Positions 1-64,000 of a stretch of DNA of 64,000 nt are shown one piece after another. The stretch covers positions 124,001 through 188,000 of IMG/VR virus record IMGVR_UViG_3300017917_001342; one strand, written 5' to 3'. The translations under genes were made by a program, and so were the position numbers. The notes under the pieces are model-generated. The model was not told the DNA's origin. It did no database searches and saw only the letters and a program-made list of their open reading frames with translations. Position 1 is the stretch's first letter. Every line of letters starts with the position of its first letter.

Positions 1-76
1 GGCTTAAAGCAGCGGTTTGCTAAACCGTCGAGGGTCGAAAGGCCCTCCACTGGTTCGAATCCAGTACGCTCCGCCA
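1..76 (+). tRNA. tRNA-Ser(GCT), 5' end truncated by window edge
   Basis: anticodon arm CGGTT-TGCTAA-ACCG, long variable arm, GGTTCGAATCC T arm, CCA. Confidence 0.9.
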
Positions 77-314
77 ATAAAGTTGTCATTAACCGGTTGA
101 CACTGTAACCTAAACCATATAGTAATATGGCTGTAGCAAACGGAGAACTGCAATGGATATGGACTTTGAAGACTATCTGAACTATGTTCGTCAACTGCTT
201 GAGCAAGCCGAAGAAGACGGCTTTGAGATTGACGGATAACTGACACTCGGTACTGCTTGGCGGTTAAAGCAGCTAAGTCGCCTTTGTTCCTAGAGGTAGA
301 GCCACACACTTAAT

Positions 315-398
315 GGGTCGTACCCCGCAAGGTGCGGGAGCGGACTGTAACTCCGTCGGGGAAACCCACGCTTGGTTCGATTCCAAGACGACCCACCA
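315..398 (+). tRNA. tRNA-Tyr(GTA)
   Basis: GGGTCGT/ACGACCC acceptor, CTGTAAC loop, long variable arm, ACCA. Confidence 0.9.
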
Positions 399-486
399 AA
401 TACTAGGTAAGGCCCAAGGTTGGATACACGGTTGTGTGAAGGTTTGGGAGAAGCAGCAGAGCGAGAGGATGGGGCTGCGTGCTGTA

Positions 487-777
487 TTACTTTGCTTCTA
501 ATGTATCGAGACGATGCTCTAACACTGCAATGGCTTGTGAATTAGCTGCAATTAGTTCTTTGAGGTCAGCTCTAAGCTTTTCTCGTTCTAATTCGCTGTT
601 AACATTCATTGCCGGTTGATTGTCGTCTGTTACTACTACAGTGACTTTTGCTTTGAGATTGAGTATTTCTTCTTGCATGCTAATCATTGAGGATATAACG
701 TAGATAACACCCGATGTTAGCACTGGCAGAAATGCAAATACTACTTTTTCTAAAATACTACTCATGCTATGCTCCAA
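487..777 (-). CDS. membrane-anchored coiled-coil protein
   Basis: N-terminal hydrophobic helix then heptad-rich C-terminus; TAAATA motif just upstream on - strand. Confidence 0.55.
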   Translation of the reverse strand: MEHSMSSILEKVVFAFLPVLTSGVIYVISSMISMQEEILNLKAKVTVVVTDDNQPAMNVNSELEREKLRADLKELIAANSQAIAVLEHRLDTLEAK

Positions 778-801
778 ATTGCATACATATTTAAAGATTT
801 T

Positions 802-878
802 TGTCCCTTAGCTCAGGTGGTTAGAGCGAAGAGCTGATAACTCTTAGGTCGGTGGTTCGAGTCCACCAGGGACAACCA
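802..878 (+). tRNA. tRNA-Ile(GAT)
   Basis: cloverleaf, AGAG-CTGATAA-CTCT, ACCA. Confidence 0.92.
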
Positions 879-887
879 AACTAGGAG

Positions 888-1097
888 ATGTCAATGCCAC
901 AATTTAACTGTGATAGAGAATGGTGGTCTACTTTAACCAAAGAAGAACAAGATCACTGGCTTGATTTTGCAGAAAGTTGTGGTGCGCCTAGAGAACCGTT
1001 TTTAGTTGATCGCAATCCGGATTATCCAGATTTGGTTTGCATGCCCTGTGTTACTGTTGATATAGACGATGACGAATTAATAGAATTACTCCCGTAG
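888..1097 (+). CDS. small acidic hypothetical protein
   Basis: AGGAG RBS; 3' end overlaps the 5' end of tRNA-Glu. Confidence 0.5.
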   Translation: MSMPQFNCDREWWSTLTKEEQDHWLDFAESCGAPREPFLVDRNPDYPDLVCMPCVTVDIDDDELIELLP

Positions 1098-1165
1098 GAC
1101 TACTCGGTGATGGTCGCTGGCCTTTCAAGTCGGAGAAATGGGTTCGAAACCCATACGGGGGACCA
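1089..1165 (+). tRNA. tRNA-Glu(TTC)
   Basis: CTGGC-CTTTCAA-GTCGG, T arm TGGGTTCGAAACCCA, ACCA. Confidence 0.85.
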
Positions 1166-1177
1166 AAATTACTATGT

Positions 1178-1335
1178 GCCTGCGATGGCGAAATTGGAGA
1201 GACGCACCGGCAGGTGAGGCCGGCGGGCTCTAAGGAGTAGCAGTGAGCGAATGGGAGTAGGTCCGGAACGAAACCGCTAGCAATAGAATGCGAAAGTTAC
1301 CCCACATGTAGGTTCAAATCCTACTCGCAGCACCA
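1178..1335 (+). ncRNA. CCA-ended tRNA-like RNA with 84-nt variable region
   Basis: CTGCGA/TCGCAG acceptor, D-like arm, CCGGC/GCCGG stem, GTAGG-TTCAAAT-CCTAC, ACCA. Confidence 0.65.
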
Positions 1336-1361
1336 TTATTATTGTCGTGTAACCTCTGTAC

Positions 1362-1441
1362 GCTGTCGACATACGGGGGTATAGATAGGCTAGCGCAAGC
1401 CTGAAAGTGTATGTGGGTGCAACTCCTACCACGACAGCCAA
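1362..1441 (+). ncRNA. D-armless tRNA-like RNA (copy 1)
   Basis: GCTGTCG/CGACAGC stem, CATAC/GTATG arm, GTGGG-TGCAACT-CCTAC T-like arm. Confidence 0.5.
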
Positions 1442-1631
1442 ACAAAAGGTTCGAGAATGAATGAAGAATTATTAAAACAAGCAGAAATTGCATTGGGATC
1501 GTCATTCCGTCTTATGGAACAATATTACTTCTTAAAAAAACGCGGCTGGCATTGTTATTGGAATCTAGATACTGCTATTGCGCATGCAGCAAAAAATGTT
1601 AAATCATTGATTTGGTGTTAATACCAATCAT

Positions 1632-1707
1632 CCCTAGGTAGCTCAGTTGGTAGAGCACGTGCCTGAAGAGCATGGTGTCGGCGGTTCGATCCCGTCCCTA
1701 GGGGCCA
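1632..1707 (+). tRNA. tRNA-Phe(GAA)
   Basis: cloverleaf, CTGAAGA loop, CCA. Confidence 0.92.
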
Positions 1708-1746
1708 TTAGATCAAGTCTAGCTGATCTCGAAATAAGCTAGACCC

Positions 1747-1814
1747 GCTCCTGCAAGAGGATATACAGTTGTTCGAGCGACTGTATGTGGGATCGTTCCC
1801 CACCAGGAGTATCA
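1747..1814 (+). ncRNA. D-armless tRNA-like RNA (copy 2)
   Basis: GCTCCTG/CAGGAGT stem, 9-bp ATACAGTTG/CGACTGTAT arm, GTGGG-ATCGTTC-CCCAC. Confidence 0.5.
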
Positions 1815-1820
1815 AATATC

Positions 1821-1903
1821 GCGGGCGTGGTGGAATGGTAGACACAGGAGACTTAAAATCTCCCGCTTGATGCATGTCGGTTCGAGTCCGACCGCCCGCA
1901 CCA
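1821..1903 (+). tRNA. tRNA-Leu(TAA)
   Basis: GGAGA-CTTAAAA-TCTCC, long variable arm, ACCA. Confidence 0.93.
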
Positions 1904-1948
1904 AAATATAAGGTACGATAAATACTCACATAATTGGGAGTATTGGTT

Positions 1949-2452
1949 ATGCCTAGTAGAGAATTGCCGTGGATAGCAGAAGGTAAAACTGTTTTTGGTT
2001 TACACGAAACCAATAATAATCGACAACTTAGAGAGTGGCTTGTAAGTGATCGTAAAACACTAGGCGACCCCAAAGCGTTACCGTGGTGCGGCGATTACGT
2101 TGAAACTGCTATTAAGAAAAGTTTACCAAAAGAACCATTTACTGGTCCGCTTGCAGACAACCCATATTGGGCAAGAAACTGGATGAGTTTTGGTGTAGCT
2201 ACTAAACCTGTATATGGTGCAGTTGCAGTTTTCCAAAGAGAAGGCGGCGGCGGCCATGTTGGGTTTCTAGTAGGTGAAGATGCTACAGACTATTATGTAC
2301 TAGGTGGTAACCAGTCAAATGCTGTTAACATTAGCAGAATAGATAAAAAGCGTTGTTTAGGTACAAGATGGCCGAGCAGTTACAACAATCTTGGATTGAC
2401 ATTGCCTAGACTTTCTGCTACTAATATACCGAAAACAACAAACGAATTTTAA
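1949..2452 (+). CDS. TIGR02594-family NlpC/P60-like cell-wall hydrolase
   Basis: motifs LPWIAE, PWCGDYV, GGGHVGF, VLGGNQS. Confidence 0.8.
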   Translation: MPSRELPWIAEGKTVFGLHETNNNRQLREWLVSDRKTLGDPKALPWCGDYVETAIKKSLPKEPFTGPLADNPYWARNWMSFGVATKPVYGAVAVFQREGGGGHVGFLVGEDATDYYVLGGNQSNAVNISRIDKKRCLGTRWPSSYNNLGLTLPRLSATNIPKTTNEF

Positions 2453-2458
2453 GACTAT

Positions 2459-2533
2459 TGGGAGATAGTTCAGTGGTAGAACACGGGTTTTTGGTACCCG
2501 GTGTCGGGGGTTCGAGCCCTCCTCTCCCAGCCA
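2459..2533 (+). tRNA. tRNA-Gln(TTG)
   Basis: TGGGAGA/TCTCCCA, CGGGT-TTTTGGT-ACCCG, GCCA. Confidence 0.88.
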
Positions 2534-2540
2534 ATTATGT

Positions 2541-2617
2541 CAGGGTGTAGCTTAGCCTGGTAAAGTGCCGGACCTGGACTCCGGAGACCGTTGGTTCAAC
2601 TCCAACTACCCTGACCA
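2541..2617 (+). tRNA. tRNA-Pro(TGG), C at position 33
   Basis: CAGGGTG/TACCCTG, CCGGA-CCTGGAC-TCCGG, ACCA. Confidence 0.8.
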
Positions 2618-2625
2618 AACTATAT

Positions 2626-2702
2626 CTGGGTATAGCTCAGTCTGATAGAGTGCTGCACTCGGAATGCAGAGGCCGCTGGTTTGAATCCAGTTACCCAGAC
2701 CA
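2626..2702 (+). tRNA. tRNA-Pro(CGG)
   Basis: CTGCA-CTCGGAA-TGCAG, ACCA. Confidence 0.88.
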
Positions 2703-2707
2703 AACAC

Positions 2708-2715
2708 TATAAATA
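2708..2715 (+). promoter_or_regulatory. T4-like late promoter TATAAATA
   Basis: exact TATAAATA 5 nt before ATG at 2720; TAAATA recurs ahead of ORFs at 1917, 8664, 24561, 27118, 29966, 56802 and on - strand at 793 and 15743. Confidence 0.55.
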
Positions 2716-2719
2716 CTGT

Positions 2720-3022
2720 ATGCTTATAAGAGAAATACTTTCAGAACTAACATTCATGGGCAGTCCTTGCACAAAGGATTGCAGCGGACACAAAGCTGGC
2801 TATGAATGGGGCATACGTCACAAAGGCAGAACTGCTAAAAGTTGGAGCAACAGTTTCAACAACGGCACGGATATTGCTAAACAAAAAATTGCAATGCGTC
2901 CACAAGGTGGGGGTAAGCTGCCGGGTTATGTAAGCCAAACACCTAGTGCAGTCCGTAAACGTGCTCAACGAGCAGCTAGACCTGCTGTAGCACAGCCGCC
3001 GCAAGCACCTGTTGCAGAATAA
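2720..3022 (+). CDS. hypothetical phage protein (CTKDCSGHKAGYEW motif)
   Basis: ORF directly downstream of TATAAATA. Confidence 0.65.
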   Translation: MLIREILSELTFMGSPCTKDCSGHKAGYEWGIRHKGRTAKSWSNSFNNGTDIAKQKIAMRPQGGGKLPGYVSQTPSAVRKRAQRAARPAVAQPPQAPVAE

Positions 3023-3027
3023 ATTAT

Positions 3028-3116
3028 AGGCATCCGGCGACGATGGAGTGTCGTGCTGGTCTCCAAAACCAGTGTCTGTAAAGACTTAGCGAGTTCGAAT
3101 CTCGCGATGCCTGCCA
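3028..3116 (+). tRNA. tRNA-Trp(CCA) with long variable arm
   Basis: AGGCATC/GATGCCT, CTGGT-CTCCAAA-ACCAG, GCCA. Confidence 0.8.
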
Positions 3117-3161
3117 AAAAAGAACTTGTATTAAACGAGTTAAATAGTATACTTAAAAAGT

Positions 3162-3238
3162 CGGAGTGTAGCTCAGTTTGGTAGAGCGCCTGGTTTGGGA
3201 CCAGGATGTCGTGGGTTCAAATCCTGCCACTCCGACCA
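3162..3238 (+). tRNA. tRNA-Pro(TGG)
   Basis: CGGAGTG/CACTCCG, CCTGG-TTTGGGA-CCAGG. Confidence 0.93.
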
Positions 3239-3263
3239 TTTTATTTTGTACTGTGGGGCAATA

Positions 3264-3410
3264 ATGTGTAAGTCTAGTATAGAATACGCAGAATTAGCAG
3301 GTATCAACATATCTGCGTCAAATCTTTCAGCAAAAAAAGACTTGACAAAAGACGAAGAAACTGTTTTAACTTGGCTTACAAAACGTGCAGAATATTTGAA
3401 AAAACTATAG
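3264..3410 (+). CDS. small hypothetical protein
   Basis: fills spacer between tRNAs; ATG at 3264. Confidence 0.45.
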   Translation: MCKSSIEYAELAGINISASNLSAKKDLTKDEETVLTWLTKRAEYLKKL

Positions 3411-3414
3411 TTAC

Positions 3415-3491
3415 GCCTTCGTAGCTCAGTGGACTAGAGCGGTGCGCTTCGAACGCATTGGCCGGGGGTTCGAATCCCTCCGAGGGCTCCA
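3415..3491 (+). tRNA. tRNA-Arg(TCG)
   Basis: GTGCG-CTTCGAA-CGCAT, TCCA. Confidence 0.9.
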
Positions 3492-3556
3492 TTTTAACCT
3501 GTGAACACTGTGTTCACCCTGTATCAGTAAGCAGGCGCGGTATGTGAGAGGACAAT

Positions 3557-3817
3557 ATGAAAACACCCGATGAAAAACAAAAATTCTACGAAACATGCAG
3601 TGCAATATTGAACATTGCACATGAATATAATACTCCTGTAAGACGTAGAACAAGATGGAATACAAGACGACTTGGTAACGGTAGATATCCGGGCTTTGGA
3701 CTAATTCAATGCTTTGGCAGTACTGTGCGAGTTGTTAGTAAACAAGGTACGCGAATGTTCAAAACCTACGAAGAAGTTTATGAATATTTGCATAAAACTA
3801 TTAACATTATAGAATAA
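3557..3817 (+). CDS. hypothetical protein
   Basis: GAGG RBS, 86 aa. Confidence 0.6.
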   Translation: MKTPDEKQKFYETCSAILNIAHEYNTPVRRRTRWNTRRLGNGRYPGFGLIQCFGSTVRVVSKQGTRMFKTYEEVYEYLHKTINIIE

Positions 3818-3819
3818 AT

Positions 3820-3893
3820 GGCTGCGTGATGAAATGGTATCATACCGGATTGTCTATCCGAGGTCGTGGGTTCGATTCCCATCGCGGTCGCCA
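3820..3893 (+). tRNA. tRNA-Asp(GTC)
   Basis: CGGA-TTGTCTA-TCCG, GCCA. Confidence 0.88.
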
Positions 3894-3900
3894 ATTTTTA

Positions 3901-3990
3901 GGATAGATGGCCGAGAGGCTTAAGGCGTTGCTCTCGAAAAGCAAAGGCGGGTAACACCGTCCGTGAGTTCGAATCTCACTCTATCCGCCA
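3901..3990 (+). tRNA. tRNA-Ser(CGA)
   Basis: TTGCT-CTCGAAA-AGCAA, long variable arm, GCCA. Confidence 0.92.
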
Positions 3991-4001
3991 TAGTGAATTT
4001 T

Positions 4002-4077
4002 GGGGTCTTAGCTCAGTTGGGAGAGCGGTAGCTTTGCAAGCTTCAGGTCATCGGTTCGATCCCGATAGGCTCCACCA
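4002..4077 (+). tRNA. tRNA-Ala(TGC)
   Basis: GGGGTCT acceptor with G3.U70, TTTGCAA loop. Confidence 0.93.
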
Positions 4078-4080
4078 AAA

Positions 4081-4213
4081 TTAAAGTACTGCGAAAGTGG
4101 TCCTACGGGAGATACGGGTATCTTCCAGTTAAAACAAAAACCCTCCGACGAGTGGACGTAATGCGTCAGAAAACATGCTATTTGATACGACATGCAATGT
4201 CGCAGTACTTTAA
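4081..4213 (+). ncRNA. structured spacer RNA closed by a perfect 14-bp stem
   Basis: TTAAAGTACTGCGA / TCGCAGTACTTTAA with internal hairpins. Confidence 0.5.
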
Positions 4214-4221
4214 ACTATAAC

Positions 4222-4296
4222 GCCCTAATAGCTCAGTGGTAGAGCAACCGCCTTGTAAGCGGTAGGCCGGGAGTTCAAATCTCTCTTGGGGCACCA
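4222..4296 (+). tRNA. tRNA-Thr(TGT)
   Basis: ACCGC-CTTGTAA-GCGGT. Confidence 0.92.
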
Positions 4297-4302
4297 TAAT
4301 AT

Positions 4303-4377
4303 GCGGGATTAGCGCAGTGGTAGCGCACCTCCTTTACACGGAGAGGGTCGGGAGTTCGAATCTCTCATCCCGCACCA
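4303..4377 (+). tRNA. tRNA-Val(TAC)
   Basis: CTCC-TTTACAC-GGAG. Confidence 0.92.
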
Positions 4378-4400
4378 TATTATCTGTATAACTAAGTTGT

Positions 4401-5177
4401 ATGCAGGATACCAAGATGTCGTCTAACCTTTATATAGATAAATTCAAAAAAACCGTTTTAAATCCAAATATAGTTTGGGACACTGATGAAAATACTGACA
4501 TGTGGGTGTTAGATGTGTTTGGATTTGATCGAACTGGTACTTTTATCGATGCAGGTGCAGCCGGAAGAAGCAACAGTTACAACTTAGAAACACACTTTAA
4601 CTGGTCCGGTATTTGTTTAGAACCACACGAAAAATCCTATAAAGAACTAGTCGAATCTGGTAGAAAATTAGTATTAAACAAATGTCTATACGGATACAGC
4701 GGTGAAGTTGAATTCTATGAGTGCAATGGTATTGTACCCGGTAAAACTAACAAAAATGGTGGCGATTGGGTGTCTGATCAATTAAGCTGCATACCGCAAC
4801 ATATTATGCCATGGCATGAAAACGATGTAAAATCAACTGGTAAACTGGTTAGAAAAACTGCTGTTACAATTAGCGAATTACTAGCTACCTATAACATTCA
4901 AACACCTATAGAACTGTTATTGATGGACATCGAAGGGTCTGAAGAATCTGTAATAGAAACGTTACCGTTCGATAGTTGTGTATTTTTGTCAATGGTAATA
5001 GAAAACGGTTTACGATTTGCTGAGTTGCTGTATAATAACAATTACTATATGGTAGAAAATCCCTATAGAGAAAAACCCTACTACGATTATTACTTTTTAC
5101 ACGAGTCGATGATACAACAGTATCCACATAAAATTTACTCGTTAAGTGACATAATAAACATGCGAAATACAAATTAA
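4401..5177 (+). CDS. FkbM-family SAM-dependent methyltransferase
   Basis: FIDAGA motif I, NWSGICLEP, LLMDIEGSE. Confidence 0.75.
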   Translation: MQDTKMSSNLYIDKFKKTVLNPNIVWDTDENTDMWVLDVFGFDRTGTFIDAGAAGRSNSYNLETHFNWSGICLEPHEKSYKELVESGRKLVLNKCLYGYSGEVEFYECNGIVPGKTNKNGGDWVSDQLSCIPQHIMPWHENDVKSTGKLVRKTAVTISELLATYNIQTPIELLLMDIEGSEESVIETLPFDSCVFLSMVIENGLRFAELLYNNNYYMVENPYREKPYYDYYFLHESMIQQYPHKIYSLSDIINMRNTN

Positions 5178-5178
5178 T

Positions 5179-5254
5179 GGCCTGTTAGTCGAGTGGTTAA
5201 GACGCCTGCCTGTCACGCAGGAGAACACCGGTTCAATCCCGGTACAGGTCGCCA
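5179..5254 (+). tRNA. tRNA-Asp(GTC)
   Basis: CCTGC-CTGTCAC-GCAGG. Confidence 0.93.
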
Positions 5255-5348
5255 TTGGTGTTGAGACTGTCCCAACTTAGCGGTGGTTCTCCCTGGGATG
5301 AGATTACGTTCAATAGGGGCCCAGATCGACCACAGGCAGACTAACAAT

Positions 5349-5422
5349 GCGGGTATCGTATAAAGGTATTACATCTGCTTGCCAAGCAGAAGAAATGGGA
5401 TCGTTCCCCATTACCCGCTCCA
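5349..5422 (+). tRNA. tRNA-Gly(GCC)
   Basis: TCTGC-TTGCCAA-GCAGA, TCCA. Confidence 0.88.
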
Positions 5423-5436
5423 ATAAATAGAATCAT

Positions 5437-5511
5437 GCTGCCATAGCTCAGTGGTAGAGCTACTGATTAGTAATCAGTGGGTCGGGAGTTCGAATCTCTC
5501 TGGCAGCACCA
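5437..5511 (+). tRNA. tRNA-Thr(AGT)
   Basis: ACTGA-TTAGTAA-TCAGT, canonical D and T arms, ACCA. Confidence 0.88.
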
Positions 5512-5518
5512 TAATCAC

Positions 5519-5593
5519 GGGTTTGTAGCTCAACGGTAGAGCAGGTGTCTCTAAAACATCGAGGTGTGGGTTCGAATCCCATCTTACCCGCCA
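5519..5593 (+). tRNA. amber suppressor tRNA (CTA)
   Basis: GGTGT-CTCTAAA-ACATC; acceptor has two U.U mismatches; GCCA. Confidence 0.8.
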
Positions 5594-5732
5594 ATTTTGT
5601 ATAAGTAACAATGAGATAGCATCAGAAGAGGAAAAGATGCCAAACGACGGTCATAGACTATAGCCATCAGGAACATGGTAGCTTGATCGACGCTCCCGTG
5701 CTCTTGATGGCGTTAACATTAAGGAGCACGGA

Positions 5733-6062
5733 ATGAACCAGGCCATTCACACTGGATTTGATTTTCTTAGCAATTGGATTGCAAGAATAACAGGTAAACC
5801 GCAGAGTTTTTTAATTGCATGTGCAATAGTATTGTGTTGGGCAATAACAGGTCCGCTATTTCATTTTAGCGACACTTGGCAATTGGTCATCAACACAGGT
5901 ACTACTATCACAACATTCCTTATGGTATTTTTGCTGCAAAACACAGGCAACAGAACTATCGAAGAAATGCATGATAGACTGCGTATGTTGGAATCACAAA
6001 ACGCAGAAATTATTGCTGCGTTGAGAAAAATACCGGTTGACCACGCTGCTATAGAAGTGTAA
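5733..6062 (+). CDS. low-affinity iron permease family protein
   Basis: WAITGPLFHFSDTWQLVINTGTTITTFLMVFLLQNT signature. Confidence 0.85.
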   Translation: MNQAIHTGFDFLSNWIARITGKPQSFLIACAIVLCWAITGPLFHFSDTWQLVINTGTTITTFLMVFLLQNTGNRTIEEMHDRLRMLESQNAEIIAALRKIPVDHAAIEV

Positions 6063-6092
6063 GATACACACATAACAAAAGGGTACTACGCA

Positions 6093-6272
6093 ATGAAACG
6101 CAAAAACAAACCAGCGCCTAAAGAGCGCAATCCGTTTGTTCAGCATGCTATGTTCCGCAGCGGAGCAGGCGTGCATGACAAACCTCACAAAGTTAAACGT
6201 GCATCCGAAAAGGTTGCCATGAAGAAACGGGTCAGGGACGGATTCGACCCTGACTATCAAATTGCTGCATAA
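6093..6272 (+). CDS. small highly basic protein (59 aa, not in ORF track)
   Basis: MKRKNKPAPKERNPFVQHAMFRSGAGVHDK...YQIAA. Confidence 0.55.
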   Translation: MKRKNKPAPKERNPFVQHAMFRSGAGVHDKPHKVKRASEKVAMKKRVRDGFDPDYQIAA

Positions 6273-6275
6273 CAT

Positions 6276-6353
6276 GGACCAGTAGCTGAGTTGGTTTAGC
6301 GGGAGACTTTTAATCTCTGTCATACGTGAGTTCGATCCTCACCTGGTTCACCA
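6276..6353 (+). tRNA. tRNA-Lys(TTT)
   Basis: GGAGA-CTTTTAA-TCTCT. Confidence 0.9.
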
Positions 6354-6453
6354 TTACTTTGACGATAACAGTATAGCAGATCTTGGGTGATTAAGTTCGC
6401 TTTAAAGTGGGATCAGGGATATGTTGCGAGCCCTGCTGTTATCTTCTAAGTAA

Positions 6454-6574
6454 TGATTGTTTTGATGATATACTAAGTTGGGTTCCTAGCTTCGCTAGGC
6501 TACAGTGGGTGCCGGCTATCCTGTGAAAATCCGCCGGCACGTTGGATTTTCTTAGTATATCTTCAAAACAATTG
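6454..6574 (+). ncRNA. multibranch RNA on a ~22-bp closing stem
   Basis: TGATTGTTTTGATGATATACTAAG / CTTAGTATATCTTCAAAACAATTG, internal CCTAGC-TTC-GCTAGG and GTGCCGGC stems. Confidence 0.5.
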
Positions 6575-6581
6575 TTTTTAT

Positions 6582-6664
6582 GATACACTTGTGGGCACCC
6601 AAGCGTCTTAGTGCGGTATCTGCGGATTGAAAGGGGAGACGGTTCAAATCCGTCGAAGTGTATC
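6582..6664 (+). ncRNA. tRNA-like core on an extended stem, no CCA
   Basis: GATACACTT/AAGTGTATC closing stem; GACGG-TTCAAAT-CCGTC T arm. Confidence 0.45.
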
Positions 6665-6694
6665 TTAACAACAATTTGCAACAACAGGTGCAAC

Positions 6695-6997
6695 ATGGCA
6701 GAGTTTTGTTTTATTGGTAAAAAATGCGAAGACGCAGACAAAACTATGCTGTTTGCTGCAACTGATGACCTGCAACCAATTCTAGAAACAGACACATCTA
6801 TGGCACACTTGCTTGCACGTATTGGCAAGTTTAGCAGTGTTAAAGATGCTAAACGCAATGGCTGGGATAAACCAATCCCTAAAGGTTGGGCAGAGTTTAC
6901 TGTTGGTAAAGGTGTTAACAGAGTTGACATTTACATTTGGAACCCAACTACAACACTAGCGGAATTTGTCGAACAGGACGCTGCGACTGAGCAATAG
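6695..6997 (+). CDS. hypothetical protein, possibly S4-like RNA-binding
   Basis: LLARIGKFSSVKDAKRNGW resembles the S4-domain helix pattern; AGG RBS. Confidence 0.45.
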   Translation: MAEFCFIGKKCEDADKTMLFAATDDLQPILETDTSMAHLLARIGKFSSVKDAKRNGWDKPIPKGWAEFTVGKGVNRVDIYIWNPTTTLAEFVEQDAATEQ

Positions 6998-7117
6998 GTA
7001 ATCCTAGTAGTAGGTACAACGCTCATGCAAATAGAAGCATTGTATTTGGGTGTTGATCTATTGCTTGACAAGTTTTTTAAACTGTGCTACAACACAATTC
7101 CAATTTAAGAGGACAGT

Positions 7118-7522
7118 GTGATGCTAGAATGTTTGATCATGGGCGATAGTATTGCTGTTGGCATTGCTCAGCAACGCCCCGAATGTGTAGTTGAAGCCAA
7201 AATTGGTATCAACAGCATGGATTATGTTAATGGGTTGTACTTTTTCTATGCAGTACCAGATGCAAAGACTACCGTGATTAGTCTTGGTAGTAACGACTTT
7301 GACAATAGCGAAACTTATCCTGTGCTGTTGACACTGCGTGAAGAAATCAAGGGTAACGTGTTGTGGATTTTGCCTGCACGAAATGACGAGGCACGTAATG
7401 TTATGCTAACCATTGCTCGAGAGCGTGGTGACGCAGTTGCAGATACTCGTGCTTGGCCATTGTCACCAGACGGTGTTCATCCTACCGTAAAAGGATACAA
7501 AGGACTGGCACAGTCTTGGTAA
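7118..7522 (+). CDS. SGNH/GDSL hydrolase
   Basis: GDSIAVG, SLGSND, DGVHPTVKGY blocks. Confidence 0.85.
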   Translation: MMLECLIMGDSIAVGIAQQRPECVVEAKIGINSMDYVNGLYFFYAVPDAKTTVISLGSNDFDNSETYPVLLTLREEIKGNVLWILPARNDEARNVMLTIARERGDAVADTRAWPLSPDGVHPTVKGYKGLAQSW

Positions 7523-7530
7523 AGAATAAT

Positions 7531-7612
7531 GCTCACGTATCCCCCTCCGCTACGAACGGAGAGTCAGGTAATTGGATGGAAGATGGGGGTTCGAGTCCCT
7601 CCGTGAGTACCA
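7531..7612 (+). tRNA. atypical D-armless tRNA-Arg(ACG)
   Basis: GCTCACG/CGTGAGT, CTCCG-CTACGAA-CGGAG directly after a 7-nt linker, 23-nt variable region, T arm, ACCA. Confidence 0.7.
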
Positions 7613-7812
7613 TATAAAGGAGAATGCACTATGCATGGTTATCAATATCTATTGCCAGCATGTTTGATAGCATGGGCTGTTGCTGTTGTCACACTGTTTC
7701 AATGGCCGCCCTGTGCTAAAATGTATTGGGCAACAGATCAACGATTGAATTGTGTATTGACATCCTGGCACGGTCCTGTACTAAACAATGGTACGTGGAC
7801 CTGGTAAATTTT

Positions 7813-7902
7813 GGACGGTTGTTAGAGTGGTTGATTATACGCCCCTGGAAAGGGCGTCTGGATGAAAGTCCAGCGGGGGTTCGAATCCCTCACCGTCCGC
7901 CA
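7813..7902 (+). tRNA. tRNA-Ser(GGA)
   Basis: CGCCC-CTGGAAA-GGGCG, long variable arm. Confidence 0.92.
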
Positions 7903-7924
7903 TTGATTAGTGAAAGGGCATATT

Positions 7925-8116
7925 ATGAAAATCATTGGATTTAAGAAAGGTGCTAACTCAATTAATGCTATAAAATCAGTAAGAAACCATACAGGTATGA
8001 GTCTTGCAGAAAGCAAACGTCTTATTGAAAGTGTACTCGAAGGTAAAATGGTAACACTTGATGAAGACATTGTGCTACGTGAAGAATTAACAGATCAGCT
8101 TTTTATTGTACATTGA
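7925..8116 (+). CDS. ribosomal protein L7/L12 C-terminal-domain-like protein
   Basis: GANSINAIKSVRNHTGMSLAESKRLIES aligns with [28 protein letters not shown] of bL12. Confidence 0.7.
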   Translation: MKIIGFKKGANSINAIKSVRNHTGMSLAESKRLIESVLEGKMVTLDEDIVLREELTDQLFIVH

Positions 8117-8168
8117 TTTTGTTCTTTGAAACGGTTAGCGAAAACAGATAAAACAATTCTGTTTTCAT

Positions 8169-8252
8169 CTATACACAAGGCGTAGGCCGCGCCGATGTTA
8201 TGGAAACAGGTTGGCATCAGCCGACTAGGTGGTTCGATTCCACAGTGTATAG
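8169..8252 (+). ncRNA. tRNA-like core on an extended stem, no CCA
   Basis: CTATACAC/GTGTATAG, D-like GGCG/CGCC, GATGTT/GGCATC arm, GTGG-TTCGATT-CCAC. Confidence 0.5.
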
Positions 8253-8267
8253 TTGAAAACGGAATAT

Positions 8268-8342
8268 TGGGGATTAGCCAAGTGGTAAGGCACCGGACTT
8301 TGATTCCGGCATACGGAGGTTCGACCCCTCCATCCCCAGCCA
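8268..8342 (+). tRNA. tRNA-Gln(TTG)
   Basis: CCGGA-CTTTGAT-TCCGG. Confidence 0.93.
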
Positions 8343-8348
8343 AATACT

Positions 8349-8423
8349 GCGCCGGTAGCTCAGAGGCAGAGCAGGGAGCTCTTAACTCCAAGGTCGGGAT
8401 TTCGAAATTCCCCCGGCACACCA
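8349..8423 (+). tRNA. tRNA-Lys(CTT)
   Basis: GGAG-CTCTTAA-CTCC. Confidence 0.88.
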
Positions 8424-8428
8424 ATCTA

Positions 8429-8539
8429 GGGCTGTTACGTCAAACGGACAACACTGGGGCCTGTGTAATACCAAGACAGTAATGTCCTCTGGAGTCAGAT
8501 AACCTTGGGATATCGGTTCGATCCCGATACAGTCCACCA
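8429..8539 (+). ncRNA. 111-nt CCA-ended tRNA/tmRNA-TLD-like RNA with G3.U70
   Basis: GGGCTGT/ACAGTCC-ACCA, ATCGG-TTCGATC-CCGAT, two internal hairpins. Confidence 0.65.
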
Positions 8540-8696
8540 TTGATAAGCTGTATCTCTAGGGTTAGAGAGAACAGGGCAGAGTGGGTGAAGCGGGGTTCGA
8601 GTCCCCAAACGATGAGGTTCGACTCCAAATCGTGCAGGTGCAATAGACCGCTGTTTTGATCACTAAATATTCCTGTTAACAACAGGAGTGTTTAAC

Positions 8697-8894
8697 ATGG
8701 AGTTTCTAAAAGGTTATAAAACTGTAATTTTTAACGTATTAGTATTAATTGCAGGGCTAGCACAAATAACAGATCTTGTTCAATTAGTTGCACCAGAATA
8801 TCTGCCAGCAGTAACGTTAGCAGTTGCAGTTGCAAATCTAATACTGCGTTGGGCAACTGATACTGGAATTTTTAAAACTACACCAACTGTGTGA
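8697..8894 (+). CDS. small two-TM holin-like protein
   Basis: KGYKTVIFN...ANLILRWATDT, AGGAG RBS, TAAATA upstream. Confidence 0.55.
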   Translation: MEFLKGYKTVIFNVLVLIAGLAQITDLVQLVAPEYLPAVTLAVAVANLILRWATDTGIFKTTPTV

Positions 8895-9082
8895 TTTAGA
8901 AGGTAAGAACAAAAGGGTAGCGGGCCGTGTGCCTACAGAGATGATGCTCTGCCGAGTAGGGACTACTGAAAGCTGTTTTAAGGTGTCAGCGACAAACCTT
9001 ATTTTTTTACAAAATCATCATTGACAAGTTAGATCAACTAGTATAGTTACAGTGTTGTAGAAACACACTAGGAGATACTACA

Positions 9083-9430
9083 ATGCCTTGCAGAGTTGAC
9101 GAAGACTGGGACACTACGCCGCGCCGCGTTGAACGTCACGGGATGGAACTTGCAGACTTTGAAGCTGCACTGTGCGGCGTTTTTACTGCCATTGAGCGGT
9201 GGGGTAATGATACTACCATTGAAGGTCGACTTAAACAGATGCTCGACAAAGTTGATTGGGATGAAGCTGGCGTCCGGCGCAAGACTGTTGAGACCTGGTG
9301 GAAAAAGCATAAAAAAGAAGACGAAGAACGCCGCGTTCGCGAAGCTGCTGCTCGTCGCAAAGAAGAACTCAAAGCTGCTGCAATCAGCAAGCTTTCTATG
9401 GAAGAACGTGCGGCGCTTGGTCTGCTGTAA
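9083..9430 (+). CDS. hypothetical protein with charged C-terminal helix
   Basis: TTGACA promoter and AGGAG RBS upstream. Confidence 0.7.
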   Translation: MPCRVDEDWDTTPRRVERHGMELADFEAALCGVFTAIERWGNDTTIEGRLKQMLDKVDWDEAGVRRKTVETWWKKHKKEDEERRVREAAARRKEELKAAAISKLSMEERAALGLL

Positions 9431-9457
9431 TAAAAACAATATAAGAAAGGTAGACGC

Positions 9458-9973
9458 ATGAAATACTTGGCATTTTTAGACATAGATGGCGTGTTTACGT
9501 CCAACCGTGTGCAATATGCGTCTGCCAATCCCAACGATATGTGGAATAAGTTTGATCCTATTGCAGTAGACTTTATGAACAAGCTTCACGATCGCGTAGA
9601 CGATTTGCATTTTGTTCTGATCTCTACATGGAAAGAATATCTGCGCGAAGCCGATGAGCAAACGTCACATTGGATAATTGCTGCATTTCGTAACGCAGGC
9701 TTCCGCGGCGAGTTTGCTTCGCCGTGGAAAACTAACCCAGAAAACTTCCCACGTTTTTATGAGCGTGGTATGACTCGTGCAAATGAAATCAAAGAATATC
9801 TTGAAGTCTATGCACCTAGTAACAAAGACTACATTATCTTTGATGATAATGATTACGGGTTTGAAAAGGTACTCGGTAAAAAACGTTGGGTGCATACAGA
9901 CCATGAAAACGGCATCCTTTGGAAACATCAACAACATGCAATGAGCATTGTTGGCCAGTGGGATCCAAAATAA
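9458..9973 (+). CDS. HAD-superfamily phosphatase (Swiss-army-knife RNA-repair type, HAD_SAK_2-like)
   Basis: FLDIDGV, LISTWK, YIIFDD motifs. Confidence 0.75.
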   Translation: MKYLAFLDIDGVFTSNRVQYASANPNDMWNKFDPIAVDFMNKLHDRVDDLHFVLISTWKEYLREADEQTSHWIIAAFRNAGFRGEFASPWKTNPENFPRFYERGMTRANEIKEYLEVYAPSNKDYIIFDDNDYGFEKVLGKKRWVHTDHENGILWKHQQHAMSIVGQWDPK

Positions 9974-9976
9974 TCT

Positions 9977-10050
9977 GCTCTAATGGTGTAGTGATAACGC
10001 AGGTCCTTGGTACGGACCAATCTCAGGTTTGATTCCTGGTTAGAGCACCA
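9977..10050 (+). tRNA. tRNA-Thr(GGT)
   Basis: GGTCC-TTGGTAC-GGACC, ACCA. Confidence 0.85.
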
Positions 10051-10055
10051 AAATA

Positions 10056-10270
10056 AAGTATCAGAAGGTTGGCTTAGAAGCAGCACATCCTTTAAAGAGT
10101 GGAACGAAGTACCACAGGAGCGAAAGATGCTATGTCGTACTGCATTGCAAGTGGCATAGTAAGATAGCTAAGTGGGAAAATACGGATAGCAACAGAGTCC
10201 CCAGAGAATACAATGGTATTACAACTGTAAGGCAACTGTTTTCCTTTGGCGTAACAGCACACTGATACTT
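10056..10270 (+). ncRNA. 23S rRNA H42-H44 (L11/GTPase-associated centre) mimic with ~150-nt insert
   Basis: AAGTATCAG/CTGATACTT stem enclosing AAGGTTGGCTTAGAAGCAGCACATCCTTTAAAGAGT ... GCGTAACAGCACA. Confidence 0.75.
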
Positions 10271-10566
10271 AGAATTCGAACGTCGTAAAGGGCATTGATG
10301 TGAAGCTGTAAACTCAGTTTAACAAGCGAAGAACCTATGGACGGTGGCATTGGTCTATGACTTGGCCATGAATGAGATCTTGAAAAATTAGATACTGGGA
10401 ACCTTTTAAGCTAACCGGGAGCCGCTATCATTCACGTTCGATTATAAGAATGCTCCTTGCTGTGTTCTGCACATTTCACGGCGAGGGAAGGGGGACAGTG
10501 CAGGTCCCCCGAGAGATTTGACAAACCGTACTGTTTACAGTAATCTATAAAAAAGATAGGCACAAT

Positions 10567-11016
10567 ATGAAGATCGAATATCGCAAAGGCAACCTGTTTG
10601 ATACCGACATACTGCACATTGTACACGGTTGCAATGCACAGGGTGTAATGGGATCCGGTGTTGCTAAAATTGTCAAAGAACAGTACTTCGATGCATTTAA
10701 GTTCTATGCAGAACAGTATGATGAATCAGGTCTTAAACTAGGCGATGTTCAGTTTGTACCATCTAACGGTAAAGTAATTGTCAACGCTATTACTCAAGAA
10801 AATTTCGGTCGCGATGGTAAACGCTATGTCGACTATAATGCGATTACCGCTGCAATGACTACAATCAATCGCGTATTAAAACTCGGTGGATACACAGAAG
10901 TTGCTATGCCACAAATTGGTGCCGGTTTAGGCGGCGGCGATTGGGATAATGTTATTTCAGGATTAATTGAATACGCAATGACTGATGTTAAACCTGTGGT
11001 TTATGTTTTAGAATAA
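10567..11016 (+). CDS. macro domain protein (ADP-ribose processing)
   Basis: KGNLF, HGCNAQGVMGSGVA, MPQIGAGLGGGDW. Confidence 0.9.
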   Translation: MKIEYRKGNLFDTDILHIVHGCNAQGVMGSGVAKIVKEQYFDAFKFYAEQYDESGLKLGDVQFVPSNGKVIVNAITQENFGRDGKRYVDYNAITAAMTTINRVLKLGGYTEVAMPQIGAGLGGGDWDNVISGLIEYAMTDVKPVVYVLE

Positions 11017-11072
11017 ACTATACAAACAATCATATAGATCATAAAATGTGTTAGACTTATGGAGTTTAACAC

Positions 11073-12017
11073 ATGGCTAGTTTACTAGACCCTGCAATAT
11101 TGTTTTTTATATTTGGTATTTTTGCGGGTTTGATTAAATCAAATCTAGCCATACCAGAACAGATTTCTAAATTTCTATCACTGTATTTGCTAATGGCATT
11201 AGGCCTTAAAGGTGGTTTTGCATTAGCTGCAAATGGCTTTACAGGCGAAATTGCATCGGTAATAGCAATAGGTTTACTATTAGCATTTGCTGTACCTATA
11301 TTAGGATATGCTGTGCTACGAACCAAATTAAATGGTTTTGACGCCGCAGCAGTTGCAGCAACTTACGGTTCAGTAAGTGCCGTCACATTTGTTACTGCAA
11401 CTCAATACTTGTCTATGGTTAACGTAGAATATGGCAGTTACATGGCAGCAGTAATGGCACTGATGGAATCACCTGCTATCATCATGGCTGTGGCATTAGC
11501 AGCGTATATCAGAGCAAGTAAGAGCGTTAGCATTAAACATGTATTGCACGAAAGCTTTACAGATGGTGCTCACATATTGCTGTTAGCAGCATTGGCTATT
11601 GGTTTTGTAACAGGTGCTAGTGGCGAAACAGTAATGAAACCATTTGTTGGTGACCTATTCAAAGGGCTGTTGGCATTCTTCCTGTTAGACATGGGACTAC
11701 AAGTTGCCAAGCGCATACCAGAACTTAGAGATAAAAGCATTGCATTGATAGTATATGCTGTTGCGTCTCCTATAGTTCATAGTATACTTGCATTAACACT
11801 GGCAGTGCTGTTTGGTGTATCTGTAGGCAACGCAATACTGTTAATGGTACTTGCTGCTAGTGCAAGTTACATTGCAGTACCAGCCGTATTAAAATTTGCC
11901 ATACCAGAAGCTAACCCTAGTGTTTACTTTGGATTGAGTTTAGGTATTACGTTCCCCTTTAACGTGCTAATAGGTATACCGTTGTATCATTGGCTAGCAT
12001 CATTAGTGATTGGATAA
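11073..12017 (+). CDS. sbtA: sodium-dependent bicarbonate transport family permease
   Basis: LLDPAILFF...SLYLLMALGLKGG, AATYGSVSAVTF, ASASYIAVPA. Confidence 0.85.
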   Translation: MASLLDPAILFFIFGIFAGLIKSNLAIPEQISKFLSLYLLMALGLKGGFALAANGFTGEIASVIAIGLLLAFAVPILGYAVLRTKLNGFDAAAVAATYGSVSAVTFVTATQYLSMVNVEYGSYMAAVMALMESPAIIMAVALAAYIRASKSVSIKHVLHESFTDGAHILLLAALAIGFVTGASGETVMKPFVGDLFKGLLAFFLLDMGLQVAKRIPELRDKSIALIVYAVASPIVHSILALTLAVLFGVSVGNAILLMVLAASASYIAVPAVLKFAIPEANPSVYFGLSLGITFPFNVLIGIPLYHWLASLVIG

Positions 12018-12020
12018 CAA

Positions 12021-12116
12021 ATGAAATACATTCTAAAATTCTTCGCTACATCGACATCGGGTGATAAGAGTTCACACAGACTCTATACTACTAGGTATGA
12101 GGATCTCTGCCAATGA
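12021..12116 (+). CDS. 31-aa ORF translationally coupled (ATGA overlap) to AOX
   Basis: MKYILKFF...YTTRYEDLCQ; stop overlaps the AOX start. Confidence 0.45.
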   Translation: MKYILKFFATSTSGDKSSHRLYTTRYEDLCQ

Positions 12117-12715
12117 CAGAGCCACAACCAAAAGACTTTAGCGATAGATTTGCTTATAGTTTAACTATGTTCTTTCGTTGGTTTGCTGATACATTTTTTG
12201 CAAAACGCTACGGACACCGTGCAGTGGTTTTAGAAACTGTTGCCGGTGTACCCGGTATGGTTGCAGGCATGTGGCAGCATCTGCGCAGTCTACGTAAAAT
12301 GGAACCAGACAAGCGTGGATGGATTCACACACTGTTAGCAGAAGCTGAAAATGAACGTATGCATTTGATGATCTTTATTGAAATTGCAAAACCAAATTGG
12401 TTTGAACGATTGATTGTAATGTTTGCACAGTTTGTGTTTTGGCATTTCTATTTTGTGCTGTATGTGTTTTTTCCAAAAACTGCACATCGCATGGTTGGAT
12501 ACTTTGAAAATCAAGCAGTTGTAAGTTATACACATTACCTGGAAGAAATTGATGCAGGTCGAGCAGAAAACATACCTGCTCCTAAAATTGCAATTGATTA
12601 CTATCACTTGCATCCCGACGCAAGGTTACGTGATGTTGTTATCGCAGTGCGATTAGATGAACAAGGTCATGCAGATGTTAATCACAGCATGGCAAATGAA
12701 TTAAGCAACGTTTGA
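12113..12715 (+). CDS. aox: alternative oxidase
   Basis: LETVAGVPGMV, EAENERMHL, ENQAVVSY, DEQGH di-iron motifs. Confidence 0.93.
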   Translation: MTEPQPKDFSDRFAYSLTMFFRWFADTFFAKRYGHRAVVLETVAGVPGMVAGMWQHLRSLRKMEPDKRGWIHTLLAEAENERMHLMIFIEIAKPNWFERLIVMFAQFVFWHFYFVLYVFFPKTAHRMVGYFENQAVVSYTHYLEEIDAGRAENIPAPKIAIDYYHLHPDARLRDVVIAVRLDEQGHADVNHSMANELSNV

Positions 12716-12721
12716 TACAAT

Positions 12722-12799
12722 GCTTCCGTAGCTCAATGGAATTAGAGTAGCGAGCTTCTACCTCGTTGGTTGTGGGTTCGAGTCCTACCGGGAGCACCA
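12722..12799 (+). tRNA. tRNA-Arg(TCT)
   Basis: GCGAG-CTTCTAC-CTCGT. Confidence 0.9.
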
Positions 12800-13027
12800 A
12801 TATACTAAAGGATTACCCATCGTCCTCCCGCAAGGGTTTATATATGAGGTTGACTAGAGTGGCGTTTAGTTAGTAGCAGACTTCTAAAACTAGAGAGGTC
12901 ACTGGTGTTGTTCGAAATGACAACTAGGTAGCTGGCGCCGAATAAAGCCAGCACACTAAATTTTTACTGTTGACAACCTAGACATTGTGTTGCAGTATAG
13001 TGTACAGATTTTCGAAAAGGAAAACTT

Positions 13028-13240
13028 ATGGAACTGATCTTTTTTCTCATTGGCATTGCACTGGTTGCATGGCTAAATCACTATCTTGCTACACAGCGCG
13101 GTCGTAACGCAGTGGGTTGGGCTATTGCGGGTGCAATTTTTGGCATTCTGTCAACAGTGCTATTGCTTATCCTAGGCAAGACTGAAGCACGTGAAGTTGA
13201 AATTACAAGCAAAGCAATCAACACTGCTAACAAAAACTAA
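13028..13240 (+). CDS. small membrane protein
   Basis: two hydrophobic segments, RGRNAVGW loop. Confidence 0.7.
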   Translation: MELIFFLIGIALVAWLNHYLATQRGRNAVGWAIAGAIFGILSTVLLLILGKTEAREVEITSKAINTANKN

Positions 13241-13371
13241 TAGAAAAACGGCAACGGCTTCTGGTACACCGGTTAACATTCCGAGAAGAAGTGCGGGCTA
13301 GCGTGATTGAATGTGGTAGGAGTAATTACCCTGCCTACATGAGCGCCAAGTGCATAGTTGCCACCAATTTT

Positions 13372-13477
13372 GCTGGGTATGGCATGGTGCTGCTGAAGAG
13401 GTTGATCACTCCAAGGCGAAGTAGAGAAATGAAACGCTCAAGTGCTTCATCCCGTTCGAATCGGACGCCCGGCGCCA
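13372..13477 (+). ncRNA. CCA-ended tRNA-like RNA with ~46-nt structured insert in the anticodon loop
   Basis: GCTGGGT/GCCCGGC-GCCA, TGAAG/CTTCA stem, TTCGAAT loop. Confidence 0.55.
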
Positions 13478-13492
13478 TTTAAGGAAATTACA

Positions 13493-13777
13493 ATGGAAGA
13501 ATTGCTTAATGCACATAGGTTTATGATGCGTAGATACAAGTCTATCATCTTAAACCGCAAACTAGAAGATCAAGAGTTTTTAGTAAACTTCTGTGATACT
13601 GCGCAGACTTTAACCAATCCAGACAAACTTAGCCGCTGGGTTGGTTACATACAAGGCATACTGATTGAACGCAAGATAATAGATACAGATTTTGAACGCG
13701 ATGTTAGTAGAGAAATCTACAAACCAATCTATGAACGGTTAGGTTACGATAGTTCAACAGTTGAGGTAACAAAATAA
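13493..13777 (+). CDS. hypothetical protein
   Basis: AAGGA RBS; KLSRWVGYIQG motif. Confidence 0.65.
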   Translation: MEELLNAHRFMMRRYKSIILNRKLEDQEFLVNFCDTAQTLTNPDKLSRWVGYIQGILIERKIIDTDFERDVSREIYKPIYERLGYDSSTVEVTK

Positions 13778-13783
13778 TTTAAC

Positions 13784-14059
13784 ATGCTGCAAACATATTT
13801 TGATCCTGTAACAGTTAATGGCACTGTATATCATCTTAGTACACACGGTGTTGTATTGGAAAGTGCAATAAAACAGAATGAAATACAGCTTGTGCCTGTT
13901 ATGCGTGTTTATGTAACTATCAATGGTGTTACACACAAACTGCATAATAAAGTTTGTTTTTATGACACGGAAGAAATATCATCAATGGATCTTTTTAAAG
14001 TTCAAAATGACTTTTATGCCAATGTTCAACAAGAAATAAAACACATTTTGTTAAACTAA
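13784..14059 (+). CDS. hypothetical protein
   Basis: operon spacing. Confidence 0.55.
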   Translation: MLQTYFDPVTVNGTVYHLSTHGVVLESAIKQNEIQLVPVMRVYVTINGVTHKLHNKVCFYDTEEISSMDLFKVQNDFYANVQQEIKHILLN

Positions 14060-14114
14060 CTATTGACACCAATCACAGTCCTATGCTATGTAAACTCAAG
14101 CAAAGGAGAACGTC

Positions 14115-14429
14115 ATGGGTTATGCATTTGAAAACTACTATCGCGGTGAGTTTGAGAATCACCGAGTTGAGATTTTCATTGGACGCGATTTGGACCTTGA
14201 TGTACTCAATGCTACCGGTGATGTTGTACCAGGTCGTATCAGAGACACACAGCTTTATGTTGATCTTGTGATTAACGGCGAAGTGTTGAAAGAAGATACT
14301 GTGTACGGTGATATTGTTGCTGGCGAGTTTCTGCGTGATGCAATTGGCTATGGGCCTGCAAAGGACATGCTTACAAAAATGAATCTACCTAAAAACAGCC
14401 TTATGTGGCGGCTAGGACAAAAGAGTTAA
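14115..14429 (+). CDS. hypothetical protein
   Basis: TTGACA promoter, AAGGAG RBS. Confidence 0.7.
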   Translation: MGYAFENYYRGEFENHRVEIFIGRDLDLDVLNATGDVVPGRIRDTQLYVDLVINGEVLKEDTVYGDIVAGEFLRDAIGYGPAKDMLTKMNLPKNSLMWRLGQKS

Positions 14430-14432
14430 ATT

Positions 14433-14777
14433 ATGCGATTGGTTAATCGTCCGTTGGCAGAAATACAAAATAAAACGCCCGAACTTGCACGTGATATAAT
14501 CGAATGCATTTTTTCCAATTGGTTTGTTTACCATAAAAACAGCAAGACATTTACACGAATTCCCGTTATCAGATATGCAAATAATGATGCAAATATCAGC
14601 ATGGGATATTGCGCTGCTGAAAAAGCAGTATGGATAGCAGCAAGTAGTCCTAATGTAACTGCTCGCGATTTGCTACTAGTATGGCAGCTAACATTAGTTA
14701 AACACCAGATGTCATTACGTATTGACAATGTGCTTAAAAGCTGCTATAAACAGCTAGATAATTTGACAACGCCGTAA
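14433..14777 (+). CDS. hypothetical protein
   Basis: operon spacing. Confidence 0.55.
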   Translation: MRLVNRPLAEIQNKTPELARDIIECIFSNWFVYHKNSKTFTRIPVIRYANNDANISMGYCAAEKAVWIAASSPNVTARDLLLVWQLTLVKHQMSLRIDNVLKSCYKQLDNLTTP

Positions 14778-14787
14778 GGCTTAAAAT

Positions 14788-14863
14788 CCTGACTTAGTGA
14801 TAGCGGTTAGCACGTCGGTCTGTGGAACCGATAGGGGTGGTTCGAATCCACCAGTCAGGACCA
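14788..14863 (+). tRNA. tRNA-His(GTG), A73 and no genomic G-1
   Basis: TCGGT-CTGTGGA-ACCGA; CCTGACT/AGTCAGG-ACCA. Confidence 0.88.
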
Positions 14864-14879
14864 ATAAACGGAGCATGAA

Positions 14880-15212
14880 ATGACTGCTGAAATGACAGAT
14901 GCACAAGTCGAATCAACTCTAATCAACATTGCCCTTGAAAAAGGCAATGATGATAAAGCTATAGTTGATTGGTTTTTGGCATTGCCTAATGAAACTAGGA
15001 CGCGAATTGGAAAATTTATCAGCGATGCAAATAACCGCGAAGGTTTCTATCCAGCATGGCAAGTTGAATACATGCGCATCAAACGTGATGTTCATGGTAA
15101 AAACATTTTTGTTCCTAAGAATCCAGAACTGTGGAAAGACTATTGGAACAAGCCCGGGTCAGCACCACAAGGCCATGTCGAATCTTTGCCGCGCACTGCG
15201 GTAAATAGTTGA
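14880..15212 (+). CDS. hypothetical protein
   Basis: GGAG RBS. Confidence 0.65.
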   Translation: MTAEMTDAQVESTLINIALEKGNDDKAIVDWFLALPNETRTRIGKFISDANNREGFYPAWQVEYMRIKRDVHGKNIFVPKNPELWKDYWNKPGSAPQGHVESLPRTAVNS

Positions 15213-15222
15213 TAGAATACGT

Positions 15223-15296
15223 AGGGGTGTGGTGAAATGGTATCACAGAAGTCTCCAAAACTTTTAGCGGGGGTTCGATTCCCTCCACCCCTGCCA
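15223..15296 (+). tRNA. tRNA-Trp(CCA)
   Basis: GAAGT-CTCCAAA-ACTTT, GCCA. Confidence 0.9.
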
Positions 15297-15300
15297 TAAC

Positions 15301-15732
15301 TTACTTAGATTGAAAAGCGTTACAGCAGCCTTTTGCGTCAACTTTTTCGTTTAGATCAAATGCATCTGGCATTTTTTCATTTAGTAGTTTGAATAAGTCG
15401 CAAGCTGAATCTTTGAACCATACACAGTTTTCGCAGCGTACTTGACCTAACACATAGCCAGCTTGTTCCGGAGTCACTGCGCCCGATATAGGTTGATCAT
15501 CATGTGGTTTACCGTGCAGATACAATCCGCAACTTGCATTGGCAACTACTTTGTCATTTTTGCCAAAAATGCCGCAACGTTCTTTAGTTGGTAAAAACAA
15601 TTGGCAGGTACTGCACTGTGCAAATTCGTCTTTATCACCTTTAGGTGGCAAATAGATGAATGCATTCACTGTTAGCTTGTTTGAACCGCTATCAGTAGCT
15701 TCTAACAGATTTATAATACGTCGCATATCCAT
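15301..15732 (-). CDS. Cys-rich protein with two HiPIP-like 4-Cys repeats
   Basis: CSTC..F..RCGIF..VVANASCGLY and CENC..F..ACDLF..VDAKGCCNAF. Confidence 0.6.
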   Translation of the reverse strand: MDMRRIINLLEATDSGSNKLTVNAFIYLPPKGDKDEFAQCSTCQLFLPTKERCGIFGKNDKVVANASCGLYLHGKPHDDQPISGAVTPEQAGYVLGQVRCENCVWFKDSACDLFKLLNEKMPDAFDLNEKVDAKGCCNAFQSK

Positions 15733-15876
15733 AAAGTTATTTATTACCTATAAACCATAGCGTTTGGACGCACAACCATTGGGTATAGTGTAGTCACTAA
15801 GTGGGGCACTTGTGCCGAACAGGGTTCGCGCCTGTTCTTTTTTTCAAAAAAACTGCATTTATTTTAAAAAATGCTG

Positions 15877-15943
15877 TTGACCATGCTGGCAAGAACAGCT
15901 ATGTTATGTGAGTAAGCAAAACAGCTTACACGCTCTTTGACAA
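15877..15943 (+). promoter_or_regulatory. sigma70 promoter + hairpin + rrn-type boxA leader (unit A)
   Basis: TTGACC-17-TATGTT; GTAAGC/GCTTAC; CGCTCTTTGACAA. Confidence 0.6.
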
Positions 15944-15949
15944 GATAGA

Positions 15950-16386
15950 AAACACAATAGACTTGGTAGTGTGAGGAACACGTAAACCCAAGTTGCGTAA
16001 CGTGTGCTGTTACTACCGCGCGGTTCGGGATACTGTAAAGTATTACTCGTATTGCTAATTGTAGCAGCACACACTAAACAGAAACTGGTAGCTATAGCAT
16101 ATTGTTAATGCGCTATGATATCAGAGGAAGACAGTGTGGCGGCTGTCCAGAGCACTAGCTCTGCAAGCACAAATCAGCTAACATGTGTACTGATACTGGA
16201 GAAACCTGTCGATTCAGGTCAATGGCTGTTTCTGTTTTTACTTGCAACCTGCCTATGTGGAATTGCGTGATAATCTGCTGCGTCAGGCCTGAAGGGACAA
16301 TTCCCGCGGCGCAATGGAAGAGCCACATTAGTCAAAACGTTGAGATTGTATCAAGATGCGAGTGGGTTGCAACTAAAAACAGAAAA
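15950..16386 (+). ncRNA. large structured ncRNA, unit A
   Basis: no credible ORF; long stems 16076-16085/16228-16237 and 16229-16249/16365-16385. Confidence 0.5.
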
Positions 16387-16390
16387 GGCA

Positions 16391-16459
16391 TTGACGTAGT
16401 AAATACGCGATGCTACATTAACTACGTAGACGGTAAACAGTTTACAGGTTCTTTGACAA
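16391..16459 (+). promoter_or_regulatory. sigma70 promoter + hairpin + boxA leader (unit B)
   Basis: TTGACG-17-TACATT; GTAAA/TTTAC; GGTTCTTTGACAA. Confidence 0.6.
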
Positions 16460-16469
16460 TTAGGGAATA

Positions 16470-16575
16470 CTAACAGTTGCGGTTGGGGCACAAGTGGTTG
16501 GCCTGAATCCATAAAACTCCTTGGGTGATGCCTGTCGGGAGCAAGCTGAGTTCGAATCTCAGACGCAACTGTTAG
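16470..16575 (+). ncRNA. tRNA-like core on a 12-bp stem, no CCA
   Basis: CTAACAGTTGCG/CGCAACTGTTAG; CTGAG-TTCGAAT-CTCAG. Confidence 0.55.
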
Positions 16576-16584
16576 TTAATAAAC

Positions 16585-16704
16585 AGCAACGCAAGTCTGT
16601 GTAATGCTAAGAGATCGGGGTTCAAATCCCCGGATTGCGGGGAAACCAGGCGAACTAGCTTAACTGGTAAAAGCGATTAGCGTAACAGGTATGCTTGCGT
16701 TGCT
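16585..16704 (+). ncRNA. circularly permuted tRNA-like module 1 (YrlA-type topology)
   Basis: long stem, then GAGAT, T arm, GAAA-capped acceptor-like stem, TAGCTT-AACTGGTA-AAAGC D arm, back into stem. Confidence 0.7.
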
Positions 16705-16712
16705 TTGATAAT

Positions 16713-16829
16713 ACAGGGTGTTGTTTGAATAACACTTGCCGGTGTCACGGGTTCGAGTCCCGTTCGGTCCATTGCGGGTCGATAGCTCAGTTGGTAGAGC
16801 ATGGTGAGAGTATCAAACATTCATCCTGT
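16713..16829 (+). ncRNA. circularly permuted tRNA-like module 2 (YrlA-type topology)
   Basis: GTGTC, ACGGG-TTCGAGT-CCCGT, TCGGTCC-ATTGC-GGGTCGA, TAGCTCAGTTGGTAGAGC. Confidence 0.75.
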
Positions 16830-17376
16830 TGTAAACGACATGGGCCCGAACTAAGTATCGGATAATAAAATAAAAAGGCCATAAGCGCAGCAGCGCAACG
16901 TCTTAAGTGACCATTTGTAGCAGCCTAGGCTACACCGAGGCACATGTTAACTAGCGCAGGGTGACGAACCCGTAAGACGCAAGAATATTGGTACTGCTAC
17001 TTGAAATGCAGCTAAGTCGCTCGAATACGAGAGTAGAGCCACACGCAGGAGGGTCCAACTGAAAGAGAAGGCGCTACCAAGTACACCATCAACTAAGTTG
17101 AATGTTTGTGCGACTTTAGGTAGAGATGCTACCCAGCAGAGTTTGCAAATCTAATGAGCTCGCACTGAAATTGGAATACGGTGTTAAAAGTTGCAATACT
17201 GATTCAAACGTATTAGTATACCCATCTTAATACGTTGGTGTTAATGGCTTGTGGGTAACGGTAACTTAACTTAGCAATAGGTTAGACGCGGAGGGACTAT
17301 CAGCGAAAGCTTGCATACCCATAGATGTGATGCCGGGCTGGCAGGGAGGAATGAGACTCCCACTTTGATAGATTTT

Positions 17377-17453
17377 GGGGGATTAGCTCAATTGGTTAGA
17401 GCGCCGGACTCATAATCCGTAGGTTGCTGGTTCGAGTCCTGCATTCCCTACCA
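17377..17453 (+). tRNA. tRNA-Met(CAT)
   Basis: CGGA-CTCATAA-TCCG. Confidence 0.9.
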
Positions 17454-17476
17454 TGTTTTATTAGTTGGAGAACAAT

Positions 17477-17647
17477 ATGAAAGTTGAAGCAAAAACACTT
17501 GTTGAATTGAAACAAAAAATTCGCAACAAAATGAAATGGCCAGACCGACGTACATGGACTCAACAAGAAACTGAAGAATTTAACTCTAAGTTTACAATTG
17601 AAATGGATCGCGATAGATCCGTATTTTTTGTTAAACCAAAAGAATAA
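17477..17647 (+). CDS. small hypothetical protein
   Basis: GGAG RBS. Confidence 0.55.
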   Translation: MKVEAKTLVELKQKIRNKMKWPDRRTWTQQETEEFNSKFTIEMDRDRSVFFVKPKE

Positions 17648-17650
17648 CAC

Positions 17651-18153
17651 GCCTGCTAGTCAAGAGTAGAAAAGCAATGAGACTAGTAGGTCCTTAGCGG
17701 GATAAACAAAGTAACCTGTGGCGCAGTGCTTGCGAGCATGGATGAAACGTAAGTGTTTAGACTATAACTGATATGCATCTCCTCCTTCCCCGCTAGCTAG
17801 GACGGGTTGGTTGTAGATCTGATGCTGATCGAATGGTTCGAATCCTGGGAGAGCACTGCATATCAGTTTAAATTCTGTTTTCACATGTACTATGTTCTGG
17901 GAACACTTTAACCAGGGTTAGAGTGCTGGGTTCGATTCCCGGGCGGGTTAAATGGGGGTTCGAGTCCCTCAGTAGTACAGTTGAAAGCAGAATTTGCAAT
18001 TCGGTTTCTACCTGCATTAGACAGTGTAAAGGTGCATATACTTTGGGCGAACGTAGTAAGATAGGATGAAGTACAAGTCCCGTATCTGCTAGTAGTTTTT
18101 GGACAAGGTGGGGCCAGTTCGAATCTGGCACTGATGCAGTTAGAAACAGAATT
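17651..18153 (+). ncRNA. ~500-nt structured RNA with several T-loop hairpins
   Basis: long stems at 17766/17857, 17871/17988, 17998/18141; GGTTCGA hairpins at 17926, 17954, 18113. Confidence 0.5.
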
Positions 18154-18155
18154 TT

Positions 18156-18234
18156 TGCGGGGTAGAGAAGTCTGGTCGTTCTCGCCGGGCTCATAACTCG
18201 GAGATCAGTGGTTCAAATCCACTCCCCGCAACCA
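18156..18234 (+). tRNA. tRNA-Met(CAT), initiator-like
   Basis: TGCGGGGTAGAG..., CCGGG-CTCATAA-CTCGG, AACCA. Confidence 0.85.
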
Positions 18235-18573
18235 ATATTATGAGTGTGTAACCCGCGGAGGGTTGAAGATACAAGAAGCTGTTGTATCGAGCGAGGTCAT
18301 TCTTCAGCGCAGACTCACCAATTATAACTAAATGCGGATAGCACCGCTTGCATACTGAGTAAGTATTAGCACGCCGCATATATCCCACCAGAGTGTCGGT
18401 AAACCACGGTAAGGGGAAGGTGCTTGAAGACATTGTATTACGTGTGGCAAATACTAGAGTATTACCTACTCCCACTTATCAGGGAATTACCTGCGCTGTA
18501 CATCTTAGATGATAACGGTTGCAAACACGATAAGACGTAATATAATTAAAACACTTATATAGGATATAATCCA

Positions 18574-18882
18574 ATGATTAAATCAATTATCGTTGTAGCA
18601 TTGCTTGCTGTTGCACCATTGTCTGCAAATGCAAACGAGTTAACAGCAGAACAAGAAAATTTTTGCATTAATATCGGTAAATTATCTGCTATGACTGCAA
18701 CACTTCGTGATACAGGACTCAGTGCATCTGATGTTTTTGGACTGTTATCCGATAAAGGTTTAAACGATAAACTTGCATTTATGGTAGTTAATATTGCATA
18801 TGAAAAAATGCCATATGCTTCACCTGATGCAGTTGCTGGTGTTACTCGCATTGCATGTGTGCAAGCTGTTAAAGAACAATAA
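18574..18882 (+). CDS. secreted hypothetical protein
   Basis: signal peptide ending ANA. Confidence 0.7.
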   Translation: MIKSIIVVALLAVAPLSANANELTAEQENFCINIGKLSAMTATLRDTGLSASDVFGLLSDKGLNDKLAFMVVNIAYEKMPYASPDAVAGVTRIACVQAVKEQ

Positions 18883-18889
18883 CAATTTC

Positions 18890-18966
18890 GGTGCCGTAGT
18901 TCAGATGGTTAGAACGCCTGGCTCATAACTAGGAGGTCGTTGGTTCGATTCCAACCGGCACTACCA
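18890..18966 (+). tRNA. tRNA(CAT), Met or Ile2
   Basis: CCTGG-CTCATAA-CTAGG. Confidence 0.88.
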
Positions 18967-19003
18967 AATAAATATCAAACACTAACACTGCATCGGAGAA
19001 ATT

Positions 19004-19222
19004 GTGTATACTGCAATAATAATGATGTGTTCTATGGATTTGCAGTGTTATACCATTGCAACTGACACTGGATATTTTGAAACCTATGCACAGTGTAAAC
19101 AAGCGATAAAAGAATTGATAACCGGCGAAGATTTTCAAACTACATACATGATTGAAAACGGTGAATACGTTTACTACGTGTACGGCGAACGATGTATAAA
19201 TTGGAATGACGTTGACGTTTAA
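19004..19222 (+). CDS. small Cys-containing hypothetical protein
   Basis: GGAG RBS. Confidence 0.5.
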   Translation: MYTAIIMMCSMDLQCYTIATDTGYFETYAQCKQAIKELITGEDFQTTYMIENGEYVYYVYGERCINWNDVDV

Positions 19223-19281
19223 AATATTTTTTGATATTGCATATATCAGAGATAAGTACTAACATAGTAAAGAGATAGCGT

Positions 19282-19356
19282 TCCCTAGTAGCTCAGGGGC
19301 AGAGCAGCTGACTGTTAATCAGCGGGTCGGTGGTTCGAAACCATCCTGGGGAGCCA
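19282..19356 (+). tRNA. tRNA-Asn(GTT)
   Basis: GCTGA-CTGTTAA-TCAGC. Confidence 0.93.
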
Positions 19357-19729
19357 AAATTTTCAAAAGGCAGTATAGTTTGCACGGATGAGTGTACCAA
19401 TGCAAATCAAACGCTTTGCGTTTTGAATGTTGTAAGTCGCCACATCGAGGTCGGGAAAATAGATGCTTTATATAGGGCCTTGCGGGGCGCTTATGTAGAC
19501 AACCTCTATTTGTAACCTTGGGAACCCGGATACTGAAAAGTGGATGCATACACGTTCCTTTTGATTTTGAATGGTCCGGAATCGCCTCTTAACAATGCGC
19601 ACCATTTATAGCAGGGATTTACCTGTGAACCCCGAGGACGCTCGGGACTACGGACATCCCGGGGTAATAAGCCCCATTTTATTATAAAATTTACACATAT
19701 ATCAAGTATAATTACTTGTAAAATATAGT

Positions 19730-20971
19730 GTGATAATGGATCAATTTTTTCAAAAAACTGTAGGTAGCAATTTTGCATGCGGCTATAAATGGGCATGGAG
19801 TACCATACGGTTACAGACTAGAACAACAAATAGTTGTCATAGAACCGATCAAGACATTATCACACCAGAAACATTTGATTCATTTCATAACACACCAATT
19901 AAATTGCAAACTCGCAAAGCCATGTTAAATGGACAATGGCCGGGTCACGGTTGCGAGTACTGTAAACACATAGAAGATTCTGGTGGCATCAGTGATCGCA
20001 TGTATGCTAATGAACATATACACAACGCTTACATACCTCATGAACTAATAACTAATCCAAAATCGTTAAAAACTACACCCACTATGGTTGAGGTGTATTT
20101 TAGTAATCTTTGCAATATGAGTTGCATTTACTGTAATGAATCATTTAGCACAGTTTGGGAACAAGAAAAACTCAAACACAACGAGCCGATTGCATCTAAT
20201 TTACTGTCGATTAGTTCTGTCGATTACAAAAAAATGACAGACGCATTTTTTACTTGGTTAGATAAAAATATCTATTCGATATTTGAGCTAAACATTTTGG
20301 GCGGCGAACCATTCTTTCAACCAGAACTTGATAGAATGTTAGCATTTATAGAAACGCACCCAAATCCAGATCTAACACTTAAAATATTTTCTAACTTAAA
20401 AGTTCCTACACAAAAGTTTTCTACTATTCTACGTAAATTAGATAGTTTTATCGAATGTAATATAGTCAAACAAGTTGAAATAATAACCAGTATAGACTGT
20501 TGGGGGCCGGAACAAGAATACATACGTACAGGAATTTCTCTTCGTCAATGGGAAGAGAATTTTTCGTACATGGTAAAAAATCATCAAAATATTAACATAC
20601 GAACCCACGGTACCATCACCTGTCTTACCATTAAGACTATATATGGCTTAATTGAAAAAATTAACTTTTACAATAGTTTCAGATCTAACTCTGAGATAAT
20701 TTATTCGTCCGATTTGCTAGTAGAACCAGAGTTCTTACAGTCGGGTATATTCCCATCGGGTTTTTTCGACGATGATTTTGCTGCTATTTTACAAATAGTA
20801 CAAGAAGATTATACAAAAGAGAAAATAACCAATCATTGGTTATCTGTAAACAATCATCAGTATAAACCAGAACTTATTTCAAAACTAAAAGCATTTTTAA
20901 CAACACTTGATATCAGACGCAACACCAACTGGAAATCTACATTTAAATGGCTAGATGAGTTTCAAGTGTAA
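19730..20971 (+). CDS. radical SAM protein (twitch/SPASM-type N-terminus), paralog 1
   Basis: NLCNMSCIYC, GGEPFF, N-terminal C..KW / SCH / CEYC. Confidence 0.88.
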   Translation: MIMDQFFQKTVGSNFACGYKWAWSTIRLQTRTTNSCHRTDQDIITPETFDSFHNTPIKLQTRKAMLNGQWPGHGCEYCKHIEDSGGISDRMYANEHIHNAYIPHELITNPKSLKTTPTMVEVYFSNLCNMSCIYCNESFSTVWEQEKLKHNEPIASNLLSISSVDYKKMTDAFFTWLDKNIYSIFELNILGGEPFFQPELDRMLAFIETHPNPDLTLKIFSNLKVPTQKFSTILRKLDSFIECNIVKQVEIITSIDCWGPEQEYIRTGISLRQWEENFSYMVKNHQNINIRTHGTITCLTIKTIYGLIEKINFYNSFRSNSEIIYSSDLLVEPEFLQSGIFPSGFFDDDFAAILQIVQEDYTKEKITNHWLSVNNHQYKPELISKLKAFLTTLDIRRNTNWKSTFKWLDEFQV

Positions 20972-20973
20972 AC

Positions 20974-22209
20974 ATGGAAAATATGTTTGAAAAATTAACA
21001 GGTTATCGTGCCGGATGTGCAGCTAAATGGAATTGGAGCACAGTTTTTTTAAACCAAGGCACAACTGCTAGCTGCCACAGAACCGATACTGATACTGTAG
21101 ATCATATATCTATACACAATTTTCATAATACCCCGCTAAAGTTGAAAACACGTCAACTGATGCAGCAAGGACAATGGCCAGGGCATGGGTGTGAGTATTG
21201 TAAACATATAGAAAACTCCGGTGGTATCAGCGACAGAATGAATTCAAATTCTCTGTTTAATGGCAAAAAGATTCCGCACGAATTGCTTGTTAATACAGAT
21301 GCAATACACACAACGCCCACGGTACTAGAAATAAATTTTACCAATTTATGTAACATGAGTTGTATATATTGCAGCGAAGGATGGAGTTCTGTATGGGAAC
21401 AGGAAAATATCAAATTCAATGATCGCATTGAACAAGCCCCTAGACTATTAAAAGGCGCAGAGTACGAAAGAATCCTGTTTGAATTCTTTCAATGGTTAGA
21501 CACAAACGTCGAACATTTGTCAGACCTACACATATTAGGTGGGGAACCATTTATTATGCCAGAATTTGACAAAACCGTCGAGTTTCTAAAAACACGCAAG
21601 TTGCCAGATTTGAATTTGGTAGTAATTACCAATTTGAAAATAACCAGAGACAAGCTAACTCAACACCTGTCGGTATTGAATTCGCTATTAGACAACAATG
21701 CCATTGGATCTGTAAGAATAGTTGCTAGTTTAGATTGTTGGGGACCGGAACAAGAGTATATACGTACTGGATTGTCCTTGCAGCAATGGGAAGACAACTT
21801 TGCATTTATAGTAAAAAACTATCGTAACATAGACATCAATGTACACAGTACAATCACAGGTCTTTCTATAAAGACCACCGACAGTTTAATAGACAAAATC
21901 AACTATTACAGGACATTGCTAGATAACAATAAAAACATTATTCATTCTAAGAATTTTGTTACAGGCTTTAGTTACTTGAGTCCAAAAATTTACCCTTATG
22001 GTTTTTTTGATAGCGATTTTGAAAAAATATTGACCAAAATAACTGATAGTTATGAGCTAGAAGAAATGAAAGGCTATAAATTATCAATTGATAACGAGCC
22101 ATATAACCCAGCTCTAATAGAAGATTTAAAACGATATCTAGATAAATTGGATTTTAGAAGAAACACAAATTGGCGTAACTATTTTTCATGGTTAGACGAG
22201 TTTAATTAA
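20974..22209 (+). CDS. radical SAM protein, paralog 2
   Basis: NLCNMSCIYC, GGEPF. Confidence 0.88.
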   Translation: MENMFEKLTGYRAGCAAKWNWSTVFLNQGTTASCHRTDTDTVDHISIHNFHNTPLKLKTRQLMQQGQWPGHGCEYCKHIENSGGISDRMNSNSLFNGKKIPHELLVNTDAIHTTPTVLEINFTNLCNMSCIYCSEGWSSVWEQENIKFNDRIEQAPRLLKGAEYERILFEFFQWLDTNVEHLSDLHILGGEPFIMPEFDKTVEFLKTRKLPDLNLVVITNLKITRDKLTQHLSVLNSLLDNNAIGSVRIVASLDCWGPEQEYIRTGLSLQQWEDNFAFIVKNYRNIDINVHSTITGLSIKTTDSLIDKINYYRTLLDNNKNIIHSKNFVTGFSYLSPKIYPYGFFDSDFEKILTKITDSYELEEMKGYKLSIDNEPYNPALIEDLKRYLDKLDFRRNTNWRNYFSWLDEFN

Positions 22210-22210
22210 A

Positions 22211-23461
22211 ATGGAAGATCAGTTTTCAAAACTCACCAATGGAAAATTTGGATGTGGTTACAAATGGGCATGGAGCACAATTTTTTTACAGCAAGGGTCT
22301 AGCTCTAGTTGTCATCGTACTATGCAGGACTTTTTTGATGAACAAACTGTGCAACAGTTTCATAACTCTCCATTGAAGCTGCAAAGTCGTAAAGCCATGT
22401 TAGATGGTCAATGGCCGGGGCATGGTTGTGAATACTGCAAAAATATAGAGGCTGCTGGCGGTATTAGTGATAGACAACAAATAAACAAAAAATTTCAAGG
22501 TCTTATTGTACCTAAAGAACTGTTAACTGATTCTACTGCAATCAATGTATCGCCTACTATGATTGAATTGCATTTTAGTAATTTGTGTAATATGAGTTGC
22601 ATATATTGTAACCAACGATTCAGTTCGGTATGGGAACAAGAAAATTTAAAGCACGGCAACATATTTGCAGATACCGAATTTCTATTAAATCACAGTGCAA
22701 CCGGTCGTATGATAGATTCATTTTTTGATTGGCTGCACTACAATATAGGCAATTTAGTTAAAATTAACATACTTGGTGGTGAACCATTTTATCAATCTGA
22801 GTTTTATAGATTTATAGATTTCTTAGCCGAGCATCCAAATCCAAATTTAGACATTACTGTGTTTTCTAATTTAAAAGTTAATGAAAATAAATTTTCATCG
22901 GCATTGAAACGATTAGAAACTTTTGTAAAATCCAACATTGTCAAAAGTGTAGAAATAGTTGCTAGTTTAGATTGTTGGGGACCTGAACAAGAATACGTTA
23001 GAACTGGGCTGTCTTTACAACAATGGGAAGATAATTTTGCACTGTTGGTAAACAATTTTCAAGATATTGAAGTACAAATTCATGGCACAATATCAAGTTT
23101 GACTATTAAAACTATCCCAGATCTACTCAACAAGATTAATTTTTACAATAGTATGCGTAGTAAACACCCAATAAGTTACTCTAATAACATACTAGTGCAT
23201 CCAAATTGCTTACAACCTGGTATATTTCCTTTGGGGTTTTTTGATGATGATTTCAACAAAATACTGCCTCTTATACAAAATCAAGCAGAACACGATGAAA
23301 TGCAAGGCTATTTCAAAACCATTAACAATACAGACTACAATCCTCAATTGATAATTGAATTGAAACAATACCTAGACACGTTGGATATCAGACGACACAC
23401 AAATTGGAAAACAGTGTTTCCATGGTTAGATCAGTTCGATGTTGACAAACATCACAGTTAG
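22211..23461 (+). CDS. radical SAM protein, paralog 3
   Basis: NLCNMSCIYC, GGEPFY. Confidence 0.88.
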   Translation: MEDQFSKLTNGKFGCGYKWAWSTIFLQQGSSSSCHRTMQDFFDEQTVQQFHNSPLKLQSRKAMLDGQWPGHGCEYCKNIEAAGGISDRQQINKKFQGLIVPKELLTDSTAINVSPTMIELHFSNLCNMSCIYCNQRFSSVWEQENLKHGNIFADTEFLLNHSATGRMIDSFFDWLHYNIGNLVKINILGGEPFYQSEFYRFIDFLAEHPNPNLDITVFSNLKVNENKFSSALKRLETFVKSNIVKSVEIVASLDCWGPEQEYVRTGLSLQQWEDNFALLVNNFQDIEVQIHGTISSLTIKTIPDLLNKINFYNSMRSKHPISYSNNILVHPNCLQPGIFPLGFFDDDFNKILPLIQNQAEHDEMQGYFKTINNTDYNPQLIIELKQYLDTLDIRRHTNWKTVFPWLDQFDVDKHHS

Positions 23462-23491
23462 TGATAGTATCACTGTAGAAAGGGCTGTGTT

Positions 23492-23971
23492 ATGAATGAC
23501 GATTATTACAAGTTGCGAGCAGAAGCTGTAACACGAGAACATATTCAACGTGTAGCAGAGCTACTTGGCAAATGTGCAACAGAATTAATTGCTCGTGGAG
23601 TAAACCACGACAAATCTAAACTAGAAGATCCGGAATTGCCAATTCTAGCAACTGTACAAGAAATTGTTGATAAAAATGGCTATTCTGAATATGGATCACC
23701 AGAATACTACGAAGTAATGCGTATTCTAAAACCTATGCATGAACATCATTATGCAAACAATAGGCATCATCCCGAATATTACCCAGATGGTGTAAACGGA
23801 ATGACACTGTTCGACCTTATTGAAATGTTTATAGATTGGAAAGCTGCTAGTGATCGCGCAAATGATCCACTAATGCACATTAGTCATTCTACAAAACGCT
23901 ACGGTATCGACACACAACTAGCTACGATACTGCGTAACACTGCTGATTATTTAGATTTTAAACACAACTGA
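23492..23971 (+). CDS. DUF5662-like HD-type protein
   Basis: HDKSK, HHYANNRHHPEYY, DLIEMFIDW. Confidence 0.7.
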   Translation: MNDDYYKLRAEAVTREHIQRVAELLGKCATELIARGVNHDKSKLEDPELPILATVQEIVDKNGYSEYGSPEYYEVMRILKPMHEHHYANNRHHPEYYPDGVNGMTLFDLIEMFIDWKAASDRANDPLMHISHSTKRYGIDTQLATILRNTADYLDFKHN

Positions 23972-24056
23972 AACAACTTGATTTTTTCCTAAGTGTGTGT
24001 TAAATATATAAAGTGCGGTATAGATCCGTACTACACACACAGAGAAAGTTATTAAA

Positions 24057-24380
24057 ATGAATACACCAGATTATCAAAAAATGGCCAATGATGTTGCAGA
24101 AACTGTAAAAGCTGCATTGGTTCCTGAAATTAAATTCAGCAAAAACGGCTATGAAATCCGTAGCGACATTCTCAAAGAAGCCAAGGACTTGGTTGCTCAA
24201 GACTTCCACATGAAATGGCAAGGTTGGGAACTTACTGCGAAACGTGACGAAAAAACTGGTCAAATTGTTACAGCAGTTGGCATGCCTGAGTTTCCAGGAC
24301 TTGATAAGGTTCTAGAAACTGCTGAAAAAATGTACGAGTTTGTTAACTACGGCAAGCGCCGCGAAGATAACAAAAAGTAA
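24057..24380 (+). CDS. hypothetical phage protein
   Basis: SKNGYEIRSDIL motif; terminator hairpin follows. Confidence 0.7.
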   Translation: MNTPDYQKMANDVAETVKAALVPEIKFSKNGYEIRSDILKEAKDLVAQDFHMKWQGWELTAKRDEKTGQIVTAVGMPEFPGLDKVLETAEKMYEFVNYGKRREDNKK

Positions 24381-24426
24381 TATCAACTGTAGTGGGCGTA
24401 ACTGCCCACTACACTTTAACAAATTT

Positions 24427-24446
24427 GGTTCCTTAGCTCAGCTGGA
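24427..24446 (+). pseudogene. 5' fragment of a disrupted tRNA-Arg
   Basis: GGTTCCTTAGCTCAGCTGGA; its acceptor strand pairs with AGGGACC of the fragment at 24915-24957. Confidence 0.7.
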
Positions 24447-24463
24447 ACAGGAAAACATATGCT

Positions 24464-24540
24464 GGTTCCGTAGCTCAGTTGGATAGAGCAGGGAACTTCT
24501 AATTCCAAGGTCGAGGGTTCGAATCCTTCCGGGACCGCCA
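24464..24540 (+). tRNA. tRNA-Arg(TCT)
   Basis: GGAA-CTTCTAA-TTCC, GCCA. Confidence 0.92.
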
Positions 24541-24586
24541 TATGTTTTCCATTGGTTAGAGATAAATACTCTAACCAGGAGCAATA

Positions 24587-24919
24587 ATGACATCATTCAC
24601 TTGTAGAACATGCGGCATAGAAGGTGAAGAAAACTTCTATAAAACTGCAAAGTATCAATGCAAGAAGTGCTGGAATCAGCGCACTTACAAAACAGGCATT
24701 GACAAGATCAATAAACTTAAATCTGAACTAGGCGGATGCTGTGCGCGATGCGGTTACGATAAGTATCTAGGCGCACTTGAGTTCCACCATTTGGATCCCA
24801 CAGTAAAAGAATTTGCACTAGGACACAAGAGGGGGCTGTCTGAAGAAGCACTTCGAAAAGAGATTAACAAGTGCATCCTACTGTGTGCGAACTGTCATAG
24901 AGAAGAACATCAAGTCTAA
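24587..24919 (+). mobile_element. HNH endonuclease inserted in a tRNA-Arg gene
   Basis: CARCGY..ALEFHH..LLCANCHREEH; stop codon lies in the TCTAA anticodon loop of the orphan 3' tRNA half. Confidence 0.8.
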
Positions 24920-24957
24920 GCAGTGGGTCGCAGGTTCGAGTCCTGCAGGGACCGCCA
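24915..24957 (+). pseudogene. 3' half of the disrupted tRNA-Arg(TCT)
   Basis: TCTAA-GCAGT-GGGTC-GCAGGTTCGAGTCCTGC-AGGGACC-GCCA. Confidence 0.75.
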
Positions 24958-25001
24958 TTTTAATTGACACAGTACAAGTTCTGTGCTATAAATAAGTTAA
25001 T

Positions 25002-25076
25002 GCGGGTGTAACTCAGAGGTAGAGTGTCAGCCTTCCAAGCTGTTCGTCGTGGGTTCGATTCCCATCGCCCGCTCCA
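25002..25076 (+). tRNA. tRNA-Gly(TCC)
   Basis: CAGC-CTTCCAA-GCTG. Confidence 0.92.
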
Positions 25077-25082
25077 AATTAC

Positions 25083-25157
25083 AGACTGTTAGTTCATTAG
25101 TAGAACGCTTGCGTGACATGCAAGAGGTAGTGGGAGCGTAACCCACACAGTCTACCA
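25083..25157 (+). tRNA. tRNA-Val(GAC), non-canonical T loop
   Basis: CTTGC-GTGACAT-GCAAG; T loop AGCGTAA. Confidence 0.75.
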
Positions 25158-25167
25158 GATAGAAAAC

Positions 25168-25839
25168 ATGTTCACATATCAACACATACGTAACGAAGTT
25201 AAACGACGCTGTAAAGCACAGCCGGCAACAATGATAGTGCCATGGGTATTAGATTATATCAATGCACACTTAGCAACACTGCCACCTAACAGTGTTATAG
25301 CAGAACTAGGTACATTTGTTGGTGGTACAGCAGTTTTATTTGCACAATCGCATCCATCGTTTGTGATACACACATATGATATAAACAAGTTTGACAATTT
25401 TGCCAACAGTTCAATGCTACAGTCATTAGATAAACGATACGACCTGCCATTGCTTAACAAAGATGATATTGTTGAAATTCAACGGTTGCATTTAGAAGAC
25501 TACCCTAATATAGTAATGCATGTTGAAGATTCGGCTAAGATCACAGTTGATAATTTATCAGCAGTACTAATAGACGATAATCGAGACGAGCACTCACTAT
25601 TTGAGTTGTTACACACTATTTGGCCGTTGTTGAATGATAACGGTATGATTTTTGCAGATGACGCAGATAATCCACATATACACAATGCGTTTTATAAATT
25701 TGCTAAAATCAAAGATTTAGAGTTGACAATATACAGTAAATGCATTAAATTAGTAAAAACAGCAGCAATGTCGGACAAAAGACAGTTTGATTTTAAAGAC
25801 ACCCTGTTGCACAGAATAACAATAGGAGACCACGTATGA
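25168..25839 (+). CDS. class I SAM-dependent methyltransferase
   Basis: IAELGTFVGGT, YDI, VLIDD. Confidence 0.65.
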   Translation: MFTYQHIRNEVKRRCKAQPATMIVPWVLDYINAHLATLPPNSVIAELGTFVGGTAVLFAQSHPSFVIHTYDINKFDNFANSSMLQSLDKRYDLPLLNKDDIVEIQRLHLEDYPNIVMHVEDSAKITVDNLSAVLIDDNRDEHSLFELLHTIWPLLNDNGMIFADDADNPHIHNAFYKFAKIKDLELTIYSKCIKLVKTAAMSDKRQFDFKDTLLHRITIGDHV

Positions 25840-25949
25840 GAAAAGCAGTTCACAAAGCAAACGTTAAGCGTCAGGCGCTTATGCTCAAGCGTGGTTGGGT
25901 AGGTCGAAAGAATCGCAAGCAAAAGCGCATGGCTGTTGCTGCAAGTTAA
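25836..25949 (+). CDS. 37-aa basic peptide
   Basis: AGGAG RBS; MRKAVHKANVKRQALMLKRGWVGRKNRKQKRMAVAAS. Confidence 0.45.
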   Translation: MRKAVHKANVKRQALMLKRGWVGRKNRKQKRMAVAAS

Positions 25950-25956
25950 ATTATTT

Positions 25957-26032
25957 GGGGTGTTAGCTCAGCTGGGAGAGCGGTAGCTTTGCAAGCTTCA
26001 GGTCAGGAGTTCGATCCTCCTACACTCCACCA
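25957..26032 (+). tRNA. tRNA-Ala(TGC)
   Basis: cloverleaf, TTTGCAA loop. Confidence 0.93.
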
Positions 26033-26050
26033 AAATATAAGGATGATATC

Positions 26051-26233
26051 ATGTTTGGTTTTTTGAATTCGACTCTTAAAGCAGCAGCAGCCGTAGTTGA
26101 TATTCCTGTTTCTATTGCAGCCGATGTGGTTACACTTGGCGGAGCATTGACAGATAAAGATACACTGTATACTACAGATGCAGCAAGTCGACTGGTTCAA
26201 AATGTCAAGAACATGACCGATCCAAAGGAATAA
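26051..26233 (+). CDS. small hypothetical protein
   Basis: AAGGA RBS. Confidence 0.65.
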   Translation: MFGFLNSTLKAAAAVVDIPVSIAADVVTLGGALTDKDTLYTTDAASRLVQNVKNMTDPKE

Positions 26234-26234
26234 T

Positions 26235-26309
26235 GCGGAATTAGCTCAGTGGTAGAGCGTCTCGTTTACACCGAGAATGTCGGGAGTTCGAAACTCTCAT
26301 TCCGCACCA
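26235..26309 (+). tRNA. tRNA-Val(TAC)
   Basis: TCTCG-TTTACAC-CGAGA. Confidence 0.92.
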
Positions 26310-26317
26310 TAAACTAG

Positions 26318-26763
26318 TTATAGAACAACTGTTGCGCGGCGCCAATCGGCGAAAGGTTGGGCAGTTGTCATAGCAAAATAGATTTGAGCGATAGAATGTT
26401 ATGCGCGGTGCACTCTGAATGCAACAGGCGATAACAACATGGCAATAATCAAATACCGTTCGTAACGATAGAATGTTATGCGCGATGCCCTTAGAAGGTA
26501 GCAGGCGATAACAACATGGTGAGAACAACAATAGAACATGCGATTTTACTGAATAGACTGCATGTCATTGTAAATTAGAAAGCAGAATACAACATAGTTG
26601 TTGCTATAGAATGTATTCTTTTTATATTAAAATAGACTGCTAAACACTATAGAGCCTGTGTATCACTAACAAAACATTATCTAGTAAGCACAGGCCATAG
26701 ACAAGAAAACTGTTGCTAAACCTATAGAGTAGCTTTTCTTTTAGATAGAAAGGATGCCATAGG
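26318..26763 (+). repeat. array of six hairpins sharing an AGAR/(Y or A)C internal loop
   Basis: NNAT-AGAR-[stem-loop]-HC-ATNN at 26318, 26389, 26466, 26529, 26647, 26722. Confidence 0.65.
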
Positions 26764-26836
26764 AGGCAAAAATAAATTGCAAAATTATCGAATATTCTGC
26801 GTATGAATATCATAATTAGGCATAAATTAACTTAGT

Positions 26837-26912
26837 GCTGTCATAGCTCAGCTGGTAGAGCATCTGATTTGTAATCAGAGGGTCGGGAGTTCAAGTCTCT
26901 CTGGCAGCACCA
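26837..26912 (+). tRNA. tRNA-Thr(TGT)
   Basis: TCTGA-TTTGTAA-TCAGA. Confidence 0.93.
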
Positions 26913-26923
26913 TTCAATACAAT

Positions 26924-26998
26924 GTCGCGTTAGCAAAACGTTAATGCGCTGCCCCGCAAAGGTAGAGGACTGTGGTTAAATTCCCAGACGCGACTCCA
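26924..26998 (+). tRNA. tRNA-Cys(GCA), divergent
   Basis: GTCGCGT/ACGCGAC-TCCA, CTGCC-CCGCAAA-GGTAG; D loop lacks GG. Confidence 0.7.
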
Positions 26999-27005
26999 AT
27001 TCAAT

Positions 27006-27089
27006 GCGACTGTGGTGGAATGGTAGACACGCTAGCTTGAGGTGCTAGTGGCGCAAGCCGTGGAAGTTCGAATCTTCTCAGTCGCACCA
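27006..27089 (+). tRNA. tRNA-Leu(GAG)
   Basis: CTAGC-TTGAGGT-GCTAG. Confidence 0.93.
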
Positions 27090-27129
27090 AATATTTCTCA
27101 ATAGTAGTTTTTTCACAGTAAATATCTTT

Positions 27130-28251
27130 ATGGAAAACACTGATAAAGATTTTTATTGTGCAGCACCGTTTGTGAATAGATCGTACGATCCAAACGGTAA
27201 AGTTAAACCTTGTTGCGAATGGCACAACTTAGATACAACTGTCGACGATGAACAACAGTTGATTTCTCTACGATCTCAATTTTTACAAAACAAACCAAAT
27301 CCCTGTTGTAAAGTCTGTCATAAAACAGAAGCTGCTGGGGTACAATCTACTAGAAATGATTTTAACAACAGGTACGGTAGACCAACTGTACCTGTGCTGC
27401 GTCATTTGGATCTAAGTCTAGGCAATCTATGTAATTTCAAATGTAGAATGTGCAGCAGTTTTTTTAGCACAAAATGGGCCAGTGACGAACAAGCATTGGG
27501 ATTGATTCCACACAAGTTGTACAGACGTACCTGGGATGAATTGAAACATTTAGACATATCAAATGTAGATATGATCAAGTTCAAAGGTGGCGAGCCTTTT
27601 CTAGAACAAGAAACAATGATCAATACCCTAACTGCAATCTTATCTCAAAAAGGCTCGTTAGAAAATATTACAGTTGTTGTAAACACAAATGGATCTATAG
27701 AAATAGAACCAAGATTGATAGAGTTGTTGTCTCTTTGCAAAACTGTTAACTTAACAGTTAGTATAGATGGATACGGTAAAGTAAACGAATATCAACGCAC
27801 AGGCGCAGTATGGAATGTAATAGAAAAAAATCTATTAGATTTTCAAAAAAATCTCAACAATAACTTTGACTTATCTATATGGTCTGTGTGGACTATACTC
27901 AACATTACTAACTTAAAAACACTGTTAGGCTGGGTTACAACCAACTTGCCTAGATACAAAATCTATGGTACTACGCTGCATTTTCCAGAAGAGTTTGCTA
28001 TACGCAATATACCAGACCAACTAAAAACGCAATTTTTTAATGACATTAGCAATTGGTGTGAACTCGATCACAACGACGGTGTGCTAGAAAACAAATTACA
28101 GATTTTAAATGAGTTACAACAACAGCCTATAAAAACGATCAACGAAGTTAAATCTTACATAGATAGCCTTGACAAAGTTAGAAATGAGTCGTTTTCTTTA
28201 ATAGATCCTGTGATGTATGCGGCATTTTTTGAATCAACTGTTGACATATGA
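27130..28251 (+). CDS. radical SAM protein with twitch/SPASM domain
   Basis: CAAPF..PCC, NLCNFKCRMC, GGEPF. Confidence 0.88.
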   Translation: MENTDKDFYCAAPFVNRSYDPNGKVKPCCEWHNLDTTVDDEQQLISLRSQFLQNKPNPCCKVCHKTEAAGVQSTRNDFNNRYGRPTVPVLRHLDLSLGNLCNFKCRMCSSFFSTKWASDEQALGLIPHKLYRRTWDELKHLDISNVDMIKFKGGEPFLEQETMINTLTAILSQKGSLENITVVVNTNGSIEIEPRLIELLSLCKTVNLTVSIDGYGKVNEYQRTGAVWNVIEKNLLDFQKNLNNNFDLSIWSVWTILNITNLKTLLGWVTTNLPRYKIYGTTLHFPEEFAIRNIPDQLKTQFFNDISNWCELDHNDGVLENKLQILNELQQQPIKTINEVKSYIDSLDKVRNESFSLIDPVMYAAFFESTVDI

Positions 28252-28306
28252 TATAAGACCTATTATCTTCTACGCTAATCATTGACAACCCTTGTGAGGT
28301 GACATT

Positions 28307-28693
28307 ATGGCTAGCAAAACTGATATGCTTATTGCTAAAGCACTTAGCACCGATAGCGAAGATGAAGCTATTGCATGCCTTAAAATGGCACGTAAACAAG
28401 GTGCATCTCATACCGCAGTTTCTACTAACAAGTCAACTCAAGACTGGGAAGCACTTGCACGCAAGTATCATAAAATTGCCTATGAAAATCAAGAAGACCT
28501 TAAACGTACCAAAGCTGCATTGAAATCACTGATGGTTTCAAAAACCATACATGCTGCGTACAGCAGTCTACAAGAAAACGATGCTGCTAAACTGCGTAAA
28601 CAGTTGTCGGCAGCAAAGAATGAAACTTACAAATGGAAAATGGTAAGTTTTGGTATACTGTGTTTTTGTACTTTTTTAATGTTTTTGATTTAA
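28307..28693 (+). CDS. coiled-coil protein with C-terminal TM helix
   Basis: GAGG RBS; EAIACLKMARK N-terminus. Confidence 0.65.
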   Translation: MASKTDMLIAKALSTDSEDEAIACLKMARKQGASHTAVSTNKSTQDWEALARKYHKIAYENQEDLKRTKAALKSLMVSKTIHAAYSSLQENDAAKLRKQLSAAKNETYKWKMVSFGILCFCTFLMFLI

Positions 28694-28798
28694 TTTACTG
28701 TTGACAACGTTCAAGTAACACACTATATTAACAACATGAAGCAGCACAAATTGAGTTGAAAAACAAAAAAGTGCTGCTTCAAAAAAAATAAAAAACAG

Positions 28799-28868
28799 TT
28801 GACACGCTGTACGTAAGGTGTTAAAGTAACTGAGTAAACAACAAAACGGTTTACATGCTCTTTAAAAA
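28799..28868 (+). promoter_or_regulatory. sigma70 promoter + hairpin + boxA leader (unit C)
   Basis: TTGACA-17-TAAAGT; GTAAAC/GTTTAC; TGCTCTTTAAAAA. Confidence 0.65.
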
Positions 28869-28914
28869 TTTACATGTGGTCCTAGCGCAAGCGATAATGG
28901 ACAAGAAGCGAAAG

Positions 28915-29036
28915 TTTCTGTTTACACATATTGTAACTGCTTTAGGTAATAGCATTTCGGTAATGCGCACTTGCTTAATCGAGTGAGATACGGTTCGAGT
29001 CCGCACCAAGCAAATTACAATAGCTGTAAACAGAAA
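28915..29036 (+). ncRNA. tRNA-like cloverleaf at the tip of a long helix
   Basis: TTTCTGTTTACA/TGTAAACAGAAA; GCATT-TCGGT-AATGC; CACTTG/CGAGTG; CGG-TTCGAGT-CCG. Confidence 0.6.
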
Positions 29037-29039
29037 TTG

Positions 29040-29920
29040 CACGATATTAACGTTGTGAAACGTGGATGTTGTGTTTACGCATTGGGGGTTTAGCCTCAAC
29101 AGGATAAGTGCAGTGATGCACCCAAAGCTAGAAAGCCTACATACTAGCGCCAGCAGTGGTCCATCTAAACAAGCCTGAACTAGACTTGACTCGGGTTAAA
29201 CCGAAAGCAAGTCCCGTCCGTAGAAAGGCGGTAGGCAGTAAGTTAGGAATAGTGTCCGAAAGGATAGTTGCAGAGCCAGTCGGTGAGCGATAAGAGGGTT
29301 GGCGCCCAAACACTGTTCAGCCAAACTAACGAATGCTGAAAGTTAACAGGTAGGTACAGAGTCTGAGCCCGCAAGCAAAGGCATGGTACCATTTCGAGAG
29401 TGGAAGGGTTAGGCCCCGGATACTTGAAGAAACACTGATTAGTCCGCAAGACGAAAGGTATGAGGTGTGCTGTATTGGGTATGTCAAAAGCATATTCAGC
29501 AGCCGAGGTAGCACATCTCGGATAGGTTGCAAAATCAGCTAATGGTAAGCTAATTCCCTTCTAAGGAATCGATTGCAGGTTCAACTCCTGTTTTTGAAAA
29601 ATGCAAAGTCTACCTCGGTATGTAGTGTAAGGTGTCAAATACTTGAGGCGCAAGCCAATCAAGTTCAACAAAGCTCGCAAGGCAGCGTTGATTTGTGCTA
29701 GAAGTTTCGTAGCCCGCAAGGCTTAATGGTCCGCAAGATCAACGGAAAACAAGGTGCAGAATAGCTACATACGACGAGTCTACTGCCTGACTCTAAAAAC
29801 GGCGACACTGTTAATGGACTAGGTTACCGCAAGGGACTTAGTGGATGTCGGAAGAAAGCGGCTCGCAAGGCTGGCAATAATGTCCGAAGCGTTAACATCG
29901 AACGTGTAATCTCAGCGTTT
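29040..29920 (+). ncRNA. GOLLD-like large ncRNA (5' boundary uncertain)
   Basis: ~0.9 kb without credible ORF, at least 9 GCAA/GAAA-capped hairpins, GGTAGGTAC..GAGTCTGAG, GAGGTAGCACATCTC and terminal GTAATCTCAG blocks recalled from GOLLD; tRNA-cluster context. Confidence 0.6.
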
Positions 29921-29924
29921 GTTT

Positions 29925-29950
29925 TAAAAAGGTCCTTCGGGACCTTTTCT
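29925..29950 (+). terminator. intrinsic terminator
   Basis: AAAAGGTCC-TTCG-GGACCTTTT. Confidence 0.85.
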
Positions 29951-29999
29951 CATGACTGATGCATTGATAAATATTCTGCATTTTAAATGGTATATTACA

Positions 30000-30665
30000 A
30001 TGAGATACAACGAGATCATAGCAGAAGCAGAAGTACCACAAGTCGACATCGAACATCTGGGAAACTGGACGGTATCTCTGAGTAAAGAACCTATTATACT
30101 CAAGTCAGTAACTGGCGACAAACCACAATTTGTAGCCAGAATCACTAACAAACGAAAAACAGGCGTAGTATTCACAGGCGCGGGACCTACACAAGGTGCT
30201 GCTCGCGATGCAGCAATGGCAAATGCTGCAAAAATGGATAGACCCGAAACTGTGAAAAAATATTCACATATCGAATGCCTAATGAACGTAGATTTCATTA
30301 ATACGTACATAGATGACCTATCTAATACGTATTTTAAATTTGTTCGAGACGATAACGACCAAACTGAATTAGTACTTGCTAGCAAGCATTTTGCAAAAGT
30401 ATATGCTAAAGAATTGATTCAACAGGGTTTTATGAAAGCATATCCCCATGCAAATCGTACTGCATGTAGATTCCTAATTAACCAACAAATCATGGAAAAA
30501 TACGGTCTTGTACCAAATATGCGTTACATTCTCAGAGAAGGAGACACTGACGACTATGGTAACCAAATGTTCGAATTGGTACCAACATTTAGGTCACAAG
30601 GACCGTGGGACAGTTTATTGCTAAACACCCCCGGTATGACTATAGCTGCAATTCCAGAGAAATAA
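30000..30665 (+). CDS. hypothetical protein
   Basis: GATAAATA upstream; MRYNEII-type start. Confidence 0.7.
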   Translation: MRYNEIIAEAEVPQVDIEHLGNWTVSLSKEPIILKSVTGDKPQFVARITNKRKTGVVFTGAGPTQGAARDAAMANAAKMDRPETVKKYSHIECLMNVDFINTYIDDLSNTYFKFVRDDNDQTELVLASKHFAKVYAKELIQQGFMKAYPHANRTACRFLINQQIMEKYGLVPNMRYILREGDTDDYGNQMFELVPTFRSQGPWDSLLLNTPGMTIAAIPEK

Positions 30666-30796
30666 TCAAAATACTTAATCTTACACGATTGACAGACTGT
30701 GGTTCTTAGGACACACTATGTACATGATGTTGCTAATCGGACACAGACCGGTAGCAAATCATTACATAGCACACCAGAACAAAATGGAGAACCAAA

Positions 30797-32032
30797 ATGT
30801 CAAGTGCAACGACAACTCTTGTCGCTAATCCCACACGGACAAATGTAGCGGCAACTCAACCTGTTGCAGCAAACTCTACTCAGAGTTATGCTGCTGTTCG
30901 CAATAAGCGATTTTCTAACAAAAAAGGTCTTAGCGTTACTATTGCTAAACGTTGGAACGATCTTGTTGCAGCGATGACCCCAACTGAACAAGCATCAGTA
31001 CAACAGCAATTAAACAATGCAATTGCTGAATTTCAACGGCGCATGCCGCATGTTAAATCCTGGGACGATTTAGATCTAGTTGAATCTAAAACTGTAACAA
31101 TGACTGCAATCTATATCGATGTAACTATTCAGCGTCTATTAGATGTTAATTGGGTATTGAAGATACTGAACAAATTCAAAGAAACCATGGTAATGCCAAT
31201 ATCACTATACAAGGATGATAATGGGGTTTACCATGCTCGAGACGGGCAACACACACTTATCATGCTATGGTTAGTTGCTACTAAGATACTAGGACTAAAC
31301 CCTGACACTGTTCAAGTACCAGTTAACATCTACAAAGATAAAACTCGTGCAGAAGTTCGTGAAAACTTTATCACTAGCAACAGCGACGGTAAACTACCTC
31401 TTGATGCATTTGACATCTACGAGCAAAAAGTAACAGGTGTACGGGTAGATAACAGCAAGAACCCAGAGTGGATCGAAGCAGAACGTAAACAACAACATAT
31501 TGAAAACAACGGATTGTTTGTTACTTCTAAAAAGTTCGGCGATGAAAATCAACCAGGCGCAATTAGTCGTTTGCACGAAATTAACAAAATGACTGTAGAC
31601 GCTGTAAAGAATTGCTGTGAATATCTCAAACTAGTAGGTTGTGACAAGCGACCTGTTAAAGAAAAAGAAATGGTAATGATGGGTCAATTCTTTGATCGTT
31701 GTTATCATGCAGAACAAAAATACAAGTACAATAGAGAAGACGGTGATCCAAAAGTTGTTGTTAATACAGCATTTATTGCTGATCTTGCAACAACCACAAC
31801 AAAGCTTTGGGATGCAGATTTTGCACCAGAAAGCAAATTTTGGAAGAAGGGTGCTGTTGCATATGTGAACTGGCATAAGACTACTGGTATTAATACCAAG
31901 CCAAAGTTTCTAAGCGAACCTGTTCATGGCTTACCTTTTATGCTTGCTTGTTTGAATAAACATTTTGCACATGCGATACCGCAGAATCGCAGCACATCAG
32001 AATTTACTCCAGCAGAAAAGGATCTATTCTAA
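30797..32032 (+). CDS. ParB/sulfiredoxin-like domain protein
   Basis: YIDVTIQR, RDGQHTL motifs. Confidence 0.55.
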   Translation: MSSATTTLVANPTRTNVAATQPVAANSTQSYAAVRNKRFSNKKGLSVTIAKRWNDLVAAMTPTEQASVQQQLNNAIAEFQRRMPHVKSWDDLDLVESKTVTMTAIYIDVTIQRLLDVNWVLKILNKFKETMVMPISLYKDDNGVYHARDGQHTLIMLWLVATKILGLNPDTVQVPVNIYKDKTRAEVRENFITSNSDGKLPLDAFDIYEQKVTGVRVDNSKNPEWIEAERKQQHIENNGLFVTSKKFGDENQPGAISRLHEINKMTVDAVKNCCEYLKLVGCDKRPVKEKEMVMMGQFFDRCYHAEQKYKYNREDGDPKVVVNTAFIADLATTTTKLWDADFAPESKFWKKGAVAYVNWHKTTGINTKPKFLSEPVHGLPFMLACLNKHFAHAIPQNRSTSEFTPAEKDLF

Positions 32033-32517
32033 TGTTGTATGCAGAATATGATGTTGTAAAATCCGCTGCTGTGTTGCGTGCAGAAGTTGGTAAAATCTGT
32101 ATTGTACCAGGTTGTAATGGGCACTTAACTCAGATGCAAGGACCGGGTAGCGGAGTGCTATGTAGAACTCATCAGCTCAAGCAACGTGAATACGGCGGCA
32201 TGGGTAGGATTGACAGACCTTGGACATTCCATCGCAAAAAGCACTGTCAACAATGTGGGTTTAATCCGTTTGAAGATAGTAAAAACCAATACTTTCATCT
32301 CAGTGTTTCAGACCCAGATCTGTGGAATAGATTGTGTAGAAACAAGCTGATAGGTGATCACATTATTAGAAAAGCAGATGGCGGTGAGGACACAGAAGAA
32401 AACATACAAACACTGTGTCTTAACTGTAACAGCGACAAAACTATCTTTAACGAAGACTGGCGCAGACCTGATAAGAAAGTGTTGTTAGACGAAGACAACA
32501 ACGTTATCGAAGACTAA
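32032..32517 (+). CDS. Zn-binding HNH endonuclease
   Basis: DHIIRKADGGEDTEENIQTLCLNCNSDK. Confidence 0.8.
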   Translation: MLYAEYDVVKSAAVLRAEVGKICIVPGCNGHLTQMQGPGSGVLCRTHQLKQREYGGMGRIDRPWTFHRKKHCQQCGFNPFEDSKNQYFHLSVSDPDLWNRLCRNKLIGDHIIRKADGGEDTEENIQTLCLNCNSDKTIFNEDWRRPDKKVLLDEDNNVIED

Positions 32518-32594
32518 CTGAAAGGCGCTAAGCGCCTTTCATATTGACAATAAGTTTTAAATTTGTTAACATAGACTGATTAAAGGATAACATC

Positions 32595-32804
32595 ATGGCT
32601 AAAAAATCTATTACTAAAATCAGCGATAAATTGGCTAAAGTAAACGAAAACTTCACTGTTAACATGTACGACAACGGATTTATGATCGAAGTCGGTGGTC
32701 GCGATCACGACGAAGAATGGGCAACAGTAAAGCTAATGGTAAGCACAGTAGACGAGCTAGTTGCACTAGTTCGTGAAACTGTTGATATGGATCGAGATAA
32801 TTAA
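32595..32804 (+). CDS. hypothetical protein
   Basis: TTGACA promoter, AAGGA RBS. Confidence 0.7.
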   Translation: MAKKSITKISDKLAKVNENFTVNMYDNGFMIEVGGRDHDEEWATVKLMVSTVDELVALVRETVDMDRDN

Positions 32805-32811
32805 TACACAA

Positions 32812-32899
32812 GGACGGGTGCGAGAGTGGTTTAATCGAGCGGTCTTGAAAACCGTCGTACCGCAAGGTACCGTGGGTTCGAATCCCACCCCGTCCGCCA
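32812..32899 (+). tRNA. tRNA-Ser(TGA)
   Basis: GCGGT-CTTGAAA-ACCGT. Confidence 0.94.
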
Positions 32900-33143
32900 T
32901 AATCCCCGTACAATAGTATTGAGGGTCTTATCAAAAACTGTGTTTGTGTAACAACGAGCGTGTTGACCACTAGTGTACATTAACACACGATAAGCGTATG
33001 CTGAAGTACGATAGCGTTCAGTAGGCTACATGATGTGAAGGTGGCAGTTGTGCAGCACAGCTAAAGGAGGATGATACCCCATGCTGCAATATTTGTTGAT
33101 TTTTTGTTTTTTAGACAGTAATATATGTATAAATAAATTTGAT

Positions 33144-33218
33144 GCGGGTGTAGCTCAGGGGTAGAGCGGCGGCTTGCCAAGCCTCAGGTCGTGGGTTCGA
33201 ATCCCATCGCCCGCTCCA
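33144..33218 (+). tRNA. tRNA-Gly(GCC)
   Basis: TTGCCAA loop, TCCA. Confidence 0.9.
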
Positions 33219-33237
33219 TGAATCCAAAAGGTCTTAA

Positions 33238-33789
33238 ATGGAAATTAAACTTCCCACAATTGATCAACTTAGATCAATGGGAACACCTGCATACTTTGGT
33301 TTAGGATTTATCCAACTCAAAGTGGATCAGACCTATCGCTTTCATTTTTATCACAACAGTTTAGAACCTATTGTACCAGACGATGAAATACATGATCATC
33401 GTTACAATTTCAAAAGTCATGTACTGCAAGGTACTTTTACACAATATCTATTTGAACTTGTACCAAATCCCAATGGTGCATTTGAAATACAAAACGTAAA
33501 CTGTCAAGGTCCAACTGATCAAGTTTTTGAAAAAACCTACGGTAATCTAAAATTGCTTAATCAAAGTACTTATACTGCTGGTTCAAGTTACTGGATAAAC
33601 GGCGATGTGTTACATACTGTGTTTGCAAAAAATAATGCAATAACTCTGTTAGAACGCGAAGATATTAAAAAAGACTACGCAAGAGTTGCAAGACCTGTTG
33701 GTGTAGAAACAGTATGCCCGTTTTCACAACCCCTAGAAGAATCGCGTTGTTGGGAATTAATTGAAGACATGTTACCTAAACAGTCTTGA
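33238..33789 (+). CDS. cupin-like hypothetical protein
   Basis: IHDHRYNFKSHVLQG ... DVLHTV. Confidence 0.55.
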   Translation: MEIKLPTIDQLRSMGTPAYFGLGFIQLKVDQTYRFHFYHNSLEPIVPDDEIHDHRYNFKSHVLQGTFTQYLFELVPNPNGAFEIQNVNCQGPTDQVFEKTYGNLKLLNQSTYTAGSSYWINGDVLHTVFAKNNAITLLEREDIKKDYARVARPVGVETVCPFSQPLEESRCWELIEDMLPKQS

Positions 33790-33827
33790 CAATTTTGAAA
33801 TAAGTAGTAATATAACTGTTAACAAAC

Positions 33828-33911
33828 GCCCCAGTGGTGGAATGGTAGACGCGGTTGACTCAAAATCAATTGCCGAAAGGCGTGGGGGTTCAAGTCCCTC
33901 CTGGGGCACCA
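33828..33911 (+). tRNA. tRNA-Leu(CAA)
   Basis: GTTGA-CTCAAAA-TCAAT. Confidence 0.93.
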
Positions 33912-33932
33912 TACACTGAATCGAGAACCTAA

Positions 33933-34145
33933 TTGGAAGCTGTAGTAGGGCTATTTTTTATAGTAGCAATCATAGTAGGTCTTATCGTCGGCGGTATACA
34001 GACATTCCAACGACATTGGGTTGTAGCACTGCTGCTTTTGATATTTTTCACACCGTTGTGGATTTGTTGGGCAATAGTAGAACTATTTCTACCAAAACCA
34101 GTCAAGAAACCATTGCACATAACTGTAACCCATCACTACAAATAA
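33933..34145 (+). CDS. small membrane protein
   Basis: two TM helices. Confidence 0.55.
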   Translation: MEAVVGLFFIVAIIVGLIVGGIQTFQRHWVVALLLLIFFTPLWICWAIVELFLPKPVKKPLHITVTHHYK

Positions 34146-34160
34146 TTACCTAGGTGATAC

Positions 34161-34646
34161 ATGAAACTTGTTCGTCAAAGCCGTGCTGTACGCAAAAATC
34201 AAGTCGTAGCTTCTTTCCTTGAACGTCAAGCTGAATATGCAGAAGCAAAAACTGCGTATGACAGTGCTTATGCAAAACTCAAAGCTGAAGCTACTAGAGT
34301 GCTAAAACTCTATGTACCGCTAAAAAATGCAGTCAGTGATCGCAACTGGTCTAACAAAACCATTGATAAAATCAAAATTAAAAAAAGTGGTCGAGTTATT
34401 GAACTAGAACTATATCTAAGCAGTAGGTATGGTGACGAGCATCTATCATATTGGGAATTTCCGTCCTGGATGATCGGTGCTACCGACGAGCGCATTGTTG
34501 AAGGTCTTAACCAGATCATTGAAGAAGACGGCCGAAGATTTGCTCGCAAAGAACAGGAACGTCAAGCACAGATTCGCGCAGCAGAACTTGCCAAACTTGA
34601 AGAACTAAAACAAAAATACAGTGAGAGTGAAAATGTCGTATCGTAA
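34161..34646 (+). CDS. hypothetical protein
   Basis: AGGTG RBS. Confidence 0.7.
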   Translation: MKLVRQSRAVRKNQVVASFLERQAEYAEAKTAYDSAYAKLKAEATRVLKLYVPLKNAVSDRNWSNKTIDKIKIKKSGRVIELELYLSSRYGDEHLSYWEFPSWMIGATDERIVEGLNQIIEEDGRRFARKEQERQAQIRAAELAKLEELKQKYSESENVVS

Positions 34647-34821
34647 GATAGAAGTAGACGGTAAAGAATACCAATATGTAGTTGGCAAAAGCAATGTCAA
34701 AGTCAAAGGCGTAGGCGTCTGGGGCAAGCATGAGATTGGCTATGTTATTGATGATCGCGAAGTTCGTGTGCAGCCTTCGCATGTTGTTGATGCAATTCGT
34801 AAAACAGTAAATAGTCATTGA
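34633..34821 (+). CDS. small hypothetical protein
   Basis: overlapping operon. Confidence 0.55.
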   Translation: MSYRKIEVDGKEYQYVVGKSNVKVKGVGVWGKHEIGYVIDDREVRVQPSHVVDAIRKTVNSH

Positions 34822-34860
34822 CAACTGTGTAATAGGCTGTAATATATAGATAAGAAATAT

Positions 34861-34945
34861 GCGGGTATGGCGGAATTGGCAGACGCACTGGATTTAGGTT
34901 CCAGCGCCGCAAGGCGTGAAGGTTCGACCCCTTTTACCCGCACCA
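34861..34945 (+). tRNA. tRNA-Leu(TAG)
   Basis: CTGGA-TTTAGGT-TCCAG. Confidence 0.94.
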
Positions 34946-35186
34946 AGTTTAAAGGAAACAGTTTGAAGTGGCGTTGTTTAATTACCGATCCGCCAACTGG
35001 TGATGAATATGCTGTTTTGCTGTTTCCTTTAAAGACAGATTGTGGTGTGCTTTACACTGTGAGTAATCCTCATTATGCTCGTGGAAAGTATGCATTAGAT
35101 CAGGGATACACACATTGGTGTGAATTTGAATTAGCGCCAGACCACGATAAATGGGAAGAATGGCAAAATAATTTAATTTCGGAGCA

Positions 35187-35393
35187 TTGACTATGGCAAA
35201 ACCCCAATTCGGTAAAGGTAGCGTAGTACAACTTGCAAGTGGTGGTCCTACAATGACTGTTATGGAACATTACACCGATTATAGCAAACCCGGTCTCTAT
35301 GGTACCGACACTGTGAGATGTGGTTGGTTTGATAACGAAAATAATTACCGTGAAGGTAAATTTACAACCGAATCTGTACTTTGGATAAAATGA
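35187..35393 (+). CDS. YodC/DUF2158-family protein
   Basis: GSVVQLASGGPTMTV ... CGWF. Confidence 0.8.
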   Translation: MTMAKPQFGKGSVVQLASGGPTMTVMEHYTDYSKPGLYGTDTVRCGWFDNENNYREGKFTTESVLWIK

Positions 35394-35411
35394 ATTTATA
35401 ATGACTATAAT

Positions 35412-35496
35412 GCCCGCTTGGTGAAACAGGTAGACACAAGAGACTTAAAATCTCTCGCTTTATTGCGTGCCGGTTCGACCCCGGCAGCGGGCACCA
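35412..35496 (+). tRNA. tRNA-Leu(TAA)
   Basis: AGAGA-CTTAAAA-TCTCT. Confidence 0.93.
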
Positions 35497-35517
35497 ATTA
35501 ATAAAAATGAAAATGAA

Positions 35518-35754
35518 ATGACACCTCAAGAAATTGCAGACTACAAACAACAATGGCTTAGCAAAGGCGGTTATGTTGTAGATACACACAGTGATCTAGA
35601 TGTTGCAGGTAAAGATTGGTGTAGACGCAATATCGGTAGGCACGAGTGGACATTTAAACCGCACACTGCTGTATATCAACACACATTTTGTTTTGAATCC
35701 AAAACACATGCTGAGCAGTTTGCAACGCATTTTAACGCAAAGGTTTCAACATGA
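35518..35754 (+). CDS. hypothetical protein
   Basis: GKDWCRRN..HTFCFE. Confidence 0.65.
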   Translation: MTPQEIADYKQQWLSKGGYVVDTHSDLDVAGKDWCRRNIGRHEWTFKPHTAVYQHTFCFESKTHAEQFATHFNAKVST

Positions 35755-36005
35755 AATTAGATCTTGATAAACTCACAGTGACATTCAACTACGCACCATA
35801 TCATCACGTGTTAGTTGAGCCAGGACCAAAAGACTATGATTGGGTGTTTACACAGCAATTTAAAAGTTGGTTAAGCACTAATATGATCAAAGTGTTTACT
35901 GATTTTGATTGTGGTGACAGCGGTGATCATAGTCCAATTACCACACTGCGATTTCAAACGCCACAAGATGCACAAGAGTTTTATAACACTTGGAACAGAG
36001 AATGA
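35751..36005 (+). CDS. hypothetical protein
   Basis: ATGA overlap. Confidence 0.6.
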   Translation: MKLDLDKLTVTFNYAPYHHVLVEPGPKDYDWVFTQQFKSWLSTNMIKVFTDFDCGDSGDHSPITTLRFQTPQDAQEFYNTWNRE

Positions 36006-36032
36006 AAAAGACGGGCAATGCCCGTCTTTTTA
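36005..36032. terminator. bidirectional terminator
   Basis: AAAAAGACGGGC-AAT-GCCCGTCTTTTT between convergent ORFs. Confidence 0.8.
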
Positions 36033-36049
36033 TTTGACCTGTGTTACAG

Positions 36050-36301
36050 TTAGTTGATAACTGCGGTTTCGCGTTCTGCCATAGCTTCTGCAATTTCAGC
36101 TTGCGCAATTTCCTGCATCAGCAAGGACATTTCCGCTTGAATTTCTGCTTGGAATCGGTCTTTGTGCTTGTGAACAATGTACTTGATAGGTTCAAAGTCG
36201 CCCAGCATACCCATGATGCCAATTGCTTGAATAGCAACATCTGGCTCTGTAACCAGTTCGTCAAGCAACAGCTTTTGCGTTTCAGTAAGATCAAAAAACA
36301 T
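36050..36301 (-). CDS. hypothetical protein
   Basis: AGGAG RBS on - strand. Confidence 0.65.
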   Translation of the reverse strand: MFFDLTETQKLLLDELVTEPDVAIQAIGIMGMLGDFEPIKYIVHKHKDRFQAEIQAEMSLLMQEIAQAEIAEAMAERETAVIN

Positions 36302-36458
36302 CTTAGTCTCCTGCGTTGTGCTACATGTTCATATACATAGCAGGCTCTGTTATAGTGTCAACCATAAAATAAGAAATTTTGTTCTTGCAAGTTGTTTATA
36401 ACGAGTATATGTTGATCATATCGAAATTGACTATCTATACCTGAGAAAGGGTTGAACT

Positions 36459-37028
36459 ATGATTGATGTTGCATTTGCCGCTTTTGGTGGTGCTTGGCTT
36501 GCAATTTTTATGCTGGCCTTTGTTGTTGTTGGTGTGATTGCTAACGAACTTGACAGCTTCTTTATGGGTGCTGCTACACTGTTGGTTGGCTTTGTGGGTC
36601 TGCAATGGATGTTTGGCTTGCCAATTTGGCAAACAGTTGCAGCCAATCCGTTCGTGCTGATCCTCTACGTTGCAGTGTATGTTGCAATTGGTGCACTTAT
36701 TACTGGTCTTTGGAGTTGGCCTAACTATATCCGAGAGAATGCCGACAATATCAAATATGCGTTTGAAGAGCATGTGCGAGCACAGAAGCGCGGCGGCCAC
36801 GAAGTTACGTTTGATCAGTTTCTTGTGTCGATTAGCTATCCATACAAAGCTAGCAAAAACAAAGACCGTCTTGCTGCCTGGGTACTGATGTGGCCGTTCG
36901 GTTTGCTGTGGGATCTGATTCATCGCCCTGCACGTTGGATTTGGAACGTTGCTTACTTTGGGCTTGGTGATGTGTTCGAAACTATCAGCAAGAACACTGC
37001 TCGCAAGGTTTACGAACGCAGCAAATGA
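36459..37028 (+). CDS. membrane protein
   Basis: several TM helices. Confidence 0.75.
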   Translation: MIDVAFAAFGGAWLAIFMLAFVVVGVIANELDSFFMGAATLLVGFVGLQWMFGLPIWQTVAANPFVLILYVAVYVAIGALITGLWSWPNYIRENADNIKYAFEEHVRAQKRGGHEVTFDQFLVSISYPYKASKNKDRLAAWVLMWPFGLLWDLIHRPARWIWNVAYFGLGDVFETISKNTARKVYERSK

Positions 37029-37213
37029 GCTATACCTGTAGACTTAATGAAGATCTTACAGTTACGTATGCAGGCAGCGATGTCTGCATACGTTATAATG
37101 ACCATTACTGGAGTCATACACCAGAGCAGACAGTGACTATACCCATTGACAAACTCAATATGTTGATTGCTGCACTTAACGACATTAAAACAATACGAAG
37201 CAAAGAGTGGTAA
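37025..37213 (+). CDS. small hypothetical protein
   Basis: ATGA overlap. Confidence 0.5.
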   Translation: MSYTCRLNEDLTVTYAGSDVCIRYNDHYWSHTPEQTVTIPIDKLNMLIAALNDIKTIRSKEW

Positions 37214-37214
37214 T

Positions 37215-37568
37215 ATGAGCGAATTAAAACAAATGATTGTAATGCGCAAAGATTTGAATATGCGCAAAGGTAAACTTGTTGCCCAAGGTGCTCACGCAGC
37301 TATGAAAGCCACGCTGAAAAACTTTGGTCATCCAAATGTAGCCAAATGGCTAGAAGGCAAGTTTACTAAAATCGCTGTCAGTGTAGACAGTGAAGAAGAA
37401 CTGTTTGCTGTGATGAACAAAGCCAAAGACGCAGGTCTTATTGTAGAGTTGATCACTGATGCAGGTCTTACTGAATTCAATGGTGTACCTACCAATACCT
37501 GCATTGCCGTAGGCCCAGCTACTCACGAAGATCTGCTACCAATCACCGGCCATCTAAAATTATTATAA
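37215..37568 (+). CDS. pth2: peptidyl-tRNA hydrolase, Pth2 family
   Basis: KQMIVMRKDLNMRKGKLVAQGAHA, DAGLTE, TCIAVGP. Confidence 0.92.
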   Translation: MSELKQMIVMRKDLNMRKGKLVAQGAHAAMKATLKNFGHPNVAKWLEGKFTKIAVSVDSEEELFAVMNKAKDAGLIVELITDAGLTEFNGVPTNTCIAVGPATHEDLLPITGHLKLL

Positions 37569-37579
37569 AGGTTTAATCA

Positions 37580-38545
37580 ATGGAAATTTTAACGACACTG
37601 GTTTTAGGAACACCTGCTTGGATGTGGTTGGTGTTTTTATCAACTGTAATTGTACTACTGGTATTTGATCTAGGTGTTCTGCACAAGGATTCACATGAGA
37701 TTGGAGTTGCAGAAAGTCTTAAACTGTCTGCGGTATACATTGCTATCGGACTAGCATTTGCTGGCTTTGTTTGGTATCAGATCGGTGAAGCACAGGCATT
37801 TGAATATCTCACAGCGTTTGTTGTAGAAAAGACTCTGGCACTTGACAACATCTTTGTTATTGCGCTGATTTTTGGATTCTTTGCTATACCGCGTGAATAT
37901 CAGCATCGTGTGTTGTTTTGGGGTATTCTAGGTGTTATTGTTCTACGCGGTATTATGATTGGGCTTGGTGCTACACTAGTAGCAGAGTTTGGTTGGATAC
38001 TTTATATATTTGCCGCATTCTTAATTGTCACCGGTATTAAGATGCTGTTTGTTAAAGAAAAGGAAAACAATCTAGAAAACAACATTGCTCTAAAGTTTAT
38101 GCGTAAACGTTTTAACGTTACTGATAAACTACACGGTCAGAAGTTTCTAGTAAAGATTGCAGACAAATGGTTTGTGACACCACTGTTTTTGGCATTGGTA
38201 TTAGTTGAATTTGCAGATGTCATTTTTGCTGTAGACAGTGTACCAGCGGTTTTTGCAATTACTACTGATCCATTTATTGTGTATACCAGCAACATCTTTG
38301 CAATTCTTGGACTGCGAGCATTGTACTTTGCACTGGATGCAGTACTGCATCGTTTCCACTATCTAAAATCTGCACTGTCTATACTGTTGGTGTTTATTGG
38401 TAGCAAGATCTTTATAGCAGACTTCCTTGGATTAGAAAAGTTTCCAGCTGAATGGTCTCTAGGTATCACTTTTGCTATACTCGGTGCAGGTGTGATCTAT
38501 TCGTTGATTAAGACACGAACCAAGACGGAGATTACAAATGGGTAA
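37580..38545 (+). CDS. terC: TerC/Alx-family membrane protein
   Basis: EKTLALDNIFV, QHRVLFWGILG, DVIFAVDSVPA. Confidence 0.92.
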   Translation: MEILTTLVLGTPAWMWLVFLSTVIVLLVFDLGVLHKDSHEIGVAESLKLSAVYIAIGLAFAGFVWYQIGEAQAFEYLTAFVVEKTLALDNIFVIALIFGFFAIPREYQHRVLFWGILGVIVLRGIMIGLGATLVAEFGWILYIFAAFLIVTGIKMLFVKEKENNLENNIALKFMRKRFNVTDKLHGQKFLVKIADKWFVTPLFLALVLVEFADVIFAVDSVPAVFAITTDPFIVYTSNIFAILGLRALYFALDAVLHRFHYLKSALSILLVFIGSKIFIADFLGLEKFPAEWSLGITFAILGAGVIYSLIKTRTKTEITNG

Positions 38546-38729
38546 AAAAGTCAAAGATCCATTTAAAGTTTGGACTAAAACACTATGTCATCATAACTTC
38601 ACAGCAGTAGATCCCAGACAGCCTTGCGATAGGGCTGTCTGTGTCTGCAACCAGTCATATAATCATAGACTCGAAGTTAGTAGACAACGACGTAGAGAAC
38701 ACAAAGTAAAAACTTCGGAAAATGCATAA
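38538..38729 (+). CDS. small Cys-rich basic protein
   Basis: overlap with terC. Confidence 0.45.
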   Translation: MGKKVKDPFKVWTKTLCHHNFTAVDPRQPCDRAVCVCNQSYNHRLEVSRQRRREHKVKTSENA

Positions 38730-38737
38730 TTAATTAT

Positions 38738-38965
38738 ATGTACAAAGTAATAGTCATAGGCAATGACGGATACACTATAAAATTAGCAGACTGGGATAAT
38801 AAGCCAGATTGCGAAGATGTGGTCTGTTTTAGTGGCGACGATACAGATCTTGTACCTCATGTTTATGAAAATCCCAATTCCGAATCTGCTATAGAAAAAC
38901 GCAATTGGGCAATTAAAAATGAATGTCAACAACGAATGTTTAAAGCCTACTACGACAAAAAATAA
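38738..38965 (+). CDS. hypothetical protein
   Basis: operon spacing. Confidence 0.5.
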   Translation: MYKVIVIGNDGYTIKLADWDNKPDCEDVVCFSGDDTDLVPHVYENPNSESAIEKRNWAIKNECQQRMFKAYYDKK

Positions 38966-39225
38966 CTGTTGCATTTTTAACTGCACTGTGCTATAGTGAG
39001 TTATTGATTATGCGAAAAAAGGTTCGTAGTAGCGGCTAGTAATCCAGGAACCTTGCGGCAAATAAGGTGAGAACGCCCGCCTCACACACCAGCAATGGTA
39101 AAGTAGCGAAAGCGAAGAGATGTAGGAATCTTGTCTATATGGCAAGTTGAAAACAGGGACCCTACTATTTGCCAATACCCATTAAGATCGTCTGTAGGCT
39201 AGCCAAATTTTTAAAAAGGTGTGTT

Positions 39226-39663
39226 ATGCAGCTAGAGCTATTGTTGGTATTACAAATATTATTTGCACATTGGGTCAGCGACTTTGTGTTGCAAAGCCAT
39301 TGGATGGCAACAAATAAAAGCCGTGATTGGCTGGCACTAACTGCCCATGCTGTGACTTACACTGTGAGTATGTTGTTGATAATGTTTGTTTTTATCACTG
39401 CAACTATGTATTTTAATACAGAACCGGGAACACTAGGTTCAATATTGTTTGTGTTTTTTCCAGTCACAGTTGCATATTTTGTTGCAGTATGGGCAGTTAT
39501 CAACGGTGTGTTACATTTTATAACTGACGCTGTGACAAGTAGAATTACATCTAAGCTGTGGCAAAAAGGCGACATGCATAACTTTTTTGTAGTAGTTGGA
39601 TTTGATCAACTCTTGCATTATGTGTGTTTATTTGCTACGTTGACCGCATTGTGGAATTATTAA
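39226..39663 (+). CDS. DUF3307-family membrane protein
   Basis: AHWVSDFVLQS, LTAHAVTY, HFITD, DQLLH. Confidence 0.8.
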   Translation: MQLELLLVLQILFAHWVSDFVLQSHWMATNKSRDWLALTAHAVTYTVSMLLIMFVFITATMYFNTEPGTLGSILFVFFPVTVAYFVAVWAVINGVLHFITDAVTSRITSKLWQKGDMHNFFVVVGFDQLLHYVCLFATLTALWNY

Positions 39664-39675
39664 GAGGATATAGGA

Positions 39676-40230
39676 ATGAGTAGATATAAAGATGAACAAA
39701 GGTTTTCGGCGGGCGACACTGTTATTGCAATCAACGGCAAGCGTCCTTTTAGAGTAACATCTACATGGGGTAATCGTGTGTCTGGTCGTTATTTGCACAG
39801 TGACAACCCTGCAAACTTTTACACAGACCAAGTAAAGCTTTACGAAGAAAACGATACAGATGAAGGAAAGAAAATGAGTCAATCCATTTACAAAGTTACA
39901 CTAGATAACGGCGAAGTTACTTTTGGTACCAAAGCTGGTGCAACTGCACAAGGCATGGTACTGATTGAAGAAAAAGGTACAGGCAAGATTCTGATTGTCA
40001 ATGACGGTCAACTTGAAGAACAACTGCCGTACACTTTTGCAGTACGTACACAAGGCAACACTCAACACTACATTGGCAAGCCGGGTATTGTTGAAAAGGG
40101 CGACATTGTGATCGTCATGGATCAAGGTGTTGACAAGTTTGTTGTTGGTATGGTTTCGGCCGTTGATACCAAGAACAAGAGCGCAACTAAGACTTTCAAG
40201 GGCCGCAAGGTACTAACAGAAGATCTTTAA
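39676..40230 (+). CDS. hypothetical protein
   Basis: GAGG RBS; terminator follows. Confidence 0.75.
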   Translation: MSRYKDEQRFSAGDTVIAINGKRPFRVTSTWGNRVSGRYLHSDNPANFYTDQVKLYEENDTDEGKKMSQSIYKVTLDNGEVTFGTKAGATAQGMVLIEEKGTGKILIVNDGQLEEQLPYTFAVRTQGNTQHYIGKPGIVEKGDIVIVMDQGVDKFVVGMVSAVDTKNKSATKTFKGRKVLTEDL

Positions 40231-40275
40231 GATAAGGCGGGCAACCGCCTTATCTACAACATAAAGGAACACACT

Positions 40276-40527
40276 ATGTCTAAACCACAGATGGAAATTA
40301 TCTTTGCACCCGGATGCTTTGATGAGTTTGAAGGTACGCAAGAAGAACTAGAAGCCTTTATAGCTGAGATCACTGAAACATTGTTGTCCGGTAATATTCA
40401 AGAAGACTGTGTAGTCAGTGATGAATTCGTTGCTACACGACATGTAGTTGAAGACGACGAAGATGAGTTTGATATTGCTGCATCAATTGAGCAGATGACG
40501 CAAGCACGAAAGCGTATGCTGAACTAA
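40276..40527 (+). CDS. acidic hypothetical protein
   Basis: IIFAPGCFDEFEGTQEELE. Confidence 0.7.
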   Translation: MSKPQMEIIFAPGCFDEFEGTQEELEAFIAEITETLLSGNIQEDCVVSDEFVATRHVVEDDEDEFDIAASIEQMTQARKRMLN

Positions 40528-40688
40528 ATAACTGCATGAGACTGCATGAGATCAAATCAAAGCCTCAGACTATTGCGTCTGCAACTGGCAAAAACGGTAT
40601 GATAAACCGTAAAAAATCTGCTGCGGCAGTGGACCCACGTGGCTATTTCAAAAATACCAAAAGTGCTTTTAAAAACGTTAAAGAGTAA

Positions 40689-40763
40689 GCCTTGTTAGTT
40701 CAAGTGGTATAACAGCGGATTCGTAACCCGCGGTCAACAGTTCGATTCTGTTACAAGGCACCA
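40689..40763 (+). tRNA. tRNA-Thr(CGT)
   Basis: GCGG-ATTCGTAAC-CCGC, ACCA. Confidence 0.85.
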
Positions 40764-41048
40764 TTACAGCAATGGATCATCTAACCACCGCATAATTGCA
40801 AATTTAAGCATAGACACAGCACGGTCTGGTGTAAGATTAAACCATTCACCTTTCAATCGCAAATACCCAAGTTCTGTGTGTAGTTTGCGTTCTAGTATAC
40901 GTACACGATGTTCTGGTACTGGTTCAGTATGATGAATTTTTAGTGGTGTAGGGTTGCCAGTTTGCAAAGTTTTCAAACGCTTTGCAACGTCTTTGCTAAA
41001 TCCAATTTTCTGGCGATCAGTGTCAGTGCCTATAATATACAAGTACAT
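40764..41048 (-). CDS. GIY-YIG (T5orf172/MUG113-like) nuclease
   Basis: YLYIIG..KIGFS..RLKTLQTGNP..E..LH..GEWF; abuts tRNA-Thr. Confidence 0.8.
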   Translation of the reverse strand: MYLYIIGTDTDRQKIGFSKDVAKRLKTLQTGNPTPLKIHHTEPVPEHRVRILERKLHTELGYLRLKGEWFNLTPDRAVSMLKFAIMRWLDDPLL

Positions 41049-41150
41049 GAAGATACTTATACAGTGTCGAGACCAAGTTAATGGTTGACACTGTGAAAAT
41101 CTTTGTGCTATACGTCTGTTTGTCATAACGTATTCAATAAAGGACATCAC

Positions 41151-42131
41151 ATGCAAGATGTAACTATCCTCAACGGTAGCTATCGCAACCAACCTCTCAC
41201 TGATGTTCGTTGCACACTGGTCCGTCCTATCAAAATTGGTAGCCGCGGTTGGTATGGCAACTTTCAAATCACTGGCATGGGTAACATTCGTGTTCAACTG
41301 CCCGACGAAAACAGCCTGATCTATCACGGCACTATCAAGTCAAAGAATTCAGATGCAGTTGCAGCAGAAGAAGCTACAGATGAGCAGATTGCAAATCGCA
41401 TTGAGGATCGTTTTAAGATCCTTGAAGAAATCACCGCAGGTGTTGCAAGCGACAATGTTCGCAGTCTGATTGTCAGCGGTGCGCCTGGTATGGGTAAAAG
41501 CGTTGGCATTCAAAACGTTCTCGATAACAACGACGACCTTGAATACAACAAGGTCAGTGGTTCTATCGCCAGTGCGTTCCAACTGTATCAACTGCTGTTT
41601 GACAATGCAGAGCATCACAATGTGTTGATCCTCGATGACTGCGACAGCCTGTTGTTTGACGGCGACTGTGTTAACCTGCTCAAAGCTGCACTTGAAAGCG
41701 GTGATCGTCCTCGCATTGTGAACTATAACAGCGAAAGTGTTGTCAAGCTGGGTATGCCCAAAAGCTTTGAGTTCAATGGGCGTGTGATTTTCATCACTAA
41801 CCTGGACTTCCAACAGATCATTGACAAAGACCGCGGTGCTGCAAAACACATTGCTGCACTGGTTGACCGTAGCCTGTATCTTGACTTGAGCATGCATACA
41901 CGCCGCGAAATTTGGTGCAGGATCGAAACCATGGTGCGTAAGCACAAGATGTTGAAGACCTTTGGTCTCGACGATGATATGATTGAACTGCTGCTGGAAT
42001 ATGTCAAAGAGCGTCGCGATGATTTCCGTCGCCTTAGCCTGCGCACAGTGGTTCAACTTGCACAGTTTGCTAAGACTAGCCCGGATGGTTGGCGCCGTAT
42101 GAGCGAAGCGTTCCAAATGAGGCCGCGGTAA
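41151..42131 (+). CDS. AAA+ ATPase
   Basis: SGAPGMGKS Walker A, LILDDCD Walker B, RVIFITN. Confidence 0.85.
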   Translation: MQDVTILNGSYRNQPLTDVRCTLVRPIKIGSRGWYGNFQITGMGNIRVQLPDENSLIYHGTIKSKNSDAVAAEEATDEQIANRIEDRFKILEEITAGVASDNVRSLIVSGAPGMGKSVGIQNVLDNNDDLEYNKVSGSIASAFQLYQLLFDNAEHHNVLILDDCDSLLFDGDCVNLLKAALESGDRPRIVNYNSESVVKLGMPKSFEFNGRVIFITNLDFQQIIDKDRGAAKHIAALVDRSLYLDLSMHTRREIWCRIETMVRKHKMLKTFGLDDDMIELLLEYVKERRDDFRRLSLRTVVQLAQFAKTSPDGWRRMSEAFQMRPR

Positions 42132-42406
42132 TGCCCGCTAGACAGGACCCGCGATTCCTAACTGCACAAGAGCATCGTAGAACCTTTGAGGAAACTGCTA
42201 AACAGTTTCCTCACTGTGTCACGGTCAAGGCTCTCAAAATTGCAAACGGTAAACGTCTTCGTGTAAGAGAATGGTTCCATGATCATAACCTCAGAGTATA
42301 TCAACTCTACGGTGACCGCGCTGATGTGTTGTGGAATACTAAATGGAACCAATTCTATTTCAAGAACAAAGAACACGCTTTACAATTTGCACTAACATGG
42401 TCATAG
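42131..42406 (+). CDS. hypothetical protein
   Basis: TAATG coupling. Confidence 0.55.
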   Translation: MPARQDPRFLTAQEHRRTFEETAKQFPHCVTVKALKIANGKRLRVREWFHDHNLRVYQLYGDRADVLWNTKWNQFYFKNKEHALQFALTWS

Positions 42407-42415
42407 GAGGACTGT

Positions 42416-43069
42416 ATGTCAGACACTGTTAAGCGCCATTGGCGCATTGCTATTCACGGTTGGGGTGGAGAGATTGTATTCGATCCCAGCACTGAAGAAG
42501 AATATGAATATTGGAACAGTGATCAACCATATATTGATATGGATATTGATCCAGCTGAAGAAGAAAGCGCACTTGCGTATTATGTTTGGGAAAATAGCTG
42601 TGAGCCAGGTATGTTTCCCAATGTCCCAGATCAGTTTCAAAACGACAACAACTGGTTTGATAGAGACACACTGCTTCATATCAACGGAGCAGATTTTGAA
42701 TCTGCATATATAACCATTGAAGAAGTCAACGGCGATGATTGGGATGCTGATCCAATTGCAGAACTTGTTGAAAACATGGGGCTTGGCGACTATGCTGAAC
42801 AAAACAGTGTGGCATTTGAACAAGTAGACTTTGAACCAGACGAAGAGTATCTTTTCCATGGTTTTAGCGAAGAAAAAGGTACGTTTTTCAATGGCATAGT
42901 TTCCACAGATGGCGAGTTTAACCCGTACAAGCTGAGTTTTGTTATTACCAACACCCCTGTTGGTTACAGTATTGTATCCGAAGTAAAATATGACGGAGAA
43001 TTTGTGGAGAATTCTCTAGGGTCTGATACCGATGGTAAAGGCATGACCATCGAGATTATCAGCAACTAA
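42416..43069 (+). CDS. acidic hypothetical protein
   Basis: GGAGG RBS. Confidence 0.7.
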   Translation: MSDTVKRHWRIAIHGWGGEIVFDPSTEEEYEYWNSDQPYIDMDIDPAEEESALAYYVWENSCEPGMFPNVPDQFQNDNNWFDRDTLLHINGADFESAYITIEEVNGDDWDADPIAELVENMGLGDYAEQNSVAFEQVDFEPDEEYLFHGFSEEKGTFFNGIVSTDGEFNPYKLSFVITNTPVGYSIVSEVKYDGEFVENSLGSDTDGKGMTIEIISN

Positions 43070-43211
43070 CTGTCATAAATCTGTTACAAAAACGCATAGC
43101 TGGTATCAATAAAATATAGAGAACATGCATATCAGCTATGCATTTGCAGCAATTGTTTTTTGCACCGCAGCATGATATATAGTATGTACACAGAGACAGA
43201 AGGATATCATT

Positions 43212-43424
43212 ATGATTAGAAAAATCATTGCAATTGTGGCTGCAAATCTTGCAGAACGTAGTACTATCAGAGAACTTAATAGACTAAGTGATCGCGAACT
43301 CAATGACATTGGCATCAGCCGTTGGGACATTCCAAACCTTGCTAAGCAAGAAGCCAATGCAAAGTTTAGCGAATTTTTTTCGTATAAAACACCTGTTAGA
43401 GCAAACGGTGTTACACATGCATAA
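43212..43424 (+). CDS. DUF1127-domain small protein
   Basis: RELNRLSDRELNDIGISRWDI. Confidence 0.85.
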   Translation: MIRKIIAIVAANLAERSTIRELNRLSDRELNDIGISRWDIPNLAKQEANAKFSEFFSYKTPVRANGVTHA

Positions 43425-43590
43425 TTTTGTGCTAGCGTTTTTTAACGCATTTACAAATATGTTTGGTCGTAGCGACTACCGATCCGAACAACAAAAGTTA
43501 GAACGCTTTTTAGGTCAAGCTGAAAATCGTTATCATCTAGAACAACTGGAACGTGAATATTTCAGTAAAGCAGGAAACACATGGCGCTGA
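43417..43590 (+). CDS. small protein (DUF3563-like)
   Basis: ERFLGQAENRYHLEQLEREY; terminator follows. Confidence 0.55.
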   Translation: MHNFVLAFFNAFTNMFGRSDYRSEQQKLERFLGQAENRYHLEQLEREYFSKAGNTWR

Positions 43591-43855
43591 ACAGCGCCAT
43601 GTTTTTTATTAGGGAATTGTATCATGTGGCCATATAATGACGACGAATGGGATTTTATAAGCAAGCCAAGAAACAAAGGCAAGCAACCCAAGTAATCTAA
43701 CACTGTAACATACTGTAACAGAACGTGTAGATTAAATGTTTACTTTATTATGAGTTGAGTTGACTTTTAGTCATAAATTAAACATACTAACGCATACAAA
43801 AAGGGTGCTAAGTCGACTCACACCCTTATGTGTAAATTTTACAAAGGAAAAATCA

Positions 43856-44413
43856 ATGAAAAAGACTATGATTGCTGTTGCTGCATTTGCAGCGTTTGCC
43901 GCTACTGCTGCTGTTGCTGAAACTACAGTTGCACTAACTTACGGTCAAGATTTCACTGCTGCTGGTTTCGGTGAAAAGACTTCTGACACTGTGGGTATCG
44001 CTGTTGCACATGATCTTGGTGCTTACACACTCGGCGCTTCTTACAGCGGTGATGCAGATGCACAAAACCTCGAAGCAACTGTTGGCCGTCACTTTGCAGT
44101 TAACGATCAACTCAGCATCGGTGCTGCACTTGGTGTTGGCCAGCGTTTTGACACCAACGACTTTGCATACTACACTGTTTCTGCAGATGCAGATGTTAAG
44201 GTCACTGACAAGCTGAGCTGGACTGCTGTTGAGTACCGTTATCGTAACGCATTTGACACTGCTAACGATTACGAATCGCATCGTCTTGGCACAGGTGTTA
44301 GCTATGCACTTACAGACGCTGTTGCTGTAAACGCAAGTGTTTACCGTAACTTTGACGGTGATCTTGATGCAACCGGCAATGCTGCATCAGTTGGTCTTGC
44401 TTACAAGTTCTAA
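43856..44413 (+). CDS. outer-membrane beta-barrel (porin/OmpA-TM-like) protein
   Basis: signal peptide, alternating beta strands, C-terminal VGLAYKF; terminator follows. Confidence 0.8.
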   Translation: MKKTMIAVAAFAAFAATAAVAETTVALTYGQDFTAAGFGEKTSDTVGIAVAHDLGAYTLGASYSGDADAQNLEATVGRHFAVNDQLSIGAALGVGQRFDTNDFAYYTVSADADVKVTDKLSWTAVEYRYRNAFDTANDYESHRLGTGVSYALTDAVAVNASVYRNFDGDLDATGNAASVGLAYKF

Positions 44414-44528
44414 TAGCAGACACAGCTAAAACTAAAGAGCCCTGGGGTAACACCCAGGGTTTCTTTTTGACCATTGACAAGTTGTCTATCACTGTATATT
44501 ATGTGATAATGAACAATGGTAAGAGAAA

Positions 44529-44738
44529 ATGAAAACTCTAATTGAAGTTGTAGATAGACTAGCACCCATTGGCATTGCAACTTGGTTGATTATGGATATG
44601 GTTTCTTATCCAGAACATGCGTTGATTGCAGTAGCTGGTATTGGTGGTTGGCTGTGTTATGTGCATGAGCGTAGACGCAGTTTTTTACTTGCAATTCAAT
44701 TAGCACATCTATTGAAAGAAATAAGAAAAAATGCTTGA
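44529..44738 (+). CDS. small membrane protein
   Basis: two hydrophobic segments. Confidence 0.55.
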   Translation: MKTLIEVVDRLAPIGIATWLIMDMVSYPEHALIAVAGIGGWLCYVHERRRSFLLAIQLAHLLKEIRKNA

Positions 44739-45294
44739 TGTAATTACAAACTCCGTTAAGGACATTTGGTTTATCAGTGACACACATTTTGGTCACTCAA
44801 ACTTCCTTAACTTCAAAGACTCAAACGGTAATCAAATCCGTAAGTTTGCTAACGTGAACGAAATGGATGATTTTATGATCACCAATTGGAACGAAAATAT
44901 CAAACCTGGTGACAAGGTTTATCACCTTGGTGATGTTGCTATGGGCAATCCTGCCGCAGCAAATACACTAGGTAAACTGCACGGTCATAAGCGACTGATT
45001 CTTGGTAACCACGACATTGTTAATCAAGATCTTACTAAACATTTCCGTAAGATCAGCATGTGGCGTGTGTTCCGCGAATATGACTTTATCTGTAGTCATG
45101 TACCGCTGCGTGAAGATTCAATGATGACTACGTTTAACCTGCACGGTCATATTCACCAAAATCCCAGCCCGAGCAATCGGCATATGAATCTCTGCGTAGA
45201 GCATACTGGTTACAAGCCCGTGCATCTAGAAGACATTCTCACTGAACTGGAACGTCGTCGTCCTGAAATTGGCGAGATTGCCCGTGCATATTAA
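44731..45294 (+). CDS. calcineurin-like metallophosphoesterase
   Basis: SDTHFGH, HLGD, GNHD, HGHIH. Confidence 0.9.
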   Translation: MLDVITNSVKDIWFISDTHFGHSNFLNFKDSNGNQIRKFANVNEMDDFMITNWNENIKPGDKVYHLGDVAMGNPAAANTLGKLHGHKRLILGNHDIVNQDLTKHFRKISMWRVFREYDFICSHVPLREDSMMTTFNLHGHIHQNPSPSNRHMNLCVEHTGYKPVHLEDILTELERRRPEIGEIARAY

Positions 45295-45520
45295 TCTGTT
45301 TACCGCCAATGGCTATTTGGTAGTACAACTGTTAGAAGGTAATCTAGTTGTAAGTGAAAGCAGTATTTCAGTAAGGGATCTACTTGCTGCTGTACCTAAC
45401 AATGCAATGCCTACAGATGATCTCTATATTCATGGTGCACCAAGACACAATCAGCAGATACTGACTAGAGAACAAAACGAAGCACTGCTTTTAGCAGAAC
45501 TTAAAAACAAAACCACTTGA
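45269..45520 (+). CDS. hypothetical protein
   Basis: overlapping operon. Confidence 0.45.
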   Translation: MARLPVHINLFTANGYLVVQLLEGNLVVSESSISVRDLLAAVPNNAMPTDDLYIHGAPRHNQQILTREQNEALLLAELKNKTT

Positions 45521-45574
45521 CACTGCTTTTATCTATGCTATTGTCTGCATAGAACAGCACAATAGGAAACTGAG

Positions 45575-46015
45575 ATGAGCAAAGTAATTGTATTTGATGT
45601 TGATGGCACGCTGGCCGACATGGAGCACCGCCGTCATTGGGTTGCAGAAAAACCCAAGAACTGGCCTGCATTTAATGCTGGTATGATTCGTGACACTACG
45701 CATGAAGACATTGTATGGCTCGCTCAACTGTTTGCTGCACAGGGTCACACTATCATCATCTGTTCTGGGCGTGGCGACGAAACTCGCAATGTAACTGAGC
45801 AATGGCTGCGTGATAACAGCGTACCGTTCACTCAGGTCTACATGCGTAGCTTCAAAGACTATCGCCAAGACAGCATTGTCAAAGTTGAACTGCTGGCACA
45901 GATTCGCGAACAACATGGCGAGCCTTGGCTGTGGTTTGATGATCGTCAACAGGTTGTTGATGCTATTCGTGCAGAAGGCGTTCGTGTTCTGCAAGTTGCA
46001 CCGGGGAATTTCTAA
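45575..46015 (+). CDS. PNKP-type 3'-phosphatase (HAD) domain protein
   Basis: FDVDGTLA, CSGR, FDDRQQVV as in the T4 Pnk C-terminal domain. Confidence 0.85.
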   Translation: MSKVIVFDVDGTLADMEHRRHWVAEKPKNWPAFNAGMIRDTTHEDIVWLAQLFAAQGHTIIICSGRGDETRNVTEQWLRDNSVPFTQVYMRSFKDYRQDSIVKVELLAQIREQHGEPWLWFDDRQQVVDAIRAEGVRVLQVAPGNF

Positions 46016-46016
46016 A

Positions 46017-46391
46017 ATGACTTACAAACTGTTTCTCGATGATTACCGTCATCCTCCGTTTCTTGATATCAAAGGGTTTAGCTATCCACATCAGGGCGAA
46101 TGGATAATTGCTCGTAGCATGGATCAGGCAATCCAAATTGTTAAAAATCGTGGGTTGCCCGACTTCATTGCTTTTGATCATGATCTCGAAGATCAACACT
46201 ATGATGGCGAACTTGGCCAGGAACGCACTGGTTATGAATTTGCCAAATGGTTTGCTGATTATGTGCTTGACAATAACCTCGAACTGCCTGCACACTTTGA
46301 TTACGTAGTTCACAGCATGAATCCTGCTGGTGCCGAAAACATTCGCGCATACATGCGTAACTTCATGCGATTTTATCAAAGTGGTAGGTAA
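46017..46391 (+). CDS. cyclic-phosphate-processing receiver-domain protein
   Basis: LFLDDYRHP, W..ARS, FDHDL, VHSMNPAGA. Confidence 0.75.
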   Translation: MTYKLFLDDYRHPPFLDIKGFSYPHQGEWIIARSMDQAIQIVKNRGLPDFIAFDHDLEDQHYDGELGQERTGYEFAKWFADYVLDNNLELPAHFDYVVHSMNPAGAENIRAYMRNFMRFYQSGR

Positions 46392-46588
46392 TGAAGTTTT
46401 CAGAAAAGCAGCGTGATTGGTTTCATGTTATGAAACTGTGGGTCCGTGTTAATACATTCTTTCCGCCTAGTGCGATGGTTTTTACTCTCATGGACCCACA
46501 TGTACAACAATGCTTTCGAGATGCGTTAAAAGAATACGATGCTGCGTTAGCTGCATATAATCTAAAATATCCTAAGAAATGGTATTGA
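46391..46588 (+). CDS. small hypothetical protein
   Basis: TAATG coupling. Confidence 0.5.
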   Translation: MKFSEKQRDWFHVMKLWVRVNTFFPPSAMVFTLMDPHVQQCFRDALKEYDAALAAYNLKYPKKWY

Positions 46589-46647
46589 CTGTATCTACAT
46601 TGATGCTATTGTCTATGTATAGGATTTAGCACACTGGAGCGTTTGCT

Positions 46648-47046
46648 ATGAAACTCGGCGAAAAACTGGCTAAAACTGTTGACGAACTTGAGGCTGCAAA
46701 GATCAAAAAGCTTGAAGAACAAGCTGCGGCTGACCTTGCAAAGGTTCGCAAAGAACGTCAAGAGCTTCACAATTTTGTCGATGATTTCCGTCAGTATCTG
46801 ATTGATACTATCACGGCTGACAAAGTACCTGCACAGAAGGTTAAAAACTACGAACGGCAGCAGTGGATTCGCGATGCCGTTAAAGGCACTGCTAAGCATC
46901 AGGACATTTGGAATGGCCTGCGCAATTGGGCTCGTGAACAAGCGTTGACAATCATTGCTCGCGAAGATCACGACGGCATGGGTATGGAAAGCTGGATCAC
47001 GCTCACTGCTGATGCAGTTCGTCCAGGTACTAGGGGTCTGTATTGA
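46648..47046 (+). CDS. hypothetical protein
   Basis: GGAG RBS, promoter upstream. Confidence 0.7.
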   Translation: MKLGEKLAKTVDELEAAKIKKLEEQAAADLAKVRKERQELHNFVDDFRQYLIDTITADKVPAQKVKNYERQQWIRDAVKGTAKHQDIWNGLRNWAREQALTIIAREDHDGMGMESWITLTADAVRPGTRGLY

Positions 47047-47291
47047 GTGATGTAATTAAATCTGCAAGACTAAGTGTTTCAAATCTTGGCGGCAGCGAGT
47101 TAAAAGCCGTTGCTGCCAATGAAGGTCTTCAAGAACTTTTTAAACAAAAACAAGCGTTGATGGCAGAAATGAATGTTGCTAAAAGAGCAGCAGCAGATGC
47201 CGCCGCAGTCCCATATTTAGAAGCAATTGCAGAAGTAGATCAAATGTATGCAATGCTGCTAGCAATGCTAGGGGACAACAAAGATGGCTAA
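47043..47291 (+). CDS. hypothetical helical protein
   Basis: GTGA overlap. Confidence 0.55.
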   Translation: MSDVIKSARLSVSNLGGSELKAVAANEGLQELFKQKQALMAEMNVAKRAAADAAAVPYLEAIAEVDQMYAMLLAMLGDNKDG

Positions 47292-47523
47292 GACCATTAT
47301 ACATGTCAATCAACATGTAATTAGAAGTAATCACAAAACTGGCGAACGCAATCCCACGCTAACTGTAAAGCGTGGCAAGACCAATACCTATGCTAGTGAA
47401 GTTGTAATCAACGGTCCTAGCAGAGTTGTATACAGTCCAGATAAGCCGCTTAGCTGTGGCGCAAAAGTATGGATTGAAACTGAAAGCGAAGTATCATTTA
47501 TAGGCGATCATAAGGAACTCTAA
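47284..47523 (+). CDS. conserved phage hypothetical protein
   Basis: IHVNQHVIR..PDKPLSCGAKVWIET. Confidence 0.7.
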   Translation: MAKTIIHVNQHVIRSNHKTGERNPTLTVKRGKTNTYASEVVINGPSRVVYSPDKPLSCGAKVWIETESEVSFIGDHKEL

Positions 47524-47526
47524 TCA

Positions 47527-48747
47527 ATGGCAATCAACAGCATTAAAATTCCAGCTAAGCACTATGTTGGCATGGTTAAACGACAGACTGAAAAAATCCC
47601 TCTTGGTTTTATTACACCTTGGGGAGAAGATGCTGCTGCAAAGAAACGTATGGACACTGTCGATAGTTGGTCCAAACAGAGTTACTATGGTAATAAAGCG
47701 TTGCCAGCAATGGTAATTGACAACGTGCCAATGGCTGGATTTAAGATGACTACTGACATTCGCAGTAGCAGCTATGGCGGCGTTGACAAATGGCGCATTG
47801 AAGATCCACGTGGTTTTGAGTTGGAAATCACCAGTCACAACCTTGCACAACTGCTCAGTGTTGGTATGATCGATCGTGGCGAAATTATGGATACCTGTGT
47901 TTGGGCTCGCAATGGTCAACAGAATGTACTGCTCAGTACTAACACTGATGAATATAAGGAGGCTGTAGAAAACACTGCTGTTGCTAATATGAAGGCAGAA
48001 TGGAAAGACGTCAAAGTCGGAAATAAGATTCTGTTGCAAAATAACATCACTGGTGTTTGGCTTGGACGTATGCATCAGCTGGGCTGGAATAGCAGTCATT
48101 ATGACGAAGCGGCCTGGACTAAGAACGAAGTTGTATCAGCTGATAAAAGTCAACACATCATCTATGTAGAAACCGCAGATAGCGAAGAACTACATGTTAT
48201 TGCAAGTCCAAAACTCGCAGCTATTGTAGAATCTACTACAATGACTGATGCAGATGCAGAACTGTTTGCAAATCGCAAACTCGTAAATCCAAAATGCAAA
48301 ACTGTTACTAATGGATACAGCACAATTCTTGCACTCACAGTTGGTAGTGTTAAAGCTGGAAAAACTATGACGTTTGAACTAACGCCAACTGATATCGGTA
48401 CCGAAGCAGAATTGCAGGCACATGTAAAAAATCGTCGCAGCAGCACAGCTATTTTTATTGATGCAGGTGACAAGGGCATTGTTAAACTGTTTGATCAAAG
48501 CTATTACGGCCGCACTAACACTACTCCAATTGGTGCAGTTGTGTATCTAAAGGATCGATTTGCAGCACATGAACTAGTGCCGCATACAACACAAGAACTA
48601 AATGACAACTATTACAACCGTCGCTATTATACTAAACAGCTAAGCTACAATTTTCAGTGGACTGATAATTGCGTTGGTAAACTCTGCACACTGACTATCA
48701 AATTGCAGACTAAAACTGGCAACATTATCCGTTGCACACTGCAATAA
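47527..48747 (+). CDS. hypothetical protein
   Basis: 406-aa ORF; IEDPRGFELEI. Confidence 0.75.
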   Translation: MAINSIKIPAKHYVGMVKRQTEKIPLGFITPWGEDAAAKKRMDTVDSWSKQSYYGNKALPAMVIDNVPMAGFKMTTDIRSSSYGGVDKWRIEDPRGFELEITSHNLAQLLSVGMIDRGEIMDTCVWARNGQQNVLLSTNTDEYKEAVENTAVANMKAEWKDVKVGNKILLQNNITGVWLGRMHQLGWNSSHYDEAAWTKNEVVSADKSQHIIYVETADSEELHVIASPKLAAIVESTTMTDADAELFANRKLVNPKCKTVTNGYSTILALTVGSVKAGKTMTFELTPTDIGTEAELQAHVKNRRSSTAIFIDAGDKGIVKLFDQSYYGRTNTTPIGAVVYLKDRFAAHELVPHTTQELNDNYYNRRYYTKQLSYNFQWTDNCVGKLCTLTIKLQTKTGNIIRCTLQ

Positions 48748-48811
48748 CAGTTGACACACTCAAACTATCCTGCTATAACTCACACATCGAAAACAACACA
48801 CAGAGGCTAAA

Positions 48812-49885
48812 ATGACTCATTACCTTAAGAACGGCAACGCCTACAAAGTAGCTGACGAAAACAGCATGGAAATGTATAGCAAGTTGCCAGTAGGTAACTA
48901 TATTATCGGACAGGATATGTTTGGTAATTTCTATCTTGAACAAGTTGATTCGTTCACTGCACCGTCGCGTATCTACGGTGATACCACTAAGATGGTTGAT
49001 CGTATTCTGCGCACTTACCAAAGCCGTCCGGCTAGCACTGGTGTTATGCTTACTGGCGAAAAGGGTTCCGGTAAGACTCTGCTCAGCAAGATGCTTAGCA
49101 TTGTTGGAGCCGAACAGGGCATTCCCACAATTATCATCAACAGCGCCTGGAAAGGTGATGCATTCAACAAGCTGATGCAAGACATTGATCAGCCGTGCAT
49201 TGTTGTTTTCGATGAATTTGAGAAAGTCTACGACAGCAATGAGCAGGAAGCTATCCTTACGCTGCTCGACGGTGTGTTTCCCAGCAAGAAACTGTTTGTG
49301 CTGACTTGCAACGACAAATGGCGTGTTGACCAACATATGCGTAACCGTCCGGGACGTATTTTTTACATGCTGGACTACACTGGTCTTGATCAGGGATTTG
49401 TTCGCGAGTACTGCGAAGAAAACCTCGACGACAAAACTCAAATCGACGCTGTGTGCAATGCTGCTAGCCTGTTTACCAGCTTCAACTTTGACATGCTCAA
49501 GGCAGTTGTTGAGGAAATGAACCGCTACAACGAAACTCCGCAGCAAGTGCTTAAGTACCTCAATGCTAAGCCAGAGTTCATCAATGCTGACAGCTTTACT
49601 GTTGAAGCTGTTGTTGACGGCGAGCCGATCAAGCGTGCTGACATTTCGCCGGAAACTTGGCGCGGTAACCCACTGCGTGACGAGCTTAACATCAGCGTTA
49701 AGCGTGTGCTCGAAAATGTCGATGAAGACGAAGACGAGTACGAATGGGTTGACATTGAGATGAACAATGGCAACCTTAAGAAAGTCGACGGCAACAACGG
49801 TCGCTTTGTGTTTACCAACGAGGATGGCACTATCATCCTTACTCGTGTGCAAGCACCGAAAGTTGATTACTGGGGTGTGCTCTAA
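48812..49885 (+). CDS. AAA ATPase
   Basis: GEKGSGKT, VFDEFEK, RPGR. Confidence 0.88.
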   Translation: MTHYLKNGNAYKVADENSMEMYSKLPVGNYIIGQDMFGNFYLEQVDSFTAPSRIYGDTTKMVDRILRTYQSRPASTGVMLTGEKGSGKTLLSKMLSIVGAEQGIPTIIINSAWKGDAFNKLMQDIDQPCIVVFDEFEKVYDSNEQEAILTLLDGVFPSKKLFVLTCNDKWRVDQHMRNRPGRIFYMLDYTGLDQGFVREYCEENLDDKTQIDAVCNAASLFTSFNFDMLKAVVEEMNRYNETPQQVLKYLNAKPEFINADSFTVEAVVDGEPIKRADISPETWRGNPLRDELNISVKRVLENVDEDEDEYEWVDIEMNNGNLKKVDGNNGRFVFTNEDGTIILTRVQAPKVDYWGVL

Positions 49886-49902
49886 GTTATCACTAACACC
49901 AA

Positions 49903-49928
49903 TCAGGGCGCTTCGGCGCCCTGATTCT
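49903..49928 (+). terminator. intrinsic terminator
   Basis: AATCAGGGCGC-TTCG-GCGCCCTGATT. Confidence 0.8.
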
Positions 49929-49948
49929 ATTTCGTATAGGAGTTCGAT

Positions 49949-50620
49949 TTGATACAACCATTTATACACAAGGACGACGTACTGATTGTAGAAAGACTAT
50001 GCAGTGTTAGATCTAATTTTTGGATTGCTGGCGGTGCACCTTTAAATTGGTATCAAAATATACCAGCAGACAGCGACATAGATTTATATTTCAAAAGCCA
50101 AAAAGATTACAACACATTAAACGATGCGTTATCCGCTGCATATGAGTCCGACGAGCATGTAGCAACAGACGGATACTTTACACTGTTTAGCAGTGCAACA
50201 AAGAAAAAAGCAAGACTGTTTAAAAACGATATTGTAGTCCAACACCGACACAATACAGAAAACGCAGTTACCTACACACTAGGTGTTGCTACTAAAACCG
50301 GTGACATAGACGAAGACTTTCCTATTTGGAAAGTTCAGTTGATCAAACGTAAATTCTACGATACCGTACAAGAAGTCATTGATGATTTTGATATTACTGT
50401 GTGTCAAATTGCACTAGACGTGCTTGTTAGACCCGTCACTGGTAAACTGTTTGCAGAAGATGTTGCTGCTAAACGTTTGAGATTTAATCGTCTATCACCT
50501 GGCAGCGCAAAAAGATTGATAAAATATTGGACCTATGGCTATACTCCCAGCGATGAGGTATTACAATCAGTTATTGATCATCCAGACCTAGATCTGCGTG
50601 TATCGGGAGATGACTACTAA
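49949..50620 (+). CDS. nucleotidyltransferase (polyA polymerase/CCA head-like)
   Basis: WIAGGAP..DSDIDLYF..DDFDITVCQIA. Confidence 0.7.
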   Translation: MIQPFIHKDDVLIVERLCSVRSNFWIAGGAPLNWYQNIPADSDIDLYFKSQKDYNTLNDALSAAYESDEHVATDGYFTLFSSATKKKARLFKNDIVVQHRHNTENAVTYTLGVATKTGDIDEDFPIWKVQLIKRKFYDTVQEVIDDFDITVCQIALDVLVRPVTGKLFAEDVAAKRLRFNRLSPGSAKRLIKYWTYGYTPSDEVLQSVIDHPDLDLRVSGDDY

Positions 50621-51024
50621 TGAGTACGCAAAGACATCAAGCTGCTTGGAGCAAACTCAGTCCAGTTCCAACTATGCATTATCATCCGCCTAGTGCTAGT
50701 CACATTGTCTATTGGAATGGTGTTGGTATGGTACGCAGCACTGCATTAATACTGTTAGGCACATGGTGGAACGTAATGTGGCCAACACCTAAGATGCGAG
50801 ACAAATCCTATGAAGAGTTTATCAAAGCATATAGACTGGGCGCATTTGGTGATGTAGACTGGGACAATATCATCCCACGTGATCCCAAACAATATTATGC
50901 GTTAATTACCAAATGGATAAACAAACACCAAGACCAACCTCCGCATCAACTAAAAGAACAATATACATTCCAAGAAGCATTGGCTTGGTTTAAAACAGAT
51001 AACGAAACTGTAATTGACGACTAA
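50620..51024 (+). CDS. hypothetical protein
   Basis: TAATG coupling. Confidence 0.6.
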   Translation: MSTQRHQAAWSKLSPVPTMHYHPPSASHIVYWNGVGMVRSTALILLGTWWNVMWPTPKMRDKSYEEFIKAYRLGAFGDVDWDNIIPRDPKQYYALITKWINKHQDQPPHQLKEQYTFQEALAWFKTDNETVIDD

Positions 51025-51069
51025 CATGGTCGTAAGGTATAGTTATAGATTAACTCAATAGGAGAATAT

Positions 51070-52167
51070 ATGTCGTACCTTTTCACTAGTGAAAGTGTCA
51101 GCGAAGGGCATCCGGACAAAGTAGCAGATGCTATTAGTGATGCTGTTTTAGACATGGTAATGAGTCATAAAGATTCAGCAATGCGTTGTGCATGTGAAAC
51201 CCTGGTTACTACTAATCGTGTTGTGATTGCAGGCGAATACAAAGGCGTACTAGGTTCTAGCGCAGTTGATGACACTGTACGCAGTGTTATTAGACAAATA
51301 GGTTATGAACAACCAGGGTTTGATTGGCGTACCGTAGAAATTACAAACCTCATGCACGGCCAAAGTGCTGATATTGCACTTGGCACTGATAATTTTGGTG
51401 CAGGTGATCAAGGTCTTATGTTTGGCTATGCTTGCAACGAAAACAGCAACTACATGCCAAGTGCAATCTACTACAGTCACCGTATCGTAGAAGAACTAAC
51501 TAGACTGCGCAAGCTAGGCGGCGAAGAAAGCTGGCTTGGCCCAGACGCAAAAAGTCAAGTTACATTTGAATACGACGACAACAATAAACCTGTGCGTATT
51601 GCCAAAGTTGTTTGTAGTACACAGCATAGCGAGTCAGTTGACATTGTTCGTGTACGCGAAGTAGTAGAAACTATCATACGCGGTGTATTGCCTGCTAATC
51701 TAGTTGATACTAATACAGAATTCTACATTAACCCAACTGGACGTTTTGTTATCGGCGGACCAGATGGTGACACAGGCTTAACCGGTCGTAAGATCATTGT
51801 TGATACCTATGGTGGTTATGCACCGCACGGTGGTGGTGCGTTTAGTGGTAAAGATCCTACCAAAGTTGATCGCAGTGCTGCATATATGATGCGTTATCTT
51901 GCAAAGAACATTGTGGCAAGTGGTCGTGCTGATTGGGCAACTGTACAGGTCAGCTATGCTATTGGTGTTAAAGATCCAATGAGTTTCTACGTAGAAAGCA
52001 ACGGCGATAGCAGAGCTCTTACTGCATGGATTAAAGACAATGTTGATCTAACTCCCGCAGGAATTATTAAACATTTCGACTTGTTCAGACCTATCTATAG
52101 TGCTACAACTAACTACGGACACTTCGGCAAGAATGGCTTGCCATGGGAAAAGGTAGATCTATTCTAA
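51070..52167 (+). CDS. metK: S-adenosylmethionine synthetase
   Basis: FTSESVSEGHPDK, GAGDQGLMFG, GGGAFSGKDPTKVDRS. Confidence 0.97.
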   Translation: MSYLFTSESVSEGHPDKVADAISDAVLDMVMSHKDSAMRCACETLVTTNRVVIAGEYKGVLGSSAVDDTVRSVIRQIGYEQPGFDWRTVEITNLMHGQSADIALGTDNFGAGDQGLMFGYACNENSNYMPSAIYYSHRIVEELTRLRKLGGEESWLGPDAKSQVTFEYDDNNKPVRIAKVVCSTQHSESVDIVRVREVVETIIRGVLPANLVDTNTEFYINPTGRFVIGGPDGDTGLTGRKIIVDTYGGYAPHGGGAFSGKDPTKVDRSAAYMMRYLAKNIVASGRADWATVQVSYAIGVKDPMSFYVESNGDSRALTAWIKDNVDLTPAGIIKHFDLFRPIYSATTNYGHFGKNGLPWEKVDLF

Positions 52168-53192
52168 TGACAAACTCTTCAATCAAGCGCATTGGTTTTG
52201 CTTGCAAATGGCTCGACAGCGACATTGCTGCACGAAATGATGATCTTAACACAAGTACTACCACTGTGGCTTGGTTGAACAGGCAAACTCGAGACGTCGC
52301 AGAACAGCGTCTTTGGGATCTTATGATTCACAACATTCGATCTGCTAGACTGCTAGTGGAAGCAGTTGCTAAACTAGCGCCGCAATTGCGTATGGTACGA
52401 CTGGGCAGCGATATTTTGCCAGTATATACTGAATCAACTTGGAGTTATTTTTGGTCTAAGCCAGATGTCATTGCCTACGCTGAACGTGAGTTTGCTCGTG
52501 TAGGTGAAGCAGCTCGTGTCAATGATGTTCGATTGAGCATGCACCCTGGCCAGTTCACTGTGCTTGCTAGCGACAATCCTGATATTGTCAATCGCAGTAT
52601 TGCAGAATTTGAATATCATGTTGACATGGCTCGTTGGATGGGCTATGGTCAACGTTTCCAAGATTTTAAAATCAATGTGCATATCAGTGGCAAACAAGGT
52701 CCGGCGGGTATTCGTGCAGTACTGCCGCGCCTTTCAATTGAAGCACGTAACTGTATTACCATTGAGAACGACGAGAACGGTTGGGGGCTCGATGCTAGTC
52801 TTGAACTAGAACGAGACGTCCCGCTTGTGCTTGATATCCACCATCATTGGGTTCGCTCAGGTGAATATATTCAAGCCAACGACGATCGTGTTAAGCGTGT
52901 GATTGATAGTTGGCGCGGTGTACGTCCTGCAATGCATTACAGTGTTAGCAGAGAAGACTATGTGGTTAACCACGATGTTAACAATCTTCCTGATATGGAA
53001 TCTTTGTTGTCAACTGGTTACAAGAAACAGAAACTGCGGGCGCATAGCGACTACTATTGGAATGTTGCTGCCAACAATTGGGCGCTGAGTTTCAACGAAA
53101 ATTTTGATATTATGTGCGAAAGCAAGGCAAAGAATCTTGCTAGCAAAAAACTATTTGAATACGCAAATCAGACCGGCATACTGCTAGTCTAA
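52167..53192 (+). CDS. uvsE: UV-damage endonuclease
   Basis: RIGFACK, RLSMHPGQF, IENDE, LDIHHH, HSDY. Confidence 0.92.
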   Translation: MTNSSIKRIGFACKWLDSDIAARNDDLNTSTTTVAWLNRQTRDVAEQRLWDLMIHNIRSARLLVEAVAKLAPQLRMVRLGSDILPVYTESTWSYFWSKPDVIAYAEREFARVGEAARVNDVRLSMHPGQFTVLASDNPDIVNRSIAEFEYHVDMARWMGYGQRFQDFKINVHISGKQGPAGIRAVLPRLSIEARNCITIENDENGWGLDASLELERDVPLVLDIHHHWVRSGEYIQANDDRVKRVIDSWRGVRPAMHYSVSREDYVVNHDVNNLPDMESLLSTGYKKQKLRAHSDYYWNVAANNWALSFNENFDIMCESKAKNLASKKLFEYANQTGILLV

Positions 53193-53194
53193 CT

Positions 53195-53750
53195 TTGTAG
53201 AACACTGCTGATAACCTGACCCGGGTGGTTGAATTGGGTGGCTCACCTTCAGGATAGGAGGGACGCCAGTGTGCAGCAGCACGGCTGATTTTCACTACCC
53301 ACTGATGGTGGATGAGTGAAGTCCACCAAAGTGGTTCCGTATTACAAATCAAACTTCCTGAACTTCAGCGCAAAAAGCAAGCAAACGGTAAAAGCTTCGA
53401 AAGAAGCACTTGAGATATTAGGCGGTAATCTCACGTCTATGATTATCAGTGGTGGTGTGTCCGAGGGTCACTGGTATAGACGAGCAGGCATTAAGCGTAA
53501 TTAGGGAGGCAATCGTAACAGCCCCTATCCTGTAACAAGGTGGTGAACAGATGGACAGGTGAAATGACTCAGCGAATAGCATTTTATTTTTTACACGGTG
53601 GCAAAGTTGTCGCCGTGTGGCTAGAGATCTAGCGAATAACAATAGAATATTAATTCATTATCAATAAGATAAAAGCGATTGAGTTTATGAGTGCAGCTTG
53701 CGAAACGACATAAACGAAAGGCGCATTGAGTCTTTAGACTCAATATCAAA
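53195..53750 (+). ncRNA. ~550-nt hairpin-rich non-coding region
   Basis: GC-richer than flanks, many hairpins, no convincing ORF. Confidence 0.4.
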
Positions 53751-53825
53751 CTGATTTACACTTTAATGAATAATTCTGATTTAACTTTTTTGGTTTAGCA
53801 GCTACAATAGAAAAAAGGAAAGCAT

Positions 53826-54539
53826 ATGAAATACGGCAATGTTGTTAAGTTTAATCTAGATGTATCGGGTACTATTTTGTCTGTAAAAGACATGTACGAA
53901 CCTAACACAGTAAAAGACATAAAAGAAAAAATCGCCAATCGAGAAGTTGGTAAACAAGTTGATCGTTGGGCTAGTTATACATTTAAAAATTATAATCATG
54001 GTAAAGGTGCAGATACTTCATTTAACGGTATCCCTCTTGAGATTAAAAGTAGGTGGGATCAAGCCAAACTTAATAGCACTGTATCTATAGGTAACATTAC
54101 AGAAAATGCAATTAAAACGAATAGATATAGTAACTTAGTTGATATTAAAAACAAGCTACAATATATGGTAATGGTTCATTACAAACTAGTATTAGTTAAT
54201 AACGTCATTGATCATGATCATATAGAAATAACAGGACATGATTTCTATAATCTAACCAGTAACGAAATACAAGCTGAACTAGAACACTTGCTTAACTGTG
54301 CTATTGATGCCTATAACAATAAAAATATAAAGCCGGTAACTAATGAGTGTTTAACACCTGTTAGCGATGATAATACAACACATTGGTATAAGTTTGGGGA
54401 TACGTCTAAGCTGTATATTGAAACTGAAATTAATTCAGGTAGACTTGCTGTTAAAATGTCATATTCATATCTACTTAGCTTAGGCAGACAAGTGCAAAAT
54501 ATTCGAGTTTTAAACAAAAACCCTTGTTTTGAATATTAA
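53826..54539 (+). CDS. PD-(D/E)xK nuclease-like protein
   Basis: GADTSFNGIPLEIKSR; AT-rich. Confidence 0.45.
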   Translation: MKYGNVVKFNLDVSGTILSVKDMYEPNTVKDIKEKIANREVGKQVDRWASYTFKNYNHGKGADTSFNGIPLEIKSRWDQAKLNSTVSIGNITENAIKTNRYSNLVDIKNKLQYMVMVHYKLVLVNNVIDHDHIEITGHDFYNLTSNEIQAELEHLLNCAIDAYNNKNIKPVTNECLTPVSDDNTTHWYKFGDTSKLYIETEINSGRLAVKMSYSYLLSLGRQVQNIRVLNKNPCFEY

Positions 54540-54550
54540 AAGATAAAACT

Positions 54551-54790
54551 ATGTTCTGGGATCAAGAACCAAGCGATTTTGTTGTAGACTCTGTGCATAC
54601 CAGTCATGTGATGCACTACACTAATGAAACTTGGTATGATAAATTCTGCATCAATTGTGGAGAAACCAATCAAGTACCGAAAGGATTGAGCAAGCTTGTA
54701 TTGCTCTGTCCTAACGAACCAGAACAGCATCGTATCGCCCGACTGCTGGGAGCAAGTGATGAATTTATTAAATCTACGGAGCAAACATGA
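54551..54790 (+). CDS. small CxxC protein
   Basis: CINCG. Confidence 0.5.
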   Translation: MFWDQEPSDFVVDSVHTSHVMHYTNETWYDKFCINCGETNQVPKGLSKLVLLCPNEPEQHRIARLLGASDEFIKSTEQT

Positions 54791-55395
54791 TAGATTACAA
54801 CCAGATTGCCGCAGCTATAGATTTTTATGCTAACAAGGGGTTTCAGCGTATCGAAACCCCTTGGCTAGTGTCTAAAGATATTGCAGATCTAACAAAACCG
54901 TTAGATGCTAGCACTTACATTGTTCAAAAAGACAGTGAACGTAAACAAAAAGCGTTTGTTGCCAGCGGTGAACAGAGTTTTCTCTATTTGATCAACAAAG
55001 GGCATTTGCCTTCGAGTGGTCGGTATCAAACTGTGACACCTTGCTTAAGAGATGATGCGTGGGATACAACTCACATGAAAAACTTTATCAAACTTGAATT
55101 GATAGAGTATATCACCTACAGCGATTATTCAAACATCAAACTAAACACTATTACTGCTGTGCATCGCATGGTTGATCAAGCACTGAGTTTCTTTTCAACC
55201 AAAGTAGATGCATCACTGCTGTCAGTGATAAACACTTCTACAAAAGATTCTGTATCATTTGATATCAACCTTGACGGCGTTGAAATTGGCAGTTATGGTT
55301 ACAGAAACAGTATGTTCTGTGAATGGATCTACGGCACAGGCATAGCAGAACCCAGATTTTCAAGATTAGTTAACAGTGTAAAAAGGAAACGATAA
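54787..55395 (+). CDS. class II aaRS catalytic-core-like protein (no anticodon-binding domain)
   Basis: GFQRIETPWLV (motif 1), ASGEQSF, PCLR (motif 2), YGTGIAEPR (motif 3). Confidence 0.7.
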   Translation: MIDYNQIAAAIDFYANKGFQRIETPWLVSKDIADLTKPLDASTYIVQKDSERKQKAFVASGEQSFLYLINKGHLPSSGRYQTVTPCLRDDAWDTTHMKNFIKLELIEYITYSDYSNIKLNTITAVHRMVDQALSFFSTKVDASLLSVINTSTKDSVSFDINLDGVEIGSYGYRNSMFCEWIYGTGIAEPRFSRLVNSVKRKR

Positions 55396-55655
55396 TGGCT
55401 GGATATCATCTACGAGAGATTCCACGCGGTGAATACGGCGAAGTATCTAAAATCAAAGAAGAATATGAAGAATTCTTAGAAAGTCTCGAACAGAACAATC
55501 CCATAATGGCCCTGGTAGAACTCAGTGATCTCATTGGCGCAATCGAAGGCTACGCTAAGAAACACTATAACATATCACTAGATGAAATTATGGCATTGAA
55601 AAATGCTACAGAACGTGCATTTAAATCAGGATGCCGTACACCCAAACGCTATTGA
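55395..55655 (+). CDS. MazG-like NTP pyrophosphohydrolase
   Basis: KIKEEYEEF..ELSDLIG. Confidence 0.7.
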   Translation: MAGYHLREIPRGEYGEVSKIKEEYEEFLESLEQNNPIMALVELSDLIGAIEGYAKKHYNISLDEIMALKNATERAFKSGCRTPKRY

Positions 55656-55714
55656 CACTGTGCAACGACTGTGTTATATACCAAGCATCGTAACCGAATA
55701 TAGAGGATATTCGA

Positions 55715-56287
55715 ATGTCTAAGATTAAGTTTGTTCTTGCAATTGTGTTTACACTGTTTGCTACCAACATCGCAGTAGCAGGTTCGTGTGATCAACTAGA
55801 AGTGCCAGGCATGACTGACAGTCAACTGATTGATCTCAAGAAAAAGTGTGTTGACATGTCTGGGACTGGATCTGCTACTGTATCTGCTAACAACATGGCA
55901 GAATATGCAGAACTTGGCAAAAAGTATGGCATTGCACTTAGCGAAGTTGCAAAGAGCATTGGCACTACTGTAAACGAACTTGCACAAACCCCGGTTGGTA
56001 AGTTTATGCTGGTTATGGTTGCGTATCAGGTTCTTGGCAACGATCTGCTTGGTATTGTGGGTAGCTTCCTGTGGTTTGGTATTATGATCCCGCTGTGGGT
56101 TTACATGTTCCACCGCATGGTATTAAGCACTCGCAAAACATATGAAAACTTTGATGCCAACGGCAAACTGACCAAGCGTGAGATTCAGCCAGTTAACTGG
56201 AGTGATGCGCCGGGTGTCATTGCTATTGTGATGATGTTTGTAATGCTGTTCATCTGCGTTAGCGGCTTCTTTATGGCGTTTGGTTAA
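55715..56287 (+). CDS. exported/membrane hypothetical protein
   Basis: signal peptide + TM helices. Confidence 0.75.
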   Translation: MSKIKFVLAIVFTLFATNIAVAGSCDQLEVPGMTDSQLIDLKKKCVDMSGTGSATVSANNMAEYAELGKKYGIALSEVAKSIGTTVNELAQTPVGKFMLVMVAYQVLGNDLLGIVGSFLWFGIMIPLWVYMFHRMVLSTRKTYENFDANGKLTKREIQPVNWSDAPGVIAIVMMFVMLFICVSGFFMAFG

Positions 56288-56297
56288 TAGGTGTAAA

Positions 56298-56792
56298 GTG
56301 AAAGAAGAACTGCAAACTCAACTAGAAACACGGTATCCGCTGATTTTTTCACAACGTTGTGAAATCTCATGTGGTGACGGCTGGTTTAATCTAGTTAATA
56401 CTCTGTGTCATACTATCCAAGGTCACATTGACAGTCGTGCTAGACAACGCGATTGGGCGATCAAACAGAATGAACGTCGTGAGCAGCGTATCGCTGCTGG
56501 TGAAACTGCGGTACAAGCAGAATACGACATACCAGAAGTTGTTGAGCAAGCAATTGCTCAACAGATCAAAGAAAAGTTCGGTACACTGCGTTTTTATATC
56601 ACAGGCGGTGACGATTACATCCATGGTGCAATTAATCTAGCTGATCATCTTAGCGAAACTATTTGCGAAGAATGTGGCAACGTTGGTCAACGACGTAATG
56701 GCAGTTGGATTAGAACACTGTGTGATGACCATCATGTGGCAAAGAGTCTTGGTGCGCATAGTGGCTTTTTGAATAAGATTGACAACCAATAA
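56298..56792 (+). CDS. conserved hypothetical protein
   Basis: CGDGW, QIKEKFGTLRFY, CEECG. Confidence 0.7.
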   Translation: MKEELQTQLETRYPLIFSQRCEISCGDGWFNLVNTLCHTIQGHIDSRARQRDWAIKQNERREQRIAAGETAVQAEYDIPEVVEQAIAQQIKEKFGTLRFYITGGDDYIHGAINLADHLSETICEECGNVGQRRNGSWIRTLCDDHHVAKSLGAHSGFLNKIDNQ

Positions 56793-56856
56793 ACTAGACA
56801 ATATAAATAACTGCGCAACGGGATAGACCCAACGCATAACAATAGTAGGATTTACT

Positions 56857-57954
56857 ATGGACAAAAAATATGATATGGCTGTATTCATCGGCCGCCTTGA
56901 GCCCTTTACTGAAGCACACCGTCGAAATGTGCAAACTGCGCTCAACAATGCAAAAAAAGTCACTGTGATTATTGGCTCTGCAAATGCGCCACGCAGTCAT
57001 CGTTTGCCTTTTACTTTTGAAGAACGTGCAGCAATGGTCAAAGCTGCGTTTCCGGCAGATGCAGATCGTATCTACTGCGAACCTGTTGAAGATACTATCT
57101 ACAACGACGAACAGTGGGTTAAAAACGTACAAGCTGCTGTGAAGCATGCGTTTACTGCTGCATTTGGTGCTTGGCATCCACTGGCAAAAGTTGCACTGGT
57201 TGGGCACGGCAAAGACAGCACTAGCTTTTACCTAAAACTGTTTCCACAGTGGGAAAGCATCAACGTACCTAATCACAAAAATATCAATGCAACTGATGTT
57301 CGTAAAAAGTTTTTCAGCGTTGATTCGATGTATGAACCAATTATGAATGTGCTGTCGCTAGACGAACTTCCGCAGTCGACTATTGATTTTCTACACAAAT
57401 TTTCTATGTCGCCTGACTACAGCAACATTGTAGATGAATACGAATTTGTTAAAAAGTATCGCAGTGCATGGGATGCTGCACCGTTTCCTCCGACATTTGT
57501 CACTGTTGACAGTGTGATTGTGCAGAGTGGTCACATCTTGCTTGTAGAACGTGGTGCTCGTCCTGGTAAAGGACTTTGGGCATTGCCGGGTGGGTTCCTT
57601 CGTGCATACGACGAACTTGACAGCAAATCTGGTAAGATGAAGCCAGCAGACAAGACTATGCTCGACGGTGCTATCCGCGAACTGCGTGAAGAAACTAAGA
57701 TCAAAGTGCCAGAACCAGTTCTGCGTGGCAATGTAAAAGCATCACAGGTGTTTGCTGATCCGAACCGCAGCAGCCGCGGGCGTACTATTACACATGCGTT
57801 TCTTATTCATCTTCCGCCAAACGAAGAACTGCCTAAAGTCAAAGGCAGCGACGATGCAAAGAAAGCCAAATGGGTACCGCTTGCAGACGTTAAACGCAAT
57901 ATGATGTTTGAAGATCACTATGACATCATTTTGTCTATGACTGCACTGATCTAA
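56857..57954 (+). CDS. nadM: bifunctional NMN adenylyltransferase / Nudix ADP-ribose hydrolase
   Basis: FIGRLEPFTEAH, IGSAN, LPGGF, AIRELREET Nudix box. Confidence 0.92.
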   Translation: MDKKYDMAVFIGRLEPFTEAHRRNVQTALNNAKKVTVIIGSANAPRSHRLPFTFEERAAMVKAAFPADADRIYCEPVEDTIYNDEQWVKNVQAAVKHAFTAAFGAWHPLAKVALVGHGKDSTSFYLKLFPQWESINVPNHKNINATDVRKKFFSVDSMYEPIMNVLSLDELPQSTIDFLHKFSMSPDYSNIVDEYEFVKKYRSAWDAAPFPPTFVTVDSVIVQSGHILLVERGARPGKGLWALPGGFLRAYDELDSKSGKMKPADKTMLDGAIRELREETKIKVPEPVLRGNVKASQVFADPNRSSRGRTITHAFLIHLPPNEELPKVKGSDDAKKAKWVPLADVKRNMMFEDHYDIILSMTALI

Positions 57955-57965
57955 GGACAAAGAAA

Positions 57966-58196
57966 ATGGCACATTACACTCAGGGTGACAAAAGTCGAGC
58001 AATATGCGAAGACTGTAATCGCATTGTTACTACTACATTTGAAATTCGTGATGTGCCATTTTTTGACGGATCTGGCCTAGCAGAAAATGTTCTTGTTGCT
58101 GTATGCGATGATTGTAACAGTGTAGTAGCAATACCTGCACAATCTGCATTGGAAATACGAGCAGCTTGGGATAAAACAAGATTGGAATCAAAATGA
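57966..58196 (+). CDS. small Zn-ribbon protein
   Basis: CEDC ... CDDC. Confidence 0.65.
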   Translation: MAHYTQGDKSRAICEDCNRIVTTTFEIRDVPFFDGSGLAENVLVAVCDDCNSVVAIPAQSALEIRAAWDKTRLESK

Positions 58197-58594
58197 AAAT
58201 TGGTGTTACAGGTACTCGCAGCGGAATGAATGAAACACAATTTGCCGAAGTGCAAAACTATCTAAGTCAGTTTGATCCTGCTACTACAGAACTACATCAC
58301 GGTGACTGTGTTGGCGTAGATGCCGAAGTAGCTGTTCTTGCAAAATCGTTGGGTATGCGTGTTGTATGTCATCCACCTGAGAAGGATGATCTTCGTGCAT
58401 TCGTTGAAAGTGACGAATCTAAAACGCCGCTAAGCTACTTTGCTCGTAACCGTAACATTGTAGATGAAACTGATCAATTGCTAGTTGTGCCATATCAAGA
58501 TAAACATCAGCCCAATGGTGGTACTTGGTACACACATGACTATGCAAAGAAAAAACATAAAAACACCATTGTGTTTTTTCCTAAAAGAGACTAA
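58193..58594 (+). CDS. SLOG-family nucleotide-binding protein
   Basis: IGVTGTR, LHHGDCVGVD, RNRNIVD, GGTW. Confidence 0.7.
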   Translation: MKIGVTGTRSGMNETQFAEVQNYLSQFDPATTELHHGDCVGVDAEVAVLAKSLGMRVVCHPPEKDDLRAFVESDESKTPLSYFARNRNIVDETDQLLVVPYQDKHQPNGGTWYTHDYAKKKHKNTIVFFPKRD

Positions 58595-58650
58595 ATTATA
58601 GTATAAGTCCTCGAAATAGATTGAGGCAGCAACGTCAAGGGATACTTGAA

Positions 58651-58995
58651 ATGACCGTTAAACCTATTAAGCCGAGCGAACTGCCGGCTGTGCGACTAAA
58701 ACAAATTCCAGACACTGTGATTGACTGCTGGAATAACATTATCGCAAAAAACTGGAACCCCACAAACAAGCGCAGTTGTGTACTGCAAAAGGATATTGTC
58801 GCGCTTATCCTCGAACAGCATCCAGATATTGAACGTCATACTGTATTTGACGAGCATTGGCTGGATATCGAAGATCTCTATCGCGAACAGGGTTGGCTTG
58901 TAAAATATGACAAGCCACACTACACTGAAAGCTACGAAGCTAATTTTGAATTCCGTGAAAATCCTGTGCCTGATCTAAGTGACAGGCAACGCTAA
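58651..58995 (+). CDS. hypothetical protein
   Basis: WLDIEDLYREQGWLVKYDKP. Confidence 0.65.
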   Translation: MTVKPIKPSELPAVRLKQIPDTVIDCWNNIIAKNWNPTNKRSCVLQKDIVALILEQHPDIERHTVFDEHWLDIEDLYREQGWLVKYDKPHYTESYEANFEFRENPVPDLSDRQR

Positions 58996-59056
58996 CAGTT
59001 ACTAACCAAGTCCAACTGATAGACAGTTGGCATCTAACTCAAGGGAGACTTGAAAA

Positions 59057-60436
59057 ATGACTAACCTAATCCTAAACACAGACAGCTACAAAGCCAGCCA
59101 TTGGGGACAATACCCTAAAGGCACTGAAAACGTTTTCAGCTACATCGAAAGCCGCGGTGGCATCTTTGATCGCACAGTGGTATTTGGACCGCAGATGTTT
59201 GTCAAAAACACGCTGATGAAAGGTGTCACAGTAGACAACGTTAAAGAAGCCAAAGAAATGTGGACTGCACATGGCGAGCCTTTTAACGAAGACGGCTGGA
59301 TGGACATTGCAACACGACTCGGTGGTAAACTACCTCTGCTAATCAAAGCTGTACCCGAAGGCACTGTGCTACCAACTCACAACGCTATGGTTACAGTTGA
59401 AGCTACTGATCCCAAGCACTACTGGTTGACCAGCTACGTTGAAACACCACTGCTTCGTGCAGTTTGGTACCCAACTACAGTTGCTACTCTCAGCTGGCAT
59501 ATCAAGCAGTTGATCAAAGCTGCAATTGAAAAGACTAGTGATGTTCCTGAACAGATTGCATTCAAACTGCATGACTTTGGTGCTCGCGGTGTCAGCAGCG
59601 AAGAAACTGCTATGATCGGTGGCGCTGCACACCTTGTCAACTTCATGGGTACTGACACTATGAGCGGCATTGTTGCTGCTAAGCGTTTCTATCATGAACC
59701 CATGGCAGGTTTCAGTATTCCTGCTGCTGAACACAGCACTATGACTAGCTGGGAACGCGATCACGAAGTAGATGCGTATGCAAACATGATTGATCTCTAT
59801 GCTAAGCCTGGTGCACTGTTTGCAGTTGTTAGCGACAGCTATGACTTTTGGAATGCTGTTAGCAACATCTGGGGCGAGCAACTGCGAGAACGTGTGATCA
59901 ACAGTGGTGCAACACTGGTAGTGCGTCCTGATAGCGGTGATCCTACTACTGTGCCTGTTAAAGCTATTCAGTTGCTTGCTGAAAAGTTTGGTTACACTGT
60001 AAACAGCAAAGGTTACAAAGTTCTGCCTAGCTGTGTGCGAGTGATCCAAGGTGACGGTATCACACTGGACAGCATCAAAGTTATCATCAAGAATCTCACT
60101 GATGCTGGCTTTGCTATTGACAACCTTGCATTTGGTATGGGCGGCGGACTTGGTCAGATGGTCAACCGTGACACACTGAAGTTTGCACAGAAAGCCAGTG
60201 CTGCTAAAGTCAACGGTGTATGGCGCGATGTCTACAAAGACCCCGTAACTGACCACGGTAAGCGTAGCAAGCGCGGTCGTCTTGCACTGGTACGTGACCG
60301 TGGACACTGGGAAACTGTACGCGAAGAAGATCGCATGGGTGTTGATTACCTGGAACCAATCTTCTGCAACGGCGAACTGCTGCGTGACCAAACCTTTGCA
60401 GATATTCGCGCTCGTAGCGAAATTGCACAAGACTAA
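59057..60436 (+). CDS. nadV: nicotinamide phosphoribosyltransferase
   Basis: TDSYKASH, LHDFGARG, PAAEHST, VSDSYD, RPDSGDP, QGDGI. Confidence 0.95.
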   Translation: MTNLILNTDSYKASHWGQYPKGTENVFSYIESRGGIFDRTVVFGPQMFVKNTLMKGVTVDNVKEAKEMWTAHGEPFNEDGWMDIATRLGGKLPLLIKAVPEGTVLPTHNAMVTVEATDPKHYWLTSYVETPLLRAVWYPTTVATLSWHIKQLIKAAIEKTSDVPEQIAFKLHDFGARGVSSEETAMIGGAAHLVNFMGTDTMSGIVAAKRFYHEPMAGFSIPAAEHSTMTSWERDHEVDAYANMIDLYAKPGALFAVVSDSYDFWNAVSNIWGEQLRERVINSGATLVVRPDSGDPTTVPVKAIQLLAEKFGYTVNSKGYKVLPSCVRVIQGDGITLDSIKVIIKNLTDAGFAIDNLAFGMGGGLGQMVNRDTLKFAQKASAAKVNGVWRDVYKDPVTDHGKRSKRGRLALVRDRGHWETVREEDRMGVDYLEPIFCNGELLRDQTFADIRARSEIAQD

Positions 60437-60556
60437 AACTTTAGTAGAGAGTGTAATAACTCTCTACTATCTTTTTCTAAAGTAACTATTGACACCATTC
60501 AAAATAACTGCTATAAATCAACTCTTAGATTAACAACTCATACGAGGTCGAATACC

Positions 60557-62221
60557 ATGAGTGCTAGCGCATCACTATCGCGTAAACAACAACTTGAAGA
60601 AATTCTTGCCGTTCGCGGCAAGGCTGCACCAACTGCTAAGCAAAAAGAAGAAGTTGCTGCAAAAGATTCTCGATTTGCAAAGATTGAAACTAATCCTTTC
60701 TTTCAAGCAATTTTCGACGAATCACTAAGCCCTGAACAAAAGCAAGCTGCTGTTACCAAGCTGCTTACATTCACAGGTACACGAGAAGAAAATCGTGAAC
60801 GTGTTAAGGCGTTTGACCTGTTCAAAGAATATCTGCAAAGTGAACGCGAAGTTATGGCTACGCAGATCATCAAGATGAGCGATACCAAAAACTTTGCCAC
60901 GCTGAAAACTACGTTTGAAGATATCAACTCGTCGCTGATTCAGTTTGAAAACGACATGAAGCCGTTGACAGACATTATCGACGCACTGCATGAACTGCGG
61001 GCTGATAACCAAACACTTGATGCGTTCCGTGAAATCAAAGATGAAGAAGCTCGTGCTGCTGCTATTGCAAAGCGTGATGCCGAAATCACTGACCAGATTA
61101 ATGCTGTGCAGGCACGTATCAATGAACTCAAAACTCAAAACAAAGTTGAAGAACAAAAGAAAGGTTTCTTTGGCTTTGGTGGGTTGAAGCCCGATGCGAT
61201 CCAAAACATCGCACGTAACAATGTAGCTATTGAAAACGCTGCTGCTGAACTGCAAAAAATGGCAGACGAGGCCAAAGCCAATGCTGCAAAAAATACCAAC
61301 ACTGAAAGCAAAGTTACTAATCTTGCAGCTAAAGAAAAGCTGAAAGAAATGCTTAACCTTGCCACTGATGAACATCAGCAACGTTCGCAGAACTTGATCA
61401 ATAGTGCTGTTAACTTTGTTCAAACTTCTAAGAGCAAGATTGAAACTATTCGTGAACACCTGTCTAACATGGGTGGGCAGATTCAAAATCTCGATGATGC
61501 TAACAGCCAAATGAGTTTCATCTATGCTATCCTTGGTGAAGGTGTCAAGGGTGCAGAAAATGAAAACAAAAAGCTGCGCGAATCTGTACTGCAAGCACCT
61601 GAAACTGAAAACATGGTTGAGAAACTGACACGCGAATCCAAACAGCGTGATCTCAATGAGCATATTCAAATGCTTGAAGTCAGTGCTGCTGATACCACTG
61701 CAACGGTTGCGGACTTGACCAGTGCTAGCATTCGTATTAAGAATATGAATGACGCTAACCAAAGTCAGATCCAAATGGCTCGTGACATGCATGCTCGCGG
61801 TGTTGCTGGTGTTGCAGACCGACTGAGTACTGTTATCCAAGCTGTTGGTGCTGCTGCAATTGCCGAGTCTAATGCTATGACTGCTGAAACACTGCACACT
61901 ATGTCTACTAACACTGACATTATTGCGCAGAAAGAGTCGATGCGTATCGCAATGGGTCTGCAGGATCGCAACAACGACATGGTTCGTGCTATCGAAAGCC
62001 TTGCACAGTATGGCGAAGTCAACAAGGTTGCTACCGAGTTTACACGTCAAGGTATCGAAACGCTGCGTGAAAATCTTAACTTGATGGAACAGACTGCCCG
62101 AGAGGTTGCAGAAACTGTGCTTGAAAGCAAGAGCGTAGTTGCTGATGTTGTCATGGGTAAGAATGCCGATGACAACAAAGCAGTTGAAACCAAAAAAGCC
62201 AAAAGCCCGTTTAACCTCTAA
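60557..62221 (+). CDS. large coiled-coil protein
   Basis: 554-aa helical, Ala/Glu/Lys-rich ORF; promoter and GAGG RBS upstream. Confidence 0.8.
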   Translation: MSASASLSRKQQLEEILAVRGKAAPTAKQKEEVAAKDSRFAKIETNPFFQAIFDESLSPEQKQAAVTKLLTFTGTREENRERVKAFDLFKEYLQSEREVMATQIIKMSDTKNFATLKTTFEDINSSLIQFENDMKPLTDIIDALHELRADNQTLDAFREIKDEEARAAAIAKRDAEITDQINAVQARINELKTQNKVEEQKKGFFGFGGLKPDAIQNIARNNVAIENAAAELQKMADEAKANAAKNTNTESKVTNLAAKEKLKEMLNLATDEHQQRSQNLINSAVNFVQTSKSKIETIREHLSNMGGQIQNLDDANSQMSFIYAILGEGVKGAENENKKLRESVLQAPETENMVEKLTRESKQRDLNEHIQMLEVSAADTTATVADLTSASIRIKNMNDANQSQIQMARDMHARGVAGVADRLSTVIQAVGAAAIAESNAMTAETLHTMSTNTDIIAQKESMRIAMGLQDRNNDMVRAIESLAQYGEVNKVATEFTRQGIETLRENLNLMEQTAREVAETVLESKSVVADVVMGKNADDNKAVETKKAKSPFNL

Positions 62222-62237
62222 TTAAGGGACTATAACA

Positions 62238-64000
62238 ATGCAATTTCTGATTTCGGGTCGCGAAGTTCTTGAACGTAACAAAGACTTTAAACTAGTAGGA
62301 CGCGACAACGATCTCAAGCGTTTGTCCTCGGTACTGATGCGGACCAAAGCCGCATCAGTAATCCTAGTTGGTCCTGGCGGTGTAGGTGTTACTGCACTGT
62401 GCATGGGGCTACAAGCTGCTAAAGAAGATCCTAACGTTGCCTTTGACATTGTTAGCAAGCGTATCTTCTGGCTTAAAACAGATGAACTGTTTGGCCAAGG
62501 CAATATGGAAGCTATCAACAAAGGCTTTACCAGTGTTCTAAATATTCTCAAACGTACACCTGATAGTATCCTTGTAATTGAAGACACTCGTGATTTTATC
62601 GAAGCTGCTCGCAACAACGGTTGCAGCCACTTTATCAACGGTCTTAACTCTGTAGTAAAGAATGGTGAAAGTCAGGTTATTCTTGAAGCAAAAGATCAAG
62701 ACTTGGATATGATCTTTGCTGCACACAGCGACATGCGTCAATGCTACACTATGATTGACATCAGCGAACCGTTTGGTAATGATCTCAAAGAGATTGTAAA
62801 AACAAATGCTGCATCACTTGAACAGCATCACGGTATTCGTATTGAGCCGGATGCTATTGATACTGCAATTGATCTTACAAACAAGTATCGTACTCGTGAT
62901 GCTAGCCTTAGTCGTGCTCAACCAGAACGCAGCTATAACCTGCTAGACCGTGCTCTTGCAACATATCGTCTTGAAGCACATAAGCGTCATCCAAAGATTG
63001 ATCTGCTGCTCAGCAAAGGTGTGCCAGCTGATTCTGCTGAAATTCTTCAACTAGAAACTGAGTTTGCAAAAACTCAAGCTAGGATTAAAGAACTCTACAA
63101 TCTACAGCGTGAAGGCGAGATTGCAGTGATCAACCTAGAAGAGCAAATTGCTAAGCAAAAGCAACTAGATGACGAAGCTGCTGCTCGTGGTGAAACAGTA
63201 GAAGAAGAGCAGCCACAGCGTCGTATTCAAATGTTCAGCAGTGTTGCTAAAGCTGCGGGCTTTGAAAGCGCAAAAGTTCGTGCGCTGCGTGAAGAAGTTC
63301 GTCGCTTCCAAGCAGTGATCAACGAAAATCGTGCAGAGTTTGATGTGCTTACAGAAGCTATCAACGAACAACTGTGTCTTACCAAAGACATTGTGCTTGC
63401 AGAGTTTAGTCGTTTGAGCGGTATCCCTGCTAACAAGCTAAACGAAGATGAACGCGAAAAACTGCGTAATCTTGAAGCTACACTAAATGGTCGTGTGTTT
63501 GGTCAAAGCACAGTTATTGCTAAGATTGCCAATGCTATCAAAGTTGCACGTATTGGTCGTCGCAATGGTAACAAGCCGCAGGCTAGCTTCTTGATCATGG
63601 GCCCAAGTGGTACTGGTAAGACTGAAGTCTGTAAAGCACTGGCACATGCACTGAAAGATGATGAAGCTGCACTTACTCGCTTTGACATGAGTGAATACAT
63701 GGAAAAGCACAGTGTTGCTAAACTGATTGGTGCACCTGCAGGTTACGAAGGCAGCGAGCGCGGTGGTATTCTTACCAACGCAATGCGTCAGAATCCAAAC
63801 CGTATCATTCTGTTTGATGAAATTGAAAAAGCTGACCCCGCAGTGTTTGACCTGTTCCTACAGATTCTCAGTGATGGTCGACTGACTGATAACCATGGGC
63901 GTACTGTTAACTTCAGTGAGTCTATGATTATCATGACTACTAACATAGGGCAAACATTCTTCCTCAATGACAGCCTTAGCGATGAAGAAAGCGAACGTCT
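62238..64000 (+). CDS. clpB: ClpA/ClpB-family AAA+ chaperone, runs off window (absent from ORF track)
   Basis: LVGRD, degenerate GPGGVGVT, second domain GPSGTGKT, RFDMSEYMEKHSVAKLIGAPAGY, LFDEIEKA, DGRLTD. Confidence 0.88.
   Translation, partial: MQFLISGREVLERNKDFKLVGRDNDLKRLSSVLMRTKAASVILVGPGGVGVTALCMGLQAAKEDPNVAFDIVSKRIFWLKTDELFGQGNMEAINKGFTSVLNILKRTPDSILVIEDTRDFIEAARNNGCSHFINGLNSVVKNGESQVILEAKDQDLDMIFAAHSDMRQCYTMIDISEPFGNDLKEIVKTNAASLEQHHGIRIEPDAIDTAIDLTNKYRTRDASLSRAQPERSYNLLDRALATYRLEAHKRHPKIDLLLSKGVPADSAEILQLETEFAKTQARIKELYNLQREGEIAVINLEEQIAKQKQLDDEAAARGETVEEEQPQRRIQMFSSVAKAAGFESAKVRALREEVRRFQAVINENRAEFDVLTEAINEQLCLTKDIVLAEFSRLSGIPANKLNEDEREKLRNLEATLNGRVFGQSTVIAKIANAIKVARIGRRNGNKPQASFLIMGPSGTGKTEVCKALAHALKDDEAALTRFDMSEYMEKHSVAKLIGAPAGYEGSERGGILTNAMRQNPNRIILFDEIEKADPAVFDLFLQILSDGRLTDNHGRTVNFSESMIIMTTNIGQTFFLNDSLSDEESER

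What the first reader, a model, noticed from the sequence alone, without database searches (positions are those of the whole stretch)
1..29950. Candidate system: a phage arsenal of RNAs that mimic the translation apparatus, interleaved with the tRNA cluster
Seen: spacers between the canonical tRNAs are filled with discrete folded domains that copy pieces of the translation machinery but cannot work as normal tRNAs or rRNA. They include a 23S GTPase-centre copy, permuted tRNA elbows, D-armless and insert-bearing CCA RNAs, tRNA cores on long helices, tandem T-loop modules and a GOLLD-like RNA with tRNA domains. Three units have rrn-style boxA leaders. The region also encodes an L7/L12-CTD-like protein, and the window encodes Pth2 and RNA end-healing enzymes. 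Established: many anti-phage defences cleave tRNAs or otherwise block translation, and phage tRNAs can counter them. Inference: these RNAs form a coordinated decoy/sponge or translation-remodelling system rather than tRNA debris.
Basis: partly seen in the sequence, partly recalled or inferred. Interest (0 to 1): 0.9.

Follow-up and report, generated by a model that had tools for sequence, protein, structure and literature searches.

The report
Phage island of translation-mimic RNAs
A 519-kb phage genome carries, between its tRNA genes, conserved folded RNAs that copy parts of the ribosome and of tRNA; one of them, a stand-alone copy of the ribosome's L11-binding GTPase centre, is a widespread, apparently undescribed phage RNA family also present in cultured jumbo phages.

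Summary
Window 1-29,950, from a 518,643-bp IMG/VR phage contig, carries about 42 same-strand tRNA genes. Between them lie discrete non-tRNA RNAs.

- **GOLLD:** a true GOLLD RNA (234 bits).
- **GAC mimic (10056-10270):** reproduces helices 43/44 of the 23S GTPase-associated centre (GAC). I found 102 distinct homologues in about 87 lineages, including phages pf16, GAP32, CBB and XacN1. They covary strongly, and neighbouring tRNAs are 419 same-strand against 1 opposite. It has no Rfam family, and I found no paper describing it.
- **"LST" family:** five copies of a long-stem T-arm RNA family, present in 23 viral contigs. Its architecture grades into Y-RNA-like (YrlA-like) permuted tRNA modules.
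- **Leaders:** three conserved promoter-hairpin-boxA leaders.
- **S RNA:** a conserved 334-nt RNA of unknown class.
- **Proteins:** bL12-CTD-like protein, Pth2, HAD_SAK_2 and Macro domain confirmed.

Most modules have homologues with compensatory changes in other phages, so they are not debris. Exceptions are one HNH-associated tRNA fragment and three or four unsupported units.

The "coordinated decoy system" reading is only partly supported. Mimicry is shown; coordination, expression and function are not. The GAC mimic also occurs without the other modules in unrelated phages. My best inference is that these RNAs bind proteins that recognise rRNA or tRNA surfaces, with uL11 or the stalk proteins as the likely partner of the GAC mimic.

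The parts
315..29600 (+). Array of about 42 tRNA genes: 40 ARAGORN calls plus Rfam-only 26924-26995, and a partial tRNA at 1-73. It includes a CUA-anticodon suppressor at 5519-5593.
1176..1334 (+). tRNA-Leu-like RNA ending in CCA, with an ~85-nt variable arm and an aberrant anticodon loop (G at position 33). The homologue at L053 9035-9189 has a UAG anticodon loop.
1344..1440 (+). Cloverleaf-like RNA ending in GCCA with a non-canonical T-loop (UGCAACU). No homologue found; status open.
6354..6453 (+). Conserved long hairpin RNA (B1). Homologues at L064 (94%) and L053 (74.5%).
6580..6665 (+). T-arm core on a 9-10 bp closing stem (B3). Homologues at L056 (87%) and L075 (81%).
7531..7609 (+). tRNA-Arg(ACG)-like RNA ending in CCA. 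The D-arm is missing from its normal place and a D-loop-like stretch sits after the anticodon arm. It is the positional orthologue of a canonical tRNA-Arg(ACG) in L002.
7910..8116 (+). Small ORF resembling the bL12 (L7/L12) C-terminal domain.
   Evidence: Pfam PF00542 26.1 bits against a 25.9 cut-off. The only PDB sequence matches are bL12, E 1e-3. Homologues in L006, L052 and L053.
8157..8264 (+). LST RNA copy C: conserved terminal helix, covarying second helix, three hairpins and a T-arm. Fold z-score -7.3.
8431..8540 (+). RNA ending in CCA with a 7-bp acceptor stem, a T-arm and a ~76-nt interior. No homologue and no folding signal; possibly degenerate.
8560..8640 (+). Two adjacent T-loop hairpins. 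No homologue and no folding signal; status open.
10056..10270 (+). GAC-mimic RNA. A closing stem P1 replaces H42. It keeps H43 with the 1067 loop, the junction, a helix inserted between positions 1090 and 1091, and the H44 apex with the 1095 loop.
15817..15845 (+). Intrinsic-terminator-like hairpin plus T run, ending the preceding unit.
15877..15943 (+). Leader 1: TTGACC-17-TATGTT promoter-like site, hairpin, then boxA GCTCTTTGACAA.
16230..16384 (+). LST-type hairpin with the family's terminal helix but no T-loop.
16391..16459 (+). Leader 2: TTGACG-17-TACATT, hairpin, then boxA GTTCTTTGACAA.
16470..16575 (+). E1: cloverleaf-shaped core with a T-arm on a 12-bp stem, no CCA. The homologue in L066 carries the LST terminal helix.
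16585..16704 (+). E2: permuted tRNA-like RNA (T-arm followed by a D-arm-like hairpin) closed by an 11-12 bp stem. Homologue at L053 1328-1421.
16722..16822 (+). E3: YrlA-like RNA with a long stem, T-arm, 7-bp acceptor-like hairpin and a canonical D-arm.
   Evidence: Rfam RF02553 44.8 bits, E 6e-8, below the gathering score of 69. The minimum-energy fold gives the same four-way junction.
16860..17376 (+). Unassigned non-coding stretch Q. Its first 180 nt are 78% identical to L066.
17766..17868 (+). F1: T-loop core on a 12-bp stem. Homologues at L070 (92%) and L053 (73%) with compensatory stem changes.
17873..17992 (+). LST RNA copy F2 with two tandem T-arms. Homologues at L005 and L056. Fold z-score -5.1.
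18000..18151 (+). LST RNA copy F3. Homologues at L053 and L070, with compensatory changes in the stem and T-arm.
19357..19690 (+). S RNA: conserved non-coding RNA of unknown class, downstream of tRNA-Asn, ending in a terminator at 19661-19675.
   Evidence: 84% identity to L002 without 3-base periodicity. Fifteen predicted pairs are kept through changes on both sides.
24915..24957 (+). 3' fragment of a tRNA-Arg(tct) immediately after the HNH endonuclease ORF 24587-24919: genuine debris.
28799..28868 (+). Leader 3: TTGACA promoter-like site, hairpin, then boxA-like GCTCTTTAAAAA. Conserved in L002.
28869..29918 (+). GOLLD RNA. The variable 5' domain holds LST-type module 28916-29035. The conserved 3' domain is 29462-29918, with an embedded tRNA-Arg(tct)-like unit at 29527-29600.
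   Evidence: RF02032 234.1 bits against a gathering score of 150
9458..9973 (+). HAD_SAK_2 (RNA-repair-associated HAD) gene directly upstream of tRNA-Thr and the GAC mimic. Context only.
10567..11016 (+). Macro-domain gene 300 nt downstream of the GAC mimic. Context only; the adjacency is not conserved.
37167..37568 (+). Peptidyl-tRNA hydrolase Pth2. Context only.

Best explanation
The region is a same-strand stable-RNA island of a huge phage.

**Expression and release (inferred)**
- tRNA genes and about 15 non-decoding structured RNA genes are transcribed from sigma-70-type promoters.
- These promoters carry hairpin-plus-boxA (rrn/lambda-type antitermination) leaders.
- The RNAs are probably released by the tRNA-processing enzymes and by cleavage at long terminal stems.

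**Classes of non-tRNA RNA**
1. A free-standing mimic of the 23S rRNA GTPase-associated centre (GAC; H42-H44, nt 1051-1108).
2. Long-stem T-arm RNAs ('LST'), including permuted tRNA-like, Y-RNA-like modules.
3. Aberrant tRNA-like RNAs ending in CCA.
4. GOLLD.
5. At least one unclassified RNA (S).

**What is shown**
- These are conserved, covarying RNA structures that reproduce rRNA or tRNA surfaces.
- They sit in tRNA arrays, in tRNA orientation.

**What is inferred**
- They act in trans by binding host or phage proteins that recognise those surfaces.
- For the GAC mimic the most likely ligand is ribosomal protein uL11, possibly with the L10/L12 stalk base. The nucleotides that build the L11-binding fold are invariant, whereas the loop tips that contact elongation factors vary. 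The RNA would titrate, recruit or protect that protein.
- For the LST and YrlA-like RNAs the likely ligands are T-arm or elbow readers, or a Ro60-type RNA-binding protein.
For: **GAC mimic**
- Rfam's LSU model aligns 10066-10116 to the H43/H44 positions, and the match to real Salmonella 23S is direct.
- I analysed 102 distinct homologues:
  - pair 1058-1080 is paired in 102/102 (UA 40, GC 32, AU 24, CG 3);
  - pair 1082-1086 is paired in 99/102, with three pair types;
  - the base pair of the inserted helix covaries (G-C 62, A-U 30, U-A 6, C-G 2);
  - U1060, G1071, C1072 and A1088 are conserved (100%, 100%, 100% and 99%), while A1067 is only 79% A.
- The closing stem P1 is 90% paired, against 37-45% in shifted controls and 0/2000 permutations.
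- A covariance model built without the window's sequence scores the window element at 100 bits (E 1e-27) and genuine 23S GAC at 49.5 bits.
- There are 419 same-strand tRNAs against 1 opposite-strand tRNA within 3 kb. Thirty-six elements abut a tRNA.
- The element is present, unannotated, in cultured phages pf16, 4_4572 and GAP32.
- The strict pattern gave 8 viral-contig loci (7 contigs) but only 1 hit in 185,579 species genomes.

**LST family**
- Present in 23 viral contigs.
- The second helix is 90% paired, against 22-52% in shifted controls and 0/2000 permutations. The T-arms covary.
- Its interiors include permuted tRNA-like cores.
- Rfam's YrlA model gives sub-threshold hits: window E3 44.8 bits, L056 32 bits.

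**Leaders**
- Three paralogous promoter-hairpin-boxA units recur upstream of these RNAs in relatives.

**Non-coding status**
- Substitutions against L002 show no 3-base periodicity in S, GOLLD or the GAC mimic. Flanking coding sequences do show it.
Against: - There are no transcript, processing or binding data; everything functional is inference.
- No partner protein gene is conserved next to the GAC mimic.
- The helix inserted at 1090/1091 and the U1101A change could alter L11 binding.
- Variable 1067 and 1096/1097 positions argue against factor or thiopeptide binding, but do not prove L11 binding.
- Units 1344-1440, 8431-8540 and 8560-8640 have no homologue and no folding signal.
- No Ro60/TROVE gene lies in the window.
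- The sequence-conserved LST terminal helix could equally be a processing site or the inverted repeat of a mobile element.
Confidence: 0.55

Rival explanations
1. Debris: the modules are decaying fragments of tRNA genes, and of a captured rRNA piece, left by duplication and homing-endonuclease traffic in the tRNA array. They have no function.
For: - 24915-24957 is a tRNA-Arg 3' fragment next to an HNH ORF.
- HNH genes recur in such islands, and T4 has segB inside its tRNA cluster.
- Units 1344-1440, 8431-8540 and 8560-8640 lack homologues and folding signal.
- 7531-7609 replaces a canonical tRNA-Arg of L002.
Against: - The main modules are conserved across divergent phages with compensatory changes.
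- The GAC mimic has about 87 lineages with family-specific features that rRNA lacks.
- The modules match window tRNAs only at the T-loop or D-loop consensus.
Confidence: 0.07
2. One reading: all these RNAs, together with the bL12-like protein, Pth2 and the repair enzymes, form one coordinated decoy or sponge system against tRNA- or ribosome-targeting defences.
For: - The RNAs are clustered on one strand behind shared leaders.
- Counter-defence-type genes lie in the window: Pth2, Macro, HAD_SAK_2, cREC_REC, NadV plus NMNAT/Nudix.
- GAC mimic, LST and GOLLD occur together in this phage clade (window contig; contig 3300027712_001108 via L002/L013/L062; for the L052/L053 contigs GAC mimic and LST only).
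- From memory: a 23S H44 ADP-ribosylating toxin (Tre23) is known, and a Macro gene lies 300 nt from the mimic.
Against: - The GAC mimic occurs alone in many unrelated phages, and no protein neighbour is shared by more than 7 of 87 lineages.
- The Macro adjacency is not conserved.
- No defence target is identified, and there are no functional data.
Confidence: 0.15
3. Y-RNA model for the LST and permuted modules: they are phage Y RNAs. Their conserved terminal helix binds a Ro60-like protein, and their tRNA-like head recruits RNA-repair or decay enzymes acting on damaged tRNAs.
For: - The architecture is that of YrlA (defining features from PMC4201824).
- Relatives encode a 480-aa 'RNA-binding protein' (PHROG 850, DUF2828 + DUF7788). 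Its model has an all-alpha N-terminal half and an alpha/beta C-terminal half.
- That protein sits inside tRNA islands: 66 of 80 loci have tRNAs, 599 tRNAs in all, with 115 orphan T-loops.
- RNA-repair-type genes lie nearby.
Against: - Scores are below Rfam's gathering threshold.
- The GNCGAAN0-1G motif is not present.
- No TROVE or PHROG-850 gene lies in the window.
- There is no sequence link between PHROG 850 and Ro60, and the fold comparison could not be run.
Confidence: 0.25
4. Cis-acting punctuation: the T-arms and long stems are only RNase P, Z or III processing and stability signals for long polycistronic transcripts. The excised pieces have no role of their own.
For: - The modules abut tRNAs and genes on one strand.
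- The long terminal stems resemble rrn RNase III stems, and the leaders are rrn-like.
Against: - This does not explain the exact retention of the GAC tertiary core in 102 sequences.
- It does not explain complete permuted tRNA-like heads with D-arms.
- It does not explain GAC mimics that sit far from any tRNA: 37 of 102 have none within 3 kb.
Confidence: 0.12
5. LST units are miniature mobile elements: conserved terminal inverted repeats with a variable interior that spread within tRNA islands.
For: - The terminal 11-15 bp are conserved in sequence while the interiors differ widely.
- There are five copies in the window. One is inserted in the variable GOLLD 5' domain and is absent from L002.
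Against: - All copies have tRNA orientation.
- The interiors keep canonical T-arms with covarying stems.
- Copies are orthologous between divergent phages.
- No transposase is associated.
Confidence: 0.08

Closest known systems
23S rRNA GTPase-associated centre (H42-H44, nt 1051-1108; binding site of uL11 and thiostrepton)
   Same: - H43 with the 1067 loop, the UUUAAAG junction and the H44 apex GC-GUAAUA-GC are reproduced.
- The same pairs covary (1058-1080, 1082-1086, 1064-1074).
- The core nucleotides U1060, G1071, C1072 and A1088 are conserved.
- Real 23S GAC scores 49.5 bits on the family model.
   Different: - It is a free-standing gene of about 95-450 nt in phage genomes.
- H42 is replaced by an arbitrary covarying stem.
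- A 22-362-nt helix is inserted between positions 1090 and 1091.
- Position 1101 is A.
- The family signature GAGUG at 1087-1091 is present whatever the host.
- Positions 1067 and 1096/1097 are relaxed.
Ribosomal-protein autoregulatory mRNA leaders that mimic rRNA sites (for example the L10 and L1 leaders)
   Same: An RNA outside the ribosome copies an r-protein binding site of rRNA.
   Different: - The phage element is not in a 5' UTR of an r-protein operon.
- It lies in tRNA arrays or intergenic gaps.
- It copies far more of the rRNA sequence.
YrlA / bacterial Y RNAs (RF02553; Chen et al. 2014, PMC4201824)
   Same: A long stem formed by the 5' and 3' ends carries a permuted tRNA-like head: T-arm, acceptor-like hairpin, D-arm.
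   Different: - Scores fall below the gathering threshold.
- There is no GNCGAA motif and no adjacent rsr gene.
- Many LST members carry only T-arms.
- The LST terminal helix has its own conserved sequence.
GOLLD RNA (RF02032)
   Same: Full member: conserved 3' domain, variable 5' domain, location in a phage tRNA island, and a tRNA inside the RNA.
   Different: The 5' domain holds an LST-type module that the close relative L002 lacks. It is preceded by a boxA leader.
Phage T4 rnaC / rnaD (species 1 and 2 stable RNAs in the tRNA cluster)
   Same: - They are non-tRNA stable RNA genes directly after tRNAs in a phage tRNA cluster.
- rnaC carries a canonical T-arm.
- A homing endonuclease sits in the cluster.
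- Their function is still unknown.
   Different: No sequence relation was tested or seen. T4 has two such RNAs; this island has about 15, of several classes.
rrn operon / lambda nut boxA antitermination leaders
   Same: A promoter is followed by a hairpin and a boxA-like GCTCTTTGACAA, ahead of long untranslated RNA genes.
   Different: The leaders are phage-encoded and drive tRNA and ncRNA arrays and GOLLD. Nus-factor binding has not been tested.

Membership tests
GOLLD (RF02032) | Full-length match to the conserved 3' domain at or above Rfam's gathering score | tested here: met
   234.1 bits against 150, model positions 1-416, window 29462-29918. L002 orthologue scores 217 bits.
GOLLD (RF02032) | Variable 5' domain, phage/tRNA-island context, optional tRNA in the linker | tested here: met
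   The conserved non-coding 5' region 29051-29461 is 89% identical to L002. A tRNA-Arg-like unit lies at 29527-29600. The context is as described in bioRxiv 10.1101/2024.12.08.627333.
GOLLD (RF02032) | Assembly into a 14-mer RNA nanocage | not testable with these tools
   Needs cryo-EM or biophysics.
YrlA / bacterial Y RNA (RF02553) | T-arm, acceptor-like hairpin and D-arm in permuted order, closed by a stem of the 5' and 3' ends | tested here: met
   Window 16722-16822. Also 16585-16704 and the LST members L056 2752 and L062 952.
YrlA / bacterial Y RNA (RF02553) | Score at or above the gathering threshold (69 bits) | tested here: not met
   44.8 bits for the window unit. 32 bits for L056.
YrlA / bacterial Y RNA (RF02553) | GNCGAAN0-1G motif in the Ro60-binding strand | tested here: not met
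   The aligned stretch reads GUUUGAAUA. The motif definition comes from PMC4201824.
YrlA / bacterial Y RNA (RF02553) | Encoded next to a Ro60/TROVE (rsr) gene | tested here: not met
   No TROVE hit among the window ORFs scanned. The rest of the 519-kb contig was not examined. Relatives carry a PHROG-850 protein whose relation to Ro60 is unknown.
23S rRNA GAC domain (as a structural mimic) | H43/H44 sequence and base pairs, with covariation at the rRNA's own variable pairs | tested here: met
23S rRNA GAC domain (as a structural mimic) | Conservation of the tertiary-core nucleotides (U1060, G1071, C1072, A1088, the 1091-1100 and 1092-1099 pairs). Their structural roles are from my own knowledge of the L11-RNA crystal structures. 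| tested here: met
   U1060, G1071 and C1072 are invariant and A1088 is 101/102 in 102 sequences whose 5' half was allowed up to 7 mismatches. The 3' half (positions 1091-1104) was fixed by the search pattern, so its invariance carries no information.
23S rRNA gene | Being part of a full-length rRNA gene | tested here: not met
   The element is closed by its own covarying stem and is flanked by tRNAs or protein genes.
23S rRNA GAC domain (as a structural mimic) | Binding of uL11, stalk proteins or thiopeptides | not testable with these tools
   Needs binding assays.
Ribosomal-protein leader | Location in the 5' UTR of an r-protein operon | tested here: not met
   No r-protein gene was seen among the recurring neighbour families. 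65 of 102 elements lie in tRNA arrays.
Canonical tRNA | Cloverleaf with a D-arm in place, a 7-nt anticodon loop with U33, and a normal variable region | tested here: not met
   1176-1334, 1344-1440, 7531-7609 and 8431-8540 are not called by ARAGORN. Only 7531-7609 reaches 29.8 bits on RF00005. Anatomy.
boxA antitermination leader | boxA consensus a short distance downstream of a promoter, ahead of untranslated RNA genes | tested here: met
   6 matches against 1.18 expected. The three + strand copies in 1-30 kb each lie 27-29 nt after a promoter-like site and a hairpin. The leader is conserved in relatives.
boxA antitermination leader | NusB/NusE binding and Rho-resistant transcription | not testable with these tools
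   Needs biochemistry or reporter assays.
T4 rnaC/rnaD-type stable RNAs | Sequence or structure homology to T4 species 1 or 2 RNA | not tested
   Only context and the T-arm of rnaC were compared.

The most novel reading that the evidence does not exclude
The GAC-mimic RNA is a new, widespread class of phage non-coding RNA. It would be the first free-standing viral gene that folds as a functional domain of ribosomal RNA. In this reading it acts in trans on the host ribosomal stalk. It would sequester uL11 or the stalk proteins, which could for example blunt RelA/stringent signalling, or it would intercept a factor or toxin that targets H43/H44. Together with the Y-RNA-like LST family and GOLLD, it would show that phage tRNA islands are general arsenals of translation-apparatus mimics driven by rrn-style antitermination leaders.
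Probability: 0.4. Interest if true: 0.9.

Novelty: new variant of a known kind. Interest (0 to 1): 0.8.

Why it matters
- **An old open question.** Phage tRNA clusters have been known since T4 to carry extra stable RNAs of unknown function (rnaC and rnaD). GOLLD and ROOL are still orphans. This island shows that such RNAs come in several conserved classes, and it supplies a concrete molecular handle.
- **A testable handle.** One class copies the uL11-binding GTPase centre of 23S rRNA nearly base for base, so its ligand can be guessed and tested.
- **Tractable systems exist.** The family is present in cultured phages with workable hosts (pf16 on Pseudomonas putida, Aeromonas phage 4_4572, GAP32, CBB, XacN1). 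The question of what non-tRNA RNAs in phage tRNA islands do therefore becomes directly testable.
- **Possible payoff.** If the mimic binds stalk proteins or a GAC-directed factor, it would be a new way for viruses to manipulate or protect the ribosome.
- **Transcription.** The boxA leaders suggest that phages reuse the rrn antitermination system to transcribe long untranslated arrays.

Tried and rejected
- **Close cultured relative of the window:** none found by megablast beyond tRNA-length matches. The LST region has no match in INPHARED.
- **Rfam:** nothing beyond tRNA, GOLLD and skipping-rope above threshold. The inserts of GAC mimics gave no further rRNA-like hits.
- **r-protein leader idea for the GAC mimic:** rejected on context.
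- **Sarcin-ricin-loop resemblance at ~17020:** the stretch lacks the bulged-G motif by eye, so I dropped it.
- **Conserved protein partner of the GAC mimic:** none in more than 7 of 87 lineages. The top recurring families are one without a Pfam match and an HNH endonuclease; RNA ligase, AAA ATPase and the DUF2828 protein recur in about 3 lineages each.
- **Macro-GAC linkage:** not conserved in L002 or L006.
- **Ro60 link of the PHROG-850 protein:** no sequence match to PDB or NCBIfam.
- **TAG recoding:** TAG is avoided as a stop codon (1 of 42), but reading through it does not lengthen ORFs much.
- **Literature:** searches for a described phage rRNA or GAC mimic found nothing. The motif is not mentioned in the text of Weinberg 2017.
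- **Folding z-scores:** not informative for tRNA-sized units.
- **A structure string for the count of structure pairs:** not typed, to avoid long repeated text. I counted the pairs in scripts instead.

Full report
**Source and general layout**

The window is bases 124,001-188,000 of IMG/VR contig IMGVR_UViG_3300017917_001342, which is 518,643 bp long. It has no close cultured relative.

ARAGORN finds 46 tRNAs, all on the + strand, 40 of them inside the finding. Rfam adds a GOLLD RNA (234 bits), a skipping-rope RNA, and extra tRNA-like hits at 1-73, 7531-7609 and 26924-26995.

By my estimate about 54% of 1-29,950 is protein-coding and about 11% is tRNA. The coding genes include CHAP, an FkbM methyltransferase, an iron permease, HAD_SAK_2, Macro, SbtA, PTOX, four radical-SAM genes and HNH. 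About a third is neither.

**Is the observation more than chance?**

The T-loop motif GGTTCRANYCC occurs 60 times against 6.5 expected. Thirteen perfect copies on the + strand lie outside called tRNAs.

Several spacers fold far better than dinucleotide shuffles, with z-scores from -3.6 to -4.7. Coding-sequence controls give -0.7 to -2.1. Single modules reach -4 to -7.

**The GAC mimic (10056-10270)**

Rfam's bacterial LSU model aligns 10066-10116 to the H43/H44 positions, nearly base for base. Comparison with real Salmonella 23S confirms the match.

The element has these parts:
- a 9-bp closing stem that replaces H42;
- the H43, junction and H44-start motif;
- an insert of 143 nt;
- a 3' motif that restores the H44 apex and the 1095 loop.

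Pattern scans recovered homologues as follows:

| Scan | Result |
|---|---|
| Strict 5' pattern, viral contigs | 8 loci |
| Strict 5' pattern, metagenome contigs | 32 loci |
| Strict 5' pattern, 185,579 species genomes | 1 hit |

Across 102 distinct complete elements, about 87 lineages, the rRNA's own variable pairs covary:
- 1058-1080 is paired in 102/102, with four Watson-Crick types;
- 1082-1086 is paired in 99/102;
- 1064-1074 is C-G or A-U.

Other counts from the same sets:
- The base pair of the inserted helix covaries.
- P1 is 90% paired, against 37-45% for shifted partners and 0/2000 permutations.
- U1060, G1071 and C1072 are invariant and A1088 nearly so (99%), in a 5' half that was allowed up to 7 mismatches.
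- A1067 (79% A) and positions 1096/1097 vary.
- Inserts range from 22 to 362 nt.
- About a quarter share a hairpin with a GNRA or UMAC tetraloop and a covarying stem.

A covariance model built from 30 elements of other phages gave these scores:

| Target | Bits |
|---|---|
| pf16 | 110 |
| Window copy (E 1e-27, the only copy) | 100.4 |
| Aeromonas phage 4_4572 | 96 |
| L052 / L053 | 96 |
| L002 | 90 |
| GAP32 | 87 |
| Genuine 23S GAC | 49.5 |

Genomic context points to tRNA arrays. Sixty-five of 102 elements have same-strand tRNAs within 3 kb. In total there are 419 same-strand tRNAs against 1 opposite-strand tRNA. Thirty-six elements abut a tRNA and nine are flanked on both sides.

No neighbouring protein family recurs in more than 7 lineages.

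Cultured phages carry the element in unannotated gaps. In pf16 it lies between tRNA-Asn and tRNA-Pro. In Aeromonas phage 4_4572 it lies before tRNA-Met. In GAP32 it lies between hypothetical genes. CBB, XacN1, RSP15 and others also match.

Rfam 15 has no such family. Six literature searches and the text of Weinberg 2017 gave no description of it.

**Long-stem T-arm (LST) and Y-RNA-like modules**

Five window units share a sequence-conserved terminal helix, UUCUGUUUUCA at the 5' end pairing with UGAAAACAGAA at the 3' end. They are 8157-8264, 16230-16384, 17873-17992, 18000-18151 and 28916-29035. They also share a covarying second helix and, in four of the five, canonical T-arms.

The pattern occurs in 23 viral contigs. 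Over 21 distinct members the second helix is 90% paired. Shifted controls give 22-52% and permutations give 0/2000. The T-arm stems covary.

The interiors are diverse. Some are complete permuted tRNA-like heads with a T-arm, an acceptor-like hairpin and a D-arm. One of these scores 32 bits on Rfam's YrlA model.

Three further window units relate to this group:
- 16722-16822 scores 44.8 bits on YrlA (E 6e-8, gathering score 69) and folds into exactly that four-way junction.
- 16585-16704 is a second permuted unit, conserved in L053.
- 16470-16575 is a cloverleaf-shaped core whose L066 homologue carries the LST terminal helix.

The YrlA hallmarks are absent from the window: the GNCGAA motif and an adjacent rsr gene (PMC4201824).

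**Are the modules unique decaying copies?**

For most, no. Homologues at 65-94% identity exist in other phage contigs for A1, B1, B3, C, E1, E2, F0-F3, part of Q, S and the GOLLD 5' domain. Compensatory changes appear in the pairwise alignments.

Substitutions between the window and L002 show no 3-base periodicity in S, GOLLD or the GAC mimic. Flanking coding sequences do show it.

The modules match the window's own tRNAs only over the 10-19-nt T-loop or D-loop consensus.

There are exceptions:
- 24915-24957 is a tRNA-Arg 3' fragment directly behind an HNH ORF.
- 1344-1440, 8431-8540 and 8560-8640 have neither homologues nor a folding signal.
- 7531-7609 is the positional orthologue of a canonical tRNA-Arg(ACG) in L002, with its D-arm displaced.
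- 1176-1334 is a conserved tRNA-Leu-like RNA with an ~85-nt variable arm. Its anticodon loop differs between relatives.

**Leaders**

Three paralogous units each have a TTGAC -35 box, a 17-nt spacer, a -10 box, a hairpin and a boxA-like GYTCTTTRAMAA. They lie at 15877-15943, 16391-16459 and 28799-28868. The first follows a strong terminator.

The same leader precedes GOLLD in L002 and precedes LST RNAs in L052/L053, L058, L064-L066 and L075. I infer that they drive Rho-resistant transcription of long untranslated arrays, as in rrn operons.

- The ORF at 7910-8116 reaches Pfam's bL12 C-terminal-domain cut-off (26.1 against 25.9). It matches only bL12 chains in the PDB (E 1e-3, residues 12-45). 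Phage bL12-domain proteins are already known (bioRxiv 10.1101/174177).
- Pth2, HAD_SAK_2, Macro, a metallophosphoesterase and a cREC_REC domain are confirmed.
- No RNA ligase or kinase was found in the window.

**Interpretation**

Shown:
- The region is a conserved stable-RNA island.
- Its non-tRNA members reproduce an rRNA domain or tRNA substructures.

Inferred:
- These RNAs are expressed and processed like their tRNA neighbours.
- They work by binding proteins that read those surfaces.

For the GAC mimic, the conservation pattern favours uL11 or the stalk base as ligand over elongation factors or thiopeptides. The fold-forming core is invariant while the factor-contacting tips are relaxed. 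This remains to be tested.

The 'single coordinated decoy system' reading is weakened by three points:
- the GAC mimic spreads independently of the other modules;
- it lacks any conserved partner gene;
- there is no functional evidence.

**Comparison with known systems**

- GOLLD is a known family, including tRNAs in its linker.
- The YrlA resemblance is architectural only.
- T4 rnaC and rnaD are an old precedent for non-tRNA stable RNAs in a phage tRNA cluster, and rnaC has a T-arm.
- I found no described counterpart for a free-standing rRNA-domain mimic gene.

Noticed in passing
window 5519-5593: There is a tRNA with a CUA anticodon (amber suppressor; ARAGORN labels it 'Pyl'). TAG is almost never used as a stop codon in the window (TAA 34, TGA 7, TAG 1). 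Reading through TAG does not lengthen ORFs much. Similar CUA tRNAs occur in L012, L017 and L019.
   Followed up: partly
L004 13615-15057; L005, L007, L063, L068, L049, L092/L093, L175; L201-L280: A 480-aa protein (Pfam DUF2828 + DUF7788; PHROG 850 'RNA-binding protein') is embedded in phage tRNA islands. Of the 80 best loci, 66 hold tRNAs (599 in ±3 kb) plus 115 orphan T-loop motifs. The AlphaFold model has an all-alpha N-terminal half and an alpha/beta C-terminal half. It may be a Ro60-like partner of tRNA-like RNAs.
   Followed up: partly
window 19357-19690: A conserved 334-nt non-coding RNA of unknown class (S) lies downstream of tRNA-Asn and ends in an intrinsic terminator. Fifteen predicted pairs are kept through changes on both sides relative to L002.
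   Followed up: partly
L002 11350-11476: The orthologue of the window's tRNA-Asn is a 127-nt Rfam tRNA hit, so it carries an insert of about 55 nt that the window copy lacks.
   Followed up: no
window 39057-39173 and 39169-39663: A skipping-rope RNA (RF02924, 46.9 bits) is directly followed by a DUF3307 ORF.
   Followed up: no
window 56857-60436: NMNAT-Nudix and NadV (NAMPT) genes lie side by side. This is the two-gene NAD+ salvage pair known from phages as a counter to NAD-depleting defences (my own knowledge).
   Followed up: no
window 11073-12715, 37580-38545, 51070-52167: The auxiliary genes are SbtA-type bicarbonate transporter, plastoquinol/alternative oxidase, TerC and SAM synthetase. 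The first two are typical of cyanophages, which hints at a cyanobacterial host.
   Followed up: no
window 19730-23461 and 27130-28251: Three tandem paralogous radical-SAM genes of ~410 aa, a fourth further on, and a DUF5662 gene sit inside the tRNA island.
   Followed up: no
window 24464-24957: An intact tRNA-Arg(tct), an HNH endonuclease ORF and a leftover tRNA-Arg 3' half lie in a row. This looks like a homing-endonuclease insertion scar, comparable to segB in the T4 tRNA cluster.
   Followed up: partly
inserts of GAC mimics, e.g. L014, L089, L145, L150, L197, L198: About a quarter of the inserts end in a shared module: GCACCCC, a GNRA or UAAC tetraloop hairpin with a covarying stem, then GGUAAGGC. 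It may be an intramolecular brace for the GAC fold.
   Followed up: partly
L009 3417-3811; L022 5245-5620; L025 9110-9511; L045 3021-3353: tmRNA genes lie inside the tRNA islands of related or GAC-mimic-bearing phage contigs.
   Followed up: no
window 42416-43069: There is a weak, sub-threshold match to Anti-DarT factor A (PF23813, E 0.008).
   Followed up: no

What the first reader, a model, noticed from the sequence alone, without database searches (positions are those of the whole stretch)
249..307. Unnamed three-way-junction motif present twice (249-307 and 16990-17044)
Both loci read GGTA-CTGC[10-12 nt]GCAG-CTAAGTCG-C[hairpin]G-TAGAGCC-ACAC. The fixed linkers are identical while both hairpins differ in sequence yet still pair (CCT/AGG vs CTCG/CGAG), which is covariation within one genome. 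I do not recognise the family. The conserved single-stranded core suggests a ribozyme or a protein/ligand-binding site.
Basis: seen in the sequence. Interest (0 to 1): 0.6.

Follow-up and report, generated by a model that had tools for sequence, protein, structure and literature searches.

The report
New small RNA in phage tRNA arrays
The two look-alike 55-nt stretches belong to a previously undescribed, widespread family of small folded RNAs that sit like extra "pseudo-tRNA" modules between the tRNA genes of giant aquatic phages; what the RNA does is still unknown.

Summary
Both copies (249-303 and 16990-17040, each followed by an 8-nt tail) match a pattern that never occurs in shuffled sequence. 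The window comes from a 518-kb viral contig with 46 tRNA genes, and two more copies lie just upstream of the window. The motif defines a family of about 150 distinct sequences in viral and metagenomic contigs. Almost all sit inside same-strand tRNA arrays, typically 6 nt after one tRNA (often tRNA-Asn) and about 10 nt before the next. No Rfam 15 family and no paper found matches it.

Covariation strongly supports both hairpins and refines the fold. P3 extends into the "linkers" (U43-A67, C44-G66, bulged A65) and stacks on an invariant 3-bp P1. P2 branches off between A4 and a pentanucleotide that is either CUAAG or UUAAA. This strand topology resembles a tRNA acceptor/T-arm stack with one side arm, and also a type III hammerhead, but the motif meets the membership criteria of neither.

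Most likely it is co-transcribed with the tRNAs and cut out by tRNA-processing enzymes as a stable 60-70-nt RNA whose invariant junction binds a partner. That function is inferred. Self-cleavage is neither excluded nor supported.

The parts
249..303 (+). Copy 1 core (type A, CUAAG). P1 is G249-C303, G250-C302 and U251.G301. A252 is unpaired. P2 is 253-258 paired with 267-272 (loop 259-266). The pentanucleotide CUAAG is at 273-277. Extended P3 is U278-A300 and C279-G299, with bulged A298, then 280-285 paired with 292-297 (loop 286-291).
   Evidence: Sequence. CM scores are 61-63 bits. The fold comes from family covariation and from an independent RNAalifold run.
304..311 (+). Copy 1 tail ACACACUU. 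The family consensus is AAACACAU.
   Evidence: The tail logo shows C at +6 in 90% and A at +2 in 89% of 137 contexts.
315..398 (+). tRNA-Tyr(GTA), starting 11 nt after the last base of P1. This is the typical downstream neighbour arrangement.
   Evidence: ARAGORN. The family-wide distance is 9-14 nt with a mode of 10.
16990..17040 (+). Copy 2 core (type A). P1 is 16990-16992 paired with 17038-17040. A16993 is unpaired. P2 is 16994-16997 paired with 17008-17011 (loop 16998-17007). CUAAG is at 17012-17016. Extended P3 is U17017-A17037 and C17018-G17036, with bulged A17035, then 17019-17022 paired with 17031-17034 (loop 17023-17030).
   Evidence: Sequence. CM scores are 62-65 bits. Fold evidence is as for copy 1.
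17041..17048 (+). Copy 2 tail ACACGCAG.
16950..16983 (+). Accessory 5' hairpin (ACUA-GCGCAGG-stem/loop-CCGUAAGNCGC-AAG). It precedes a subset of family members at a fixed distance of 5-6 nt.
   Evidence: Twelve distinct versions were found, all 5-6 nt upstream of GGUA, and the inner stem covaries (GGAG/CUCC, GGAU/AUCC, GGGU/ACCC, GGUG/CACC).

Best explanation
The motif is a member of a previously undescribed family of small structured RNAs carried in the tRNA gene arrays of large, mostly aquatic phages. It is transcribed in the tRNA sense as part of the polycistronic tRNA precursor.

The RNA folds into a compact three-way junction. An invariant 3-bp P1 (GGU/GCC) stacks end-to-end on an extended P3 along one continuous 3' strand. 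P2 branches from the other strand, flanked by A4 and a YUAAR pentanucleotide. This is the same strand topology as a tRNA acceptor/T-arm stack in which the D and anticodon arms are replaced by a single hairpin.

Because the motif occupies a 'tRNA slot' with tRNA-like spacing, it is most likely released by the enzymes that cut out the neighbouring tRNAs. RNase P at the 5' end of the next tRNA, followed by 3' trimming, would define its 3' side. RNase P or RNase E acting in the A-rich ...ACAC linker would define its 5' side. The product would be a stable RNA of about 60-70 nt. Its absolutely invariant junction residues (GGUA, YUAAR, the A bulge, GCC) would then act as a sequence-specific docking site for a partner, most probably a protein that handles or attacks tRNA.

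Shown: the family, the strand, the fold of P2 and P3, the junction pairs, and the genomic context. Inferred: formation of P1, the processing route, stability as a separate RNA, and the existence of a binding partner.
For: Family. About 150 distinct sequences were found, from 38 viral hits, 132 metagenome hits and 139 hits with the refined model.

Fold. 94-96% of cells are paired against 76-77% in shuffles. Double-sided changes number 87 and 228 cells against 24 and 61 expected. No shuffle out of 500 reaches these values, and slid controls give covariation of at most 0.09 against 0.47-0.53. U43-A67 reads UA 99, AU 3, UG 1, with none unpaired. U3.G68 becomes U3-A68 in two sequences. RNAalifold recovers the same fold on an unfitted MAFFT alignment.

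Strand. G.U at 45-64 occurs in 94 of 103 sequences and would be an A.C mismatch on the other strand. All neighbouring tRNAs are on the same strand.

Context. 141 of 143 distinct contexts have same-strand tRNAs. A tRNA ends 4-13 nt upstream (mode 6) in 72 of 135 contexts, and a tRNA starts 9-14 nt downstream in 69 of 140. Position -1 is a pyrimidine in 94% and -2 is mostly A, as for the tRNAs in the same arrays.

Invariance. G1, G2, U3, A4, U39, A41, C44, C69 and C70 are identical in all 118 distinct sequences, while the stems covary freely. This points to sequence-specific recognition rather than mere helix formation.

No promoter or terminator was called next to either window copy on the + strand.
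Against: There is no expression or end-mapping data. P1 has only 3 bp, never varies (apart from U.G to U-A), and single-sequence MFE folding predicts it in only 30 of 149 cores. The loops carry no T-loop or anticodon-loop consensus, and P2 ranges from 12 to 57 nt, so the resemblance to tRNA is topological only. ARAGORN and the tRNA model do not call the motif. No partner protein gene recurs next to it; the neighbouring ORFs are homing endonucleases, RNR and similar genes. Window copy 2 has no tRNA within 300 nt on either side, and window copy 1 has none within 170 nt upstream.
Confidence: 0.5

Rival explanations
1. A new class of small self-cleaving ribozyme that cuts the polycistronic tRNA precursor. 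It would have hammerhead-like topology: two coaxial helices, with a branch helix flanked by 1 nt (A4, the putative cleavage nucleotide) and a CU-A-containing strand.
For: The RNA is small, with an invariant junction and freely covarying stems of variable length. It occurs in several copies per genome. Other small ribozymes (HDV-like theta ribozymes) are known next to phage tRNAs (PMC10879173, found). The C38:G42 / U38:A42 coupling resembles the hammerhead C3-G8 pair (this comparison is from my own knowledge). The counts are CG 82 and UA 57, with no C..A or U..G.
Against: No hammerhead, twister, twister-sister, pistol, hatchet, hairpin or HDV model hits any of about 12 copies at E<=5-10. After refinement only about 7 conserved nucleotides remain unpaired. 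The hammerhead catalytic residues (G5, G8, G12, the GAAA strand) are absent. Distances to tRNA ends vary (4-13 nt and 9-14 nt), so cleavage could not create mature tRNA termini.
Confidence: 0.12
2. A purely cis-acting element of the tRNA operon with no function as a free RNA. It could be a folding insulator, a processing enhancer for the neighbouring tRNAs, or an RNA-polymerase-modifying (put-like) antitermination signal for long untranslated arrays.
For: The motif always lies inside same-strand tRNA arrays at fixed short distances. The conserved AAACAC-type linkers on both sides are not seen in tRNA-tRNA spacers.
Against: A mere spacer would not need nine absolutely invariant junction residues, nor two stable subtypes that co-occur in one array. 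Many tRNA-Asn genes in the same arrays do without it (40 of 83). Copies are often internal and are not placed after recognisable promoters.
Confidence: 0.2
3. An RNA anti-CRISPR (Racr): a solitary mimic of a type I-F CRISPR repeat. The base of P2 plus the next five bases (CUGC...GCAG|CUAAG) resembles the Cas6f hairpin and the start of the 5' handle. The repeat sequence used for this comparison was recalled from memory.
For: The four P2 base pairs and CUAAG match my recollection of the I-F repeat. Racrs are phage-encoded (PMC10651486).
Against: No CRISPR-DR family hits at E<=5-10. The base of P2 covaries in distant members (A-U, U-A, C-G/C-G, G-C). Loop length runs from 3 to 19 nt. Half the family reads UUAAA instead. 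The equally invariant GGUA, P3 junction and GCC have no counterpart in a repeat. The Racr paper mentions no tRNA context.
Confidence: 0.03
4. A ligand-sensing riboswitch aptamer.
For: The RNA is a compact junction with conserved core nucleotides, as many aptamers are.
Against: There is no downstream ORF, Shine-Dalgarno sequence or terminator. The next tRNA starts 9-14 nt after P1 in half the cases, and no terminator was called at either window copy on the + strand. No Rfam riboswitch hit was obtained.
Confidence: 0.03
5. A DNA-level element: a recombination or mobility site, with the flanking AAACAC as a target-site duplication.
For: AAACAC-like sequence lies on both sides. Homing endonuclease genes are common in these arrays.
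Against: G.U pairs at conserved positions work only on the tRNA-sense strand. Orientation relative to tRNAs is strict. tRNA-Asn spacers without the motif do not carry AAACAC.
Confidence: 0.04

Closest known systems
tRNA (acceptor/T-arm coaxial stack) and reduced tRNA-like RNAs
   Same: The 5' and 3' ends pair, and that helix continues along an unbroken 3' strand into a hairpin arm. The rest of the molecule is inserted in the 5' strand. The motif lies in a tRNA slot of an array with tRNA-like spacing and a pyrimidine at -1.
   Different: P1 has only 3 bp. There is one side arm instead of D plus anticodon arms. There is no T-loop, no anticodon loop and no encoded CCA (the tail is AAACACAU). It is not detected by ARAGORN or the Rfam tRNA model.
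Phage T4 stable RNAs species 1 and 2 (rnaC, rnaD)
   Same: These are non-tRNA small stable RNAs of unknown function encoded inside a phage tRNA cluster next to a Seg homing endonuclease gene.
   Different: They are 119-139 nt long and show no sequence or structure similarity. The best model hit in the T4 region is 9 bits.
Type III hammerhead ribozyme
   Same: It is a three-way junction closed by the termini. Two helices are coaxial, and the branch helix is flanked by a single nucleotide and a strand beginning C-U-N-A.
   Different: The core letters differ (CUAAG/UUAAA plus Watson-Crick pairs instead of CUGAUGA...GAAA). No Rfam hammerhead model hits, and cleavage is untested.
HDV-like theta ribozymes of gut phages (PMC10879173)
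   Same: They are small structured RNAs found directly beside phage tRNA genes, often in phages that carry suppressor tRNAs.
   Different: Theta ribozymes are nested double pseudoknots. This motif has no segment complementary to its 5' end in the required position, and it gets no HDV-family hit.
skipping-rope and GOLLD RNAs
   Same: They are orphan structured RNAs found near tRNAs in phages, and both are present in this very window.
   Different: They are unrelated in sequence and fold. Neither model matches the motif loci.

Membership tests
Hammerhead ribozyme | Three-way junction with the termini (or a loop) closing one stem | tested here: met
   P1, P2 and P3 are arranged as in type III.
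Hammerhead ribozyme | Conserved core CUGAUGA ... GAAA, scored by the Rfam hammerhead covariance models | tested here: not met
   The junction strands read CUAAG/UUAAA and AGA, and part of them is Watson-Crick paired. No hammerhead hit appears at E<=5-10 on any of about 12 copies.
Hammerhead ribozyme | Site-specific self-cleavage | not testable with these tools
   This needs an in-vitro transcription and cleavage assay.
HDV-like / theta ribozyme | Nested double pseudoknot in which the 5' strand pairs with sequence 3' of the first hairpin | tested here: not met
   No complement to GGUAC(U) follows P2, by inspection. No HDV-family hit was obtained.
tRNA | Cloverleaf with a 7-nt anticodon loop and a T-loop, detected by ARAGORN or Rfam RF00005 | tested here: not met
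   The motif is not called. P2 loops are 3-19 nt and P3 loops 3-13 nt, with no consensus.
tRNA | Acceptor helix stacked on an arm through a continuous 3' strand | tested here: met
   U43-A67 and C44-G66 directly abut G68-C70 of P1. P1 itself is inferred.
RNA anti-CRISPR (CRISPR repeat mimic) | Near-identity to a CRISPR repeat across its length | tested here: not met
   No CRISPR-DR hit was obtained. The stem base covaries and the loop length varies.
Riboswitch | Aptamer followed by an expression platform controlling a downstream gene | tested here: not met
   A tRNA follows within 9-14 nt, and no terminator was called on the + strand.
T4 rnaC/rnaD | Sequence and structure homology | tested here: not met
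   Model R2 with filters off gives at most 9 bits across the T4 tRNA region.
Any Rfam 15 family | Covariance-model match | tested here: not met
   Gathering-threshold scans of the window and 13 loci, and E-value scans of both window copies and 8 further loci, gave only tRNA-type hits beside the motif.

The most novel reading that the evidence does not exclude
The motif is a new class of small self-cleaving ribozyme with hammerhead-like architecture but a different catalytic core. Giant phages would use it to dice their long tRNA precursors independently of host RNases.
Probability: 0.1. Interest if true: 0.85.

Novelty: new member of a known kind. Interest (0 to 1): 0.62.

Why it matters
Giant phages carry tRNA arrays that are now viewed as tools for translation takeover and for evading tRNA-targeting defences. 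These arrays also hold orphan RNAs such as GOLLD and skipping-rope. This motif adds a compact, very well supported RNA family of about 55 nt, with about 150 distinct sequences, nine invariant nucleotides, two stable subtypes and an optional accessory hairpin. It appears absent from cellular genomes, apart from three short tRNA-array contigs binned into MAGs that are probably phage DNA, and it was not detected in cultured phages, although that check was weak. Its size and clean covariation make it an easy target for structure determination and for simple tests (self-cleavage, RNase P processing, pull-down). Whatever binds its invariant junction is likely to be a conserved player in phage-host conflict over tRNA or in tRNA maturation.

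Tried and rejected
(1) Model R1 was built with my dot-bracket string shifted by one column in P2 and P3. Its pair counts are meaningless, and the slid control at -1 exposed the error. It was rebuilt as R2.

(2) I considered an extended P1 (GGUACU/AGAGCC with an A.A mismatch) competing with P2. This is rejected because positions 5-37 and 6-36 covary (A-U, U-A, C-G, G-C) while the 3' strand stays fixed.

(3) I considered a D-arm-like pairing G37-C69, prompted by the resemblance of AGCUAAGUCG...GUAGAGC to a tRNA D arm. This is rejected because position 37 varies with position 5 and not with C69. The resemblance may still reflect ancestry.

(4) Loop-loop kissing between P2 and P3 found no consistent complementarity by inspection, and the loops are not conserved.

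(5) blastn of the motif alone, and of a tRNA-Asn-motif-tRNA-Pro unit, against 50,697 cultured-phage records found no match beyond single tRNAs. For a 55-nt motif this search is weak, so absence from cultured phages is not proven.

(6) The first viral pattern ended in ...CCAC, which is a window-specific tail. It returned only chance hits plus the source contig.

(7) A search for a recurrent neighbouring protein gene found only Seg-like GIY-YIG and HNH endonucleases, RNR, ferritin-like and CHAP proteins, and no RNA-binding candidate.

(8) Literature searches by sequence strings and by topic found no description of the motif.

(9) Single-sequence MFE folding gives z-scores near zero for the window copies, so thermodynamics alone would not have flagged them.

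Full report
**Observation**

A composite pattern built from their shared letters hits only these two sites in the 64-kb window and none of 100 dinucleotide-preserving shuffles. In a pairwise alignment, similarity begins abruptly at GGTAC and ends at GCCACAC, and the flanks are unrelated. This is therefore a discrete unit of 51-55 nt plus a short tail.

**Setting**

The window holds 46 same-strand tRNA genes, a GOLLD RNA and a skipping-rope RNA. It is part of a 518,643-bp IMG/VR viral contig (loci L007 and L012 are the source contig). Copy 1 ends 11 nt before tRNA-Tyr. The flank fetched upstream of the window shows two more copies on the same contig, at L007:7504-7579 and 7620-7684 (window position 1 corresponds to L007 position 8042). 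These follow a tRNA-Met and a small accessory hairpin.

**A family, not a pair**

Relaxed pattern scans of viral contigs returned many true relatives mixed with chance hits in coding DNA. True relatives share four features:
- an invariant GGUA at the 5' end;
- a hairpin (P2);
- CUAAGUC or UUAAAUC, followed by a second hairpin (P3);
- AGAGCC and an A-rich tail, AAACACAU.

A covariance model found 38 copies in viral loci. After one metagenome scan it found 132 more, of which 103 were distinct. A refined model found 139 in 100 loci. Many source contigs are 150-520 kb long. Metagenome records include TARA and other marine assemblies.

Two scans of 185,579 species-representative bacterial and archaeal genomes gave 0 and 3 hits. 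The three hits are 0.7-3.1-kb tRNA-array contigs binned into MAGs of three different phyla, and are most simply explained as phage DNA.

No Rfam 15 family matches any copy at permissive thresholds. Full-text searches found no description of the motif.

**Fold**

My first model carried an off-by-one structure string, which the slid control exposed. All counts below come from the corrected models.

| Measure | Viral alignment | Metagenome alignment |
|---|---|---|
| Cells paired, observed | 96.4% | 94.2% |
| Cells paired, shuffled | 75.8% | 77.1% |
| Cells with double-sided change, observed | 87 | 228 |
| Cells with double-sided change, expected | 24 | 61 |
| Shuffles reaching the observed value | 0 of 500 | 0 of 500 |
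| Covariation score | 0.535 | 0.470 |

Slid controls give covariation of at most 0.09 in both alignments.

All five P2 pairs and four P3 pairs show compensatory changes. Pair 45-64 alternates between G.U, A-U and G-C.

Sequences found in flanks were not constrained by the search pattern, and they revealed further pairs.
- U43 and A67 swap together to A and U in three sequences and read U.G once, with none unpaired.
- C44-G66 is invariant and A65 is bulged.
- G68 becomes A twice, which keeps its pair with U3.

RNAalifold, run on the plain MAFFT alignment, predicts the same structure independently, including pairs 43-67 and 44-66, the bulge, and P1.

The refined picture is as follows. P1 (G1-C70, G2-C69, U3.G68) stacks directly on the extended P3 through a continuous 3' strand. 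P2 branches from the opposite strand between A4 and a pentanucleotide.

That pentanucleotide comes in two forms, CUAAG (type A) and UUAAA (type B). Its first and last letters are C..G in 82 sequences and U..A in 57. Among structurally valid hits they are never U..G, and C..A occurs only once, in a hit that looks like chance coding sequence; two other outliers begin with G. C..A and U..G do occur among the chance hits of the same scan. This fits a 38:42 pair, but it may reflect a single ancient split into two subtypes.

Both subtypes co-occur in the same arrays and are sometimes directly adjacent. G1, G2, U3, A4, U39, A41, C44, C69 and C70 are identical in all 118 distinct sequences examined. 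Conserved G.U pairs place the RNA on the tRNA-sense strand.

**Context**

Of 143 distinct contexts, 141 have same-strand tRNAs in the fetched locus, and none has only opposite-strand tRNAs.
- A tRNA ends 4-13 nt upstream (mode 6) in 72 of 135 contexts. It is tRNA-Asn(GTT) in 43 of the 74 neighbours tallied and tRNA-Met in 14.
- A tRNA begins 9-14 nt after P1 (mode 10) in 69 of 140 contexts.

These spacings resemble the inter-tRNA spacers of 6-11 nt seen in the window.

Position -1 is a pyrimidine in 94% of copies and -2 is usually A, as for the tRNAs of the same arrays. However, the motif prefers CAC where tRNAs prefer WAU. The 3' tail AAACACAU is far more conserved than tRNA trailers, with C at +6 in 90%.

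Neighbouring ORFs are mainly Seg-like GIY-YIG and HNH homing endonucleases, RNR subunits and similar genes. No candidate RNA-binding partner recurs. A 30-nt accessory hairpin with its own covariation sits 5-6 nt upstream in 12 distinct cases, including window copy 2.

**What it is not**

- It is not a tRNA. ARAGORN and the Rfam tRNA model do not call it, and loops range from 3 to 19 nt with no anticodon or T-loop consensus.
- It is not homologous to T4 rnaC or rnaD, the classic non-tRNA RNAs of a phage tRNA cluster.
- It is not a hammerhead by membership. The topology matches type III, but the core letters and all Rfam hammerhead models fail.
- It is not HDV-like, because the required 5'-strand complement is missing.
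- It is not a riboswitch in the usual sense, because the next tRNA follows almost at once and no terminator is present.
- The resemblance of CUGC...GCAG|CUAAG to a type I-F CRISPR repeat (recalled from memory) does not hold up. No CRISPR-DR model hits, the stem base covaries, half the family reads UUAAA, and the rest of the motif has no counterpart in a repeat.

**Most likely mechanism**

The motif behaves like an extra module in a tRNA operon. It has the same strand, the same spacing, a pyrimidine at -1, and a helical topology like the acceptor/T-arm stack that tRNA-processing enzymes recognise.

I therefore think it is co-transcribed with the tRNAs and excised to give a stable RNA of about 60-70 nt. 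RNase P acting at the next tRNA, followed by 3' trimming, would set the 3' side. RNase P or RNase E would cut on the 5' side.

Nine residues are invariant while the stems covary freely. This argues that the junction is read sequence-specifically by a partner, most plausibly a protein that handles or targets tRNA. All of this functional part is inference (confidence about 0.5).

A cis-only role in operon processing or transcription (about 0.2) and self-cleavage by a new ribozyme class (about 0.1-0.12) remain open.

**Verdict**

This is a genuine and apparently undescribed phage RNA family with an unusually clean structural signal. Its function is unknown but testable, and it deserves follow-up.

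Noticed in passing
L007:7504-7579 and L007:7620-7684 (same contig, 360-540 nt upstream of window position 1): Two further copies of the motif, both of the UUAAA subtype. They follow tRNA-Met and the accessory hairpin. The source phage therefore has at least four copies.
   Followed up: yes
window 16950-16983: An accessory hairpin (ACUA-GCGCAGG-stem/loop-CCGUAAGNCGC-AAG) lies 5-6 nt upstream of a subset of motif copies. Twelve distinct versions show a covarying inner stem.
   Followed up: partly
window 16866-16949: A noncoding block is conserved with a 381-kb viral contig (L046). It includes a hairpin whose stem sequence differs between the two but still pairs. It may be another structured RNA.
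   Followed up: no
window 17049-17376: About 330 nt downstream of copy 2 have no ORF of 40 aa or more and no tRNA call. 17049-17200 also gave no Rfam hit at E<=10, and 17201-17376 none at gathering threshold. The stretch contains hairpins that look tRNA-like by eye (about 17109-17166).
   Followed up: no
window 29462-29918 and 39057-39173: A GOLLD RNA (234 bits) has tRNA-Arg(TCT) embedded at 29527-29600, and a skipping-rope RNA scores 46.9 bits.
   Followed up: no
window 5519-5593: A tRNA with anticodon CTA (called tRNA-Pyl by ARAGORN) would be an amber-suppressor type. A TTA-anticodon tRNA sits next to a motif copy in one metagenome locus. This may indicate stop-codon recoding, which I did not examine.
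   Followed up: no
window 19730-23461 and 27130-28251: Four paralogous radical-SAM-like ORFs (three in tandem) are interleaved with tRNA genes.
   Followed up: no
window 51070-52167, 56857-57954, 59057-60436: These ORFs encode SAM synthetase, an NMNAT-Nudix fusion and a NAMPT-type phosphoribosyltransferase, which are auxiliary metabolic genes for SAM and NAD supply.
   Followed up: no
L007:7925-8025 and L029:455-551: A conserved noncoding block of about 100 nt lies just before tRNA-Ser(GCT) in two different phage contigs and ends in a TATAAT-like box.
   Followed up: no
flanks of the motif family-wide (for example window 243-248 and 304-311): An AAACAC-like linker occurs on both sides of the motif (-6..-1 and +1..+6). 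It is absent from ordinary tRNA-tRNA spacers in the same arrays. Its meaning is unknown.
   Followed up: partly
L045:601-723 and L022:14498-14620: The Rfam tRNA model matches stretches 123 nt long, which suggests tRNA genes with an insertion of about 50 nt.
   Followed up: no
L464, L465, L466: Short tRNA-array contigs carrying the motif are binned into MAGs of Phycisphaerales, Desulfonatronospira and Emticicia. They are probably phage contamination of the bins.
   Followed up: partly
123 motif-bearing loci: Seg-like GIY-YIG homing endonuclease ORFs occur in 27 loci and HNH endonucleases in about 10. This echoes segB in the T4 tRNA cluster.
   Followed up: partly
window 153-239: A 28-codon ORF sits between the preceding tRNA-Ser and copy 1. 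Unlike most family members, copy 1 does not directly follow a tRNA.
   Followed up: no

What the first reader, a model, noticed from the sequence alone, without database searches (positions are those of the whole stretch)
1178..1335. 157-nt CCA-ended tRNA-like RNA with an 84-nt branched variable domain and a non-canonical anticodon loop
Acceptor (C1.C72 mismatch), Leu/Ser-type D loop and T arm are intact. The 7-nt anticodon loop AGGTGAG lacks U33 and the normal purine 37 context, and 1224-1307 forms extra hairpins with GCAA/GAAA loops. It looks like a chargeable or EF-Tu-binding shell carrying a cargo domain, not a decoding tRNA (inference).
Basis: partly seen in the sequence, partly recalled or inferred. 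Interest (0 to 1): 0.7.

Follow-up and report, generated by a model that had tools for sequence, protein, structure and literature searches.

The report
Phage tRNA-like RNA with giant arm
A 519-kb freshwater phage carries, inside its tRNA gene array, a conserved gene that is a leucine tRNA remodelled so that it can probably still be processed and perhaps charged but very likely cannot read codons, with a fast-evolving 73-base extension on its extra arm; its role is unknown, like that of the two small RNAs in phage T4's tRNA cluster.

Summary
Its variable region is 84 nt and its anticodon loop is AGGUGAG. The shell derives from tRNA-Leu: covariance-model hits, the D arm, A73, and an insert placed exactly at the tip of the variable arm. 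In two metagenome loci and one strain rebuilt from read differences, the shell is almost invariant (5' part 50/50; the 3' changes include one compensatory T-stem pair). The insert differs by 11-28%. It is therefore a selected gene, not a relic, and the shell, not the "cargo", is the most constrained part. No single internal deletion gives a normal anticodon loop. C1.C72, A32, G33 and G38 occur in none of the phage's 55 ordinary tRNAs. Best reading: an RNase P-processed, CCA-ended, possibly LeuRS-chargeable, non-decoding tRNA mimic (inference). No RNA data exist, so expression, charging and function are untested. A second conserved tRNA-like RNA (1343-1440) sits 7 nt downstream. The pair resembles T4 rnaD/rnaC in arrangement. 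Verdict: new variant of a known kind, moderate interest.

The parts
1057..1086 (+). sigma-70-like promoter match (TTGATA-18-TAGAAT) just upstream of tRNA-Glu; possible start of the tRNA-Glu/A/B transcript
   Evidence: 10 of 12 matches; promoter-like sites are not enriched over shuffles, so this is weak
1089..1165 (+). canonical tRNA-Glu(UUC), 13 nt upstream of A; identical in variant loci
1179..1335 (+). element A: 157-nt tRNA-Leu-derived, CCA-ended tRNA-like RNA gene
1179..1185 (+). acceptor 5' strand; C1 faces C72 (mismatch); pairs 2-7 are Watson-Crick
   Evidence: no 1:72 mismatch in any of the 55 ordinary tRNAs
1188..1205 (+). Leu-type D arm (3-bp stem, 12-nt loop, G18G19 at 1196-1197); 3 differences from the phage's tRNA-Leu(UAG) D arm
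1207..1223 (+). anticodon-position arm: 5 G/C pairs, 7-nt loop AGGUGAG (A32 G33 G34 U35 G36 A37 G38); invariant in all variants
1225..1227 (+). 5' strand of the basal variable-arm helix (GGG), pairs with 1301-1303
   Evidence: corresponds to the GCC/GGC variable stem of tRNA-Leu(UAG)
1228..1300 (+). 73-nt expansion in place of the variable-arm tetraloop; single copy; 11% (L022/L023) to 28% (X10) diverged; conserved blocks UCCGGAA, GCAA, GAAAG
1229..1255 (+). hairpin Pa within the expansion: 7 standard pairs kept in 4 variants, 2 with changes on both sides
   Evidence: P about 0.01-0.02 under a random-substitution null, but the hairpin was chosen after seeing the data
1301..1303 (+). 3' strand of the basal variable-arm helix (CCC)
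1308..1324 (+). canonical T arm (G53 U54 U55 C56 A58 C61); pair 1309:1323 changes U-A to C-G in L022/L023
1325..1335 (+). acceptor 3' strand, discriminator A73 (1332), encoded CCA (1333-1335)
1343..1440 (+). element B: companion 98-nt CCA-ended four-helix tRNA-like RNA, always 7-8 nt downstream of A
   Evidence: (24/24 pairs, 4 compensatory)

Best explanation
Element A is a functional gene for a non-decoding tRNA mimic derived from a class II tRNA-Leu.

Shown. (1) It has a complete tRNA shell: acceptor, Leu-type D arm, 5-bp anticodon-position stem, T arm, A73 and an encoded CCA. (2) The shell evolves as slowly as the neighbouring true tRNAs. (3) The 73-nt segment that replaces the variable-arm tetraloop evolves 3-25 times faster.

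Inferred mechanism. It is co-transcribed with tRNA-Glu and element B in the tRNA operon. It is released by RNase P at its 5' end and by the usual 3' trimming at the encoded CCA, and it accumulates as a stable L-shaped RNA. The parts it keeps are the ones bacterial LeuRS reads: A73, G18G19, A15/U48 and the T-loop tertiary bases. The parts it has altered, the anticodon and the variable arm, are ones LeuRS ignores. It can therefore probably bind host LeuRS and be leucylated by it. The conserved C1.C72 mismatch and the G33/A32/G38 loop probably keep it away from EF-Tu and from decoding.

Its job would then be done through the tRNA shell, off the ribosome. Either it is a decoy or competitor for a tRNA-handling factor (a synthetase, a modification enzyme, or a host tRNA-directed defence nuclease), or it is a non-ribosomal aminoacyl donor. 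The variable-arm expansion would be a tolerated, partly structured appendage that diverges quickly. I cannot say which partner it serves.
For: Shell geometry and position. Leu ancestry: the best non-self hits of the A model are tRNA-Leu genes (45.5, 39.1, 36.6 bits; T4 tRNA-Leu 40.8 bits); the D arm differs at 3 positions from tRNA-Leu(UAG), and the variable arm C-GGG-[73 nt]-CCC parallels C-GCC-GCAA-GGC.

Selection: the 5' shell is 50/50 identical in L022/L023. The 3' shell is 32/35, and two of its three changes form one compensatory T-stem pair. The insert is 64/72 and the CHAP ORF 83%. Strain X10 has 20 changes in the 72-nt insert against 1 in 83 nt of shell (Fisher p = 1e-6).

Non-decoding: C1.C72, A32, G33 and G38 occur in 0 of 55 ordinary tRNAs of the genome, and Leu and His anticodons are already covered.

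LeuRS logic: PMC9976931. Operon context: 13 nt after tRNA-Glu, 7 nt before B, no + strand terminator. Precedents: T4 rnaC/rnaD in a tRNA cluster, expressed, role unknown; B. cereus pseudo-tRNA.
Against: There is no RNA evidence at all. The three RNA-labelled runs do not hold the locus, and no RNA library on record holds it. Aminoacylation, RNase P cleavage and EF-Tu exclusion are inferences from E. coli rules, and the host is unknown. The D loop is one base longer than in the phage's Leu tRNAs, so the A20a/D-loop geometry that LeuRS needs may be disturbed. The phage encodes no LeuRS and no L/F-transferase, so no dedicated partner is visible. The E. coli L/F-transferase preferences are mostly not met (U3-A70, G4-C69). 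Only three independent lineages are available, all of one phage species group. The anticodon loop alone (7 nt) is too short for its invariance to be strong evidence. The fold is not thermodynamically exceptional.
Confidence: 0.45

Rival explanations
1. A is a real decoding tRNA with an odd body. Its anticodon G34 U35 G36 would read His codons (CAC/CAU), or it would act as a nuclease- or modification-resistant backup. The huge variable arm would be tolerated on the ribosome.
For: With the insert shortened, ARAGORN at default stringency calls a tRNA with anticodon GTG in 463 of the 498 products it recognises as tRNAs, out of 1333 tested. Position 37 is a purine. Phage tRNAs with altered anticodon loops that escape host anticodon nucleases are documented (PMC10264068, PMC11555353). 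The phage carries three Rnl2-family RNA ligases, which suggests pressure on tRNAs. From memory, Candida tRNA-Ser(CAG) decodes with G33.
Against: G33, A32, G38 and a 1:72 mismatch are each absent from all 55 ordinary tRNAs of the genome. A canonical tRNA-His(GUG) is present. The body and discriminator are Leu-type, so a decoder would put Leu at His codons. Resemblance to tRNA-His beyond the triplet is no better than to other tRNAs. An 84-nt variable region has no precedent among decoding tRNAs (my knowledge).
Confidence: 0.15
2. The 73-84-nt segment is an intervening sequence removed after transcription by protein enzymes (cut and religation). This would leave a class II tRNA-like RNA of about 85 nt. 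The insert would then evolve fast because only its ends matter.
For: Exon-like shell against fast-evolving insert. In X10 the insert is far more diverged than its flanks, as if it evolved as a separate module. Three RNA ligase genes are in the genome. Other orphans in related phages look like tRNAs with internal insertions (L008a, D).
Against: No Rfam ribozyme or intron family matches even at E<=10, and 73 nt is far below group I size. There is no RtcB. No single deletion restores a canonical anticodon loop, so the product would still be non-canonical. The position at the variable-arm tip is not a known bacterial intron site (my knowledge). The insert keeps conserved blocks and one covarying hairpin. 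There is no read evidence either way.
Confidence: 0.12
3. A is a dead or dying tRNA-Leu gene, disrupted by an insertion and with its anticodon mutated. It would be kept only as a processing (punctuation) signal for the polycistronic tRNA transcript, or not yet decayed.
For: Remodelled or partial tRNA genes are common in this array: a 3' fragment after an HNH-like ORF (E), a D-arm-less copy where L023 has a canonical tRNA-Arg (C), and G, which is absent from L023. Detectors do not call A. There is no expression evidence.
Against: The D arm and anticodon arm, which are not needed for RNase P or 3' processing, are 100% conserved in three lineages while the insert inside the same gene changes at 11-28%. 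P(no change in the 5' shell at insert rates) is 1.6e-7 for X10 and 0.003 for L022. A compensatory T-stem change is present. A and B stay linked while neighbouring ORFs come and go.
Confidence: 0.15
4. One reading: the tRNA shell is only a stable, processable scaffold, and the variable-arm domain is the functional cargo (an aptamer, decoy or guide). Its fast change would reflect an arms race.
For: GCAA and GAAA loop sequences and the UCCGGAA block are kept in all four variants. Hairpin 1229-1255 has two compensatory pairs and no disruptive change. The insert in X10 diverges faster than the flanking ORF.
Against: The insert is the least conserved part. The GCAA hairpin is broken in three of four variants, and the set of insert helices as a whole is not better than random substitution (P = 0.11). 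The fold energy is unexceptional. There is no complementarity to B and no enriched genomic target. A pure scaffold would not need an invariant D loop and anticodon-position loop.
Confidence: 0.1

Closest known systems
Class II tRNA-Leu (bacterial and phage)
   Same: Acceptor/T-arm geometry, 3-bp D stem with a Leu-type D loop (G18G19), A73, C2-G71, a variable arm emerging after position 44, and an encoded CCA like all tRNAs of this phage. These are the best covariance-model matches.
   Different: The variable region is 84 nt instead of about 13-15. The loop AGGUGAG has no Leu anticodon and has G33. There is a C1.C72 mismatch, and the D loop is one base longer.
Phage T4 rnaC (species 1 RNA, 139 nt) and rnaD (species 2 RNA, 119 nt)
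   Same: Two adjacent small RNAs lie directly after a tRNA inside the phage tRNA cluster. rnaC has a canonical T arm next to an acceptor-like helix and an expanded interior. They are expressed but their role is unknown (PMC9697503, PMC3014915).
   Different: There is no detectable homology to A (9.5 bits). B matches the 3' part of rnaC only weakly (19.6 bits), mostly through tRNA-like parts. The T4 RNAs lack an encoded CCA and a recognisable D arm and anticodon arm.
Bacillus cereus pseudo-tRNA 'tRNAOther'
   Same: A tRNA-shaped RNA that does not function in translation and acts as a regulator (PMC3399842, abstract).
   Different: It is chromosomal and of normal tRNA size, with no variable-arm expansion and a different lineage. 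I did not compare sequences.
Phage tRNAs with altered anticodon loops that evade host tRNA nucleases
   Same: Phage-encoded, inside tRNA arrays, with an anticodon loop that departs from the host consensus (PMC10264068, PMC11555353).
   Different: Those remain canonical decoders with U33 and normal size. A has G33, a 1:72 mismatch and an 84-nt variable region.
Bacterial and phage Y RNAs (YrlA) and tmRNA
   Same: RNAs that combine a tRNA-like module with an extra domain. tmRNA is CCA-ended and charged.
   Different: There is no Ro/TROVE protein in the genome. The ends form an acceptor stem, not a Ro-binding stem. There is no tmRNA call, no G3.U70 and no tag frame. The phage has its own separate tmRNA.

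Membership tests
Canonical decoding (elongator) tRNA | Cloverleaf with 7-bp acceptor, D arm, 5-bp anticodon stem with 7-nt loop, and T arm with U54 U55 C56 A58 | tested here: met
Canonical decoding (elongator) tRNA | U33 and usual 32/38 bases in the anticodon loop | tested here: not met
   A32 G33 ... G38. Among the 55 tRNAs of the genome, position 33 is T in 54 and C in 1, position 32 is never A and position 38 is never G. A37 is a normal purine.
Canonical decoding (elongator) tRNA | Paired 1:72 | tested here: not met
   C1.C72; all 55 tRNAs have a standard or G.U pair. The mismatch is kept in L022/L023.
Canonical decoding (elongator) tRNA | Recognised by standard detectors (Rfam RF00005 gathering score; ARAGORN default); variable region up to about 25 nt | tested here: not met
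   only the T arm scores (14.3 bits). ARAGORN calls it only at -ps90 with an 'intron'.
tRNA-Leu as LeuRS substrate (E. coli-type identity set, PMC9976931) | Discriminator A73 | tested here: met
   A at 1332
tRNA-Leu as LeuRS substrate (E. coli-type identity set, PMC9976931) | G18G19 with T-loop U54, U55, C56, A58 (D/T-loop tertiary pairs) and A15/U48 | tested here: met
   G1196 G1197; T loop TTCAAAT; A at 1193; U at 1307 directly before the T stem. The numbering is my assignment.
tRNA-Leu as LeuRS substrate (E. coli-type identity set, PMC9976931) | D-loop geometry including A20a | tested here: inconclusive
   The D loop is 12 nt against 11 in the phage's Leu tRNAs, with the extra base 3' of GG.
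tRNA-Leu as LeuRS substrate (E. coli-type identity set, PMC9976931) | Leu anticodon (NAG/NAA) for decoding | tested here: not met
   The loop is AGGUGAG.
tRNA-Leu as LeuRS substrate (E. coli-type identity set, PMC9976931) | Actual leucylation | not testable with these tools
   This needs a charging assay.
tRNA gene with a self-splicing or archaeal-type intron | Recognisable intron RNA family, and removal yields a canonical tRNA | tested here: not met
   No Rfam hit at E<=10. 1333 single-deletion products gave no canonical U33 loop beyond one-off chance calls.
tmRNA | tmRNA detection, G3.U70, tag reading frame | tested here: not met
   U3-A70; a separate tmRNA lies elsewhere in the genome.
Y RNA / YrlA | Ro (TROVE) partner encoded; 5'/3' ends form the Ro-binding stem | tested here: not met
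   No TROVE match in the genome. The ends form an acceptor stem with CCA.
T4 rnaC/rnaD-type stable RNAs of phage tRNA clusters | Tandem non-tRNA small RNA genes directly following a tRNA within the cluster, with tRNA-like ends | tested here: met
T4 rnaC/rnaD-type stable RNAs of phage tRNA clusters | Sequence or structure homology to rnaC/rnaD | tested here: inconclusive
   The A model scores rnaC at 9.5 bits; the B model scores it at 19.6 bits, above all T4 tRNAs (<=14.2).
T4 rnaC/rnaD-type stable RNAs of phage tRNA clusters | Accumulates as a stable RNA in infection | not testable with these tools
   No RNA run holds the locus.

The most novel reading that the evidence does not exclude
Megaphages of this group carry a set of tRNA-derived RNAs (A, B, C, D, G) that keep the acceptor/T-arm/CCA 'handle' used by RNase P, CCA-adding enzyme and synthetases but are rebuilt elsewhere. 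On this reading A is a leucylatable, ribosome-excluded tRNA scaffold. Its rapidly diversifying variable-arm domain and conserved GNRA-like loop would engage a host factor, for example a tRNA-directed defence nuclease or a synthetase, in an arms race. That would be a new functional class of phage counter-defence or regulatory RNAs, and it would also suggest a role for T4 RNA C/D.
Probability: 0.12. Interest if true: 0.8.

Novelty: new variant of a known kind. Interest (0 to 1): 0.55.

Why it matters
Phage tRNA arrays are usually read as codon supplements or as spares against host tRNA nucleases. Here one gene in such an array keeps everything a tRNA needs to be processed, and probably charged, and has lost what it needs to decode. 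It is nevertheless conserved as strictly as true tRNAs. If it is expressed, it is a natural tRNA scaffold with an insert about five times longer than any variable arm I know of. It would offer a handle on the old question of what the non-tRNA RNAs in phage tRNA clusters (T4 RNA C and D) do. It also shows that standard tRNA finders miss several conserved tRNA-like genes in huge-phage genomes.

Tried and rejected
1. Homologue searches. The pattern 'D arm + free stem + AGGTGAG' in IMG/VR gave only two chance coding hits. A's 3' end gave none. The 17-nt anticodon arm alone gave eight hairpin-only chance hits. B's core gave none. GTDB genomes gave none for A or B. INPHARED phages matched only the flanking tRNAs. 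Only the JGI metagenome scan gave true variants.

2. Relatives reached through the CHAP-domain neighbour (15 loci, 50-72% identity) and through ORF 1457-1621 (3 loci) have no sequence homologue of A or B.

3. RNA evidence. Three RNA-labelled runs hold only cross-matching tRNAs of other organisms, and a second search found no RNA library holding A or B.

4. 'tRNA-His mimic'. A shares CCUG.../...CAG-A and a CGG/CCG stem core with the phage's tRNA-His. However, two tRNA-Thr genes match the acceptor better (11/14 against 7/14) and several tRNAs match the stem as well, so I rejected it.

5. A-B pairing or a genomic target for the loop. Duplex energies equal the shuffled controls, and the complement of the loop is not enriched.

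6. Mobile-element insert. The insert is single copy in the genome.

7. tmRNA-like reading (SD-like AAGGAG plus short frames in the insert). The AAGGAG is destroyed in X10, and there is no tmRNA call.

8. Y RNA: no Ro protein.

9. L/F-transferase donor: no such gene in the phage, and the acceptor does not fit E. coli preferences.

10. The radical-SAM ORF next to A in L022, L023 and X10 is generic, below all curated cut-offs, and absent from this position in the window, so it is not a dedicated partner.

11. ARAGORN mitochondrial/armless models do not call B, C or D.

12. Alternative genetic code: table 11 already gives about 89% coding, so there is no evidence for recoding.
Full report
WHAT IS THERE. 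The window is bases 124001-188000 of a 518,643-bp virus record with direct terminal repeats. The genome is 40.7% G+C and about 89% of it lies in frames of at least 150 codons under the standard code. ARAGORN finds 55 tRNAs and a tmRNA. Nearly all the tRNAs lie on the + strand between 119.6 and 164.7 kb, and all have an encoded CCA. Rfam adds a GOLLD RNA and a skipping-rope RNA.

The finding lies 13 nt after tRNA-Glu(UUC). Read directly, 1179-1335 has these parts:
- a 7-position acceptor (CCTGCGA / TCGCAGC) with six Watson-Crick pairs and C1 facing C72;
- U8 G9;
- a 3-bp D stem with a 12-nt loop containing GG;
- a perfect 5-bp G/C stem closing the loop AGGTGAG;
- 84 nt (1224-1307);
- a canonical T arm (GTAGG TTCAAAT CCTAC);
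- A73 and CCA.

Neither ARAGORN nor Rfam calls it at default settings. ARAGORN calls it only at a relaxed threshold, as Thr(GGU) with a 59-nt 'intron'. The minimum-energy fold is no better than shuffles (z = +0.40).

IT IS NOT A CHANCE ARRANGEMENT. A scanner for 'T arm abutting a 3' acceptor strand plus NCCA, with a complementary 5' strand 95-419 nt upstream' finds 18 hits. All are on the + strand inside the array, against 0-1 in shuffled genomes. I also deleted every internal segment that left a product of 70-100 nt. ARAGORN at default stringency then recognised 498 of the 1333 products as tRNAs, 463 of them with the triplet GTG in the anticodon position. So only the length of the variable region hides the gene from the detectors.

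ANCESTRY. A covariance model built from A and its two metagenome variants (R2) finds canonical tRNA-Leu genes as its best other matches. These score 45.5 bits in a related phage, 39.1 and 29.4 bits in the window, and 40.8 bits for T4 tRNA-Leu. The D arm differs at three positions from the phage's tRNA-Leu(UAG). Where that tRNA has the variable arm C-GCC-GCAA-GGC, A has C-GGG-[73 nt]-CCC. The 'insert' is therefore a 73-nt replacement of the tetraloop at the tip of a class II variable arm, and the basal GGG:CCC helix is kept in every variant. The acceptor is closest to the phage's tRNA-Thr genes (11 of 14 positions), which suggests that C1.C72 arose by a G1-to-C change.

CONSERVATION. IMG/VR and the phage and prokaryote genome collections hold no other copy. 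A JGI metagenome scan returned two loci, L022 and L023. Both have the same gene order and about 83-85% identity in the flanking coding DNA. Contigs of public DNA runs supplied further strains.

Identity against L022/L023:
- 5' shell: 50/50.
- 3' shell: 32/35. Two of the three changes convert T-stem pair 1309:1323 from U-A to C-G, and the third is a T-loop base.
- Insert: 64/72.
- CHAP-domain ORF: 83%.
- The tRNAs flanking A: 97-100%.

In strain X10 the contig carries 19 substitutions and one insertion between 1229 and 1300, and a single change (the same T-loop base) in the 83 aligned shell positions. Fisher p is 1e-6, and the chance of an untouched 5' shell at the insert's rate is 1.6e-7. X10's alignment starts at 1181, so positions 1179-1180 are unknown in that strain. 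The surroundings are fluid. ORF 1457-1621 is missing in strains X5, X8 and X13 and in L022/L023. A 1.0-1.5-kb segment with a radical-SAM ORF sits between tRNA-Glu and A in X10, L022 and L023. A and the next element B stay 7-8 nt apart in every strain and locus examined. The shell, including the odd loop, is therefore under purifying selection like a working tRNA. A decaying pseudogene is unlikely.

THE INSERT. It is single copy and matches no Rfam family even at E<=10. Fifty of its 73 columns are invariant in four variants, which is about what the mean divergences predict.
- Hairpin 1229-1255: all seven proposed standard pairs form in all variants. Two pairs change on both sides (1229:1255 U.G to A-U; 1235:1248 G-C to A-U). 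The remaining changes fall in loops. P is about 0.01-0.02 under a random-substitution null, but I chose the model after seeing the data.
- GAAA hairpin (1290-1297): kept, with one C-G to U.G change.
- CTA-GCAA-TAG hairpin: keeps all three pairs only in the window's copy and loses one or two pairs in each of the other three variants.
- All insert helices taken together: no better than chance (P = 0.11).

The loop sequences are conserved, one hairpin is credible, and the rest is unproven.

CAN IT BECOME A NORMAL tRNA, OR DECODE? No single deletion gives a loop with U33 beyond isolated chance calls, so splicing cannot make it canonical. In the phage's own 55 tRNAs, 1:72 is always paired, position 33 is T (54) or C (1), position 32 is never A and position 38 is never G. 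A departs on all four, and L022/L023 keep those states. All Leu anticodons and His-GUG are served by ordinary genes. I considered that A mimics tRNA-His, because of the shared GUG, the CCUG start and the stem core. Other tRNAs match the acceptor and stem as well or better, so I rejected the idea.

WHAT COULD ACT ON IT. The genome has no class Ia synthetase, no RtcB, no L/F-transferase and no Ro/TROVE protein. It has two CCA-adding-family nucleotidyltransferases and three Rnl2-family RNA ligases. For E. coli LeuRS the review PMC9976931 lists A73, the A15-U48 pair, G18G19 and A20a, and the D/T-loop tertiary pairs as decisive. It states that neither the anticodon nor the long variable arm matters, and that variants lacking both arms stay active. 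A keeps the first set, with an uncertain D-loop geometry because its loop is one base longer. It deviates exactly in the two dispensable regions. This is the main argument that it can still be leucylated by the host enzyme. It is an inference, and the host is unknown. From my own knowledge, a 1:72 mismatch is what keeps bacterial initiator tRNA off EF-Tu.

COMPANIONS. Element B (1343-1440, 98 nt) has a perfect 7-bp acceptor, an 8-bp helix, a 4-bp hairpin, a T arm with the unusual loop TGCAACT, G73 and CCA. All 24 pairs form in three variants and four pairs changed on both sides. Its invariant loop contains CUGUCGA (1363-1369). This reads as a canonical anticodon loop with GUC, and G73 is also the discriminator of the phage's tRNA-Asp genes. 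B may therefore be a D-arm-less tRNA-Asp derivative. That is my inference; ARAGORN's armless models do not call it.

Other orphans:
- C (7531-7612) has the loop CUACGAA (ACG, Arg) but no D arm. It scores 29.8 bits against Rfam tRNA. L023 has a canonical tRNA-Arg(ACG) at the same site.
- D is at 8429-8539.
- E is a 3' tRNA fragment after an HNH-like ORF (24930-24957).
- F is a second CUA tRNA (genome 119680-119754).
- G is a mini tRNA-like element (1747-1812).

Remodelled tRNA genes are thus a recurring feature of this phage group.

COMPARISON WITH WHAT IS KNOWN. The closest arrangement is in phage T4, where rnaD (119 nt) and rnaC (139 nt) follow tRNA-Arg at the end of the tRNA cluster. rnaC has a canonical T arm next to an acceptor-like helix and an expanded interior. 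Both are expressed, and their roles are still unknown (PMC9697503, PMC3014915). The A model does not recognise them (9.5 bits). The B model scores the 3' 95 nt of rnaC at 19.6 bits, above every T4 tRNA, but mostly through the tRNA-like parts. So the analogy is architectural, and homology is unproven. Functional precedents for non-decoding tRNAs exist (B. cereus tRNAOther, PMC3399842). So do phage tRNAs with altered loops that escape host nucleases (PMC10264068, PMC11555353). I know of no natural tRNA or tRNA-like RNA with a variable region of 84 nt; that statement rests on my knowledge and on the review PMC7609411, not on an exhaustive search.

MECHANISM AND CONFIDENCE. Shown: the gene's anatomy, its Leu ancestry, selection on the shell, faster change in the insert, and the impossibility of restoring a canonical loop by one deletion. 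Inferred: co-transcription with tRNA-Glu and B (13-nt and 7-nt spacers, a promoter-like site at 1057-1086, no + strand terminator), RNase P and 3' processing, leucylation, exclusion from EF-Tu and the ribosome, and action as a decoy, competitor or aminoacyl donor. I put 0.45 on 'functional non-decoding tRNA-Leu-derived mimic acting through its shell'. The remainder goes to a true decoder (0.15), an excised insert (0.12, not exclusive with the main model), a relic or punctuation signal (0.15) and a cargo scaffold (0.10).

LIMITS. There are three independent lineages of one phage species group. The X10 sequence was reconstructed from a difference table, not read directly. There is no transcript evidence. 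E-values of my models are rough. Identity rules are taken from E. coli.

Noticed in passing
window 1343-1440: Element B is a 98-nt CCA-ended four-helix tRNA-like RNA, 7 nt after A. All 24 pairs are kept in 3 variants and 4 are compensatory. Its T loop is TGCAACT. The invariant CUGUCGA in its loop, together with G73, suggests a D-arm-less tRNA-Asp derivative. ARAGORN and Rfam do not call it.
   Followed up: yes
window 7531-7612: Element C is an 82-nt tRNA-like RNA with the anticodon loop CUACGAA (ACG, Arg). It has no D arm and a 23-nt variable region, and scores 29.8 bits against Rfam tRNA. L023 has a canonical tRNA-Arg(ACG) at the syntenic site, and this genome has no other Arg(ACG).
   Followed up: partly
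window 8429-8539: Element D is a 111-nt orphan shell (acceptor GGGCTGT/ACAGTCC, canonical T arm, ACCA). It has a GTAA hairpin and what looks like an insertion next to a CTGTG loop. The deletion scan gives ambiguous tRNA calls.
   Followed up: partly
window 24930-24957: This is an orphan T arm + acceptor 3' strand + GCCA with no 5' partner, directly after an ORF with an HNH-like motif. Its 3' strand nearly equals that of tRNA-Arg(UCU) at 24464-24540. It looks like a duplicated tRNA 3' end left by a mobile endonuclease cassette.
   Followed up: no
genome 119680-119754 (window -4320..-4246): Element F is a 75-nt tRNA with anticodon CUA and an unusual T loop (CGCAATA), called only by ARAGORN's -mt mode. 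It is a second amber-reading tRNA beside window 5519-5593. TAG ends only 20 of 316 long frames, but table 11 fits the genome.
   Followed up: partly
window 1747-1812: Element G is a mini tRNA-like element between tRNA-Phe and tRNA-Leu. It has a 7-bp acceptor-like helix, a hairpin with compensatory changes against L022, a T-arm-like hairpin (loop ATCGTTC) and no CCA. It is absent from L023.
   Followed up: partly
window 29462-29918: A GOLLD RNA (234 bits) has a tRNA-Arg(UCU) embedded at 29527-29600. A skipping-rope RNA lies at 39057-39173.
   Followed up: no
window 26924-26995: Rfam calls a tRNA here (46.6 bits) that ARAGORN does not list.
   Followed up: no
window 1457-1621; L019 3842-3990: A 54-aa ORF of unknown family is present here and in X10 but absent from strains X5, X8, X13, L022 and L023. 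Its 65%-identical homologues in L019-L021 are also preceded by an unannotated stretch of about 150 nt with two T-arm-like hairpins ending in CCA.
   Followed up: partly
L023 724-1689 (also L022, X10): A 321-aa radical-SAM protein (CNYRCSYC motif; Pfam PF04055 only, below all NCBIfam cut-offs) ends 12 nt upstream of A in other strains and is absent at this site in the window. Paralogues at 25-28% identity lie elsewhere in the genome.
   Followed up: partly
L008 6243-6270, 9261-9288, 15873-15900: A related 318-kb phage has three orphan T-arm/acceptor/CCA ends without a 5' acceptor partner. They share an upstream motif GGATCA(T/G)T..C.GCAA, and two have TGCAA-type T loops like B. L008 5492-5613 looks like a tRNA with a 47-nt insertion containing its own T-arm-like hairpin.
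   Followed up: no
genome 40389-40859, 68626-69069, 271836-272294, 307125-307493, 398809-399171, about 311343: The genome has three Rnl2-family RNA ligase genes, two CCA-adding-family nucleotidyltransferase genes and a permuted-type tmRNA (tag ANDNVAPSYALAA). The phage tRNA-His has A73 and no G-1.
   Followed up: no
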